Assembly: GCA_048213135.1 (NCBI GenBank)
Contig: PS015397.1
Coordinates: forward strand, 7,520-57,596
Source: Reclinomonas americana ATCC 50394
Lineage: Eukaryota
Reading direction: 5' to 3'
Length of the DNA stretch: 50,077 nucleotides
Shown here one piece after another: positions 1 to 50,077 of the stretch (positions are counted from its first letter, which is position 1; each line of letters starts with the position of its first letter). The notes beneath the pieces are model-generated. The model did not search any database. It had not been told where the DNA came from and was given only the letters and a program-made list of their open reading frames with translations. The translations under genes and the position numbers were made by a program.

Positions 1-104
1 TTCGTAGTACGTCCCGTCCGTCCGACGACGGACGGCGACGACACGACGAACAACGACAACAACGACGACGCCGCCGCCTCGCGTGTAGTTCGTCGCCGAC
101 TTCG

Positions 105-135
<31 letters not shown>

Positions 136-349
136 CTCTCTCTCTCTCTCTCTTTCTCTCTCGCCTCTTCCACATCCTTCCTGCATCTCCCTTTCTCCTT
201 CTCTCATTCCCTCTCTCCCTCTCACTCTCTCACATCACCATCCCATCTCCCATTCTCCTTTTCTTATTCCCTTTCTCCTTCCCCCCAACTCCATCACCAT
301 CACACGCAAGCTCGTCTGAATCCTCCGCTTCTTCTCTCATTTCCCTTCT

Positions 350-388
<39 letters not shown>

Positions 389-709
389 TCTCTTCTCTTA
401 TCCATCTCTTGTGCTGTCTCCTTTATTTACCACGTCTTCATCACCATCACCCCTGCTTCCTGCATCTCCCCTTCTCCTTCTCTCCTTCTCCCTCTCCCTT
501 TTTTCCCTCTCACTTCACCATCACCACCACACACAAGCCAGACTCCTCTCTCTCTCATTGCTCCTATCTTCGTTCTCTCCCTTCGCTCTCTCTCAGTTCT
601 CTCCACATCTTCTCCCTCCGCTTTTCCTTCCATTCTTGTTGTCTCTGTCTCTCACCTGGTACGATGTCTACTCACACTCCACTCTGTGCGTCGTTTGCGA
701 ACCGTGCAG

Positions 710-3700
710 CTCCAGCACGCCAGGTGAGACTCATCGTGCTATTCTCTGCATCTGTTGCTCTCTCTGCTCACTGCCAGTATGTGTTCTATTCCTCTCTGGC
801 TTCTGTGCAGGTCGCAGCACAACGGCCCGCGGACACGGACGCACATATCGCTCAACTCCAGCGCGATCTCGCAGCGGCGCAGCGGGAGCGAGAGCAGCAG
901 CAGCGCGAGCACGAAGACATCGTCGCCCAACTTCAGCAAGCCTACGCTGAACTGGAACAGGGCAAGGCCGAGGAGCAGGAGCAGAATGCCATTCTGCAGC
1001 AATCCGTCGCCGAGCTGCAGCGAGCACTTGTCATCGAGCAGGAGACGAATGCGGAGCTGCAGCAAATCAATGCGGAGCTGGAACAGGGCAAGGTCGAGGA
1101 GCAGGAGCAGAATGCCTTGCTGCAGCAAACCGTCGCCGAGCTGCAGCGAGCACTTGTCATCGAGCAGGAGAAGAATGTCGAGCTCCAGGAAATCAATACT
1201 GAGAGTCTGCGACCAGCCGCCGATATCGTTGCTGAACGCAACCAGCTGCGACGGAGGGTGGATGAGATGGAAGGCCAGCTGCGCAGCCTCTTCCACATGG
1301 ACTTTCTCAGGTTCCTATTGGACGGTGTCTTGGTCTTATCTCGTGCAGCTGTCTTCCTCACTTCTCTATCTCAAATGCGCAGCGACCGCCGTCCCATTTT
1401 GATGCTCACGGAAGTCGTGCACGAGATCATCCCGCTGGCTCTCAGCTCGCTTTTGCAAGATCTCATCGAAGAGTTCTTCCCTGCCGAATTCGACATTGAG
1501 CAGCTCTGTCTTCCAGCTCCACCACCGAGGTACTGAAGGAGAGATTGCCTACGTGTACTATATTCCCTTCTTGCTCATTCTGCCGCGCAGGTATTGTCGG
1601 ATGACTCTGGACAAGCGTGGCAACATTCGCATGCGCTCCGTCGAATTGTTCCCTTCTAATCGCGAGGCGATTCGCGAGTTTAAGCAGAGTGGAATGACAA
1701 CGGACATGGACGTGTCGCTGCTGAGCACACTGCTGTTGCATGTGACCTTTGTTCCTCTTGCTGCCTGCCGGGAGGAGGACCTGCTGGAGAGTGGCGTTCG
1801 TCTCGATCCTGTCACGAACGTAGACCGACTGGCGTTGCACCTGCTTGCGGATGACGCCAAGGTGTGGCGGAGGGAAAGGGGAAGGGCAAAGGGGAAGGAG
1901 GGGAATAGAAATGGCAAAGGGGAGGAGGGAGAGATAGGGAGGGAGGAGGACGAGAGAGGAGTGAGGGCGGAGGAAGAAGGAGCTTGGGAGGAAGGCGAGG
2001 TGTGGAAAGAGAAAGCAAAGGGGAGGAGTGAGGTAGAATGTGAGAGAGAGAGAGAGAGGTAGGAGGGCAGAGAGTGAGGGAGAGCGAGAGGGAAGAGTGG
2101 GGAAGGAGGAGGACGAGGGAGCGATGAGGGAGGGAAGGAAGGGGCGAAAAGGATGGGATGGGAAGAGGCGTGATATGAGGGGAAGAGAGCAAAAGTAGGA
2201 ATGCGAAAGTGAGAGAGGGAGTAGGAGGCAGAGAGCGAGAAAGAGAGTGAAAGGGAGGAAGTGGGTGAAGTGAGGGAGGGAGGGCAGCGTTAAGAGAAGA
2301 ACGGAAGAAGAGAAGTGCGGAAGAGGAGCAAGGGGACGCAGGAAAGAGAGGTCCTCCACTGTGCTTGTTGGTGTTTTTTTTCTTGCGTCCTGCGCAGAGA
2401 TTTAAGATCTATTCTGCCGCGGAGGGAGAGGAAGAGGGAGGGGTGAGGAGTGAGGGAAAGTGTGGTCTTACACCTTGCTTCCCGTTCTCCTTCTTGGTGT
2501 TCCTTCATTGCATCTGCTGCATAAATCTACGTGCTTTCCTGCCCCACTCTCACTCTTATCCTCCGCTCTGAAGATTCGAGCCGTGGAGAACTTGCGTGAT
2601 GTGCGCCATCGCATGTCTCACCTGGCCCGCCTGTCTGCTCTCGAGGACGCAGAGTACGTGACCGTCATGCGTCAGGTTCGTGACTCGCTCTACACGCTGT
2701 TCCCCGACGGACAGCACGAGAGCATTCGTGCCTTGTTTCAAGCATATGCGAGTTGCGATACATTTTCGGTCGTTGTCGTGCTTCTCTCATCTCATTCTCT
2801 TCGGCTACAGAAGTGTGTCGCATCAATGCGACGGCCGAGCTGGTGACGGAGAGCGCAGCAAAATTCGCCATCCGCGCGCCTGTGGTGCCCTTTACTGAGC
2901 TTGAACTGTCGGCAAGACAACTCGCCATTGGTGAGATGCTGCGAAAGCCTGCCTCTGCATCTGCGTCGCTGTTCACCCTTCTGTCCCTGCCGGGCACAGG
3001 TCAAAATGCCGTGTTTCGAGCCGCTCTCCGTCTTGGTGGTGCCGCGCAGAGCGTTGCATACAAGCGGTATCTTGTGAGGAGCGAGAGTGAGCGGGAGGGT
3101 GTGCGAAGGAGTTTCGAGAACGAACACTCGCTGTTGGTGCAACTCGAGTTGCGCGCATTGTGGAAATCTAGGATCTGTGTTCCCCGGCAGTCGCTCACAC
3201 GCCAATACACACAGTCATCCGCACATTGTGAACCTTACGGCCGTGTGCAACGACGATCCGAGTGGCTTCGGTCTCATTCTCGAATATGTCGGTCAAGAAG
3301 GAGAGCGAGGGAACGCCGAGACGCTGCACGACTTGGTGAGACATGAGCAGGTGACGACTCGCCAGCTGCTCAATCTGCTCTTGCAAGTGGCGTCGGCGGT
3401 GGTGTACATGCACACGCGGCGAGTGGTGCATCGGGATCTCAAGCCGCAGAGTTAAGCGAAGGGAGGGGAGAAGGCGAAGGAGAGGGAGAAGGGGGAAGGA
3501 ACAGGGGGAAGGAATAGCGCGAAGGCAAAGGGGGAAGGAAAAGGGGGAGGAGACACGGGGAGGAGACGAGGGGGAGACAGGGGAGGAGAAGGGGGAAGGG
3601 AGGGTGAGAAGGGGGATGGAACAGGGGGAAGGAACAGGGGGAAGGAAAAGGGAGAAGGAACAGGGGGAAGGAACAGGGGAAAGGAACAGGGGGAAGGAGT

Positions 3701-5241
3701 AGGGGGAGGAGACGGAATAAGGAGAACGGAAAAAGGAGAACGGCAGAAGGAGTGAGGGGAAGGGAGAGGGGGAGGGAACAGGGGGAAGAAACACGGGGGA
3801 GGAAAAGGGGGAAGGTGAAGGGGGAAGATGAAGGGGGAAGGTGAAGGGGAAAGGAAAAGGGGGAGGAACAGGGGGAAGGAACAGGGGGAAGGAACAGGGG
3901 GAAGGAACAGGGGGAAGGAACAGAGGGGAAGGAACAGGGGGATGGAGAAAACAGGGAGAAGAGAAGGGGGAGGTTAAAGGAATCGTGATGAATGAGGATG
4001 TTGATTACAAGTAGAGAGCAAACAAAGCGAAGCGTCTATGGTGAGCAATCTGCCAATCACGAGAGCGAGAACCGAAGAGGACGCCTTCCTTTTTAAATCT
4101 TCCTCCTCCTCACCCTCGCCCTCCGTGTCCGCAGATATTCTGATCAGCGAAGACCGACTGGTGGCCAAGGTGTGCGATTTTGGCGAGGCCAAGATTCACG
4201 GCACTCTCGGCAAGATGCAGTCGAAGCACGGCACACTGGCGTATGCTGCACCAGAGACAATGTTGGAGCTGGAGGTTTTACATATTTCTAATTCGCTCTC
4301 GAGCTTGATTGCTGATTCTCACGCTCACTTTGGCCGTGCGCGCAGTACGACGAACGAGCTGATGTGTATGGACTCGGTTCGCTCTTATGGCTCATCGCCA
4401 CTCGCCGCGAGCCATTCAATGGAGAGGAGTCGGTGCTGAAAATTGGAGAACTCATGAAGGCCGGTGTCCACCCTGGTGACCTGGACGACGATGACGTGCG
4501 GGCAGCTGTGCCGGAGGACGTACGCAGTCTGATTCGGCAGTGCTGGGTTGCGTGGAGGAGGAGGGATGGGGTGATGAGAGGGAGAGGTGGAGAGGGGAGA
4601 GGCGGAGAAGGGAGGGAGAGAAGGGAGGGGGAGAGAGAAGGGAGGGTGAGAGAGAGAGACGAGGACTCATTGCGCTTGTAGGAAATGGATAAAGGTTAGG
4701 GAAGAGAGAGAAGGGAGAGGCTGAGAGACAGACAGACATAGAGACAGACACACAGAGAGAGAGAGGGAGAGAGAGAGAGACAGACGGACACAAATAGGCA
4801 GGTTGACTGGCAGACAGACACACATAGCTAGATAGAGATGGCAGACAGACAGACAGATAGAGAGAGGGAGACAGACAGACAGACAGACAGACAGGCACAC
4901 AGCGAGAGAAAGAGAGGGAAGAGAGACAGATAGCCAGGCAGGTAACAGACTGAGAGCGAGTGAGAGAGAGAGCGAGACAAACAGACCGGCAGACAGATAG
5001 ACCGAGAGAGAAAGAGAGAGAAAGAGAGACAGACAGACAAACAAACAAGGCAGACAGACATACACACGAGAAACACGACGACTCTCTTATGCCTGCGGTG
5101 CAGAGGCCACAAGCGACACGCGTGTCGGCATCCTATGTGCATGACGAAATGAAGCGATTATGTGAGGTGGCAAGTGCTGGGTGGAGAGTACCGCCAGGGA
5201 GAGCTGGAGTACGAGGAGGAAGTGCTGCTGGGCCGTCATGA
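710..5241 (+). CDS. Type-B gene copy 1 (5'-partial): [ankyrin presumably upstream of window]-microexon-coiled coil-DZIP3-like HEPN RNase-TKL-like protein kinase
   Basis: Frame-consistent GT-AG exons 710-723, 811-1310, 1383-1529, 1591-1861, 2574-2751, 2811-2930, 3000-3147, 3215-3450, 4135-4274, 4346-4546, 5104-5241. HEPN-like DMDVSLLSTLL...LRDVRHRMSH. Kinase motifs VAYK, FENE, HRDLKPQN, DFG, YAAPE, DVYGLG. From the HEPN exons onward the exon boundaries match the paralog at 22784-27589. Confidence 0.85.
946..1197 (+). repeat. Coding tandem duplication, 2 x 126 bp (42 aa, six heptads) in the coiled coil
   Basis: AELEQGKAEEQEQNAILQQSVAELQRALVIEQETNAELQQIN followed by AELEQGKVEEQEQNALLQQTVAELQRALVIEQEKNVELQEIN. 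Confidence 0.9.
3490..3960. repeat. Intronic purine-rich minisatellite (about 13-bp GGAACAGGGGGAA unit)
   Basis: Many degenerate tandem copies inside the intron between HRDLKPQ and the DFG exon. Confidence 0.8.
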
Positions 5242-5931
5242 GAGTGGACGTGGCCTGTTGTGGACCCACTGGCGATATCCGTATCGAGCGAGCGATTGAT
5301 TGCTGTCTGCAAGGTTTGTTATTAGCTGTCTTTCCTTCAACCATTGTGGTTTTACGTTCTCTCACTATTTCACATTGTGCGGTCAACAGCAACTCCAAGG
5401 GACATTGAGAAGAGAGCCATGAACGCCCGAGGAGGACGAGGCGCTCAACGGACAAGGGATGCGTGTACTGCGCGAAGCGTCCGAAGCGTGAATAAGTGAA
5501 ACGAGTCAAGACGGTCGCGTGAGTATTCTTCACCCTGCAGCAGGTGCACCGCAATCTAAGACAATTAGAACCATCGCGTCGCTACTGCGGCACCCGGCTT
5601 CAACGAGTTCAGCGCCAACGCAGGCCGCTGACACCACTTGCGCCACGAAATCTTCTCGAGGACAACACGCGTTTGATTGGCTTTGCCTCCTGAATGGGAA
5701 GGTGGCAGTTGGAGAAGAGAAACAATGTGTTTGCGTGTTGCTGGTTTGCCAAGGTCATTGTCGGAAAGGGATTTGTGGGCATTTGTTGCATTTGCAATGT
5801 GGTTTTGTTGTTGTCGACGTCTTGTTGCGCCAGCGACGTCGCTTATCGTCCACCATGAAACAGGACAGGCGGAAAAATTCTTGACCGAACTTGCGAACGT
5901 GCGACGAGGAAAGCAAACTGTGTGAGGCACA

Positions 5932-5962
<31 letters not shown>

Positions 5963-5999
5963 TCTTTGCTGTTTCCCTCCAGTCTAAGGGTCAAAGGAA

Positions 6000-7818
6000 A
6001 TGAGGTGTGCGGTGATTTTCAGATGGGGTTCTCACTTTGGCACTCACTCGTGCTTCTGCCTTCTTGTTTGTGCATGTGCGCGTGTGCGCGCGTGTGCCTC
6101 GTCGACAGTGCTCGTCGAAAGCCAGCGTGGCAGATTGCTAATACTGGTGATGTGGAGGCACTGCGCGAATTGGTGGCGCGCGAGGGCGCCCGCACTCTGC
6201 TGAAGCGAAAGGAGATGACTTCGACTGGCGGCTCGGCATTCTACTGTGCCGCTCTGTTCAGCTTCCTGCCTGTGTTGGAGTATTTGTGGGAGGAGAGTGG
6301 AGTTGGGCCACAACTCGCACAACTGATCACCGACATTGGCTGGACGCCACTGATGGCCGCGACTTGCTTCGGGCATCTGCAGGTGGTGGAGTGGTTGCTG
6401 GCCGATGAGCGACGATGTCCACCGGAGATGGTGCGGGTGGTCTCCAGTGGAGATGCCGAGCATCTACAGTGCACTGCTCTGCATTATGCTGCCGAGAGAG
6501 GCCACGAAGCCATTGTGCAACTCCTCGCCACTCGCTATCCTGACCTCATTCCCATGGTCAACAAGGAGGGTAAGACAGCGGCTCAATGGGCACGCGACAA
6601 CGGCAAGCAGCAAGTGGCCGACTTGCTCGACCGTCTTGCTGCGCAGCCTGCTTCGCCACTCAGTCGACCACGTGAAGGTGTGATCTCCCTCGTCTGGCGT
6701 CTGTTGCGATGCATTCCGTTTGTGCTCACATGCCTCCGTGTGTTTTTGTCTTTGTGTGTGTCGCCCTGCCAAAGACGCAGTGCCAGCACGCCAGGTGAGA
6801 CTGACACTACCAGTTTTCGTCTGCTGATTTTTTCTTCACTTGCATCATGTGGCTTCTTTACCAGGCGGCTGGCGATGATCTCACCACATTGGCACAGCAG
6901 CTCGCCGACAAGGACGCACTTCTCGCCCAGCTCCAGCGCGATCTCGCCGCTGTGCAGCAGGAGCGAGAGCAGCAGCAGCGAGAGTGGGATCGGCAGCGGC
7001 GAGAACACGAGGCCGTCGTCGCCCAGCTGCCGCTTGTAGAGAAAAAGAGGTGCGCTGTTCTTGTTGCACTGTCGCGGGGCATATTCTCGAGCTCCCTCTG
7101 TCACTCCCTCTGTCTAATCTGCTTGTTCGTGTCGTTCGTGTGGCCGCAGTCGACGGCACAAAGCATGGCAGATAGCAAGGGATGGGGATGTGCAGGCGCT
7201 GCGCGAGTTGGTGGCGCAAGGGGGCGCGGACATTCTGCTGAGGAGAGAGGAGATGGATTCGATTGGCGGCTCGGCATTCTACTCTGCCGCTCAACAAGGT
7301 CATCTCTCTCTGTTGGAGTATCTGTGGGAGGAGAGTGGCGTCGGCCCGCAACTCGCACTGCTGGTCGATGACGATGGTGGGACGCCACTGATGGTGGCCG
7401 CTGCCAATGGAGACGTGCGCGTGGTGGAGTGGTTGCTGGCCGATGAGCGACGGTGTCCGGCGGAGATGGCGCTAGCGGTCACCAATGACAATGGCTTCAT
7501 TCCTCAGTGCACTGCACTGCATTACGCTGCCTGGAGTGGTCGCGAAGCCATTGTGCGACTCCTCGCCACTCGTTATCCCGAGCTTCTTCCCATGGTCAAC
7601 AAGGAGGGTAAGACGGCGGCTCAGCTGGCGCGCGACAATGGTAAGCGGCGAGTGGCCGAGTTGCTCGAGTGCCTGGCGGCGGAGCGGCCGCTCAATCAGC
7701 CAGGACGACCTCCACATGCAGGTGTGATTAGATCTCATTTGCTCTTGTTGTGTAAGTCTCACTATCGTACGTCCTCACTCTGTCATGTGCTTGTGCCTTT
7801 GTGTGTGTGTGTATGTGT

Positions 7819-7869
<51 letters not shown>

Positions 7870-8612
7870 CGTCACTGGCGGAAAAAGCAGCGCCAGCACG
7901 CCAGGTAAGACTGGGAGTGCTGCTCTGTTGATCTTCCTCCTCCTCCTACTTCTTCTGCTGCTTCCGCTTCTTGTTCTTGTTCTTGTTTTTGTTCTTGTTC
8001 TTTTCTTTTTCTTCTTCTTCTTCTTGTTCTCCTTCTTCTTCTTGTTCTTCTTCTTGTTCTTCTTCTTCCTCTTTTTCCTTCCGCCTTCTTCTTCTTCTTC
8101 TTCTTCTTCTCCTCCTCCTCCTCCTCCTCCTCCTCCTCCTCCTCCTCCTCCCTCTCCTTCTTCTTTTTCCTCTTCCTCTTGTTCTTCTTCTTCTTCTTCT
8201 TCTTCATTCTTCATTCTTCTTCTTCTTCTTCTTGATCTTGTTCTTGTTCTTCTTCTTCGTCTTACTCTTCATCTGCCCCTCACTTCTTGTGTAGGAGGCT
8301 AGCGATGATCTCGCCACATTGGCACGCCAGCTCGCCGACAAGGATTCACTGAATGCCCAACTCCACCGTGACATCGCCGCTGCGCAGCAGGAACGAGAGC
8401 AGCAGCAGCGAGAGTGGGATCGGCAGCGGCGTGAACACGAGGACATCGTCGCCCAGCTGCAGCGTATGGTAGCGGAGCTCGAACGAGGCAAGGATGAGGA
8501 GCAACGGAAGACTGGCGAGCTGCAGCGTACGGTGGCGGAGCTGCATCAGGCCAATTTGCAGCTTCAGCAGGTCAACGCGGAACTGCAACGAGCTGTGCGA
8601 GCGAAGGAATAA
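6000..8612 (+). CDS. Type-C gene: (ankyrin-microexon-coiled coil) x2, no catalytic domain
   Basis: Exons 6000-6004 (ATGAG), 6109-6677, 6781-6794, 6865-7049, 7150-7721, 7891-7904, 8295-8612 (TAA). All intron phases are compatible. Ankyrin motifs GWTPLMAA, TALHYAA, GKTAAQ. Confidence 0.75.
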
Positions 8613-8932
8613 AGTCTTGTCAGTGATGCGTGCGTGCACTAAGGGAGATGTGCGGGTAGCACACAGAATGCCAGCGAATGAGCCAAGGCAGTTATGCGAG
8701 GACTGCATTGCATTGCGATTCACGCAGTCTGCCAAGATACTATACTTTTGCAAGCAGAGCCTTATCAGCAGGCCGTTTGAACGCGCAGGTGCAGAACGAG
8801 TAAGAGCTGGTTGTGTGCGTCATGATACAGCCTTTCCGAGCTCTGCAGATCTCTCTGACGTGAGTCATGGCAATAAACATTGAGTCTCTGTCCGCCAATA
8901 AACAGGACAGTAAAGAACGCCTGTTGTGTGTC

Positions 8933-9013
<81 letters not shown>

Positions 9014-9057
9014 GAAGGCGTGAGCGTGTGTTGCTTATGTTTCCCCCCAGGCATGCG

Positions 9058-11953
9058 ATGCATGAAATCCGCTAGTTTCGCTTTTTTTCGTCTCTGTGGC
9101 CATTTGCCTTGGTCTCTCACTGGCTCCTCTTCTGGCTTGTGTTTGCAGCAGTCGATTCCACAGAGCACATAATCTGGCAGAGTATGGCGATGTGGAGGCA
9201 TTGCGCGAGTTGGTGGCGCGTGAGGGCGCACGCACTCTGCTGAAGAGAGAGGAGATGGATATCCATGGCAGCTCTGCATTTCTGTGTGCTGCTGAGAAAG
9301 GCCATATCTCTGTGTTGGAGTTCTTGTGGGAGGAGAGTGGCGTCGGCCCAGAACTCGCGCAAATGGTCAACGATCGTGGCCGAACGCCACTGATAGCGGC
9401 TGCCGAGAAGGAGCAACTGGAAGTGCTGGAGTGGTTGCTGGCCGATGAGCAACGTTGTCCGCCGGAGATGGTGCGGGCGGTCACCGATGATTTCGACTCG
9501 TCCACCGCGTTGCATGCTGCTGCCGCAAATGGCCGCGAAGCCGTTGTTCGACTCCTCGCCACTTCCAGGCCCGACCTCATCCCCATGGTCACCACCTGGG
9601 GCAGGACGGCGGCTCAAGTGGCACGTGACAAGGGCAAACTGCAAGTGGCTGAGTTGCTCGACCGCCTCGCTGCGCAGTATCCACAGATTTGCCAGCAGCC
9701 GCAACAGGTACCGGTTCCGCGATCTCCTTTAGCCAGAGCTGCAGGTGTGATCCCGTCTTGGCTCTAAGTTTGCGCATTGCGCTGTCCGTACTCACACTGC
9801 GATATGCATGTCTCCTTATCTCTCCCTGCAGTTACATCTTATAATGCGCGAATACTACATGTGAGACAAGAACGAATCTTTTCGTCTGCTTGTAATCCTT
9901 CGCAGCTCTCACTTTCGTTCCTCGTCTCCCTCCGGTTTCTGTGCAGATGAGGTTGAACCAATTTTTGATGAAGAAGGAGCATCTCAAAGCTCAATTGAAC
10001 GTGCGAGAGCAGCCACAGCAAGAGTGGGATTGCAAGCAGCGGGAATATGAGGTCGCTTTTGCTGAACTTCGGCAAACTTGCGCGGATCTGGAGCGAGCGC
10101 ATGCCTCCGAGGAGCAGAAATGTGCCCATCTGCAGCAACTCAACACTGAGTTGCAGCAGGGCATGGCGATGGAGCAAGCGAGGAATGCCGAATTCCAGGA
10201 AGCCATTACGCGATGGCAGTCAGCTCATGCCGACGAGCGAGAGAAGCATGCTCAACTCCAACAAACCATTGCTGAGCTGAGGCAAGGGCGGGCCGAATTA
10301 CAACAGCAACTCGCCCATGTGCGGCAAGCTTATGCTGCAGGGCAACAGCAAGCAGCGCAACTGCAGCGAACTGTGACGGAATGGCAGCAAGCTCACCGCC
10401 AACTGCAGGCTCAGCTGACCACGGCTCTGCGCGACAAGGACGACCTCACCGCACAGCTGCAAGAAAGCAATCAACTCGTCTCCCAGCTGCGACAGGATCT
10501 TCTCCTCGCCCAAGGTCAGTCTCTTGCCCTCGTTCTTTCTTCATGTCAGTGTTCAATGTTCTTCGTTCTCACCAATATCTCACTTCCTCTCGCACTCCCG
10601 TCACAGTCGACACCGCCGTGCAGCGCTTCGATTGGCCCGAGATTGTGCAAGCCACCAATTCATTCTCTCCCCGCCTCAAGGTCGGCGAGGGTGGCCAGGG
10701 TGCCGTCTTCATCACTCTGCTTCGCGAGGTGCACGTGGCCATCAAGGTACTCGACCCCGATGCACCGTGGACGATGGAGTCATTTGAGAGTGAGGTCTGT
10801 CTCTTCCCTCTCCTGTTTCTTCTGTCTTTTCTCCCTTCTCATCCTTCTTCCCATCCTCGCAGGTGGCCACCCTCGGACGCCTGCGTGACCGTCGCATCGT
10901 GCCTCTCGTCGGTTACTCGGTGGGCGACGACAAGGCTCGCTGCCTCGTGTACAAGGCTCTGCAGTGCGTTTCTCATCTGACTCTCTCTTCTTCTCCCCCG
11001 TCTCCATCATCTTCTCACTGTGAAAGCACACAGAGTTCCCAATCTGGAAGATCTATTGCTGCTGCCACGAGCCGGTCGTGCACCACTCTCTGTTGTGCAG
11101 CGTGTGCAGATTGGTTTCGGACTGGCAGAGGCTGTGGTGTTCCTGCACAAGGTTTGTGCGATGTGGATACCATCCTCCATCTTTCCATTCACCATCTCCG
11201 TCACCCGAGCTCTCTGTTCTGCACTCTCTTCCTCTTCTCTCTTCTTGCCTCTTTTGATGTTCTTGTCGCTCTCTGTCTCACGTGTTCTCTCTCTGAATAG
11301 CCCTTGCTATCTGTGCTTGCCCTTTATCTCTCTTCACTCTCTTGTGTCTCCAAATCTCTCACTTTCTCTTGTTTTCGCTGTTGTGTTTTGTGTTTTGTTC
11401 CTCGCCTGACTCACCTCCGCTCGCAGAATGAGGTGGTACACCGCGACATCAAGCCCTCCAACGTTCTTCTTGATCACCGTTTCGAGCCATGTCTCGGTGA
11501 CTTTGGCATTGCACGGTCGATTGCAGACGTCAATATGGTTTGTTGTGGTCCTTTCTCATCTCTTCGGATAGTTGCTCACTGGTCCTCATTGTGCAGACGA
11601 CGACCGCCGCCGGCACACTGGACTACATGGACCCACTGGCGATGCGTGTGCGTCGTCCACAGCCCAAACACGATGTGTACAGCGTAGGTGTGGTGCTGGT
11701 GCAGCTGGTCACTGGCAAGCCCGTGGCCACTGTGGTGGATTGGTCCGTGGAGTGGGACGACTCGCCTGCCTCGTTGCGCGTGATGGATCTCGTCGATCGT
11801 GGAGCAGAGTGGACGCCGCGCATCGCCGAACCCATGTTCGAACTTGGCATGCGGTGCATGAGCTTGCAATCGAGACGACCAACGGCACAGGAGGTGCTTG
11901 ATGTGATGCGCGCACTGCGCGAGGCATGTGGCCAGTTTACGCTGGAACTTTGA
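9058..11953 (+). CDS. Type-A gene copy 1: ankyrin-coiled coil-IRAK/Pelle/RLK-type kinase
   Basis: Exons 9058-9074 (start tentative), 9149/9152-9744, 9832-9860, 9947-10514, 10607-10794, 10863-10963, 11034-11151, 11427-11537, 11597-11953. RFDWPEIVQATNSFS..KVGEGGQGAVF, VAIK, LVY gatekeeper, HRDIKPSN, DFGIAR, GTLDYMDP, DVYSVGVVL. Confidence 0.85.
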
Positions 11954-12337
11954 AGAAAGCAAGTGAAGCAATCGCGAGAGCAATGGACAGAAGCATGCAC
12001 ATCCTTTCGTCTCACGTCTTGAATTCCGAATGCAGGAGTTTGTGTTGATGATGTTTTTATATGGTTTCGGGAGCGAACCCTCGATAAACTTGAGCAAATC
12101 ACCTTCACTCCAAGTCATTCACGCAGTCTTGTCACCGCGGCTGTCGACGTCCCTCCAGTCAGCCGCATCAATAGTTTGGCCAACAAGACAGCTGTTGCTT
12201 GTCTGTTAGTGAATGAGTTGTTGTAACTACTACAACAGCCAGCTTGCAGTACAAGACGAAGTACGAAGTCAATCTGACAATTGATTTGTGACAAGTTGTC
12301 CGCTTACTCTTTCTCAGTCTCTCTCTCCCACTCTCTG

Positions 12338-12784
12338 ATGAGCTTCTACGATGGCGACGAAGACGACGACTATGCACGAGTCTCCGGCAGCGCCTTTCGT
12401 CTGTGGAACCATTGCAATGATGAGGAGAGGTGAGAGAGACAACAAAGAGAGAGAGAGTGTGTGTTGGTGTGAGTTGCTCATGAGTGTTTGTGTCTGTGTG
12501 CAGTTGCTGGTGTCATCTGTGCTTCCCAATGTGCACCCCGCATGTGCGATCACGATTGACGGTGAGTTGAGAGAGGGAGAGAGAGAGTGAGTGAGTGAGA
12601 GAAGGAGAGAGAGAGAGTGAGTGAGTGAGTGTGAGTGAGTGAATGAGTGAGTGAGTGAGTGAGTGAGTGTGAGAGTGAGAGAGAAAGCAAGGGAAGTGAC
12701 AGAGAGAAGAATGCGTACAAATGAGTGAGTGTTTGTGCAAGAGAGAGAGAGAGAAAGAGTGTGTGTGTATGTGAGTGAGTGAGT

Positions 12785-12815
<31 letters not shown>

Positions 12816-15800
12816 TGAGAGTGTGAGTTGAGAGGGGCGGGAGTGCCATGATTGACTGGAGTTGGCGTATGAGAGGGAGAGAGTGAGAGAATGTGTGTGT
12901 GAGAGTGTGTGAGTGTGTGTGTGAGAGAGAGAGGTCACCCTTTCACCCCCCGTGTAAGGGCGTGTTCTTGTGGCAGACTGTGAGCGACTGTGCAGCGATA
13001 AAGTGCGTCGCTTGCATTGTGATGAGAGGCTGACGTTGTTGTTGTTTGTGTGTGTGCCCTCCTTTTTTGCAGACGTGTTGCTTCTGCGTGTGCATTCCGC
13101 CATTATATTACGGCTGCTTGACCTTGTTGCGTTGTCCGCCTCTGCGTTGTCTCGCTGGGTCTTTCCCTCGCCTTGGTAATTCAGTCACTGCCAACCTCCC
13201 TCACTCGTTNNNNNNNNNNNNNNNNNNNNNNNNNNNNNNNNNNNNNNNNNNNNNNNNNNNNNNNNNNNNNNNNNNNNNNNNNNNNNNNNNNNNNNNNNNN
13301 NNNNNNNNNNNNNNNNNNNNNNNNNNNNNNNNNNNNNNNNNNNNNNNNNNNNNNNNNNNNNNNNNNNNNNNNNNNNNNNNNNNNNNNNNNNNNNNNNNNN
13401 NNNNNNNNNNNNNNNNNNNNNNNNNNNNNNNNNNNNNNNNNNNNNNNNNNNNNNNNNNNNNNNNNNNNNNNNNNNNNNNNNNNNNNNNNNNNNNNNNNNN
13501 NNNNNNNNNNNNNNNNNNNNNNNNNNNNNNNNNNNNNNNNNNNNNNNNNNNNNNNNNNNNNNNNNNNNNNNNNNNNNNNNNNNNNNNNNNNNNNNNNNNN
13601 NNNNNNNNNNNNNNNNNNNNNNNNNNNNNNNNNNNNNNNNNNNNNNNNNNNNNNNNNNNNNNNNNNNNNNNNNNNNNNNNNNNNNNNNNNNNNNNNNNNN
13701 NNNNNNNNNNNNNNNNNNNNNNNNNNNNNNNNNNNNNNNNNNNNNNNNNNNNNNNNNNNNNNNNNNNNNNNNNNNNNNNNNNNNNNNNNNNNNNNNNNNN
13801 NNNNNNNNNNNNNNNNNNNNNNNNNNNNNNNNNNNNNNNNNNNNNNNNNNNNNGGGAGTGCAAGAGGGATTGAGTGTGTGCAGTGCGGGAGAGAATAAGG
13901 GGGGACAGTGAGTGTCTGAGAGATAGGGAAGAAAGGAGAGATTGACAGAGAGTATGAGGGAGGAGAACAAGAGAAGTGAGAGGAGTGCAAGAGAAGTGAG
14001 AGGAGTGCAAGAGAGAGAGAGAGAGAGAGAGAGAATGAGAGTGGGAAGGGATGGAGAAAGAGAGGCAAGGTGAGAGAGAGGGACTGACTAAGAGTTTGAG
14101 GAAGGGCAAGGGTAGGAGACCGAGAGGCAAGTGAGGGAGTGCAAGAGGGAGTGGTGAGTGAGGGAGGCNNNNNNNNNNNNNNNNNNNNGCGCTTGCCTCT
14201 CGGTCTCTTTCCCTTCCCCTCCCTCATACTCTCAGTCTGTCGCTCCTTCTCTTGAATGCACCGGCACTCACTGTTTCGTCCACTCCTTCCATCACTGACT
14301 GCCTCCCCTCACTCACTCTCTCTCCCCTTGCCTCTCTTTCCATCCTTTCCCAATCTCATTCAGTCACTCCTTCCCTCACTCGCTCGAATGCACGTCTCGT
14401 TCACTTCTTCCATCCCACTCTTATTCCGTCACTCATTTCCTCACTCGCTCACTCGAATGCACTCGCACTCTCAATCTCGTTCACTCCTTCCATCGCAAAC
14501 TTCTCCCTCCCTACTTCCCACTCTCATTCAGTCACTCCTTGCCCACTCACACACTCGATTGCACTTGTCGTCACTTCTTCCTTATTTACTCATTCGTTCA
14601 ATGTACAGTACTCAGTCTCTTCCACTCACTCGATCTCTCCCTCTCTGCCTCCCTCTCTCACCCACAGAGTTGCTGCTCTCGCACACTTTCCCTCCCACTC
14701 CCTCCTCTCTCTCCCTCTCCTTCTTTCTCAGTCTCTCACCCACAAACCTACTGCTCGCCCGCACTTTCCGTTCTTTTCTTCTCTCTCGACCCGCTCACTG
14801 CCTTCTCTCTCTCTCTCTCGCTCTCACTCTCACCCCTTCCCTCCCTTTCCCTCTCTCCCTCTTACCTTTCTCCCTCTCCCTTTCCCTTACGCCCTCCCCC
14901 TTCCCCCTTCCCCTTTTAGTGCCTTTATCAACGCCCACGGCTGCGGCCCCACCTGCTGCTGCTTCTGCCTGGCCTGCGAGTACTCCAAACGAGAGCGCAT
15001 GCGCGAGCGGCTACGCGAGCGCGTGCAGAGGCGCGTGCAACGCCAGCGCGACAATTGCACGGTGCGCGGCGACGAGTGGGTGGCGGAGGAGCGCATGGAG
15101 CGGAGGGAGCGTGCGCGAGCGGAGTTTGAGGCGCAGTGGAGTAGGGCGCCGGTGGCGTCGCACACGTTGCCGGCGGTGGGAGATGGTGGTGAAGGAGGTG
15201 GTGATGATGTTGCGGGGGTGGTGGTGGTGGTGGAGGGTGGGGTGATGAAGGTGAGTCACAAGGGGAAGGGTGGAAAGGGGGAGGAAACGAGAGTGAGGGG
15301 GAGGAAGGAGAGAGAGAGGGGGGAAGGAAAGGAGAGAGAGGGGGAGGGAAGGAGAGAGAGGGGGAGGAAAGGAGAGAGAGGGGGAGAAAAGGAGAGAGGG
15401 GAAATTAAGTGACGCTGGCTGTGACGCGAAGGCAGCTCTGTCAGTCTCTCCCTCTGCTCATTTCTCTCAGTCTCTCTCTCTCTGTTCATCGCTCTCAATC
15501 TCCCGCTGCTCGTCCCTCTCAATCAGGGAAGGGAGAGAGAGAGGGGGGAGAGGAGAGAGAGGAGAAAAGAGTAGGGGAAGGCAGCTCCGTCAGTCTCTCC
15601 CTCTGCTCATTTCTCTCAGTCTCTCTCTCTCTCTCTCTCTCTCTCTGCTCATCGCTCTCAATCTCCCTCTGCTCGTCCCTCTCTGTCTCCCTCTGCTCGT
15701 CACTCTCAGTTTCCCTCTGCTCACCACTGTCAGTCTCACTCTGCTCACCACTCTCAGGCTCCCTCAGCTGATGTCTCTCATCCTCCCTCTGCTGGTTCCT

Positions 15801-16639
15801 CTCAATCTCCCGCTGCTCTTCCCTCTCAATCTCCTTCTGATTGTCATTATCAGTCTCCTCTGCGCGTCTCCCTTTCTCTCTTCCTGCTCGTCTCTCACTC
15901 TCCCTCTGCTCACCACTCTCTCAGTCCCCCTCTTGTTCGTCTCTGAGAGAGACTGAAACTCATGAGCAGATGAAGATTGAGAGAGTTGAGCAGTCTCCCT
16001 CTTCAGTTTTCTCTCAGTCTTCCCCGCCTCGTGTATCACTTTCGCCGTCTGCTCGTTCCTCTCTGTTTCCATCAGCTCCTCTCCCTCAGCCTCCCGCTGC
16101 TCTCCACTCTCTGTTCATCTCTCTATCTCTGCCCCCCTCTGCTCGTCTCTCTCAGTGTCCTCGTCTCTCACTCTCCCTTTGCGAGAGACAAGCAGAGAGA
16201 GTCACTGCTCGTCTCTCTGTCCCCCTCTCCCTCAGACTCCCTCTGCTCACCACTCTCAGTCTCCCTCTGCTCTTCCCTCTCAATATCCTTCTGGCTGTTT
16301 TTCTCAGTCTCCCTATGCTCACCACTCTCAATCTCCCTCTGCTCTTCCCTCTCTATCTCCCTGCTTCTTTCTTTATCTCCCTGCTCGTCCCTCTCTGTCT
16401 CCCTCAGTTCGTCACTCTCAGTCTTTCTCTCAGAGAGATGGAGACAAAGAAGCAGGACAAAACTTACACCCACACACACATAAAGAGAGAGAGAGAGAGA
16501 TAGAGAGAGAGCTAGGCGCTCAGAAAGCAAAAGGAAAAAGAGTTCGCGCCGCTGGCAAACACAAATCTAGAAAGTCCGCATGATTGAATCCGAGAAAGAC
16601 AACTTGCAGATCTGTCGCTCATGGGCGATAGGTCGCTGG

Positions 16640-16679
<40 letters not shown>

Positions 16680-16954
16680 NNNNNNNNNNNNNNNNNNNNN
16701 NNNNNNNNNNNNNNNNTAGTAGTGCGGGGAGTGGCAGCGGGAGTGGGTACGACGGGTTGTGGAGGAGGAATTCGGGGTATGTGTTGCCGCCGCCACCGGC
16801 CTTGTCGTCGGCGGCGCCGGTGGGGATGAGCGGGGCGGTGGAGGGGGAGGAGGTAGAAGGGGAAGAGAGGAGGAGTGGGAGGCGGTTTGTGCCGCCGTAT
16901 CCGCCGCCGCCTTCGGATTTTGATGATTTTGATGATTTGTCGGATGTAAGGTGA
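12338..16954 (+). CDS. Probable multi-exon hypothetical Cys-rich protein (model incomplete, spans gaps)
   Basis: Coding-like islands between microsatellites: MSFYDGDEDDDYARVSG (12338-12429), CWCHLCFPMCTP (about 12504-12561), TCCFCVCIPPLYYGC (about 13073-13175), GCGPTCCCFCLACEYSKRER (14920-15250), PPYPPPPSDFDDFDDLSDVR* (to 16954). Not all phases could be reconciled. Confidence 0.4.
15420..16435. repeat. Degenerate intronic minisatellite (about 24-bp TCTCAGTCTCCCTCTGCTC unit)
   Basis: Many degenerate tandem copies; produces the spurious SLSVSLCS ORFs. Confidence 0.75.
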
Positions 16955-17084
16955 TGATGGGTGAAGGGGGATATTAGGGGAAGGTGGGAGGGGGGAAAGG
17001 GGGAGGGGGAAGGGAGAAGGGGGAAAGGGAGAAGGGGGAAGGGGGAAGGAGAAGGGGGGAGTGTGGGTGTAGTTTGCGGTGATG

Positions 17085-17960
17085 ACAAGAGGGCGCGTGG
17101 ACGGGAAAAAGGGAGGAGAACCACAGCGCTGTGCAACGGAGACAGCAAGGCGCGTGCTTCACTCTTGAGATTTCAAAGAAGGAAAGACTCAGGTGTAGCA
17201 CTATCTCACTCCGTTGTCTCGTTCTTTCTTCTCCTTCCACCTTCTCTTCTTGTCACAGACGATCTCGATCGCAAACGGAGGATCTTTTTGTAGCTCTGTT
17301 TATTGTCCTCTCGCTGTGTGACTCTTCTCTCTATTTCTCTTCTCCCTCTCACCGGGTGGTGACGAGAGGGAGGGCCGTGGCATCAAACGATCTCGCGACA
17401 GATCGCCAACGAACGAGAATTTCTTTTGTGAAAATAAGGCAGCAGAAAAGAGGTGATTTTGCTGGCAGAGGTTAGGATGGAAAGGCGACGGCGGAAAAGG
17501 GAGGAGATCCGCACTGTCGTGGGGGAGAGAAGGCAATGCGCGTGCTTCATTCTGGAGATATCGAAAGAGGAGGGTGATTGTGCACGTGGGGAGAACGACA
17601 TGTGGATGTGTGGAAGGGCAAAGGGATAAAGGAGGAGAACCACAGCGCTGTGCAAGAGAGACAGTAACGAGCGTATTTCTTTCATGAGATACCAAAGAGG
17701 ACGGTGACTTGCTCGTGGAGGGAACGACATGAGGATGTGTGGAAGGGCAAAGGGCAAGGGGAAAAGGGAGGAGAACCACAGCGTTGTGCAAGAGAGACAG
17801 CAAGGCGCGTGCTTCACTCTTGAGATTTCAAAGAAGAAACGACGAGAGGGTGTGTGGACGGGAAAGGGGAAGGGGGAGGGTGAAAAGAGGACGAGAGAAA
17901 AGGCAACGCGTGTGTCGCATACAGGAGATATCAAAGAGGAAGGTGATTGTGCACGTTTAG
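17085..17960. repeat. Degenerate direct repeat array (unit roughly 140-200 bp)
   Basis: AAAGGGAGGAGAACCACAGCG(C/T)TGTGCAA..GAGACAGCAAGGCGCGTGCTTCACTCTTGAGATTTCAAAGAAG recurs near 17108, 17496, 17628 and 17762. Confidence 0.7.
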
Positions 17961-18049
17961 AGGTTGCCGTGGAAGGTTGACGCAAGTCGCGAAAGTCATC
18001 TCTACAACAAGGGAGCGGAAAGGCGACTCGTTCAGGTGTCGGTGATGAC

Positions 18050-18086
<37 letters not shown>

Positions 18087-18766
18087 GAGAGAGAGAGAGA
18101 GATATCGACNNNNNNNNNNNNNNNNNNNNNNNNNNNNNNNNNNNNNNNNNNNNNNNNNNNNNNNNNNNNNNNNNNNNNNNNNNNNNNNNNNNNNNNNNNN
18201 NNNNNNNNNNNNNNNNNNNNNNNNNNNNNNNNNNNNNNNNNNNNNNNNNNNNNNNNNNNNNNNNNNNNNNNNNNNNNNNNNNNNNNNNNNNNNNNNNNNN
18301 NNNNNNNNNNNNNNNNNNNNNNNNNNNNNNNNNNNNNNNNNNNNNNNNNNNNNNNNNNNNNNNNNNNNNNNGAATAGGGGAGGAGAGAGAGAGAGAGAGA
18401 GGAGAAACAAAGAAGACAGACCGAGAGGAGAGAAATAGGAGAGAGAAAGAAGACAGAGGGAGAGGAGACACAGAGCGAGAAGAGAGAAATGGGAGAGAGA
18501 GAAAGCGGAGAGAGAGAGAGATAGAGATAGAGGGAGGTATAACGAATGAAGGGAACCGAGAGAGAAGGTAGCGGTGCGTCTCTGCAGTGTAGGAGACAGA
18601 TGGAGGGCTCGGAGGAGATGGGGTAAGGGCGAGTCGAGAGATGGAGAAGTGAGAACGGCTGTAGTTGAAAAAAACGAACACAGAGAGGAACAGGATAGCA
18701 CTAAGAGAGATGAACAGAGCAGAAAACATGAGAGTAATCTCTTTAGATTCTCATCCCCTCCCTCAC

Positions 18767-21183
18767 CGTCAATCTTATTGGCCACCACGAGACACGGGAT
18801 CGCTTTCCGGTACTCTTGCAACTCCGCGTACCACCGGTCAAGGTTCTTGTAGGTCACCTTTCTTGTGGTGTCGAATACCTGTACAGGGGGAGTGGTGAGG
18901 CAAGCGGTGGGATAACAAAGGGCAGGGTGGCTGTGGCGTACCAGGATGCAGGCGTTGGCGCGGTGATAGTAGGATGGGTGCAGGCTGTTGAAGCGCTCCT
19001 GTCCTGCGGTGTCCCAGATGCCTGGAGGGAGGGGGAAGGGGCAAAGGGGGAAAGGGTGAGAAGGGTATGAGGGGAAGGGGGGGCGGGGAAGGGGGGGGGG
19101 GAGGGAGGAGGGGGGAAGAGTAAGAGGGGAAGGGGAAAGGGAAGAGGGGGGAAGGAGAGGGAAGACATGTGGGAGTAAAGAAGGAAGCAGAATGAGGGGG
19201 AATGGGGGAGAACGAGAAACGCAGGAGGGAAGATTACAGAAGACGATAGGGGGGAGCACAAGGGGAGCACACGGGGAACACAGGGAGAACAAGAGAGGAA
19301 CACAAGGGGAATCACAAGGCGAAGGGAATACGAGGGGAACACAGGGAGAACACGAGGGGAACACGAGGGGAACACAAGGGGNNNNNNNNNNNNNNNNNNN
19401 NNNNNNNNNNNNNNNNNNNNNNNNNNNNNNNNNNNNNNNNNNNNNNNNNNNNNNNNNNNNNNNNNNNNNNNNNNNNNNNNNNNNNNNNNNNNNNNNNNNN
19501 NNNNNNNNNNNNNNNNNNNNNNNNNNNNNNNNNNNNAAGGACAGGAAGGAAACTCTCCAAGCGCTCACCAACAGGTACTTTCTCTCCATCAATGTCGGCC
19601 TCGTACTGGAACAACGTGAGAGCGTATGTGGATTGCCGTTGTGGTTGACTGCGGTGGAGAGAGTGAGACGAGCGGCGGTCAAGGACAGGAGAGAGAGAGA
19701 GAGGCGCAACTAGTTGTCCATGAGGAAGCGCTCGACGAGCTTTGACTTGCCGACGGCGCTGTCGCCGCTGTGGTGGGTGGTGAGGGTGAGCGGCGAAGGG
19801 AAGGGAAGACGGGGAGGGAGGAGACAGGGGAAGGGAAGGGCAGTGAGGGAGGAGAGAAAGACAAGTATGTAAGTGAGTACGTCATCGAAGATGAATGAGT
19901 GAGTGGTCAGCTGAGTGCTTCCGTCTCTCGCAGACACACTCGTCTCACATACACTCGACAAGGAGAAAACACACGACAGACGTCATAGTCGCGCTCATAC
20001 ACACAGAGAGAGACGAATGACACTCACATACTTGCATCTCTTCTCTCTCACTCACTCTCTCACCGAGAGCGCGAATTCGTGTGAGTGAGAGAGAGAAAAC
20101 ACACACACATTCACACACTTGTCTCTCTCACACACATGAGCACCCTCTTATACACACTCTCTCGCACAGAGAGAGAGAGAGACAAATATTCGCACACTTG
20201 TCTCTCTCTTTTGTCTTTCTCACACACACACATCAACACTCTTGTCCCTCTCTTACACACTCTCTTACAGACACACACACACACGCACAGTGAGAGAGAG
20301 ACACACATACAATCACATTCACACTTGTCTCTTACACTTGTCTCTCTCTCTCTCTCACACTTGTCTCTCTCCCCTCTCCCTCTCTNNNNNNNNNNNNNNN
20401 NNNNNNNNNNNNNNNNNNNNNNNNNNNNNNNNNNNNNNNNNNNNNNNNNNNNNNNNNNNNNNNNNNNNNNNNNNNNNNNNNNNNNNNNNNNNNNNNNNNN
20501 NNNNNNNNNNNNNNNNNNNNNNNNNNNNNNNNNNNNNNNNNNNNNNNNNNNNNNNNNNNNNNNNNNNNNNNNNNNNNNNNNNNNNNNNNNNNNNNNNNNN
20601 NNNNNNNNNNNNNNNNNNNNNNNNNNNNNNNNNNNNNNNNNNNNNNNNNNNNNNNNNNNNNNNNNNNNNNNNNNNNNNNNNNNNNNNNNNNNNNNNNNNN
20701 NNNNNNNNNNNNNNNNNNNNNNNNNNNNNNNNNNNNNNNNNNNNNNNNNNNNNNNNNNNNNNNNNNNNNNNNNNNNNNNNNNNNNNNNNNNNNNNNNNNN
20801 NNNNNNNNNNNNNNNCTCCTCCTCTCTCTCTCTCACACACACACACACACCACCACACACACACTACTAACAACACATACTACACTACTCACGTACGTCT
20901 CTCACACTACCTCTCTCCTTCCTCTCCTCCCTCCTCCCTCCCCTCCCTCCCTCCTCTCCTCCCTCCTCCTCCCTCCTCTCTCTCTCTCTCTCCCTCCTCT
21001 CTCTCTCCCTCCCTCCCCTTCACTCTCCCTCTGACGCAACAGCAAAATGATCTTGATCTCATCCTTGTGACTCTCATTCAGCTCGTCGCCTTCATCATCG
21101 CCCACTGCTGGCGCTGCTGCTGCTGCTGCGGCTGCTGATGATGATCGAGCGGGAGGTGGTGGTGCGCGAGAGGAAGACGCCAT
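18767..21183 (-). CDS. RABL2: RABL2-like small GTPase (3' exons not visible, probably in a gap)
   Basis: Spliced product KIILLGDSAVGKSKLVERFLMDNYQPQRQSTYALTLF...IWDTAGQERFNSLHPSYYHRANACILVFDTTRKVTYKNLDRWYAELQEYRKAIPCLVVANKID, which is the RABL2 signature. Confidence 0.9.
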
Positions 21184-22224
21184 TGTTGATTTGCGTGAAA
21201 GGGCAAATGTGAAACGGTCAGTTTGCGTTGTGCGGGACAAGTGATTGTTCGATATTGTGCGTTGGAGACTCTGATGTGTGCAGTTCACGTTTTGCAAATG
21301 AGCTTGCTTGCCTGCAGTAACCCAATACCATCGTCAACAAGCTTTCTTCCGTAGCGATGGCTCCTGATCGTTCTACTCCAGAAACCTCAGTATGTCTAAC
21401 AACAACTATCACATGCATTTGAGGGCAGCTGCAGTTGTTGAAGTCGTGACATGGCGAAACATGCGCATGGTGAAACTGCTTGGAGAAGTTTATGGTAGTT
21501 TGTGCCTTAGTCACTGTCGGCAAGGGATTTGTGGGCGTTTATCGTATTATTGGAATGTGGTGAATTCGAATGAAGTGTTTTTCTAAACGTCGGACGGTTT
21601 GGACGCACTTGGCAGAGTATGCCGTGTGTCCTGAATAGGGCTTTATTCTCAACATCGACAACACACTTAAAACAGTTTTAGTTGTAGAAGGAAAGCACAC
21701 GAGACTTGTTGGCGATCACTGGTAGATGCTCATTGTTGTGTATGGATCAGTGACGTTTCTATTATTATTCGCTGCCACAGTGTTGAATTCGAACAACAAC
21801 AACAACTACTTTACTAATCCAAACAGCAACAGCTGCATGATGATCACCATCTTGAGTGAGCACCAGAAACTCAGACATCACGGGAACACTGAGAGAAAGT
21901 CGAGATGGCTAAGGCTGGCGTTTCTGCAAGACAAACCACGGCTCATGACAAGCATGGATTTGACGCCGAATTTCACGAAGGAAATGAGAAAAATAGCAAG
22001 AGGTGTTGGTACCGGTGTCAGAACACATGAGGAAAAACAACAAATCAGGTTTATGGCATGTGAGTGAGGAGCAACAGATTCTACGAAACAATTGCATGAT
22101 CTAGAGAGATGAACACTGCCGACTGCTCATTGGCCTCTTCGTTTGATCCTTTCCAAAGAACTGCTCGAATCAAGATATGATAGTCTACCCTGTATAGTCA
22201 CGGTGTTGCCTGAGAGGTTTCGCT

Positions 22225-22712
22225 TCAAAGTTCCAGCGTGAACTGCCCGCACGCCTCGCGGAGTGCACGCATCACATCGAGCACCGGTACCTCCTGCGCC
22301 GTCGGTCGATCACGCCGCATGCTCATGCACCGCATGCCAAGCTCAAACATCGGTTCAGCGATGCGCGGAGTCCACTCAGCTCCACGATCGACCAAATCCA
22401 TGACGCGCAGGGAAGCAGCAGACCTTTCCCACGCCACGGACCAATCCACCACCGTGGCCACGGGTTTGGCGGCGACCAGCTGCACCAGCACAATGCCCAC
22501 GCTGTACACATCGTGCTCTGGATCCGGAAGTCTCACTCGCATCGCCAGTGGGTCCATGTAGTCCAGCGTGCCGGTGGCGGTTGTCGTCTGCAACATGAGA
22601 AAAAGTGAGAGGGTGCGGAAAGAGAGAGGAGAAAAGGGAACCAAGCAGACCTTGCCATCAGCAATCGACCGCGCAATGACAATGTCACCGAGACACGGCT
22701 CGAATCGGTGAT
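22225..22712 (-). pseudogene. Orphan 3' fragment of a type-A (Pelle-like) kinase gene
   Basis: DHRFEPCLGDIVIARSIADGK, retained intron, then TTTATGTLDYMDPLAM...ACGQFTLEL*. DFG is changed to DIV, everything upstream including HRD is missing, and there is a 2-aa insertion (EVPVL). Confidence 0.8.
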
Positions 22713-22783
22713 CGCCAATGGGTCCACAGGTGAGTTGTCTCACTGCACCACCGGCCACCTCCACTCCTTTCAGCTGCCACGCA

Positions 22784-25700
22784 CTATACCGGTCCAGCAG
22801 CGACCGCGCCAACTCCTCCTCCTCCTCCTCCAACTGGTGGCACTCTCCATCCCACCCCCGCCGCCTCACACCAACGCTTCAATTCGTCGTGCACATACGA
22901 CGCTGACACTCGCGTCGCTTGTGGCCTCTGCATCACAGGCACAATGAGCCCTCGCCTCGTTCTCTCTCCCCATCCAATCTTCATCTATTTCCCACTACGC
23001 AACCCAGCATTGCCGAATCAGACTGCGAATGTCCTCCGGCACAGCTGCTCGCACACTCTCCTCATCGAGATCGCCAGGCAAGACTCCGTCATTCATGCGA
23101 CGCATAATGGCTGGCAGCGTTACCCCACTGAACGGCTCTCGGCGAGTGGTGACGAGCCAGAGCAAGGATCCAAGTCCATATACGTCTGCTCGTTCATCGT
23201 ACTGCGAATGACCGCAGAGCATGAGAGTCAACTAATTGCGTCGAGTGAGAGAAGGTCAGCAACGAACTTCCTGGTCCAACATAGCCTCCGGTGCAGCATA
23301 CGCCGCCGTGCCATGGTTCGATTGCATCTTGCCGAGAGTACCATGAATCTTGGCCTCGCCAAAATCGCACACCTTAGCCACCAGGCGGTCCTCGCTAATG
23401 ACAATATCTGCGAGTATTGGGAGAGACAACGCGATCAGTCAACTAGAGCCAACAAGATATCCTCTTAAGTCCGCTCGCCGAATGACCGAAACATTCTCTC
23501 ATCGCGAAATGAAAGACGGGGAGAAGAGGGGTGGACTACAGGCCGTCTCCTCCCCCCTCGCTCATCTTCTGATATCTATCGCTCTAATTTCGTGTCTCAC
23601 TCTACCCTTCATTGGCGCAGCCACGCCAGCAATAGCATTCTTGCTGCCTGTCACTCTGAAAGACGCAACTCTGCGGCTTGAGATCACGGTGCACCACTCG
23701 ACGCGAGTGCATGTGAAGCACCGCCGATGTGACTTGAAGCAGCAGATTAAGAAGGTGCTGAGTTGTCACACGCCCATCCTTCACCAAGTCGTGCAGCGTC
23801 TCGGCGTTGCCCTCTTCGTCTTCTTGACCGACGTATTCGAGAACAAGACCGAGACCGCTCCGATCATCGCTGCACACGGCCGTCAGTTTCACAATGTGTG
23901 GATGGCTGTATGTGTGGAGAAAAATGAGTAGATGCATTCATCCGGGGAAAGCGCTTCACGAATTTACGCAACTCGAGCTGCATCAGCAGCGAGTGCTCAT
24001 TCTCGAAGCTCTCACGAACACAGATGCAGTCCTCAGAATTCCTGATCAAGTATCGCTTATATGCAACCGTGTGCACCACACCGCCGAGGCAGAGAGTCGC
24101 ACGGAAAACAGCGTTCTGGCCTGTGCAGTAGACGGCAGCGATGAGTTGCTGTTTGACTCTGTTATTAGAAAACAAGCTGCGGCTCAAACCAATGGCCAGC
24201 TGCCTCGAAGTGGCAACATCAGAGAAATGCACAACAGGTGCACGTATGGAAAATCTCGCTGCCCTCTCCGTCATTAACTCTGCCGTAACATTGATGCGGC
24301 TCACATCTGTGCCGAAATTTGAGTTCCACAGAATAGAGACATCTTGCGTCAAGTGTTGACGCAACTCTCGTATGCTTGGAACAGCAGACGGGTGCTCTCA
24401 TGCTGGCCGTCGGGGAATAGCGTGTGGAGCGAGTCACGAACCAGCCGCATAATGCTTACATATTCTGCGTCTTCGAGTGTGGACAGACGGGCCAGATGAG
24501 ACATCCGGTGGCGCACGTCTCGCAAGTTCTCCACAGCGCGAATCTACAAAGCAGACGATAAAGTGAGAAACATGGGGGCGGACGCACAGCAAACAGGACA
24601 CACCTTTGCATCGTCAGCAAGCAGGTGTACTGCCAGTCGATCTCCGTTCGTGACAGGGTCCAGACGCACCCGACTCTCCAGCAGATCATCATCACGGCAA
24701 GCGTCGGCAGGAACAAACGATGTGTACAACAGAAGTGTGCTCAGCAGCGACACGTCCATGTCCGTGGTCATTCCACTCTGCTTAAACTCATGAATTGACT
24801 CGTAGTTGGAAGGGAATAACTCGACGGAGCGCATGCGAATGTTGCCACGCTTGTCCAGAGTCATCCGACAATACCTGTGAAGCAGATTAGCAAGAAGGGA
24901 ATATAGTACACACAGGCTATCTCTCTTTCAGCACCTCGGTGGTGGAGCTGGAAGACAGAGCTGCTCAATGTCGAATTCGGCAGGGAAGAACTCTTCGATG
25001 AGATCTTGCAAAAGCGAGCTGAGAGCCAGTGGGATGACCTCGTGCACGACTTCAGTGAGCATCAAAATGGGACGGCGGTCGCTGTGCATTCGATAGAGTG
25101 AGGAAAGAAAGTCGCCCACTGGAGTCAATGCAATTGTCACTTGAAACCTGAGAAAGTCCATGTGGAAGAGAGCGCGCAGCTGGCCCTCCATCTCTTCTAC
25201 CCGTTGTCGCAACTCATCGCGTTCGGCAGTGGCTGCGCTCGCCTGCAAGCGACAAAAGTTGCAGTCGGCGGTGGCTGCCGACAACTCGAGAGCCAATTGC
25301 TTGTGATCCGCGGCCAGCACGTCGTTGGCTCGTTGGGCAGCCAACAAGTCTTCAGTGAGTTGTCGACGGTCGGCTGACATAGCCTTGACCTTTGCTTGCG
25401 ATGCAGCCAGATTCTCGGCGAGTCGGTCACGCTCCGCAGTGACTGCACCAATTATACTAGAAGACTTGTTGGCTGCGCCCATGTGGAAAAATTGGTCGAC
25501 GCATAGCGAGTGAGCGACTGGCATGAAAAAGTAGACAAACAGGGTAAGACAGGCGACAACCAGAAACACAAACCTTGAACGAGGAGGACATTCTGTCGCA
25601 GCTGAGCGATGACACGGTCTTGCTCCTCAAGCTGATGTTGTGCAACGGACAATTGATTGGCGAGATCGTCAACGTCCCGCCGAGCAGCAGCGAGCTGGAC

Positions 25701-26321
25701 AGTAAGTCGATCGCGCTCGGCTTGCACCGCAATTTGCACCTGCTGCAGTTCAGCGTTGGCGGATTCCAATTGCGCGTTCTTGTGCTGCTCCCTCGCGAGA
25801 GCTCCTTGCCATCCCGCAATGGTCTCCTGCGATTGCGCATTCGCCCGCTGCTCTTCGTCTCTACCGCGATGGAGTTCTGCCACCACGCGCTGAATTCGGG
25901 CATTGTCTTGCTGCAGGTCCGAGTTCGCCCGCATCAACTGAACGACATGCTGCTGGGTTTCTGTGTGCGCCTGTTGCAGCTCCGCATGGGCTTGCTGCAG
26001 TTGCGCAAAAGTGCCGTCGTGCTCTAGCCGCAGCCGATCCCGCTCAAGTTGCTGTAGCTCATGCTCCTGCTGTGCTGAAGGAAGATTGTGTTGGAGCTCG
26101 GCAATGAGAGCGTCCTTGTCGATGACCTGACCAGCCACAATAGTGGCATCGTCAGACGACTGTATTTGCGCAGGGGCCAAGAAGGTGAGGAAGCAAGAGA
26201 GCACATGCGAGCAATGCCATATCGTACCTGACGTACTGGTGCTGCGATTATGAACGAACACACACACACACACATGGACACAAACGCACACAAACACAGA
26301 GAGAGAGAGAGAAAGAGAGAC

Positions 26322-26378
<57 letters not shown>

Positions 26379-26699
26379 CGTAGACCGTACGACGAACGGA
26401 CGAACCGAACGGAAGGGGTAAGGTAAGGNNNNNNNNNNNNNNNNNNNNNNNNNNNNNNNNNNNNNNNNNNNNNNNNNNNNNNNNNNNNNNNNNNNNNNNN
26501 NNNNNNNNNNNNNNNNNNNNNNNNNNNNNNNNNNNNNNNNNNNNNNNNNNNNNNNNNNNNNNNNNNNNNNNNNNNNNNNNNNNNNNNNNNNNNNNNNNNN
26601 NNNCGAACGTTAACGAACGAACGAACGAACAACGAACGAACGAACGAACGAACGAACGAACGAACGAACGAACGAACGAACGAAGAACGAACGAACGAC

Positions 26700-26781
<82 letters not shown>

Positions 26782-27589
26782 AGCGATAAAGCACTGATCA
26801 ATCGTAACATGAATGAAGTGATCAGACCTGGCGGAGGCGGCAGCGGTGGAGGGGGAGGTCGCACCAAGAGATGTTGGCGGCGGGGTGAGAGTGCAGGCTG
26901 CGCAGCGAGGCGATCGAGAAATTCGGCCACCTGCTGACTTCCTTTTTCGCGTGCCCACTGCGCCGCCGTCTTGCCCTTCTTGTTGACCATGAGAATGAGG
27001 TCGGGGAAGCGAGTGGCGAGGTACTGCACCATGACATCGTGTCCATTCGCGGCAGCATAGTGCAGCGCAGTGGACTGTGGATCGCTGTCTCGGTCATTGG
27101 TTACCGCCCGCACCATCTCCGGCGGACAACGTTGCTCATCGGCCAGCAACCACTCCACCACGTGCAGCCGCCCAGAGGCGGCAGTCACCATCAACGGCGT
27201 TCGCCCACGATCGCTGACCATTCGCGCAAGTTGTGGGCCGACACCGCTCTCTTCCCACAAGTACTCCAATACAGTGAGATGACGATTGGCGGCGGCACAG
27301 TAGAACGCCGAGCAGCCGAACGCATTCAGCTCATCTCTCTTCAGCAGCGTCTGCTCTCCCTCACTCGCCACTAACTCGCGCAGTGCCTTCACATCGCCGT
27401 CGTTCCCCATCTCCCATGCTCTCTTCCTCAGTTGGTTCCGAGGAGACGAGCAGCCAGAACTGGAAAACACACACACACACACCACCACCACCACCACCAC
27501 CACAACAACAACAACAACAACAACAACAACAGCAACAATGAGAGAATATCGACACAGAAGCACTTACCGAATGGTGAGACGCACCTCAT
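22784..27589 (-). CDS. Type-B gene copy 2 (complete): ankyrin-microexon-coiled coil-DZIP3-like HEPN RNase-TKL-like kinase
   Basis: ATGAG 27589-27585, ANK 27459-26828, microexon 26241-26228, CC 26159-25574 and 25472-25148, HEPN exons 25081-24935, 24874-24604, 24543-24366, kinase exons to the stop at 22784. RHRMSH at 24513-24496; VAYK, HRDLKPQN, DFG and YAAPE present. Confidence 0.88.
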
Positions 27590-27899
27590 TTCCCGATGCT
27601 GTGAACTGGGGGTATTCCAGCTACTATCGACTCTCGCGCGTGCTCTCTCTCTCTCTCTCTCTCTCAGAGGCACAATCTCCTCCGCGCGTGGTGAAGTAAC
27701 GCGTCGATTTCTCGTGTCCTGTATCCCAACAGCGGACAGCGGCTCGAATCACGCCAACGTCGCGCTCTTTTGCTCACAACGACAGACTGCGCTGCCACAT
27801 CATCTACGCGCACACACCACTCACCTCTCTCCCTGTCTCTCCTCTCTCTTTTCACCTGCGGCGTGTCCTGTGTGAACGAATTAATTGTCACACGTCACC

Positions 27900-28279
27900 A
27901 TGACGACCATGAGCGATCATCGGCCTCTGTTTGAGATCCTTGCGGAGCAGTCTGCGCGGAGACGAGATAATGGGCCGGTGCCGAAGTTGGAGGAACTGTG
28001 TTTGCGGGTGATCAGAACGCATTTGAGAGGTGGGGGGTGGAAGGGGAGAAGGGAGGGAGAGAGAGAGTNNNNNNNNNNNNNNNNNNNNNNNNNNNNNNNN
28101 NNNNNNNNNNNNNNNNNNNNNNNNNNNNNNNNNNNNNNNNNNNNNNNNNNNNNNNNNNNNNNNNNNNNNNNNNNNNNNNNNNNNNNNNNNNNNNNNNNNN
28201 NNNNNNNNNNNNNNNNNNNNNNNNNNNNNNNNNNNNNNNNNNNNNNNNNNNNNNNNNNNNNNNNNNNNNNNNNNNNNNN

Positions 28280-28312
<33 letters not shown>

Positions 28313-28316
28313 AGAG

Positions 28317-28350
<34 letters not shown>

Positions 28351-28535
28351 AAGAGAGAGAGAGGGAGACAAGGCGTGTGAGTATGTGAGTGAGAATGAGT
28401 GAATGCATGAGGGGAGAGCGTGATGAGTAAGTGTGTTTGTGTGTGTGAGAGAGAGAGAGAGAGAGAAAGCGCATGAGTAAGTGAGCGTAAAGAGTGAATA
28501 CATGAGTGTGTGTGTGTGTGTGAGAGAGAGAGAGA

Positions 28536-28566
<31 letters not shown>

Positions 28567-31500
28567 GCAGTGAGCAAGGGAGAGTGAGTGCAACAGAGAG
28601 TAATGCGAGTGAGACGGGAGTGAGAATGAGAGAGATCGGTGTGTGTGTGAGAGAGAGAGAGAGATAAGCAGCAATGAGTGACGTTGAGAGCAATGATGGG
28701 AAGCTTGCAGGAGCGAGATTGGTTGCCTGTGCCGTCGTGCATGCATGAGTCTTCAGCAGGCGGAAAGGAGAAAGAGGGTGCTTTCGATGAGTGTTTTCTC
28801 ACTCTCTCCGCTCTCACCGTGCTGTCGTACCTCCTCACCCACTTCTTGCCTCTCTTCTCTCCCCCCGATATACATCTCTCGCATCATCCCTCAAGCTCCC
28901 TTTCTCTCCCTGTTTGTTGCAGGATTGGGCTTTGTTGGCGGCATTCCGGATTACCTGCTGACGGAGATGTTGAGGGTGAGTTGCTGCGTTGCGCACAGGG
29001 TGATTTGCTGAGCGCTTCGTCGACGAAGTCTTTGTCTCACAATCGCACCCACTGCTACACCGTCGCTCGCATATCATTGTCGCCACCTCACTCTTCCCTT
29101 TCCTCGCACCACTCGCACTCTCTCCCTCCCTCTCGCTCATTCTCTCTTCCCGTCGCTCGCTCCACTTGCAGTCGCTCACTCGCATCTGTTCGCTCTGTCG
29201 CCTTCTCACTCCCGAACTTTGGCTTTCCACCCTCTGACGCTCTTCATCTATCGCCTTTTCACTCGCCTTGTGACCCAGTTGCCGACCGTCCCTTTTTATG
29301 TGACTTCACTGAGGGCGTTCTGCCTTGCGGAATCGCACTCAGTCGTTCATCAAGTCTATCGCTCGCTTCTCTTCCCGTTCTTGCCTCCTCCCATTTCTCC
29401 TCGTTTTATTCTCTTTTCCTTTCGCCTATCTCCGCCCTCTTTCCCCCCTTCTCCTTCTCCCTCACCCCACCTCTCCCGTCCACTTATTCCCCAGGACGCC
29501 TCCGTGGCCGACCTAAGTCGCATCGGTTTGTCCCCTTTTCCATCCCTCCCCCTCCCTCCCCTCCCTCTCACCCCGCGCCACAGAACTCGCCAACCCCTCC
29601 CGCCAACTGCCGACGGACGAAATGTGGCACAAGCACTGCACATTCAAGTACGGCATCCCCGCCGACGCACCGAGACCAGAGTGCGGCTGGAAACAGCACT
29701 ACGTGGTGCGCGCAGGATGCGCAGCCTCTCCTCTCCCTTGTCCCCTTCTCACCCTCATGCCCTCCCAAGAACCTCGGCTTGCAAAAGAAGAAAGAGAACG
29801 ACGAAATCCTGCAGCGCTCCCTCAAAATCGCCTCAGTGATTCTCGACGAGCAGGCGCAAGGTTCACTGCCTCCTCCCTTCTCCCCCTTCTCCATTCCCCC
29901 TCTCACCCTTGCCCGTCACAGAGGCCCCCGTTGTCAAGACGGTCCCACAGTGGGNNNNNNNNNNNNNNNNNNNNNNNNNNNNNNNNNNNNNNNNNNNNNN
30001 NNNNNNNNNNNNNNNNNNNNNNNNNNNNNNNNNNNNNNNNNNNNNNNNNNNNNNNNNNNNNNNNNNNNNNNNNNNNNNNNNNNNNNNNNNNNNNNNNNNN
30101 NNNNNNNNNNNNNNNNNNNNNNNNNNNNNNNNNNNNNNNNNNNNNNNNNNNNNNNNNNNNNNNNNNNNNNNNNNNNNNNNNNNNNNNNNNNNNNNNNNNN
30201 NNNNNNNNNNNNNNNNNNNNNNNNNNNNNNNNNNNNNNNNNNNNNNNNNNNNNNNNNNNNNNNNNNNNNNNNNNNNNNNNNNNNNNNNNNNNNNNNNNNN
30301 NNNNNNNNNNNNNNNNNNNCCATGATGGACAAGCGAAGAGGTCGCGCGCGAAAGGTGCTCCATGGCGGCGGAAGAGGAGGAGGCGGCAGTAGTGGCGGCG
30401 GCGGTCGCGGGGCCGCCAAGCCAGTGACCGGGTCGATGTTGCTCGATGCGCTGCGGCGGGATGTGAGGGATGAGATGTTGCGTGAGAGGGGGAAAGAGAG
30501 GGGAAGGATGGGGGAAGAGTAGGAGTGAAGGGAGAGAGAGNNNNNNNNNNNNNNNNNNNNNNNNNNNNNNNNNNNNNNNNNNNNNNNNNNNNNNNNNNNN
30601 NNNNNNNNNNNNNNNNNNNNNNNNNNNNNNNNNNNNNNNNNNNNNNNNNNNNNNNNNNNNNNNNNNNNNNNNNNNNNNNNNNNNNNNNNNNNNNNNNNNN
30701 NNNNNNNNNNNNNNNNNNNNNNNNNNNNNNNNNNNNNNNNNNNNNNNNNNNNNNNNNNNNNNNNNNNNNNNNNNNNNNAGAGAGCAAGCCTGTGATTGAT
30801 AGGATAGCAGTGACGGAAGGAAGCAGCTGAGAGATGGAAAGTGAACGGTTCCGTTTCTCAGCGAGTTTCAGCTTTCTCTCGCACTCTCTTCCGTCCTTGT
30901 ACTCCCCTCTCTTCTTTCTCTTTGTTCACCCTGCTCTTCCACCTTGCTCTTTTATGTTGCTCTTCTCCCTTCTCTTCTTGCTCCCTTCCCTTTGCTCTTT
31001 TTCCTGCCATCTTCCCCACTCTTGCGCCTTCTCTTCCCCCTTCTCTTCCCCTATGCTCGTATCCCCTTGCTCTTCCCCCGGCCATTTTCCCCTCTCCTCC
31101 CCTTCTCCTCCTCGTGTTTTTCCCCTTCTCCTTCCCCCTTGCTCACTCCCCTTGCTCATTACCCTTGCTCATTCCCTTCGCTCTTCCCCTTGCTCATTCC
31201 CGTTGCTTTTCTCCCTTCTCCCCCTTCTCCCCCTTTTCCCTCCCTTCCCCCTTCTCCCCCTTCTCCCCCTTTTCCCCCTTTTCCCCCTTCCCCTCCCCCT
31301 CCCCACAGCAAACGCGACGCCATCAAACTCGAACGCAGCAAGCTCGACGCCGCCCCACCGCCCAAAACCACCCCCACCCCCACCCGCACACCACCACCAC
31401 CACCACCACCCTCCCGCCCACGATCCTCCCCAGCCCCCACCACCACCACCGTGAGGNNNNNNNNNNNNNNNNNNNNNNNNNNNNNNNNNNNNNNNNNNNN

Positions 31501-31968
31501 NNNNNNNNNNNNNNNNNNNNNNNNNNNNNNNNNNNNNNNNNNNNNNNNNNNNNNNNNNNNNNNNNNNNNNNNNNNNNNNNNNNNNNNNNNNNNNNNNNNN
31601 NNNNNNNNNNNNNNNNNNNNNNNNNNNNNNCACCACCTCCACCTCCTCCTCCTCCACCACCTCCACCAGCCAGCAAGCCACACCACCAATCCGTCCACAT
31701 GTCGGCCGCCGTGCGCGCCCACCGCCTGGAGCACGCACGACAAGCGCGCTCCCAGTCCGTCTCCCCAGCACCCACCCCATCACCACGAATAACACCCACT
31801 GTCTCGCCTCCCTCCTCCTCCACAACAGCAGCAACAGCAACGTCGACGTCGAGCAGACCACCAGCACCCGGCTCTGGTGTGTTCCGCTTGCAGAAGCGGG
31901 CGGCGGAGAGTGCGGAGGCGGAAGAGGCGCCGGAGAAGAAGCGGAGGAATGTGGAGTGCGGGCAGTGA
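27900..31968 (+). CDS. Elongin A-like protein (multi-exon, gaps)
   Basis: BC-box-like VPKLEELCLRVI, then LGFVGGIPDYLLTEMLR, DLSRIELANP..TDEMWHKHC..F, WKQHY, matching the Elongin A domain pattern; Pro-rich tail ends EKKRRNVECGQ*. Confidence 0.75.
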
Positions 31969-32244
31969 AAAGAGGAGGAGAGGGAGAAGGGTGTCCTGTC
32001 GTTGTTGGCCGGAAAAAAGGCAGTGCCGGCGCGAGGTGCAGGAGGAAGAGTCTATTTCCCCGACTTTCTCCGTGCCAGTGAGGAAGCATCGAGACGACGT
32101 CGCCTTTGCATCTCCTGTCCGCCAATGAAACGGGACACGAACGGAAAAAAGGAAGTGCACGAGGCAGAGAGAGGGAGAGAGTGAGAGCGAGTGTGTGTGT
32201 GTGAGAGAGAGAGAGCACGCCACTGTTGTATTCTCTCAAAGAAA

Positions 32245-34758
32245 ATGAGGTTTGCTGTGATGTTGTCATGTGGCATTCTTTCTCTCGCACTCTCACTCGC
32301 GCTTCTGCTTTTGCCTCTTTGGTGGCAGTGCTCCTCGGAAGAAAGCATGGCAGATGGGCGAGTATGGCGATGTGAAGGCACTGCGCGAGTTGGTGGCGCG
32401 TGAGGGTGCACGCACTCTGCTGAGGAGAGAGGAGATGAATGAGAATGGCAGCACGGCATTTCACTGGGCCGCTGGCAGAGGCCATCTCTCTGTGTTGGAG
32501 TATTTGTGGGAGGAGAGTGGTGTCGGGTCACAACTCGCACAAATGGTCAGTGAATATGGATGGACGCCACTGATGATTGCTGCCAACAATGGGCATCTGC
32601 AAGTGGTGGAGTGGTTGCTTGCCCATGAGCGACGATGTCCGCCGGAGATGGTGCGGGCGGTCACCAATGACCAATGGAATCCGCAGTCCACCGCGCTACA
32701 CTATGCTGCCAAGTATGGTCACGAAGCCATTGTGCGACTCCTCGCCATTCGCTTCCCCGACCTCATTCCCATGGTCGACAAGCGGGGCAAGACGGCGGCT
32801 CAGTGGGCACGCGACAAAGGCGAGCAACACGTGGCCGAGTTGCTCGATCACCTCGCTGCGCTACCAGCACCACCACGCCAACAGCAACAACTACAGCAGC
32901 CGCGATCCCCGCCTCCTGCAGGTATGACCTCCATAATGTCTCTTGGCAAGTTGTGTTCGTGCTCACGCTCCACCATCTGTGGTTTGTCCTTGTGTGTGTC
33001 GTTCCTGGCGAATATGCAGTGCCAGCACGCCAGGTGAGACGGAGAGTGCCACTCTGTGCTTCCTGTTGCTCGTGAAACTCACTTCTCACATCCGTTCCGT
33101 GTCTCCCTCGCACTCTCGTAAATTGCAGTCGGCTGTTGATGATCCCACCGTCGCACGCCAGCTCGCCGACAAGGACGTACTCCTTGTGCAGCTGCAGCGC
33201 GATCTTGCCGCAGCGCAGCAGGAGCGGGAGCAGCAGCAACGGGAATGGGATCGACAGCGACGAGAGCACGAGGACATTGTCGCCCAACTGCAACAAGCCA
33301 GTGCAGAGCTCGAAGGAGACAAGGCCGAGGAGCTGCAGAATATTGCCCAGTTGCAGCGAATCATCGCGGAGCTTGAGCGAGCCAAGGTTGAGGAACAGCA
33401 CAAGGTCGCCCAACTGCAGGCGGCGGTGGGCGAATGGGAGCGAGCTCACGTTGACGGACAACATCAAATCGCGCAATTGCAGCAAGCCAACTTGGAATGG
33501 CAACAAGCTCACGCCAGTGAGCAGCAGAGGAATGCTCAATTGCAACAAGCCAATGCTGAATGGCAACAAGCTCATGGTCAATTGCAGCAAGCTCATGGCC
33601 AACTGCAGGATCAGCTGACTGCGGCTCTGCGCGACAAGGACGATCTCACCGCGCAGCTGCAAGCAAGCAATCAACTCGTATCTCAGCTGCGACAGGATCT
33701 CCTCCTCACCCAAGGTCTGTGGTGTGAGTCCTTCATTCTCACCCATTTCTCACTCCCTTCCCTCTCGTTCCACAGTCGACACCGCCGTGCAGCGCTTCGA
33801 GTGGCCCGAGATCGTGCAAGCCACCAACTCATTCTCTCCCCGCCTCAAGGTCGGCGAGGGTGGCCAGGGTGCCGTCTTCATCACTCTTCTCCGCGAGATG
33901 CACGTGGCCATCAAGGTGCTCGATCCCGAAGCACCGTGGACGATGGAGTCGTTTGAGAGTGAGGTCGGTGTCTCTCTCCTTTTTCGCTGCCTTCTCTCTT
34001 TCTCCTCATCCTTCTCTTCCCGTCTCCCAGGTTGCCACCCTCGGACGCCTGCGTGACCGTCGCATTGTGCCACTTGTCGGCTACTCGGTGGGCGACGACA
34101 AGGCACGCTGTCTCGTGTACAAGGCTCTGCAGTGCGTTTCCATCTCTCTCTCTCTCTCTTTTTCTCCATCATCGTCTCACTGTGAAAGCACACAGAGTTC
34201 CCAATCTGGAGGATCTGTTGCTGCTGCCACGCGCCGGTCGTGCACCACTCTCTGTCGTGCAGCGTGTGCAGATTGGTCTCGGGCTGGCCGAGGCCGTGGC
34301 GTTCCTGCACAAGGTTTGTGCGATGTGGATGCCTTTCTTCATCTCCCATTCACCCTCGCTATGCCTTTGCGTTCTTCGCTCTTCTTTCTCAATGTCACTC
34401 TACTCATGTTCTTGTCTCTCGTGCTTCTACTTTATCTTGTCTCTCGTGCTTCTACTTTACCACTCTTCTGTCTCTCTTGGTCACCCTTGCCCTCTTTACG
34501 TTGCTCATTATTCTCTTCTGTCTTCGTCACTCTGTGCCTTACTTGTCACTCCTGGTTCTCTGATTCCCACTGCTCTCTTTCCCGTCTTGTTGTGTTTTAC
34601 GCTTTGTTCTCGCCTCTCTTACCTCTCCTCGCAGAATGAGGTGGTGCATCGCGACATTAAGCCCTCCAATGTGCTTCTCGATCACCGCTACGAGCCATGT
34701 CTTGGTGACTTTGGCATTGCGCGGTCGATTGCAGATGGCAAGGTCTGTTTCCATTCAG

Positions 34759-34792
<34 letters not shown>

Positions 34793-35178
34793 ACGCCTGC
34801 TCACATTCCCTCATCTCACAGACCACGACCGCCGCCGGTACACTGGACTACATGGACCCACTGGCGATGCGTGTCCGTCGCCCGCAACCCAAACACGACG
34901 TGTACAGCATGGGTGTAGTGCTGGCGCAGCTGGTCACTGGCAAGCCCGTGGCCACGGTGGTGGATTGGTCCGTGGAGTGGGACGACTCGCCAGCCTCGCT
35001 GCGTCCAATGGAACTGGCGGATCGTGGAGCAGAGTGGACACCGCGCATCGCCGAGCCAATGTTTGAACTCGGCATGCGGTGCATGAGCATGCAACCGAAG
35101 CGACCGACGGCGCAGGAGGTGCTCGATGTGATGCGTGCACTGCGCGAGGCGTGTGGGCAGTTTACGCTGGAGCTTTAA
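32245..35178 (+). CDS. Type-A gene copy 2 (complete): ankyrin-microexon-coiled coil-IRAK/Pelle/RLK-type kinase
   Basis: Exons 32245-32249 (ATGAG), 32329-32921, 33020-33033, 33129-33714, 33776-33963, 34031-34131, 34196-34313, 34635-about 34743, 34822-35178. Kinase nearly identical to copy 1. Confidence 0.9.
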
Positions 35179-35622
35179 GATTGAAGGAACATGACAATCT
35201 CTCTTCTGTTTTCAACCACACCATCAACCAACGTACGACGCTTCCACTGTTTTTGCTTTGCTTGTCGACCCTTGTGGACGACGAGTGCAACTTCACGACA
35301 AATCTGCATGCAAATCCTGTCAGTCGTGTCCAGTTTGTCTCGGAAAATTGCACTCATCATGGAGAGAACGCCAAGCACTTTGCGTGTATGCGTTGCGTCT
35401 TGTGTCCCTCTCCTTGTCTTGTCTTGTGCGATTTTGTTCTCTCACTGCGTGGTCAGACGTGGAATGTTCACATGTGGGTGAGTTGTGTGATTGGAGAGAG
35501 AGAGAGAGGGTGTGTGTGTGAGAGAGAGAGAGGTGTGTGTGAGAGAGAGAGAGAGGAGGTGTGGAGAGAGAGAGAGAGAGGAGGGAGGGAGGAGAGAGAG
35601 AGNNNNNNNNNNNNNNNNNNNN

Positions 35623-36040
35623 GCGATTTCACGAGACAAGTCAAGAAAGACAGTGAGTTGAGAGAGAGAGAGAGAGAGAGAGGAGAGTAGCACAGGAGCT
35701 GCCCTGCAGCTCATCTAGCGTACAGTCGACATTTCGTTTGTGACATCACGAGACAAGTCAGGAGGCAGAAGTGAGAGAGAAACACACGCAACACAGAGTG
35801 TGCGTGTGTGATAGAGAGAGAAGTTGACGGCAGCTGCAACTCAGCTGCATCGAGACAAGTCAAGAGAGACTGTGAGTTTGAGAGAAAGAGAGAGAGTGCG
35901 TGAGAGAGAGAGAAGAAGAAGAAGAAGAGGAGGAGGAGGGCACTTGCAGTGCAACTCAACTGCATCCAGCACACCGTCGAGGTTTATGGCGATTTCACGA
36001 GACAAGTCAAGAGAGACAGTGAGCTTGAGAGAGAGAGAGA
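35623..36040. repeat. Four spaced copies of CGAGACAAGTCA(A/G)G..AG..GTGAG followed by (GA)n, about 120-bp period
   Basis: Copies near 35630, 35747, 35851 and 35997 in the intergenic region upstream of the EEP gene. Confidence 0.7.
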
Positions 36041-36156
36041 GCGGGAGAGGAAGAGAGAACACAGACAGCACGTCAACTGCGTTAGCTTTGTTGGCAGACC
36101 CAAGAAATTATAAGAAACAAAAGCAGCAACGGAGGAGAGGTTGAAAAGTCGTGAGA

Positions 36157-37525
36157 TGTCGGCTCAGGAGTTGGGCGGCTGTGCATTGCTGCTCTCTCCT
36201 CCCCGATCGTCGCCACCCTCTCGTGTTAAAATGGAGAAAGATTGTACACACGCTCAGATGCTGGAAGTGAAGGGGAGGGGGGAAGCGACACGCACATTGC
36301 ACAAGAATGCAACGAAGTATGTGCATTGTTCTCTCTCTCTCTCTCTCTCGCCGTGCTCCTTTCGCTCTCGCCTACTCCGCTCTCCTTGGTCACCTTCACC
36401 ATATCCGCCGTTTGTCTTCTTACTCTCTTGACAATCCTTTTAACTCTGTCTCAACTCCTCACTTGAATGCAAGTTCTCCCTTGTCGACTTGTTTCCTCCT
36501 TACTACACAAGTATTCTTCGCCTTCGCTCTTACTCTATCCTCTCATCCCTCCAATCTCCTTCCTCCCCCATGACCCCCTTCTCCCTATCATGCCCTTTTC
36601 CCCTTCCTTTTCATCTCCCTTCCCCTTCATCTCCCTTCCCCTTCATCCCCTTCCCCTATTCCCTTCCCCTTTATCCCCCTTCCCCTTTAACCTCCCCTTT
36701 ATTCCCAGACCGACCTCCCCACCACCACCCTCAACGGCCGCGGCATCTCCTCCACCCTCCTCCACCTCCACCCCGACATCATCGCCCTCCAAGAGGTCAT
36801 CGACCCCTTCGACGGCGAAGCCGACTCTGTCGCCGACGCCTTTGATGCCGTGGAGCGCGACCCCACCATCTCCCAAGTGCGCCGCGTGGCCGACGCCCTG
36901 CACATGCCCTTTGTGCACTTTGCGCCCGCCCAAGGCAACTTCGGCAACGCGCTGCTGGCGCGCTGGGTGCCCGACGCCGTGCTGCAGCAGCCGTTGAGTG
37001 CCGACCGAGTGGCGGTGGCGGCGCGTTTCGCGGCGCTCGGCGTCGACGTGGTGACCACGCATCTGGATCATGTGAGCGAGAGCAAGCGGCTGGCGCAGTG
37101 GAGCGTGTTGCGCGAGTGGCGGAGGAGCGACGAGTGTGCCGAGTGGCCGCACTTGGTTGTCGGTGATTTGAATGCGGTGTCGCAGGGGGATTATGTGGCG
37201 GACGCGGAGGAGGAGTTTTGGGCGGAGCTGGCGGAGAATGGTGATGGGCAGGTGATGAATAAGGTGGAGGTGGGTAAAAGGGAAGGGGGTAGGGAAAGAG
37301 AGAGAGGAGAGAGAGAGAGAGAGAAAAGAGAGAGGGAGAGAGGGAGGGAAGAGAGCGAGAGAGAGAGAGGTTTGGGAACGAGAGAGAGCGAGAGAGACGG
37401 AGAAAGGGAAGCAGAGAGAGTGAGAGAGTAGAGAACGAGGGCGCCACTCACTCACCTGAAGCAAGATCTGTGACGAGGAAGCAGGATGAGATTATTGCAC
37501 TCGATCGGCCTTGCTCTTGTGTGTT

Positions 37526-37558
<33 letters not shown>

Positions 37559-39485
37559 CTGCAAGCAGAATTGGCAGTGGGAGACGAGACAACAGCACAG
37601 CAATCGTCTTGCCTCTCCTTGTGATCCACAACATGAGACAAGTGTGACTACGGGAGTATTGCACGGGATCACCTTAGTATTCAGAGTTTATCATCTTGCC
37701 CGGCAGACATCTCTATCTTTCTTTCGAAGACAGGCTGATCTCGTGCAGGGATCTTTCTCTTTCATTTTCTTCTCCTTCTTGCTCAGCAGTCATGTCTCTC
37801 TTTCGAGCACAGGCCGATCTCATGCGTCGTTCTCTCTTTCTCTTTCGCTCATCAATCCTTCTCGTCCAGCTTGCCTGGCAGTTATCTCGCGCGTCGACTC
37901 TGTCTTCTTTATTTCTTAAATCTCTCTGGCTCGAACCTGTCGTGAGAGAGAAAGGGAAAGATCCCTGCAAAAGATCAGCCTGTCCTCGCGATCGTAAGAG
38001 AGAGATGGCTACCGGGCACGATGGAGAAGAAGGAAGTGTGCGAGAGAGAGAGAGAGAGAGAGATCGCTGCACGGTATCAGCCAGTCCTCGAGAAAGAGAT
38101 GACTTGCTGAGCAAGATAGAAAGGTGCGTGTGAGAGAGAGAACACTGCACGAGATATGCGTGTCTTCGTAAGAGAGAGATGGCTGCCGGGCACGATGGAG
38201 AAGAAGAAAGTGTGCGAGACAGATAAATCACTGCACGAGATCAGCATGTCCTCGAAAGAGGGAGAGAGAAACGTCTGCGGGGCAATTCAGAGAAGAACGG
38301 GAGAGAAAGATCCCTGCACGATATCAACCTGTCCTTGGAAAAAGATACATGACTGCTGAGCAAGATGGAGAAGAACGCGAGGGAGAATGAAAGAACGACG
38401 CACGAGATAAGCCTGTCCTCGAAAGATATTATTGCTACACCAATAGAAGGTGTCCATTCATCCCCCCTCCNNNNNNNNNNNNNNNNNNNNNNNNNNNNNN
38501 NNNNNNNNNNNNNNNNNNNNNNNNNNNNNNNNNNNNNNNNNNNNNNNNNNNNNNNNNNNNNNNNNNNNNNNNNNNNNNNNNNNNNNNNNNNNNNNNNNNN
38601 NNNNNNNNNNNNNNNNNNNNNNNNNNNNNNNNNNNNNNNNNNNNNNNNNNNNNNNNNNNNNNNNNNNNNNNNNNNNNNNNNNNNNNNNNNNNNNNNNNNN
38701 NNNNNNNNNNNNNNNNNNNNNNNNNNNNNNNNNNNNNNNNNNNNNNNNNNNNNNNNNNNNNNNNNNNNNNNNNNNNNNNNNNNNNNNNNNNNNNNNNNNN
38801 NNNNNNNNNNNNNNNNNNNNNNNNNNNNNNNNNNNNNNNNNNNNNNNNNNNNNNNNNNNNNNNNNNNNNNNNNNNNNNNNNNNNNNNNNNNNNNNNNNNN
38901 NNNNNNNNNNNNNNNNNNNNNNNNNNNNNNNNNNNNNNNNNNNNNNNNNNNNNNNNNNNNNNNNNNNNNNNNNNNNNNNNNNNNNNNNNNNNNNNNNNNN
39001 NNNNNNNNNNNNNNNNNNNNNNNNNNNNNNNNNNNNNNNNNNNNNNNNNNNNNNNNNNNNNNNNNNNNNNNNNNNNNNNNNNNNNNNNNNNNNNNNNNNN
39101 NNNNNNNNNNNNNNNNNNNNNNNNNNNNNNNNNNNNNNNNNNNNNNNNNNNNNNNNNNNNNNNNNNNNNNCCGCAGCCGAGTGGCGCGCCCATCTGCGCT
39201 TGCGACCGCAATTCACCCCGTCACCACCGTGGCCAGGGCGCACGGACCGCATTGGACCGTTCTTGGAGTCGGTGGCCACGTCGTGGAATGTTGTGTGCTT
39301 CTGTATATGTGGTGCGAGACACAGCGCAAGCTCACCTCCCCCCGCAGGGTCGACGGATCGATCACGTGCTGGCGTCGGAGAACTGGAAGTATCCGGTGGT
39401 GCTGGCCGACACGTTTGGCGAGCAGACGGAGGCGCAGAGGTGGAGCGATCATTTGCCAGTGGTAGTGGACTTCGCGCTGCAATGA
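36157..39485 (+). CDS. Exonuclease-endonuclease-phosphatase (EEP) family protein (start uncertain, gap inside)
   Basis: Motifs PDIIALQEV, FGNALLAR, TTHLDH, VVGDLN (36708-37263), RIDHVL and SDHLPVVVDF (39348-39485). Confidence 0.85.
37695..38430. repeat. Intronic foldback-like element: internally repetitive units in inverted orientation
   Basis: CTTTCGAAGACAGGCTGATCTCGTGCAGGGATCTTTCTCT (37721-37760) is the reverse complement of the AGAAAGATCCCTGCACGAGATCAGCCTGTCCTCGAAAG-type units near 37955, 38060, 38230, 38302 and 38400. Confidence 0.65.
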
Positions 39486-40011
39486 ATACTTTGGAGAAGG
39501 TTGAGGGCAATTATGTGCGGGTGGAAAGGTGTTCAGAAACGAGGGGGAGATAGGGATGAAGGTGAAAGGGAAGGACATAGAGGGGAGATGAGAGAAGAAG
39601 AAAGGGATGGAGGTGATAGAGGGGAGAAGAGAGAAGGGGAAGAGCTATGGAGGTGAAAGAGAAGGAAGGGAAAGAGGGGTTAAGTGTGAAAAGTAGAAGA
39701 AGAGAGGGAAAAGAGTGTCGCTCACGTACAGCACAGTCGCACGTTAACACTGTGAACACACCAATGGCAGAATGCCCAACAAGCGCTCCAAGAACCCGCA
39801 TTGCAGCACTCGAAGCAAATCAGTGCAGCGACAGCAACAACTCGGCTCAATGAATTCACAAGACTGCATGCACATGTCTCAACCCTTTCTCAGCCTTCCT
39901 TCCTCTCATCCTCCACGTTCCCTTTCCCCTTTGCCCCCTATTCTGCCCCTTCTCCAACAATGTAATTCATTCGCTCTTATTGGTCCCACCCCTTTCCCTC
40001 CTCCATTCTTC

Positions 40012-40195
40012 TCACGCCCTGACCATATCCGGCTGCAGCTGCGCAATCGACTTGTCCGACGTCTCCGCCTCCCGCACCAGCACAAAGGCGCCCACAAGCG
40101 CGCCAAGTTGCGTTTGCTCGTGACAGCCGGCAGAGAGTTGGAACCTGCCATTTTTGTGAGTGAATCGGCGACTACCTCTTGCTTCTCTCTTTCTC

Positions 40196-40263
<68 letters not shown>

Positions 40264-42531
40264 TCCTTCTGTCGTATTACCTTTTTCTCTCTGTTTCTTT
40301 CTTTCTCTCTCTCTCTTTCTTTCTTTCTTTCTCTCTATCTCTCTCTTCTCCTTTCTTTCTTTCTCTTCTTTCTTTCTTTCTTTCTCTCTCTCTCTTTCAT
40401 TCTTTGTTTCTTTCTTTCCTTCTTTCTCTGTCTCTTTCTCTCTCCTGCATTCTTCTTTCTTTCTTTCCTTCTTTGTTTCTCTCCGTCTTTCTTTCCTTCC
40501 TTCTCAGGCTCATTCTTTCTTTCTTTATCTTATTTCTTTCTTTTTCTCTCTTTCCTTTTTTCCTTCTTTCTCTCTCTCTCTTTCTTTCTTTCATTCTTTC
40601 TCTCTTTCTCTCTTTTTCTTTCTTTCTCTGTCTCTCTTCTCTCTTTCTCTCTTTCTTTCTTTCTTCTTTCCTCCTTTCTCTCTTTCCTTCTTCCTTTCTT
40701 CTTTCTTTCTCTCTCCTCTCTCTCTCCCCGTCTCTCTCTGTGTCTCCCTCTCTTTCCCCATCTCTCTCTCCCTCCTTGCACCACGCAACTCAATGTCAGC
40801 CAGCGTCTCCAGCAAGTACGCCCGCGTGTCCTCGCCGACATCGAGCTTCACCACATACGCAAAGAGGAAGCGGATAATGTCCACCAGGGAGTGGCCGCGG
40901 ACGGTCATCACACCGGAGATGTCTGTTGAAGGGGCAGGGGGCGTGGGGAGAAGAGAAAATCAGTGATTGAAAGCGTAAATGTAGAAGAAGAAGAAGAAGA
41001 AGAAGAGAGAGAGAAATTCGGTGACGGGGAACCAGTGGGAGAAAGAAACATCAAAGAATATTCACTGTGAGCATGACTCTCAGCAGTCTTTTCTCTCTTC
41101 TCCTGCCAGCCTATCACCATTCCTTCTCTTACCACCATCTCTCTCTCCTCCCCACCCCTCTCCTCTCAGTCCCCCACTTCCAATTGCCCATCTACCTCCT
41201 CCCTTGCCCTACTCTCCTCGTTCTTCTTATCCCCTTCACACTTTCTCTCTACCTCCCATACCATTCCCACACTCTTTCTTCTCCGCCGCCATTCTCTTCC
41301 CCTCCTCCTACCCCTGCTCCTCCTTCTACCCTTACCCCTCTCTCCTTTCTTCCCCCTTCCTTCCCCTTTCGCTTCCCGACCTCTCCTCTCATAATCACCC
41401 ACTCTGTCCTGCTTAAATCTTTGCACTCTTCTCTTCCTCCTTCACCTTCTTTTCACTCTCCTCCGGCATAGCTCTCTCAACTTCTCCCCACTCTTCTTCA
41501 CCCCTTCCCCCTTCACCCCTTTACCCCCTTCCCCCTCCTTCCCCCTTCCCCCCCCCCTTCCCCTTTCCCCCTTCCCCCTTTACCCCCTTCCTTCCCCTAT
41601 CTTCCCTCTTGAAGCAACTCTTGTAGCACGCCGAAAACGGCTCATCACACAACCACTGCATGATCTGCTTGACCTCGCTGGGCGTCGGATTGCCGGTGTT
41701 GATGTACACCTCGTCGACATCGATCCTGTCGTGCGCCATGCTCGTGCTCTGCAACACGTTGAGACACTTGCGCATGTCGCCGTTGGCCAGGCGGATAATG
41801 GCGGTGAGGGCTCGGTCGGTGACCGTGACGCTGGGAAGAGGGGGAAAGGAGGTGAGGCGGGTGAAGAAGAGCTGTTTGACATAGATGAACACGCCGCACT
41901 TTTCCGTCGTGGCAATCTCGCGCAATCGCGGCATGATTTGTTGCATGCGAAGGGGGGCGAAGCGGAAGCGCGTGCAGCGCGACTGCAGCGCCGGAATGAT
42001 CTTGTTGACGTTGTTGCAGATGAGGCAGAAGCGGGCGTTGCGAGTGTACTTTTCCATGACTGCGGTGGAGGGAGTGGGGTGAATGACGGGAAAAGGTGGG
42101 GAGGCGCAGAGGAGCGAGCCCACCTCTTCTCAGCGCACTCTGCGCCTCGTTGGTGAGCTGGTCGGCTTCGTCTAGAATGATGAGTTTGAGGGCAGCACTG
42201 CGTGACACGCTGGCAGTGAGCGGGAGCATGGAATACGAAAAGCAGCAGTGAGGCTGCGCACCTGAACACTTGTCGCGTGGAGGCGAAATTCTTGATTTGG
42301 TCGCGCACAATGCCGATGCCTCGGTCGTCGGAGGCGTTGAGCTGCGAAAGTGGTGTAAGCAGCGGGAGAGAGTGAAACAGAGGAGGTGCTCACTTACCTC
42401 CAGCACAAACTTCTGCAGTCCATCGCCGTAGAGGCGCCTTGCGCAGGCCAGAATCGTCGTTGTCTTGCCTGTTCCAGGTGGTCCGTAGAACAGCAGGTGG
42501 GGTAGCTTGCCTTGGTCGAGGAAGCGAGTGA
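40012..42531 (-). CDS. RFC5: Replication factor C small subunit (RFC5 / yeast Rfc3 type); 5' end in gap
   Basis: [83 protein letters not shown]; terminal exon [20 protein letters not shown]. Confidence 0.92.
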
Positions 42532-44692
42532 CTGGCGAGGGGGGAGGAGGAGGGGGGAAGGGGAAGGGAGGGGGGAAGGGGGGAGGGAGGAAGTGAGAAG
42601 GGGGAGGTGAGAGGGGGAGAGCGAGTGGGGGAGCGAGTGACTGGCGAGGGGGTGGGAAGGGGAAGGGGGAGAAGGGGAAGGAGAATGTGAGAAGGGGGAA
42701 GTGGGAAGGGGGAAGTGGGGAAGGGGGCAGAGCGAAGTGGGAAGGGTGGAGCATAGAGGGGGAGCGAGAGGGGGAGCAAAGAGAGGGGAGCGAGAGGGGG
42801 AGAGCGAGAGGGGAGAGCGAGAGGGGAGAGACGTAGAGGGGAGAAGACGACGAGGGACACGTCGAGAGGGACTACGTTCGACAGGTACTANNNNNNNNNN
42901 NNNNNNNNNNNNNNNNNNNNNNNNNNNNNNNNNNNNNNNNNNNNNNNNNNNNNNNNNNNNNNNNNNNNNNNNNNNNNNNNNNNNNNNNNNNNNNNNNNNN
43001 NNNNNNNNNNNNNNNNNNNNNNNNNNNNNNNNNNNNNNNNNNNNNNNNNNNNNNNNNNNNNNNNNNNNNNNNNNNNNNNNNNNNNNNNNNNNNNNNNNNN
43101 NNNNNNNNNNNNNNNNNNNNNNNNNNNNNNNNNNNNNNNNNNNNNNNNNNNNNNNNNNNNNNNNNNNNNNNNNNNNNNNNNNNNNNNNNNNNNNNNNNNN
43201 NNNNNNNNNNNNNNNNNNNNNNNNNNNNNNNNNNNNNNNNNNNNNNNNNNNNNNNNNNNNNNNNNNNNNNNNNNNNNNNNNNNNNNNNNNNNNNNNNNNN
43301 NNNNNNNNNNNNNNNNNNNNNNNNNNNNNNNNNNNNNNNNNNNNNNNNNNNNNNNNNNNNNNNNNNNNNNNNNNNNNNNNNNNNNNNNNNNNNNNNNNNN
43401 NNNNNNNNNNNNNNNNNNNNNNNNNNNNNNNNNNNNNNNNNNNNNNNNNNNNNNNNNNNNNNNNNNNNNNNNNNNNNNNNNNNNNNNNNNNNNNNNNNNN
43501 NNNNNNNNNNNNNNNNNNNNNNNNNNNNNNNNNNNNNNNNNNNNNNNNNNNNNNNNNNNNNNNNNNNNNNNNNNNNNNNNNNNNNNNNNNNNNNNNNNNN
43601 NNNNNNNNNNNNNNNNNNNNNNNNNNNNNNNNNNNNNNNNNNNNNNNNNNNNNNNNNNNNNNNNNNNNNNNNNNNNNNNNNNNNNNNNNNNNNNNNNNNN
43701 NNNNNNNNNNNNNNNNNNNNNNNNNNNNNNNNNNNNNNNNNNNNNNNNNNNNNNNNNNNNNNNNNNNNNNNNNNNNNNNNNNNNNNNNNNNNNNNNNNNN
43801 NNNNNNNNNNNNNNNNNNNNNNNNNNNNNNNNNNNNNNNNNNNNNNNNNNNAAGTGGGAAGGGGGAAGTGGGAAGGGTGGAGCGAGAGGGGGGAGCGAGA
43901 GGGGGAGCGAGAGGGGGAGCGAGAGGGGGGGAGCGAGAGGGGGAGAGCGAGAGGGGGAGGGGGAGAGCGAGTGCGAGCGGAAGGCAAAGAAAATCATGCT
44001 TGTCCACATCCTCATATCACTTTCGTCTCTCTCACAGCCTCTTTCACTCTTTCACACACAAACATGCACGCACACACAATCACTCTTCGTATAATTCTCT
44101 TTTCTCCCTTTAACTTCTCCAGTTGATGTCTTCGTTGCTTCGTTCGCTCAGTCTGCTCTCCTTCCTCTTTATGACTTCCTTCATCTCTTTCATCTCGCCA
44201 GCGTTTGCGCAACTTGTCGAGATGATATCCGTTTGCGACACAACGTCTGCACCAGAAACAATCGAGTGAGAAGTCGACCGCAGGCACCGTGAAACTCAAG
44301 CAAACGCACCGTCAAGCGCCGAAGGCCGATACTTTTCCACCCAAGGCATTCCGTGACTGTTGAAAAGAGAGGGAGTGAGTAAGCAGGAGTCGGAAGGTGG
44401 AGAGAAGAAGGAAATGAAAGAGAGGAACGCAAGGCAGAGGAGTTTGAGAGGGAGAGAGACACAACACAGAGGCATGGCAAGAGAAACGATACATGTGCGA
44501 GTACAGAAGCGGCAGACAAACAGGAGACAACTAGATTGTGTGCGGCACGGATAGAGAGAGGGCGCGAGTGGGAGGCAGAAGGGCAGAAGGGCAGAATGGA
44601 GAGGAGGAAAGCGAGAGGAGAAACCGGCAGAAAGCGCGAAAGGGAGGGGTACAACTCAAAAAACACGGACAGGAGAAGACAAGTGGATTGCA

Positions 44693-44739
<47 letters not shown>

Positions 44740-44869
44740 GGAGGGGAGGGAGGAGGAGGAGGAGGANNNNNNNNNNNNNNNNNNNNCACACACAAAGACA
44801 AACACAAAGAGAAGAGCGCGTTGAGAGAGGCAAACCCTTTTCCCGCCATGCTCGCCTTTTGTTTGTCCG

Positions 44870-45135
44870 TGTTTGTCTGTCGGTTTCTTGGCGGACTTTT
44901 CTCTCTGCGTGTTAGTGATGGGGAGTCAGAAGCGAGGCAGTACGCGTGGGAGAATGAGTTCGGCGACGAGCAACAAGGAAGCATCGTCCTTTGCAACTGT
45001 GTGTCTGTCGGTTTCTTGCAATTGGCGGATTTCTTTGGGTGAGTGATTGGGAGTCAGAAGCGAGGCATTACGCGAGGGAGAAGGACGCACAGTGCTCGAC
45101 GACGAGCAGCAAGGAAGCATCGTCCTTTGCAAGTG
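44870..45135. repeat. Two-copy about 130-bp direct repeat upstream of the hypothetical gene
   Basis: GTCTGTCGGTTTCTTG..GGGAGTCAGAAGCGAGGCA.TACGCG.GGGAGAA..CGACGAGCA.CAAGGAAGCATCGTCCTTTGCAA occurs twice. Confidence 0.8.
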
Positions 45136-45470
45136 TACATTTCTTTGGGTTTGGGAGTTGTCGTCCATCATCATCTGAGCTCCAGCTTCCCCTGATCCAT
45201 GTTCTTCTCTCCAGAAGAGGTCCGAAAACAAAGAGACATACATGTGTTGCTCGTGGAGAACAATCGCAGTTAACGATGATGCACCCAAGGTTGCCCAGTT
45301 CTCTGACACTCCTCTTCTTCCCCACCACACTCCTCCTTCTCTCTTCACATCACGACTTGTCACCTTTTCATCTTGCTGTTCGGATCAACGAATCTTCATT
45401 TTCTCTCTTCGTTTCTTGCATCACGCAGTGCGCGTGTGTGTGCGAGATACAACAACAAAGACACACACGA

Positions 45471-48400
45471 ATGGCCTCTCGCCGTCCACCTCCACGCCCT
45501 CACTCAACAACAACAACTACTCCTTCGCTGCCAATGTCTGCCTCTTCTCTGTGTGACGACGACGAGAAAGCAGACATGATGCTCATCGATAGCAAGCAGC
45601 ATGTGACGACGACAATGACGATGATGCATTCCTCCTTTTCCTCAATCAACATCATTGATGAGGATGAGAAGAAGAAGAAGAGCGCATCGGGGTCGTCTGC
45701 TCGTCGTGGTGTGCCTGCGATGGCGAGGCGACGAGTGCCTGTCTCTTCTTCTTCCTCTCCTTCNNNNNNNNNNNNNNNNNNNNTCTTTCCTTTCTTCTTC
45801 TTCTTCCTCTTCCTCTTCCTCCTCCTTCTTCTCATCGTGGATTGCCGTCGTTTCATTCCCCGTTGCAGAGCCAACTGGCTTCTTGAAATACAAGAAGATG
45901 AAGAAGCACACCGACGAGGGCACAGCCGCCATTGCCGCTGCGCGAAGTGACGCGGAGAATCGCACTGAGCAGGGTGCGTCTCTCTCTCTCTCATTTGCTC
46001 TGGCAGTGTGGTGTACTCGCGTCACGTGATGTCTCACCTGGGTGGACACAGCTGCTCACGAGGAGCACATGGATCACACTGGGATGGAAGGCATCGTCGA
46101 GGTACAGTGATTGTGTTCCATCCCAAGATGAGCATGCCTCTCACTGGCCTTCTCTTTCTTTGGCTTGATTGCACAGCAGCATGCGATGAGGCAGCGAGTC
46201 GACTCGTCTCTGGTGGATAACTGTGGGGACTTGCCTGCGCGTTATGCAGTTGAAGCATTGGTCCGCAAGCGTTCTTCGGAGGTGAGCTCCGATAAGACAC
46301 GCGTCTCAACTTGCCTCTCGCTTGTGCATCGCAGTTGACACCTGATGTTTCTCTTCGTTCTCCACAGGTGGATGCACCCAGCGACGATGAGCTTGTACCG
46401 CCAAAGAAGAAGAGAAAGAAGAGGGTTTGTTAACTTTCGCTGACATTATTGTGCTTGTTCGTCAACCTGCATTCGGTTCAATTGTGCTAATTGATGCATG
46501 TTGTGGATCCACAGCGTGGCAAGACTAGGGCAGTGCAAGTGCCGTGGCAGTTGAGTCCGGAGGACGAGCTGATGTTGGGGAAGCTGCTCGTTGAGTGTGC
46601 ATATCACAAGATTTCACCACACATAGTCTGACTCATGAATGTGCATAGCTATGCAACAAAAAGAAGATGCTGGTAATGGCGTTTGGCCTGATGGCTCCCA
46701 TCGTTCTCCCGTCCACGGTCGTCCACCATCAGCGCGTTCTTTGCAAGCTTGCCTGTGTGGATTGCGGAATTCCGTCATCTGGAGTGGGCTCTCCTTCGTC
46801 TGCGGTGACATGCTCATTTGGCAAGAGCCTTAGCCACGTAGTCAAAAAGACACGTCGCGACACTCCCAGGTCAGTTGCAGGAGTGATGCAGAACATGAAA
46901 AAGTTCATTGAGGTACGCATTCTATGTCGTTCTTGTCGTGCAATTTGATTCGTAAACTGTTGTGCCGTGCAGAAGAGTGAACTGCACGGCACTGCGCTCG
47001 TCGATGCAATTGAGAGACCATTAATTGTGGTGGATGAACGCGGCTACTCAGAGGTGCGCATTGTTGTGCGTCGGCTAAGTCATCTTGCGTGGAGTTCGTT
47101 TACGCGTTTCTCGCAGGAATCGTGGTCTATGGTGCCCGCTTCGCGCAACAGAAACAACCCTCTCATCCCGTTTGCTGCTCGAGCCATGGTGGCTTTGCGT
47201 AACAGTCGTGACTTGCGGGCTTCCTTGATTCGTGACGGCAGCTACTTAGTTGTGGCAGGTGAACCGGCCCAGCCGGTTCCAAACCTGGGTGGTGGAGGTT
47301 TGGAAGCGTTTGTTGTGATCTTTGTGCATGCTCTTTGCTGATAAGTATCGTGCAGCTTTCGTGAGCGCAAAGGTGGCAAGGAAAGGAAATGCGAAGAGGA
47401 CGGCAGATTGTGAAGACCCTTGTAAACATGCCAATGTCTGTGCCAGCGAAGCTGATGACGTGAGCAAGGTTTGCCTCGTGGTTGTGCGGCGCCTTCACAT
47501 TGTTTCGACTGCCTGACTATGCAACATGATGCTTGCATAGCGACACGAGTGTCGTCCTGCATCGCTGAGCAAAGACGAGCAACTGGTGTTGACAATTTTG
47601 CTCGTTGCGTGTGGAACGAGTCTGTCGGAGTCATGAAAGAGACTGTTGCATTCATTGAGTCTGCAGAGTTGCAACAAGATGAGGATTCTGATGAAGGCGT
47701 TTGGCCTCAGGTCACCCTTGGTGATGTCTTCCTCGGTGTTGCATCATCAGAGTGTTCTCGTTGGGCTTGCCTGTGCCGAGTGTGACTTGCCGTTGAACGG
47801 ACCTGGCTGTCCTTCATCCACAGTTGTTTCTGCTTTTAGTAAGAGTCTAGCAAAGTTTGCTAGTAATGCGCGCCGCGCGACGCCCAAGTCTGTGGAGGGT
47901 GTGCTTGAGAGCATCTGCAACTTCATCGAGGTGAGCGTGCTGTATTTCATTCGGTAGTGTTGTGCCTTGTAACTTATCTTATTTCTATGTGTGTGGATTC
48001 AACAGACGAGCGGACTGCGAGGAGCTGCGCTGGTAGATGCTGCTGAGAGACCACTGATTGTGATCGACGATCGTGGTTACTCTGAGGCAAGTTACCAGCG
48101 GTTGTGTGCGCGTTTGAGAAATCGATGTCGTTGACTCACTCGGCTGTCTTTCGACTGGCAGGAAATCGTGAGATCGACGAAGAAGAATGACACTTCGAAT
48201 GCCCTTCTGCCATTTGTCACACAGGCCATGCATGTGCTCCACAACTACCCTGGCCTGCTGGCCACTCTACTTCGAAACGGTTGCCTTTCGAAGGCGGATA
48301 TATCACGTGCCGGTGAGTTTTCCAAATGCAATACTCTGAGAGCACCTGCATTATTGCATGTTGTGCCATTTTCCGATCTGACGAGCATGATGCAGTGCTG

Positions 48401-48490
48401 GGTGACGAGAAGCCGGTGAAGATGGAGGTGGTAAAGAAAGAGGAGGACGAGGAGGGCGAGGAGGAGGAGGAGGAGGACGAGGATATGTAG
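45471..48490 (+). CDS. Hypothetical multi-exon protein, probably nuclear: low-complexity N-terminus, PPKKKRKKR NLS-like motif, two copies of an unrecognised domain, acidic tail
   Basis: Series of short GT-AG exons; internal repeat LCNKKKMLVMAFGL..LACVDCGIP..FIE|KSELHGTALVDAIERPLIVVDERGYSE versus SCNKMRILMKAFGL..LACAECDLP..FIE|TSGLRGAALVDAAERPLIVIDDRGYSE; ends EEEEEEDEDM*. Confidence 0.6.
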
Positions 48491-49693
48491 AGCAAGAAAT
48501 TCAGAGTGGTGGTGATGGAGAAGGAGCTTGAAGTGGAGAGCAAGACATTGCTGTTGATGGACTGTGGCATGCCTGCACCGGTGAGTGGAATGAGGGGCAG
48601 CAGAAGGGATGAGGGAGAGAAAGGGGAAGAGGTTTCACTGGGCAGGCAACACATGCATGTTGCTTGTGAGATATTGATGGAGCTTGTCGGGGAAGAAGAA
48701 GCAAAAGAAAAAGAATCACAGTGCACCAAGAGGGCTTAATTGAGAAGTTGCCTTGTGTTGTGCGGGATGGACTCTGCATGAGAGTCTTGTCTTCATACTG
48801 CTGACTGCTGTTGTTGTTGTGGCAGGAGGGGCAGCTAGACGAGTGAAAAATGGTTGGAAATTGGGGCCATCATGGTATTGTGGGTGTAGCCGCCCCGTGG
48901 CATCCAGTCGCTTGCGTGCGTGTTGCTCACTCTCAGCGACAACAAACACGAGAATGGCTGTCTTGTTGACCATGTCCAGCCAGATTGGTAACCAACGACA
49001 CGTGCTTCTTCTTGTGTTCATGGCAGCGGCAGAGCAGCACATCGTTGGTGTATGATGGCCCACCAGCAGCTGCGGGGACGGGAGAACCCTTTGCGAGATT
49101 GTGCAGATGACTCGTGTTCATGGTGGTTCGAATTTGAAGGAGAAGGAGGTGCTGCTTTGTTGGGTCTGTGGATACTCATGCATCTGCACTCGACGCCATC
49201 TCAACGGGCGCTCTTGGAATTCCGTTTCGATGACGAGCAGGATTGTGGTGTTCAGCTGCATCGCCGAGATCGAGACCTTCTCATTGTGTCTGTCTGAGGC
49301 TCTTCCTCGGTGCCCATCGAAGTGATGCTGCCCAGATGCAGCTGCTCACGTGCGCTGTTGTACTCTGCGTAGAGTTGTTGTCCATCATCATCTCAGCTTC
49401 AGCTTCCCCTGATCCATGTTCTCTCCTCCGGAAGTGGTCCGAAAACAAAGGGACATGCATGTGCTGATTGTGGTGAACAATCGCAGTTGACGATGCACCC
49501 AAGGTTGCCCAGTTCTCTGACACTCCTCTTCGTCCCCACCACACTCCTCCTCCTCACCTTCCACATCACAACTTGTCACCTTTTCATCTTGCTGTTCGGA
49601 TCAACGAATCTTCATTACCTCTTTTCTCTCTATCTCTTCTTCTTGCATCACGCAGTGCGCGTGTGCGAGAAACAACAACCAAGACACACACAA

Positions 49694-50027
49694 ATGGCCT
49701 CTCGACCTCCTCCTTCACGCCCTCACTCAACAACAACAACAACTCCTTTGCTGTCAATGTCTGCCTCTTCTCCGTGCGACGACGAGAAAGCAGACATGAT
49801 GCTCATCGACAGCAAGCAGCATGTGACGACGATGATGACGATGATGCATTCCTCCTCTCCCTCCGTCAACATCAACGAGGATGATGCGGAGAAGAAGAAG
49901 AGCACATCGGCGTCGTCTGCTCATCGTGGTGTGCCTGCGATGGCGAGGCGACGAGTGCCTTTCTCCTCTTCTTCTTCCTCTTCTTCTTCCACCGCTGTCA
50001 CCACCACCAGTGTGACTGCCAAGAAAG

Positions 50028-50028
<1 letters not shown>
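49694..50028 (+). CDS. First exon of a tandem paralog of the 45471 gene (continues beyond window)
   Basis: MASRPPPSRPHSTTTTT..CDDEKADMMLIDSKQHVTT..RGVPAMARRRVP, nearly identical to 45471-45745; upstream DNA is also duplicated. Confidence 0.7.
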
Positions 50029-50059
<31 letters not shown>

Positions 50060-50077
50060 ATCTTCATCTCTCTCCTC

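What the first reader, a model, noticed from the sequence alone, without database searches (positions are those of the whole stretch)
710..35178. Mix-and-match sensor/effector system: one ANK-CC front end wired to three outputs
Seen: a homologous front end (start exon, phase-2/phase-1 ANK exon, microexon, CC exon with LADKD.L..QLQRDLAAAQQEREQQQ) precedes a Pelle-type kinase (9058, 32245), a HEPN plus an unrelated TKL kinase (710, 27589), or nothing (6000). The first CC exon of type-B copy 2 ends QLRQNVLLVQ-G|gt, the same phase-1 boundary where type-A genes end QLRQDLLL(A/T)Q-G|gt before the kinase. This points to exon shuffling at that intron. Inference: shared coiled coils could let signalling, RNase and catalytic-dead members hetero-oligomerise, like sensor/helper/decoy networks of NLRs.
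Basis: partly seen in the sequence, partly recalled or inferred. Interest (0 to 1): 0.85.

Follow-up and report, generated by a model that had tools for sequence, protein, structure and literature searches.

The report
Ankyrin–coiled-coil kinase family with swapped effectors
A cluster of related genes in an unidentified eukaryote shares an ankyrin-repeat plus coiled-coil front end but carries different back ends, and a leftover piece of the old kinase shows that one back end was swapped in by a DNA rearrangement.

Summary
The observation largely holds. The window has five ankyrin (ANK) exons and six microexon plus coiled-coil (CC) units, in five genes with GT-AG introns. Two genes (type A) end in an IRAK/RLK-like kinase. 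Two (type B) end in a second CC, an orphan helical domain and a different, TAK1/RIPK-like kinase. One is an in-frame ANK-CC-ANK-CC with no effector.

The exon-shuffling idea is supported, and by more than the shared phase-1 boundary. Directly behind the stop of type-B copy 2 lie the last 1.2 exons of a type-A kinase (79% over 504 nt). Both type-B copies share the same joint, marked by a 16-nt copied motif.

The ANK recognition positions are hypervariable (dN/dS 1.26, against 0.33 for the framework). The CC is predicted as one 189-residue helix with 3.5-residue periodicity. A conserved inverted repeat sits upstream of four starts.

Not supported:
- The HEPN label has no HMM, structural or homology support, only a conserved R-x4-H and a weak language-model lead.
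- No member looks kinase-dead.
- Hetero-oligomerisation and an NLR-like network remain untested.
- Trees of five or six copies do not reject congruence.
- No genome, RNA data or relatives were available.

This is a new variant of known modular ANK-kinase signalling proteins, of moderate interest.

The parts
710..5241 (+). g1, type-B copy 1 (5'-partial). Exons: microexon 710-723; CC 811-1310; mid domain 1383-1529, 1591-1861, 2574-2751; linker 2811-2930; kinase B 3000-3147, 3215-3450, 4135-4274, 4346-4546, 5104-5241.
   Evidence: Model is in frame and all introns are GT-AG. Against g4 the cassette has dN/dS 0.17.
952..1197 (+). 126-nt tandem duplication (2.0 copies, 92% matches) inside the g1 CC exon.
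   Evidence: Tandem Repeats Finder.
1438..1637 (+). Patch that is near-identical to g4 (190 of 200 nt, including the 61-nt intron). Probably a recent gene-conversion tract.
2604..2621 (+). Conserved R-x4-H (RHRMSH) in the g1 mid domain. The g4 counterpart is at 24513-24496 (minus strand).
   Evidence: Translations. The motif alone is not significant.
5261..5325 (+). Rearrangement joint behind the g1 stop: a 16-nt copy of last-exon sequence followed by a decayed remnant of type-A kinase exon 8 with its donor.
5846..5866 (+). Variant of the upstream inverted repeat (CGTCC-N11-GGACA) before g2.
   Evidence: Alignment.
6000..8612 (+). g2, ANK-CC-ANK-CC with no effector. Exons: 6000-6004, 6109-6677, 6781-6794, 6865-7049, 7150-7721, 7891-7904, 8295-8612.
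   Evidence: One open frame of 558 aa, all introns GT-AG. The second unit's start is AAGAG|GT.
8889..8909 (+). Upstream inverted repeat TGTCC-N11-GGACA before g3.
9058..11953 (+). g3, type-A copy 1. Exons: possible 17-nt start exon 9058-9074; ANK 9149-9744; microexon 9832-9860; CC 9947-10514; kinase A 10607-10794, 10863-10963, 11034-11151, 11427-11537, 11597-11953.
   Evidence: The start exon is inferred only. The canonical ATGAG|GT is lost.
22225..22726 (-). Remnant of a type-A kinase behind g4: 16-nt joint motif 22726-22711; exon-8 part 22713-22651 (DFG changed to DIV); 63-nt intron; intact last exon 22587-22228; stop 22227-22225.
   Evidence: blastn gives 79.4% over 504 nt, E 3e-124. tblastn gives E 3e-66. 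dN/dS is 0.16-0.17. Joint motif.
22784..27589 (-). g4, type-B copy 2 (1046 aa, 14 exons). Exons: start 27589-27585; ANK 27459-26828; microexon 26241-26228; CC1 26159-25574; CC2 25472-25148; mid domain 25081-24935, 24874-24604, 24543-24366; linker 24306-24190; kinase B 24120-23973, 23905-23670, 23407-23268, 23201-23004, 22927-22784.
   Evidence: Pfam finds ANK and Pkinase on the relevant exons.
27715..27738 (-). Upstream inverted repeat TGTCC-N14-GGACA before g4.
32116..32137 (+). Upstream inverted repeat TGTCC-N12-GGACA before g5.
32245..35178 (+). g5, type-A copy 2 (689 aa, 9 exons). Exons: 32245-32249; ANK 32329-32921; microexon 33020-33033; CC 33129-33714; kinase A 33776-33963, 34031-34131, 34196-34313, 34635-34742, 34822-35178.
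   Evidence: Pfam. Solved relatives IRAK4, IRAK1 and plant RLKs. CC modelled as one helix, residues 6-194, pLDDT 93.8.

Best explanation
This is a lineage-specific, tandemly duplicated family of cytoplasmic signalling proteins in an unidentified eukaryote.

Architecture. Each member starts with about four and a half ankyrin repeats. Their target-binding surface is free to vary or is diversifying. A roughly 190-residue heptad-periodic helix follows, most likely a dimerising coiled coil.

Evolution.
- The ancestral output is an IRAK/RLK-like Ser/Thr kinase with all catalytic motifs (type A).
- Type B arose once. A DNA rearrangement placed a foreign cassette into a type-A gene. The cassette holds a second coiled coil, an orphan all-helical domain, a TAK1/RIPK-like kinase and its own stop.
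- The 5' join is in the phase-1 intron after the CC exon. The 3' join is inside kinase exon 8. This displaced the first three and a half kinase exons and left the rest behind the new stop.
- The family then diversified by duplication, patchy gene conversion, CC indels and a deletion that fused two units (g2).

Likely mechanism (inferred, not shown). The ANK surface binds a variable ligand. The coiled coil holds two chains together. Ligand-dependent rearrangement then activates the C-terminal kinase by trans-phosphorylation. In type B this may also activate the helical domain, if that domain is a dimer-dependent HEPN-type RNase.
For: Copies and models.

Remnant of the type-A kinase behind the g4 stop:
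- blastn 79.4% over 504 nt, E 3e-124.
- tblastn 72% over 162 aa.
- DFG is changed to DIV in the exon-8 part.
- g1 has the same joint.
- The 16-nt motif TGGACCCAYTGGCGAT occurs 5 times against 0 expected: 3 at the native last-exon site and 2 at the two joints.

Boundary: CC1 of g4 and the CC of g5 are both 586 nt and phase 1, and their last 40 nt align.

Cassette is functional: g1 against g4 gives dN/dS 0.17 over 523 codons.

Kinases:
- Kinase A, g3 against g5: dN/dS 0.08.
- IRAK/RLK likeness.
- Kinase B is closest to TAK1, RIPK and MLKL on one exon. Kinases A and B share 30% identity.

ANK:
- 23 of 24 canonical binding positions vary, against 37 of 76 framework positions (Fisher p 2e-5).
- Pooled dN/dS is 1.26 at binding positions and 0.33 in the framework, with equal dS.

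CC:
- One helix, residues 6-194, pLDDT 93.8.
- Hydrophobic period is 3.50 in 5 of 6 segments; a/d occupancy z-scores are 2.3-7.0.

Shared upstream inverted repeat: 3 exact matches against 0.67 expected, each 110-165 nt before a start exon, plus a variant before g2.

Gene conversion: 190 of 200 nt are identical between g1 and g4, including an intron.
Against: - No transcript evidence exists, so all exon junctions are predictions.
- No genome is held, so copy number and the cassette's donor are unknown.
- No relatives were found elsewhere, so conservation beyond these paralogues is unknown.
- Tree tests do not reject congruent histories of ANK, CC and effector.
- Saturated synonymous divergence in the CC N-part could reflect slippage and misalignment of Q/E-rich sequence rather than recombination.
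- The remnant's last exon is far too well kept for a fossil: 19 aa differences, against 41-64 expected under neutrality. The simple 'dead remnant' picture is therefore incomplete.
- Ligand binding, dimerisation and any immune role are inference only.
Confidence: 0.62

Rival explanations
1. The members hetero-oligomerise through the shared coiled coil and act as a sensor/helper/decoy immune network. In this model type B is an RNase (HEPN) arm and the effector-less g2 is a decoy.
For: - Shared, conserved CC N-segment (LADKD...QQEREQQQREWDRQRREHE) in 4 of 6 units.
- Hypervariable ANK surface.
- Shared upstream element, compatible with co-regulation.
- An effector-less member exists.
- Conserved R-x4-H in both type-B copies.
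- Language-model lead from exon 8 to HEPN_DZIP3/DUF4559 clusters: score 0.86, with 173-174 shared features.
Against: - No HMM hit for HEPN at E up to 10 on the exons or the read-through.
- phmmer against 1.84 billion representatives gave only 4 spurious repeat proteins.
- No NACHT or NB-ARC domain is present.
- R-x4-H is expected by chance about 0.4 times in 240 residues (my estimate).
- No expression or interaction data exist.
Confidence: 0.15
2. An ordinary lineage-specific signalling family with no conflict or immune role. The ANK-CC module is a scaffold or localisation device. ANK surface variation is relaxed constraint after duplication. g2 and perhaps g3 are decaying copies.
For: - dN/dS at ANK binding positions is about 1, not clearly above it. 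Six of 10 pairs exceed 1 and the range is 0.57-2.88.
- g2's first unit is truncated and the second has lost its ATG.
- g3 has lost the canonical start exon.
- The neighbours are housekeeping genes: an RFC subunit and an EEP nuclease/phosphatase.
Against: - The ANK framework (0.33), kinase A (0.08) and the cassette (0.17) are all under purifying selection.
- On the last exon, the g3 and g5 branches both have low dN. This is my decomposition of the distances.
- The g2 fusion stays in frame over 558 codons.
Confidence: 0.2
3. The type-A remnant behind type B is not a by-product of cassette insertion. It is the stump of a separate neighbouring type-A gene that lost its 5' part by deletion, and type B acquired its front end in some other way.
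For: The family is tandemly arrayed, and deletions that fuse neighbours do occur (g2).
Against: - It needs two events where one suffices. It still leaves the type-A-like end of CC1 unexplained: 586 nt, same phase, alignable last 40 nt.
- The remnant is in the same orientation, 58 nt behind the type-B stop.
- The joint, with its 16-nt templated copy, is shared by both type-B genes.
Confidence: 0.08

Closest known systems
RNase L (ankyrin repeats, pseudokinase, KEN/HEPN RNase) and Ire1
   Same: An ANK sensor at the N-terminus, a kinase-fold domain, and dimerisation-driven activation. If the type-B mid domain is a HEPN, the same three domain kinds are combined. [quoted passage not shown]
   Different: - The order is ANK-CC-CC-(helical domain)-kinase, not ANK-kinase-KEN.
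- No KEN or Ribonuc_2-5A match was found.
- Kinase B keeps the Lys, HRD and DFG.
- A long coiled coil is present.
- HEPN identity is unproven.
IRAK/Pelle kinases and plant RLK/RLCK kinases (BIK1, Pto, CERK1, LYK3)
   Same: Kinase A's N-lobe and C-lobe exons are closest to these among solved structures. It has the typical juxtamembrane-like lead-in and a full catalytic motif set.
   Different: There is no death domain, no transmembrane or ectodomain, and the N-terminus is ANK plus coiled coil. E-values are modest (about 1e-5 per exon). No phylogeny was made.
ANK-plus-kinase proteins of the TKL group (ILK, TNNI3K, plant ANK-kinases; RIPK4/ANKK1 with ANK at the C-terminus). Recalled, not tested.
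   Same: Ankyrin repeats are fused to a TKL-type kinase as a protein-binding or regulatory module.
   Different: Here a 190-residue coiled coil separates the two. The ANK surface is hypervariable between paralogues. The effector end differs between family members.
DZIP3/hRUL138-type HEPN expansions in animals and Capsaspora
   Same: The survey reports lineage-specific expansions and fusions to ankyrin, CARD, NACHT, DEATH and LRR (PMC3710099, Table 1 passage). Exon 8 of type B gives a weak language-model lead to HEPN_DZIP3 clusters. From memory only, the spacing of conserved hydrophobic residues around the R..H motif resembles that family.
   Different: There is no Pfam PF18738 hit at any threshold tried. 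A kinase fusion is not among the listed architectures. Membership is not established.
NLR sensor/helper/decoy networks and MLKL (helical bundle plus pseudokinase)
   Same: Variable recognition repeats, a modular effector end, and an effector-less paralogue. Like MLKL, type B has a helical domain ahead of a RIPK-like kinase fold, and MLKL is among the solved relatives of exon 13 (E 0.006).
   Different: No STAND NTPase is present. The kinases look active. No evidence was obtained for a membrane-acting bundle or for pairing between members.

Membership tests
Ankyrin-repeat proteins | Tandem 33-residue ANK repeats recognised by the Pfam models | tested here: met
   Ank_2 scores E 4.5e-20 (g4) and 3.1e-25 (g5), above the gathering score. 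Four TPLH-type repeats plus caps are visible in the alignment.
Coiled-coil proteins | Long helix with heptad (3.5-residue) hydrophobic periodicity | tested here: met
   AF2 model on a 6-row alignment gives one helix, residues 6-194, pLDDT 93.8. The period peak is 3.50 in 5 of 6 segments, with a/d occupancy z 2.3-7.0. Oligomeric state was not tested.
IRAK/Pelle/RLK kinases (type-A output) | Protein-kinase domain with Lys, HRD and DFG, and closest to IRAK/RLK members | tested here: met
   Motifs GEGGQG, VAIK, HRDIKPSN and DFG are present. Pkinase hits fall on the exons. The best solved relatives are IRAK4, BIK1, LYK3, IRAK1, CERK1 and BRI1.
IRAK/Pelle proper | N-terminal death domain | tested here: not met
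   No death-domain hit. The N-terminus is ANK plus CC.
IRAK/Pelle/RLK kinases | Placement inside the clade in a kinase phylogeny | not tested
   No reference kinase set could be obtained. The word-indexed search with the last exon found nothing.
HEPN superfamily (type-B mid domain) | Conserved R-x4-6-H motif | tested here: met
   RHRMSH is identical in g1 and g4. However, the whole domain is conserved (dN 0.08), and such a motif is expected about 0.4 times by chance in 240 residues.
HEPN superfamily (type-B mid domain) | Match to a HEPN family profile (for example PF18738 or PF05168) | tested here: not met
   0 Pfam families at E up to 10 on three exons of both copies and on the read-through P0125. 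Nothing in PADLOC or PHROGs. The spliced domain could not be submitted.
HEPN superfamily (type-B mid domain) | All-alpha four-helix-core fold | tested here: inconclusive
   The single-sequence AF2 model of the read-through has pLDDT 36.9. It is helical but unusable for fold search.
RNase L / Ire1 | KEN domain directly C-terminal to the kinase fold | tested here: not met
   After kinase B only about 47 residues follow, with no Pfam hit. The candidate RNase domain lies N-terminal to the kinase.
TKL group (type-B kinase) | Closest to TKL members over the whole domain | tested here: inconclusive
   Exon 13 is closest to TAK1 (5.9e-5), then WNK1, MLKL and RIPK1/2. Exon 11 is closest to CDK6, AMPK, MARK and Nek7.
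NLR / STAND receptors | NACHT or NB-ARC NTPase | tested here: not met
   No such Pfam hit on any exon.

The most novel reading that the evidence does not exclude
A protist has independently built an RNase-L-like innate sensor family. In this reading:
- Hypervariable ankyrin sensors sit on a dimerising coiled coil.
- The genes are co-regulated through a shared upstream palindrome.
- The killing or signalling end is exchangeable: an IRAK-like kinase, or a HEPN RNase plus a TAK1/RIPK-like kinase.
- The swap was made by one cassette insertion.
- The displaced kinase exon is still kept by selection and may be spliced onto the new gene.
Probability: 0.13. Interest if true: 0.8.

Novelty: new variant of a known kind. 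Interest (0 to 1): 0.42.

Why it matters
This is an unusually legible case of effector-domain replacement in a signalling gene. Both joints, the displaced exons and a templated 16-nt filler are still readable, and two descendant copies share them. That makes the order of events inferable from one window.

If the family proves to be infection-responsive, it would add an ANK-based, NTPase-free receptor class to the innate-immunity-like systems known outside animals and plants. It would also link IRAK-type and TAK1/RIPK-type kinases to one sensor.

If it is merely a lineage-specific signalling family, its value is as a worked example of exon shuffling, gene conversion and gene fusion acting within 35 kb.

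Tried and rejected
- **Whole genome.** Not held, so no census.
- **Earlier scan notes.** None for this genome or for exon 7.
- **Sequencing runs.** None was listed and no RNA holder was listed, so reads were never laid.
- **ANK exon against 5.8 billion proteins, longer lengths.** 127 hits among 2734 candidates. The best 120 are generic ANK proteins at 40% identity or less, and none carries a kinase Pfam family.
- **Kinase-A last exon, longer lengths.** 864 candidates, none at E up to 0.001.
- **Metagenome contigs with the ANK exon.** 592 pattern matches, of which 1 was confirmed at 34% identity. It is a generic ANK protein.
- **phmmer of mid-domain exon 7 against 1.84 billion representatives.** 4 hits, all repeat proteins (HYR, HEAT, Ig_7, CBM_1), taken as spurious.
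- **Atlas.** For exon 7 the best score was 0.78 with no family. The Atlas did not accept the read-through.
- **Solved structures against the read-through.** One hit at E 2.
- **PHROGs and PADLOC.** Nothing better than E 0.12.
- **AF2 of the read-through.** pLDDT 36.9, so no fold search was made.
- **Complex prediction, g5 CC with g2b CC.** No verdict; scores 0.10 and 0.02 against a mark of 0.34.
- **Taxon.** The RFC exon gives 51% identity or less to plants, amphioxus, diatoms, oomycetes, a cryptophyte and an amoeba alike. The organism stays unidentified.
- **3' flanks of the genes.** Only one 13-nt match.
- **Trees.** Only g2a+g2b is supported (85/88 and 97/96). AU tests do not reject g3+g5 or g1+g4.
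- **Literature.** Two searches (listings only) showed no description of this architecture. This does not prove that none exists.
- **Supplements.** Additional file 1 of PMC3710099 (family alignments) could not be seen. It might have allowed a motif-level check of the DZIP3-type HEPN idea.

Full report
**What the window is.** The window is eukaryotic, with GT-AG introns of 60-700 nt rich in microsatellites. It has 4432 N in 16 gaps. No genome is held for it. The best matches of a neighbouring RFC exon are only 51% identical or less, and they spread over plants, animals, stramenopiles and amoebae. The organism therefore stays unidentified.

**Check of the observation.**
- tblastn with one ANK exon finds five copies: 6113-6685, 7151-7729, 9153-9713, 27428-26886 (minus strand) and 32336-32860. 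Coiled-coil homology follows each copy and also follows position 811.
- I built exon models by hand. All introns are GT..AG and each model has one open frame.
- **g5** (32245-35178; 689 aa) and **g3** (9058?-11953) are ANK, microexon, CC, kinase A.
- **g4** (27589-22784, minus strand; 1046 aa) and **g1** (710-5241; ANK exon off-window) are front end, CC2, mid domain, kinase B.
- **g2** (6000-8612) is ANK-CC-ANK-CC.
- Start exons are ATGAG|GT (phase 2). ANK exons leave in phase 1. The microexon is 14 nt (29 nt in g3). CC exons leave in phase 1.
- The CC1 exon of g4 and the CC exon of g5 are both 586 nt. Their ends, QLRQNVLLVQ-G|gt and QLRQDLLLTQ-G|gt, align at the DNA level.
- No other family pieces occur elsewhere in the window.

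**The domains.**
- *ANK.* It is confirmed by Pfam (E 1e-20 to 1e-25).
- *CC.* On a six-row alignment, the CC exon of g5 is modelled as a single helix from residue 6 to 194 at pLDDT 93.8. Strong hydrophobic residues recur with a 3.50-residue period in 5 of 6 CC segments, and a/d occupancy lies 2.3-7.0 SD above shuffles.
- *Kinase A.* It has GEGGQG, VAIK, HRDIKPSN and DFG. Its closest solved relatives are IRAK4, BIK1, SYMRK and BRI1 for the C-lobe, and LYK3, IRAK1, CERK1, BRI1 and Pto for the N-lobe.
- *Kinase B.* It has VAYK, HRDLKPQN, DFG and AAPE, but a degenerate Gly-loop (IGQNAVF).
  - It is 30% identical to kinase A over 239 aa and shares none of its intron positions.
  - One exon is closest to TAK1, then WNK1, MLKL and RIPK1/2. 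Another is closest to CDK6, AMPK and MARK. 'TKL' is therefore plausible but not settled.
  - Neither kinase looks dead.

**The 'HEPN'.** The roughly 200-residue domain between CC2 and kinase B is split over three exons.
- It is highly conserved between g1 and g4 (dN 0.08, dN/dS 0.14) and carries an identical RHRMSH.
- Pfam gives nothing at E up to 10, either on the exons of both copies or on a contiguous read-through of g4 with X at the two intron stops.
- phmmer of the largest exon against 1.84 billion representatives returns four repeat proteins that are clearly spurious.
- The PDB sequence search, PHROGs and PADLOC give nothing.
- A single-sequence AF2 model is unusable (pLDDT 36.9).
- The only positive sign is a language-model lead for exon 8 to clusters partly annotated DUF4559 or HEPN_DZIP3. 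The score is 0.86, with 173-174 shared features.
- From memory, the spacing of conserved residues resembles invertebrate DZIP3-type HEPN domains. That is a lead, not a test.
- I put HEPN at roughly even odds or less. The spliced domain could not be submitted to any profile or fold tool here.

**Origin of type B.** This is the firmest new result.
- Behind the g4 stop, on the same strand, g5's 34679-35176 (second half of kinase exon 8, the intron and the whole last exon) matches 22714-22227 at 79.4% over 504 nt, E 3e-124 (tblastn E 3e-66).
- In the exon-8 part, DFG has become DIV.
- g1 has the same joint and a decayed exon-8 part with its donor, but lacks the last exon.
- The 16-nt string TGGACCCAYTGGCGAT occurs five times in the window, against none in 100 shuffles. 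Three copies are at its native place in the last exon of g3, g5 and the remnant. Two sit exactly at the joints of g1 and g4. This looks like a templated filler at a rearrangement joint.
- The simplest history is a single event. A cassette (CC2, mid domain, kinase B, stop) replaced type-A kinase exons 1 to 3.5, entering in the phase-1 intron after the CC exon. The product then duplicated to give g1 and g4.
- g1 later lost the CC1/CC2 junction by an internal deletion and gained a 126-nt tandem duplication.

**A puzzle.**
- The remnant's last exon is an intact 120-codon frame. It has 19 aa differences and one 2-aa insertion relative to g5, and dN/dS 0.16-0.17.
- Neutral simulation at 0.2-0.375 substitutions per site gives 41-64 aa changes. 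None of 20,000 runs had 20 or fewer, and only 7-18% had no stop.
- Yet the joint predates the g1/g4 split, whose cassette dS is 0.74.
- Either the exon is still used or gene conversion refreshed it. A phase-compatible donor, CCG|GTATAG, overlaps the g4 stop.

**Family dynamics.**
- *Divergence profile.* Between g3 and g5, the ANK exon has dS 0.25-0.49. The linker and CC N-part are saturated. The last 45 CC codons plus the kinase have dS 0.18-0.54 with dN 0.07 or less. Other pairs show a similar profile. This fits recombination or gene conversion, but misalignment of Q/E-rich sequence may contribute.
- *Conversion.* A clear conversion patch exists between g1 and g4: 190 of 200 nt are identical, including an intron, against 75-80% in the flanks.
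- *Trees.* Trees of the five ANK and six CC-N sequences are star-like. Only g2a+g2b is supported, and AU tests do not reject effector-congruent groupings. Tree incongruence is therefore not shown.
- *ANK surface.* At the positions that are randomised in designed ankyrin binders (recalled), 23 of 24 vary, against 37 of 76 framework positions (p 2e-5). A slightly different position set gave 24 of 24 against 29 of 68. Pooled dN/dS is 1.26 against 0.33 at equal dS. The surface is unconstrained or diversifying.
- *Upstream element.* An inverted repeat, TGTCC-N11-14-GGACA, lies 110-165 nt upstream of g3, g4 and g5 (3 matches against 0.67 expected), with a variant before g2.

**Comparison with known systems.**
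- ANK plus kinase is a common pairing.
- ANK plus kinase-fold plus HEPN is the make-up of RNase L. The HEPN survey lists that fusion, and lists DZIP3-type HEPN fused to ankyrin, CARD, NACHT, DEATH and LRR, with expansions in Nematostella, oyster and Capsaspora. I read only passages of PMC3710099.
- This family differs in domain order, in the long coiled coil, in apparently active kinases, and in having two alternative outputs on one front end.
- It has no NLR hallmark.
- I found no relatives in the protein or contig collections searched.

**Verdict.**
- The shuffling inference is right and now has direct physical evidence.
- The HEPN label, the dead-kinase remark and the immune-network reading are unproven.
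- I rate it a new variant of a known kind, of moderate interest.

Noticed in passing
window 22225-22726 (-): The displaced type-A kinase last exon behind g4 is an intact frame with dN/dS 0.16-0.17. That is far better kept than a neutral relic should be. The whole stretch 22878-22225 is one open frame, because the 63-nt intron has no stop.
   Followed up: partly
window 6865-7150 (+): The first CC exon of g2 is truncated after about 61 codons. It reads in frame into AAGAG|GT, the mutated start exon of the next ANK-CC unit. This gives one 558-codon frame.
   Followed up: partly
window 1438-1637 (+) and its counterpart in g4: A roughly 200-nt patch is 95% identical between the two type-B copies, including a 61-nt intron. 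Eighty consecutive bases are identical, inside genes that are otherwise 75-80% alike.
   Followed up: yes
window 952-1197 (+): 126-nt tandem duplication (2 copies, 92% matches) inside the coiled-coil exon of g1.
   Followed up: yes
window 8889-8909, 27715-27738, 32116-32137, 5846-5866: A conserved inverted repeat, TGTCC-N11-14-GGACA, partly overlapping a CCAAT. It lies upstream of each family member that has its own 5' end and is followed by a purine-rich microsatellite.
   Followed up: partly
window 9040-9148 (+): g3 has lost the canonical ATGAG|GT start exon (it now reads GAAATCCGC). A 17-nt exon, 9058-9074, with donor GTTTCG would restore phase 2.
   Followed up: partly
window 41524-42129 (-) and 36691-37428 (+): The neighbouring genes are a replication factor C small subunit (RFC3/5-like) and an endonuclease/exonuclease/phosphatase-family protein.
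   Followed up: partly
window 44929-45384 / 49284-49600 (-) and 46649-46945 / 47637-47954 (+): Two pairs of similar open frames with no Pfam match suggest another duplicated element or gene pair at the 3' end of the window.
   Followed up: no
window 1-660, 1862-2570, 3452-4130, 4550-5100, 7920-8290: Several introns are filled with long CT/GA-rich, GGGAAGGAACAG-type or CTT-type simple repeats. Many assembly gaps (N runs) fall in such tracts.
   Followed up: no

Follow-up and report, generated by a model that had tools for sequence, protein, structure and literature searches.

Two paralogous genes in a 50,077-nucleotide stretch of Reclinomonas americana ATCC 50394 DNA (the whole stretch analysed, hereafter the window) raise the question of what the domain between their coiled coil and their protein kinase does. 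A sequence-only reading of the locus had proposed that this domain is a HEPN RNase and that the encoded proteins are RNase L-like effectors. We therefore examined the gene models, the middle domain, the kinase and the neighboring paralogs.

Architecture of the two genes and constraint between them

Copy 2 (27410-22784, minus strand) was confirmed to encode ankyrin repeats, a long coiled coil, a helical middle domain of ~215 aa and a protein kinase (Table 1). Pfam matches and the gene model bear out the anticipated combination of ankyrin repeats, coiled coil, helical domain with an R-x4-H motif and kinase in two paralogs, with the helicity taken from low-confidence models. The domain between the coiled coil and the kinase is present as described. 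The ankyrin exon lies within an ORF at 26610-27563 and passes the Pfam family cut-off (Ank_2, 73.1 bits against a cut-off of 27.3; Ank, 55.5 bits). Its junction with the coiled coil is unreadable because an N gap falls in the presumed intron; the link between the two rests on the identical ankyrin-then-coiled-coil order of four other paralogs in the window. Microsatellites are abundant in the window, which contains 16 gaps.

Table 1 Features of the two genes and of their paralogs in the window.
Feature	Position	Strand	Description
Copy 2, ankyrin-repeat exon	26880-27410	-	From first ATG (MGNDGD...) to about the repeat end; Pfam Ank_2 E = 2.7e-20, Ank 3.9e-15
Assembly gap, 175 N	26429-26603		In presumed intron between ankyrin and coiled-coil exons of copy 2
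Copy 2, coiled-coil exon 1	25572-26129	-	Pfam coiled-coil families: Cep57_CLD_2 1e-08 (best), BRE1, TPR_MLP1_2
Copy 2, coiled-coil part 2	25201-25440	-	Same exon as middle-domain start; single open frame 25626-24928; in spliced frame
Copy 2, middle domain, first part	24935-25200	-	FHMDFLRF ... EEFFPAEFDIEQL; 81% aa identity to copy 1 (1258-1527), dN/dS 0.30
Copy 2, middle domain, second exon	24604-24874	-	LFPSN, DMDVSLLSTLL, ESRVR; 86% identity to copy 1 (1592-1861), dN/dS 0.14
Copy 2, middle domain, third exon	24366-24543	-	IRAVENLRDVRHRMSH and two further predicted helices; RHRMSH at 24513-24496; dN/dS 0.07 against copy 1
Copy 2, protein kinase, five exons	24306-23970, 23905-23670, 23407-23268, 23201-23004, 22927-22784	-	Stop at 22786-22784; Pfam Pkinase 1.1e-09
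Remnant C-lobe, IRAK-like kinase	22228-22689	-	Just downstream of copy 2 stop; open frame ends ...GQFTLEL, as in paralogs
Copy 1	800-5241	+	Coiled coil about 800-1257; middle domain 1258-1527, 1592-1861, 2574-2744; kinase 2810-4552; last exon about 5097-5241
Paralog without middle domain	32261-35178	+	Ankyrin, coiled coil, IRAK/Pelle-like kinase; Pfam Ank and Pkinase
Second ankyrin/coiled-coil/IRAK-like-kinase gene	9066-11953		ORFs, tblastn
Ankyrin and coiled-coil starts	5885-7036 and 7118-8594		ORFs, tblastn

The intron that follows coiled-coil exon 1 is of the GT-AG type (CAAG/GTTTGT ... GCGCAG/CC), as read from the sequence outside the spliced-frame test. Between 25440 and the stop at 22784, the spliced copy 2 frame is clean over 669 codons and carries VAYK, HRDLKPQN, DFG and APE; its seven introns (six GT-AG and one GC-AG) are 59-262 nt long. 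A GT donor after QLE was rejected, as neither nearby GT preserves the frame and the GC donor does. In both copies, the middle domain begins in an exon that it shares with the coiled coil. The window begins inside the 5' part of copy 1 and so leaves out the ankyrin exon of that gene.

Judging from codon comparison of the copies, which differ at a dS of 0.35-1.6, both are under purifying selection, strongest on the R-x4-H exon. Its dN/dS of 0.07 is the lowest in the gene, against 0.14-0.30 in the rest of the middle domain and 0.23-0.25 in the kinase (three of five exons, excluding 23407-23268 and the last exon). Purifying selection, which the sequence-only reading had suggested from the codons of the motif, is supported. 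Over the last 147 nt of the first middle-domain part, dS falls to 0.06, which suggests a gene-conversion tract.

The middle domain and the search for its relatives

The minus strand encodes DMDVSLLSTLL and AVENLRDVRHRMSH in the middle domain of copy 2, whose second exon is bordered on either side by a 60-nt in-frame intron (24934-24875; 24603-24544) that contains a stop codon. RHRMSH is found exactly where it had been reported, at 24513-24496 in copy 2 (CGC CAC CGG ATG TCT CAT; R270 and H275 of the 669-aa spliced part) and at 2604-2621 in copy 1 (CGC CAT CGC ATG TCT CAC). The hexapeptide is identical in both copies, and the three synonymous codon differences are real; the two codon strings had, however, been assigned to the wrong copies. 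Conservation of the R and H is seen across two sequences only, of about 85% identity.

HEPN domains are all-alpha, four-helix up-and-down bundles of about 100-120 aa, and HEPN RNases are metal-independent endoRNases with a composite site at the dimer interface. The 2013 HEPN survey defines the motif as Rx4-6H in which the residue next to R is polar (N, D or H), and a second conserved acidic residue lies upstream, typically in E-x3-[KR] (PMC3710099). RHRMSH fits this definition in both copies. An E-x3-[KR]-type element stands 35 residues before the R; it reads ESGVR in copy 1 and ESRVR, at residue 235 of the spliced part, in copy 2. Short patterns of this kind are common by chance. The pattern R[NDH]xxxH occurs 31 times in the 59,139 residues of the six-frame ORFs of at least 60 aa in the window (0.52 per 1000 aa), and about 0.6 occurrences are expected by chance in a protein of this size; taken alone, RHRMSH does not exceed what chance would give. 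We take the wider layout of the domain (LFP...D-[IV]-[ST]-L-L...about 45 aa...R-[NH]-x3-H...D-x-x-[FY]) to resemble that of DZIP3-type HEPN domains, presumably including the similar spacing of the upstream D-[IV]-[ST]-L-L element. Two AlphaFold2 models of the domain have pLDDT values of 32.8 and 36.1, too low in confidence for the fold to be read; the domain is called helical because DSSP of these models places helices around both motifs.

Searches for relatives were negative at nearly every level. Hmmscan of the read-through domain and of every exon from both copies returned no HEPN family and no other Pfam family at E ≤ 10, a blank that, given the HMMER filters, means nothing scoring better than about E = 0.25. 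HEPN_DZIP3 (PF18738; curated cut-off 27 bits, 144-position model), against which this HMMER comparison had been advised, matched neither the read-through domain nor any exon. Profile sensitivity was lowered by the intron between the motif region and the helix before it, as the exons were searched unjoined. PADLOC and NCBIfam profiles gave no match to the domain, and PHROGs gave only families of unknown function at E = 0.12 and 0.21. The read-through form, which contains X and intron-coded residues, had no phmmer match among 1.84 billion representative proteins. Likewise, word-seeded searches found nothing at E ≤ 0.01 among longer proteins or at E ≤ 10 among proteins of similar length, none of 85 pattern matches in a JGI metagenome scan was upheld by tblastn, and PDB sequence searches yielded noise only. 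PF18738 members were absent from E. coli K-12 and 14 control genomes.

The sole independent lead to HEPN identity is proximity in a protein-language-model search. With the 60-aa motif exon as query ('recognition' 2410), a DUF4559 cluster scored 0.87 (176 shared features), and clusters bearing PF18738 HEPN_DZIP3 scored 0.86 (179 of 256 shared features) and 0.77. The matches also include unnamed clusters; only four of the ten best family-bearing matches agree, an agreement that the output itself rates as 'probably wrong'. DUF4559 is the CXorf38 family. The second exon (DMDVSLL) gave nothing above 0.78. The HEPN RNase identity put forward for this domain is therefore plausible but unproven: no HEPN profile and no sequence relative were found, and the structural models are of low confidence.

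Likeness to the DZIP3/hRUL138-like HEPN (PF18738) and CXorf38/DUF4559 families includes R-[polar]-x3-H within a domain that low-confidence models make helical, and the language-model proximity of the motif exon. DZIP3-type HEPN domains are described, in the part of the survey consulted, as fused to ankyrin, CARD, NACHT and DEATH domains and as forming lineage-specific expansions in immunity-like contexts (PMC3710099). By contrast, the middle domain lacks any Pfam match even at E ≤ 10, and a kinase is not among the fusion partners given in that part of the survey (PMC3710099). The host here is a eukaryote with introns of 59-76 nt. Literature searches brought up no account of a kinase joined to a DZIP3-type HEPN domain, and the supplementary alignments of the survey may list more architectures.

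The kinase and the paralog cluster

The kinase has the features of an active form, namely a Pkinase match, the beta3 Lys (VAYK), HRDLKPQN, DFG and APE. Its glycine loop reads GTGQNAVF in copy 1 and, in a degenerate form, CTGQNAVF in copy 2. The kinase is apparently active and, by these residues, does not look like a pseudokinase. Among PDB sequences, the C-lobe exon of copy 2 is nearest to TAK1 (3.3e-05), followed by RIPK1, MLKL and WNK1, with RIPK2 also matched; Ire1 appears only among generic kinase matches (E = 2.4e-05). A word-seeded search of one kinase exon against longer proteins gave 86 candidates, none at E ≤ 0.001. No KEN domain lies C-terminal to the kinase, the spliced frame stopping 48 residues past the QCW motif of the C-lobe.

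In RNase L and Ire1, the kinase is followed by a KEN-type HEPN RNase. RNase L, a pseudokinase, carries in addition ankyrin repeats at its N-terminus that bind 2-5A, and the RNase of Ire1 is activated by kinase-mediated dimerisation. If the HEPN reading is right, the present proteins would share with them ankyrin repeats, a kinase fold and a putative HEPN-superfamily RNase in one chain, and activation driven by oligomerisation would be a natural model. However, the order is reversed, with the candidate RNase before the kinase; in place of a KEN domain after the kinase, an IRAK-like C-lobe remnant lies downstream; a long coiled coil is present; VAYK, HRD, DFG and APE are kept, in contrast to RNase L; and the kinase is nearest to TAK1 and RIPK1, not Ire1. 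The term 'RNase L-like' holds only as an analogy and not as family membership: there is no KEN domain, the catalytic residues are kept and TAK1/RIPK1 are nearest. No 2-5A synthetase-like gene was present among the 86 window ORFs scanned.

Both genes are members of a local tandem cluster of ankyrin, coiled-coil and IRAK-like-kinase paralogs. The window contains five ankyrin and coiled-coil modules in 50 kb, and its four modules paralogous to the copy 2 ankyrin exon show 61-70% identity. The paralogs at 32261-35178 and 9066-11953 carry, behind the same ankyrin/coiled-coil module, a kinase of the IRAK/Pelle/RLCK type (C-lobe of the IRAK-like paralog nearest to IRAK4 and BIK1), whereas the two genes studied have another kinase and the extra middle domain. 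No death domain was detected, and no rRNA, tRNA or Rfam family was found in the window. The IRAK-like remnant behind copy 2 is 71% identical to 34564-35175 by tblastn, and compared with the paralog over 108 codons it shows 83% identity and a dN/dS of 0.17; its DFG position reads DIV, and tblastn located no matching N-lobe nearby. The middle domain and the TAK1-like kinase appear to have displaced an IRAK-like kinase, of which this C-lobe persists downstream.

A candidate mechanism and its rivals

Based on these findings, we propose a tentative explanation that we hold the likeliest, though at slightly less than an even chance: the middle domain would be a highly diverged HEPN-type metal-independent endoRNase, DZIP3/CXorf38-like, with activation by dimerisation, control by the kinase and a defence or stress output. 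Each paralog would encode a single large protein, cytosolic and belonging to a locally expanded ankyrin/coiled-coil/kinase family, in which a ~215-aa orphan helical domain and a TAK1/RIPK-like kinase replace the family's usual IRAK-like kinase. The ankyrin repeats may bind a partner or signal, and the coiled coil would bring at least two chains together. Once paired, the HEPN domains could cut RNA at a composite R-x4-H site formed between them, and the adjacent active kinase might regulate this cutting by trans-autophosphorylation, by analogy with Ire1. A response in defence or to stress would be the output. For these proteins, we infer the HEPN fold, the activity as an RNase, its activation through dimers, its control by the kinase and the role in defence; an immunity-like family context is drawn from the five ankyrin/coiled-coil modules, the IRAK4/BIK1-like kinases of the paralogs and the TAK1/RIPK1-like kinase here. 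The fuller evolutionary version, that an orphan, lineage-restricted HEPN RNase came to lie between an ankyrin/coiled-coil scaffold and an active TAK1/RIPK-like kinase by cassette replacement of the IRAK-like kinase in an expanding immune-type cluster, is possible, but we hold it more doubtful than true.

The middle domain may instead be a non-catalytic, lineage-specific helical module, acting in regulation, dimerisation or kinase docking within a signaling kinase, with a coincidental R-x4-H. We consider this a serious rival that falls somewhat short of even. It agrees with searches that in no case matched the domain to HEPN by profile, sequence or fold, with a motif frequency expected by chance, and with an intact kinase in a family whose paralogs have the kinase alone as the C-terminal module; strong constraint would be equally expected of a structural or regulatory domain. 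Nevertheless, two eukaryotic HEPN families are the language-model lead for the motif-bearing exon, the kinase core is under weaker constraint than this exon, and the order and spacing of the motifs presumably recall a DZIP3-type HEPN.

It is improbable that the domain serves as a four-helix-bundle executioner of the MLKL or HeLo kind preceding a RIPK/MLKL-type kinase, which would kill by membrane damage and not by RNA cleavage. As in MLKL, a helical domain stands directly N-terminal to a TKL-type kinase fold, with a C-lobe that matches TAK1, RIPK1, MLKL and RIPK2; a linker of about 60 residues separates it from the glycine loop and, in our view, recalls the MLKL brace. MLKL and HeLo bundles are N-terminal, however, and MLKL is a pseudokinase, whereas the domain here is internal, after ankyrin repeats and a coiled coil, and is followed by a kinase that keeps its catalytic residues and appears active. 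Pfam gave no match to the MLKL N-terminal or HeLo families, and the language-model matches are not to such families. Still less credible, and in our judgment very improbable, is a decaying or mis-assembled pair of pseudogenes in which ankyrin repeats, coiled coil, and middle domain with kinase do not belong to one expressed gene. The gap between the ankyrin and coiled-coil exons, the GC donor needed at one copy 2 junction, the downstream kinase remnant, and the gaps and microsatellites of the window would fit such decay, but the clean spliced frame, a dN/dS of 0.07-0.30 at the divergence observed between the copies, the shared exon of coiled coil and middle-domain start in both copies, and the recurrence of the ankyrin-then-coiled-coil order in four other paralogs argue against it.

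If the middle domain is a true HEPN RNase, kinase-coupled RNases would not be limited to the ancient Ire1/RNase L lineage. The two genes would then represent a second, independent invention of the Ire1/RNase L principle in which the domain order is opposite and the kinase catalytically competent. A DZIP3-like HEPN and, as its partner, a TAK1/RIPK-like kinase would be the different parts newly combined, in a eukaryote that the annotated proteomes searched do not include; the genes would also offer a natural case for how oligomerisation and phosphorylation gate HEPN nucleases. If it is not a HEPN, the helical domain is an orphan under strong constraint, for which the 1.84 billion representative proteins yielded no relative, and of moderate interest only. 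The locus itself looks like effector swapping in progress, in which one ankyrin/coiled-coil front end is joined either to an IRAK-like kinase or to the new cassette, with the displaced remnant visible.

Gene model of copy 2

On the minus strand, 27563-22784 holds open frames in series. Their translations run from ankyrin repeats through a coiled coil rich in Q, E, L and A and a helical region (the middle domain), which contains DMDVSLLSTLL and AVENLRDVRHRMSH, to a protein kinase. These frames, together with their Pfam matches (table), confirm the architecture that the sequence-only reading had assigned to this gene, copy 2. From 25440 to the stop codon at 22786-22784, removal of seven introns (59-262 nt) leaves an uninterrupted 669-codon frame. 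Six of the introns are GT-AG, three of these with the unusual donor hexamer GTTGCG; the seventh is modeled as GC-AG (donor TT/GCGTAA), the sole frame-preserving splice in copy 2, as either nearby GT breaks the frame. In copy 1, the plus-strand paralog, a GT lying 9 nt beyond the position matching this GC could serve as donor. In both copies, one exon carries the coiled coil and the start of the middle domain, which is divided by two 60-nt introns that are in frame yet contain stop codons. A single frame runs through the coiled coil, the helical domain, which is under constraint, and the intact kinase, inside a tandem paralog cluster.

Upstream of the tested frame, the sequence shows a GT-AG intron between the coiled-coil exons. 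An N gap inside the intron that separates the ankyrin exon from the coiled coil leaves their junction unreadable; the two probably belong together, judging from four further ankyrin modules (at 6116, 7154, 9162 and 32336 of the window), each followed by a coiled coil on the same strand. Within the window, copy 1 comprises a coiled coil, middle domain and kinase, and its ankyrin exon would precede the window start.

Features of the two copies and of the surrounding window
Feature	Position	Strand	Basis or detail
Ankyrin repeats, copy 2		-	Pfam Ank_2, E=2.7e-20
Coiled coil, copy 2	26129-25572	-	Pfam coiled-coil families, Cep57_CLD_2 1e-08
Kinase, copy 2		-	Pfam Pkinase, 1.1e-09
N gap in ankyrin-coiled coil intron	26429-26603		
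Middle-domain introns, copy 2	24934-24875; 24603-24544	-	
GC-AG intron, copy 2	23969-23906	-	
RHRMSH, copy 2	24513-24496	-	
RHRMSH, copy 1	2604-2621	+	
Low-dS tract, copy 2	24937-25083	-	
Low-dS tract, copy 1	1381-1527	+	
Copy 1	~800-5241	+	
Shorter ankyrin + coiled-coil starts	5885-7036; 7118-8594	+	
Complete paralogs	9066-11953; 32261-35178	+	
IRAK-like C-lobe	22689-22228	-	
Divergent ORF	27885-28068	+	
Endonuclease/Exonuclease/phosphatase ORF	36691-37428	+	Pfam Exo_endo_phos, E=3.3e-11
AAA ATPase core + RFC1-like lid ORFs	41524-42871	-	Pfam AAA 1.1e-06; AAA_lid_RFC1 3.8e-06

The middle domain as a candidate HEPN domain

RHRMSH lies in the third middle-domain exon, and its positions and three synonymous differences between the copies are exactly as the sequence-only reading had reported; the two codon strings given there are correct in sequence but were assigned to the wrong copies. 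Between copies 1 and 2, dS is 0.35-1.6, and dN/dS is 0.30, 0.14 and 0.07 in middle-domain exons 1, 2 and 3, respectively, and 0.23-0.25 in three kinase exons (23407-23268 and the last exon being left out). Nowhere in the protein is constraint stronger than in the R-x4-H exon. The final 147 nt of the first middle-domain exon have a dS of only 0.06, against 0.58-0.97 in the flanking exons, and the adjoining 60-nt intron appears similar between copies by eye, which suggests recent gene conversion.

A HEPN survey defines members of the superfamily as all-alpha domains of ~100-120 aa bearing Rx4-6H, in which a polar residue follows the R; many also have an acidic residue further upstream, within E-x3-[KR] (PMC3710099). 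Both elements occur in the middle domain, with ESRVR or ESGVR 35 residues upstream of RHRMSH. Such patterns are cheap, that is, easily matched; R[NDH]xxxH occurs 31 times in the 59,139 residues of six-frame ORFs of the window. The order LFP...D-[IV]-[ST]-L-L...R-[NH]-x3-H...D-x-x-[FY] presumably mirrors DZIP3-type HEPN domains and provides a lead.

Profile searches gave no HEPN match: neither the read-through domain nor any single exon of either copy matched Pfam at E≤10, with HMMER filters concealing matches worse than ~E=0.25. These profile searches took the exons unjoined, and 20 intron-coded residues interrupt the most diagnostic stretch. Because of the Pfam result, the gene cannot be placed in PF18738 (HEPN_DZIP3). 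PADLOC and NCBIfam held no match for the middle domain, and the best PHROGs matches (E=0.12 and 0.21) were both families of unknown function. PDB sequence searches, phmmer against 1.84 billion representative proteins, two word-seeded searches and a metagenome scan with the domain were all blank. AlphaFold2 models, based on only two sequences of ~85% identity, were unusable, with pLDDT values of 32.8 and 36.1.

The sole independent positive signal for HEPN, which we treat as a lead, came from a language-model search with the 60-aa motif exon. Two unnamed viral clusters ranked first (0.91), followed by a cluster of DUF4559, which we take to be the CXorf38 HEPN family, at 0.87 (176 shared features), and by PF18738-bearing clusters scoring 0.86, with 179 shared features, and 0.77. 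At least 170 shared features is typical of same-family matches with this tool, which also grades the family as 'probably wrong' when, as here, only four of the ten best family-bearing matches agree. The same search with the neighbouring middle-domain exon returned nothing.

The kinase and a possible mechanism

The kinase retains the beta3 lysine (VAYK), HRDLKPQN, DFG and APE, so that its sequence is unlike that of a pseudokinase; the glycine loop reads GTGQNAVF in copy 1 but CTGQNAVF in copy 2. Among solved structures, TAK1 is closest to the C-lobe exon (E=3.3e-05), followed by RIPK1, MLKL, WNK1 and RIPK2, and the catalytic-loop exon gave generic kinase matches only, Ire1 among them. No KEN-like domain follows the kinase, and the frame stops 48 residues past QCW. 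Compared with the RNase L/Ire1 family, the protein of copies 1 and 2 lacks a KEN domain, its domain order is reversed, and its kinase appears active and belongs to a different type. The gene is therefore not a member of that family, and the earlier label 'RNase L analog' stands as a likeness only. In the passages used, the HEPN survey lists kinase fusions for KEN only (PMC3710099); the literature searched yielded no DZIP3-type HEPN-kinase fusion. The protein could nonetheless act as a HEPN RNase does.

The HEPN RNase reading is attractive, but its support amounts to a short motif, the strong constraint and a single lead from the language model, set against blank homology searches; that the middle domain is HEPN would be just short of an even call. 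Its main rival, to which we assign a substantial but clearly below-even probability, holds that the domain lacks catalytic activity and serves a signalling kinase in regulation or docking, a role compatible with the blank searches and intact kinase, to be weighed beside the constraint on the R-x4-H exon. An MLKL-like helical executioner is a minor alternative, as is a non-functional or mis-joined locus, for which the gapped ankyrin junction speaks and against which the uninterrupted frame and low dN/dS stand.

Under the HEPN RNase reading, the ankyrin repeats would bind a partner, the coiled coil would oligomerise the chains, and a composite R-x4-H RNase site could arise where the helical domains pair. 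The adjacent kinase might tune the RNase by trans-phosphorylation, by analogy with Ire1 and leaning on its activation mechanism. The analogy is based on the domain order and RNase role of Ire1, with passages of PMC3710099 among its sources.

The window and the paralog cluster

The DNA is eukaryotic nuclear. Introns are short, 16 assembly gaps total 4,432 N, (GA)n and (CA)n microsatellites abound between genes, and the window holds no tRNA genes or Rfam families. The Exo_endo_phos ORF, whose adjoining ORFs had no match, may encode either the endonuclease of a retroelement or an enzyme of the cell, and the AAA ORFs probably belong to a housekeeping gene, such as one for a clamp loader or a relative. 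Some 300-450 bp separate the start of a divergent ORF (MTTMSDHRPLFEIL...) from the 5' end of copy 2; this ORF enters an N gap.

The two complete paralogs lack the middle domain: an IRAK4/BIK1-like kinase directly follows the same kind of ankyrin repeats and coiled coil as in copy 2. Together with the two shorter starts, the tandem cluster (5885-12000 and 32261-35178) looks like a lineage-specific expansion. The copy 2 stop codon is directly followed by the open and well conserved C-lobe of an IRAK-like kinase, 83% identical to paralog 34846-35175 (dN/dS 0.17), with DIV in place of DFG and no matching N-lobe nearby; a degraded version follows copy 1. The C-lobe behind copy 2 could have been left over recently, could be a target of gene conversion, or could serve as an alternative 3' exon. 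In the simplest history, a cassette of middle domain and TAK1-like kinase would have replaced the IRAK-like kinase before the duplication that gave rise to copies 1 and 2.
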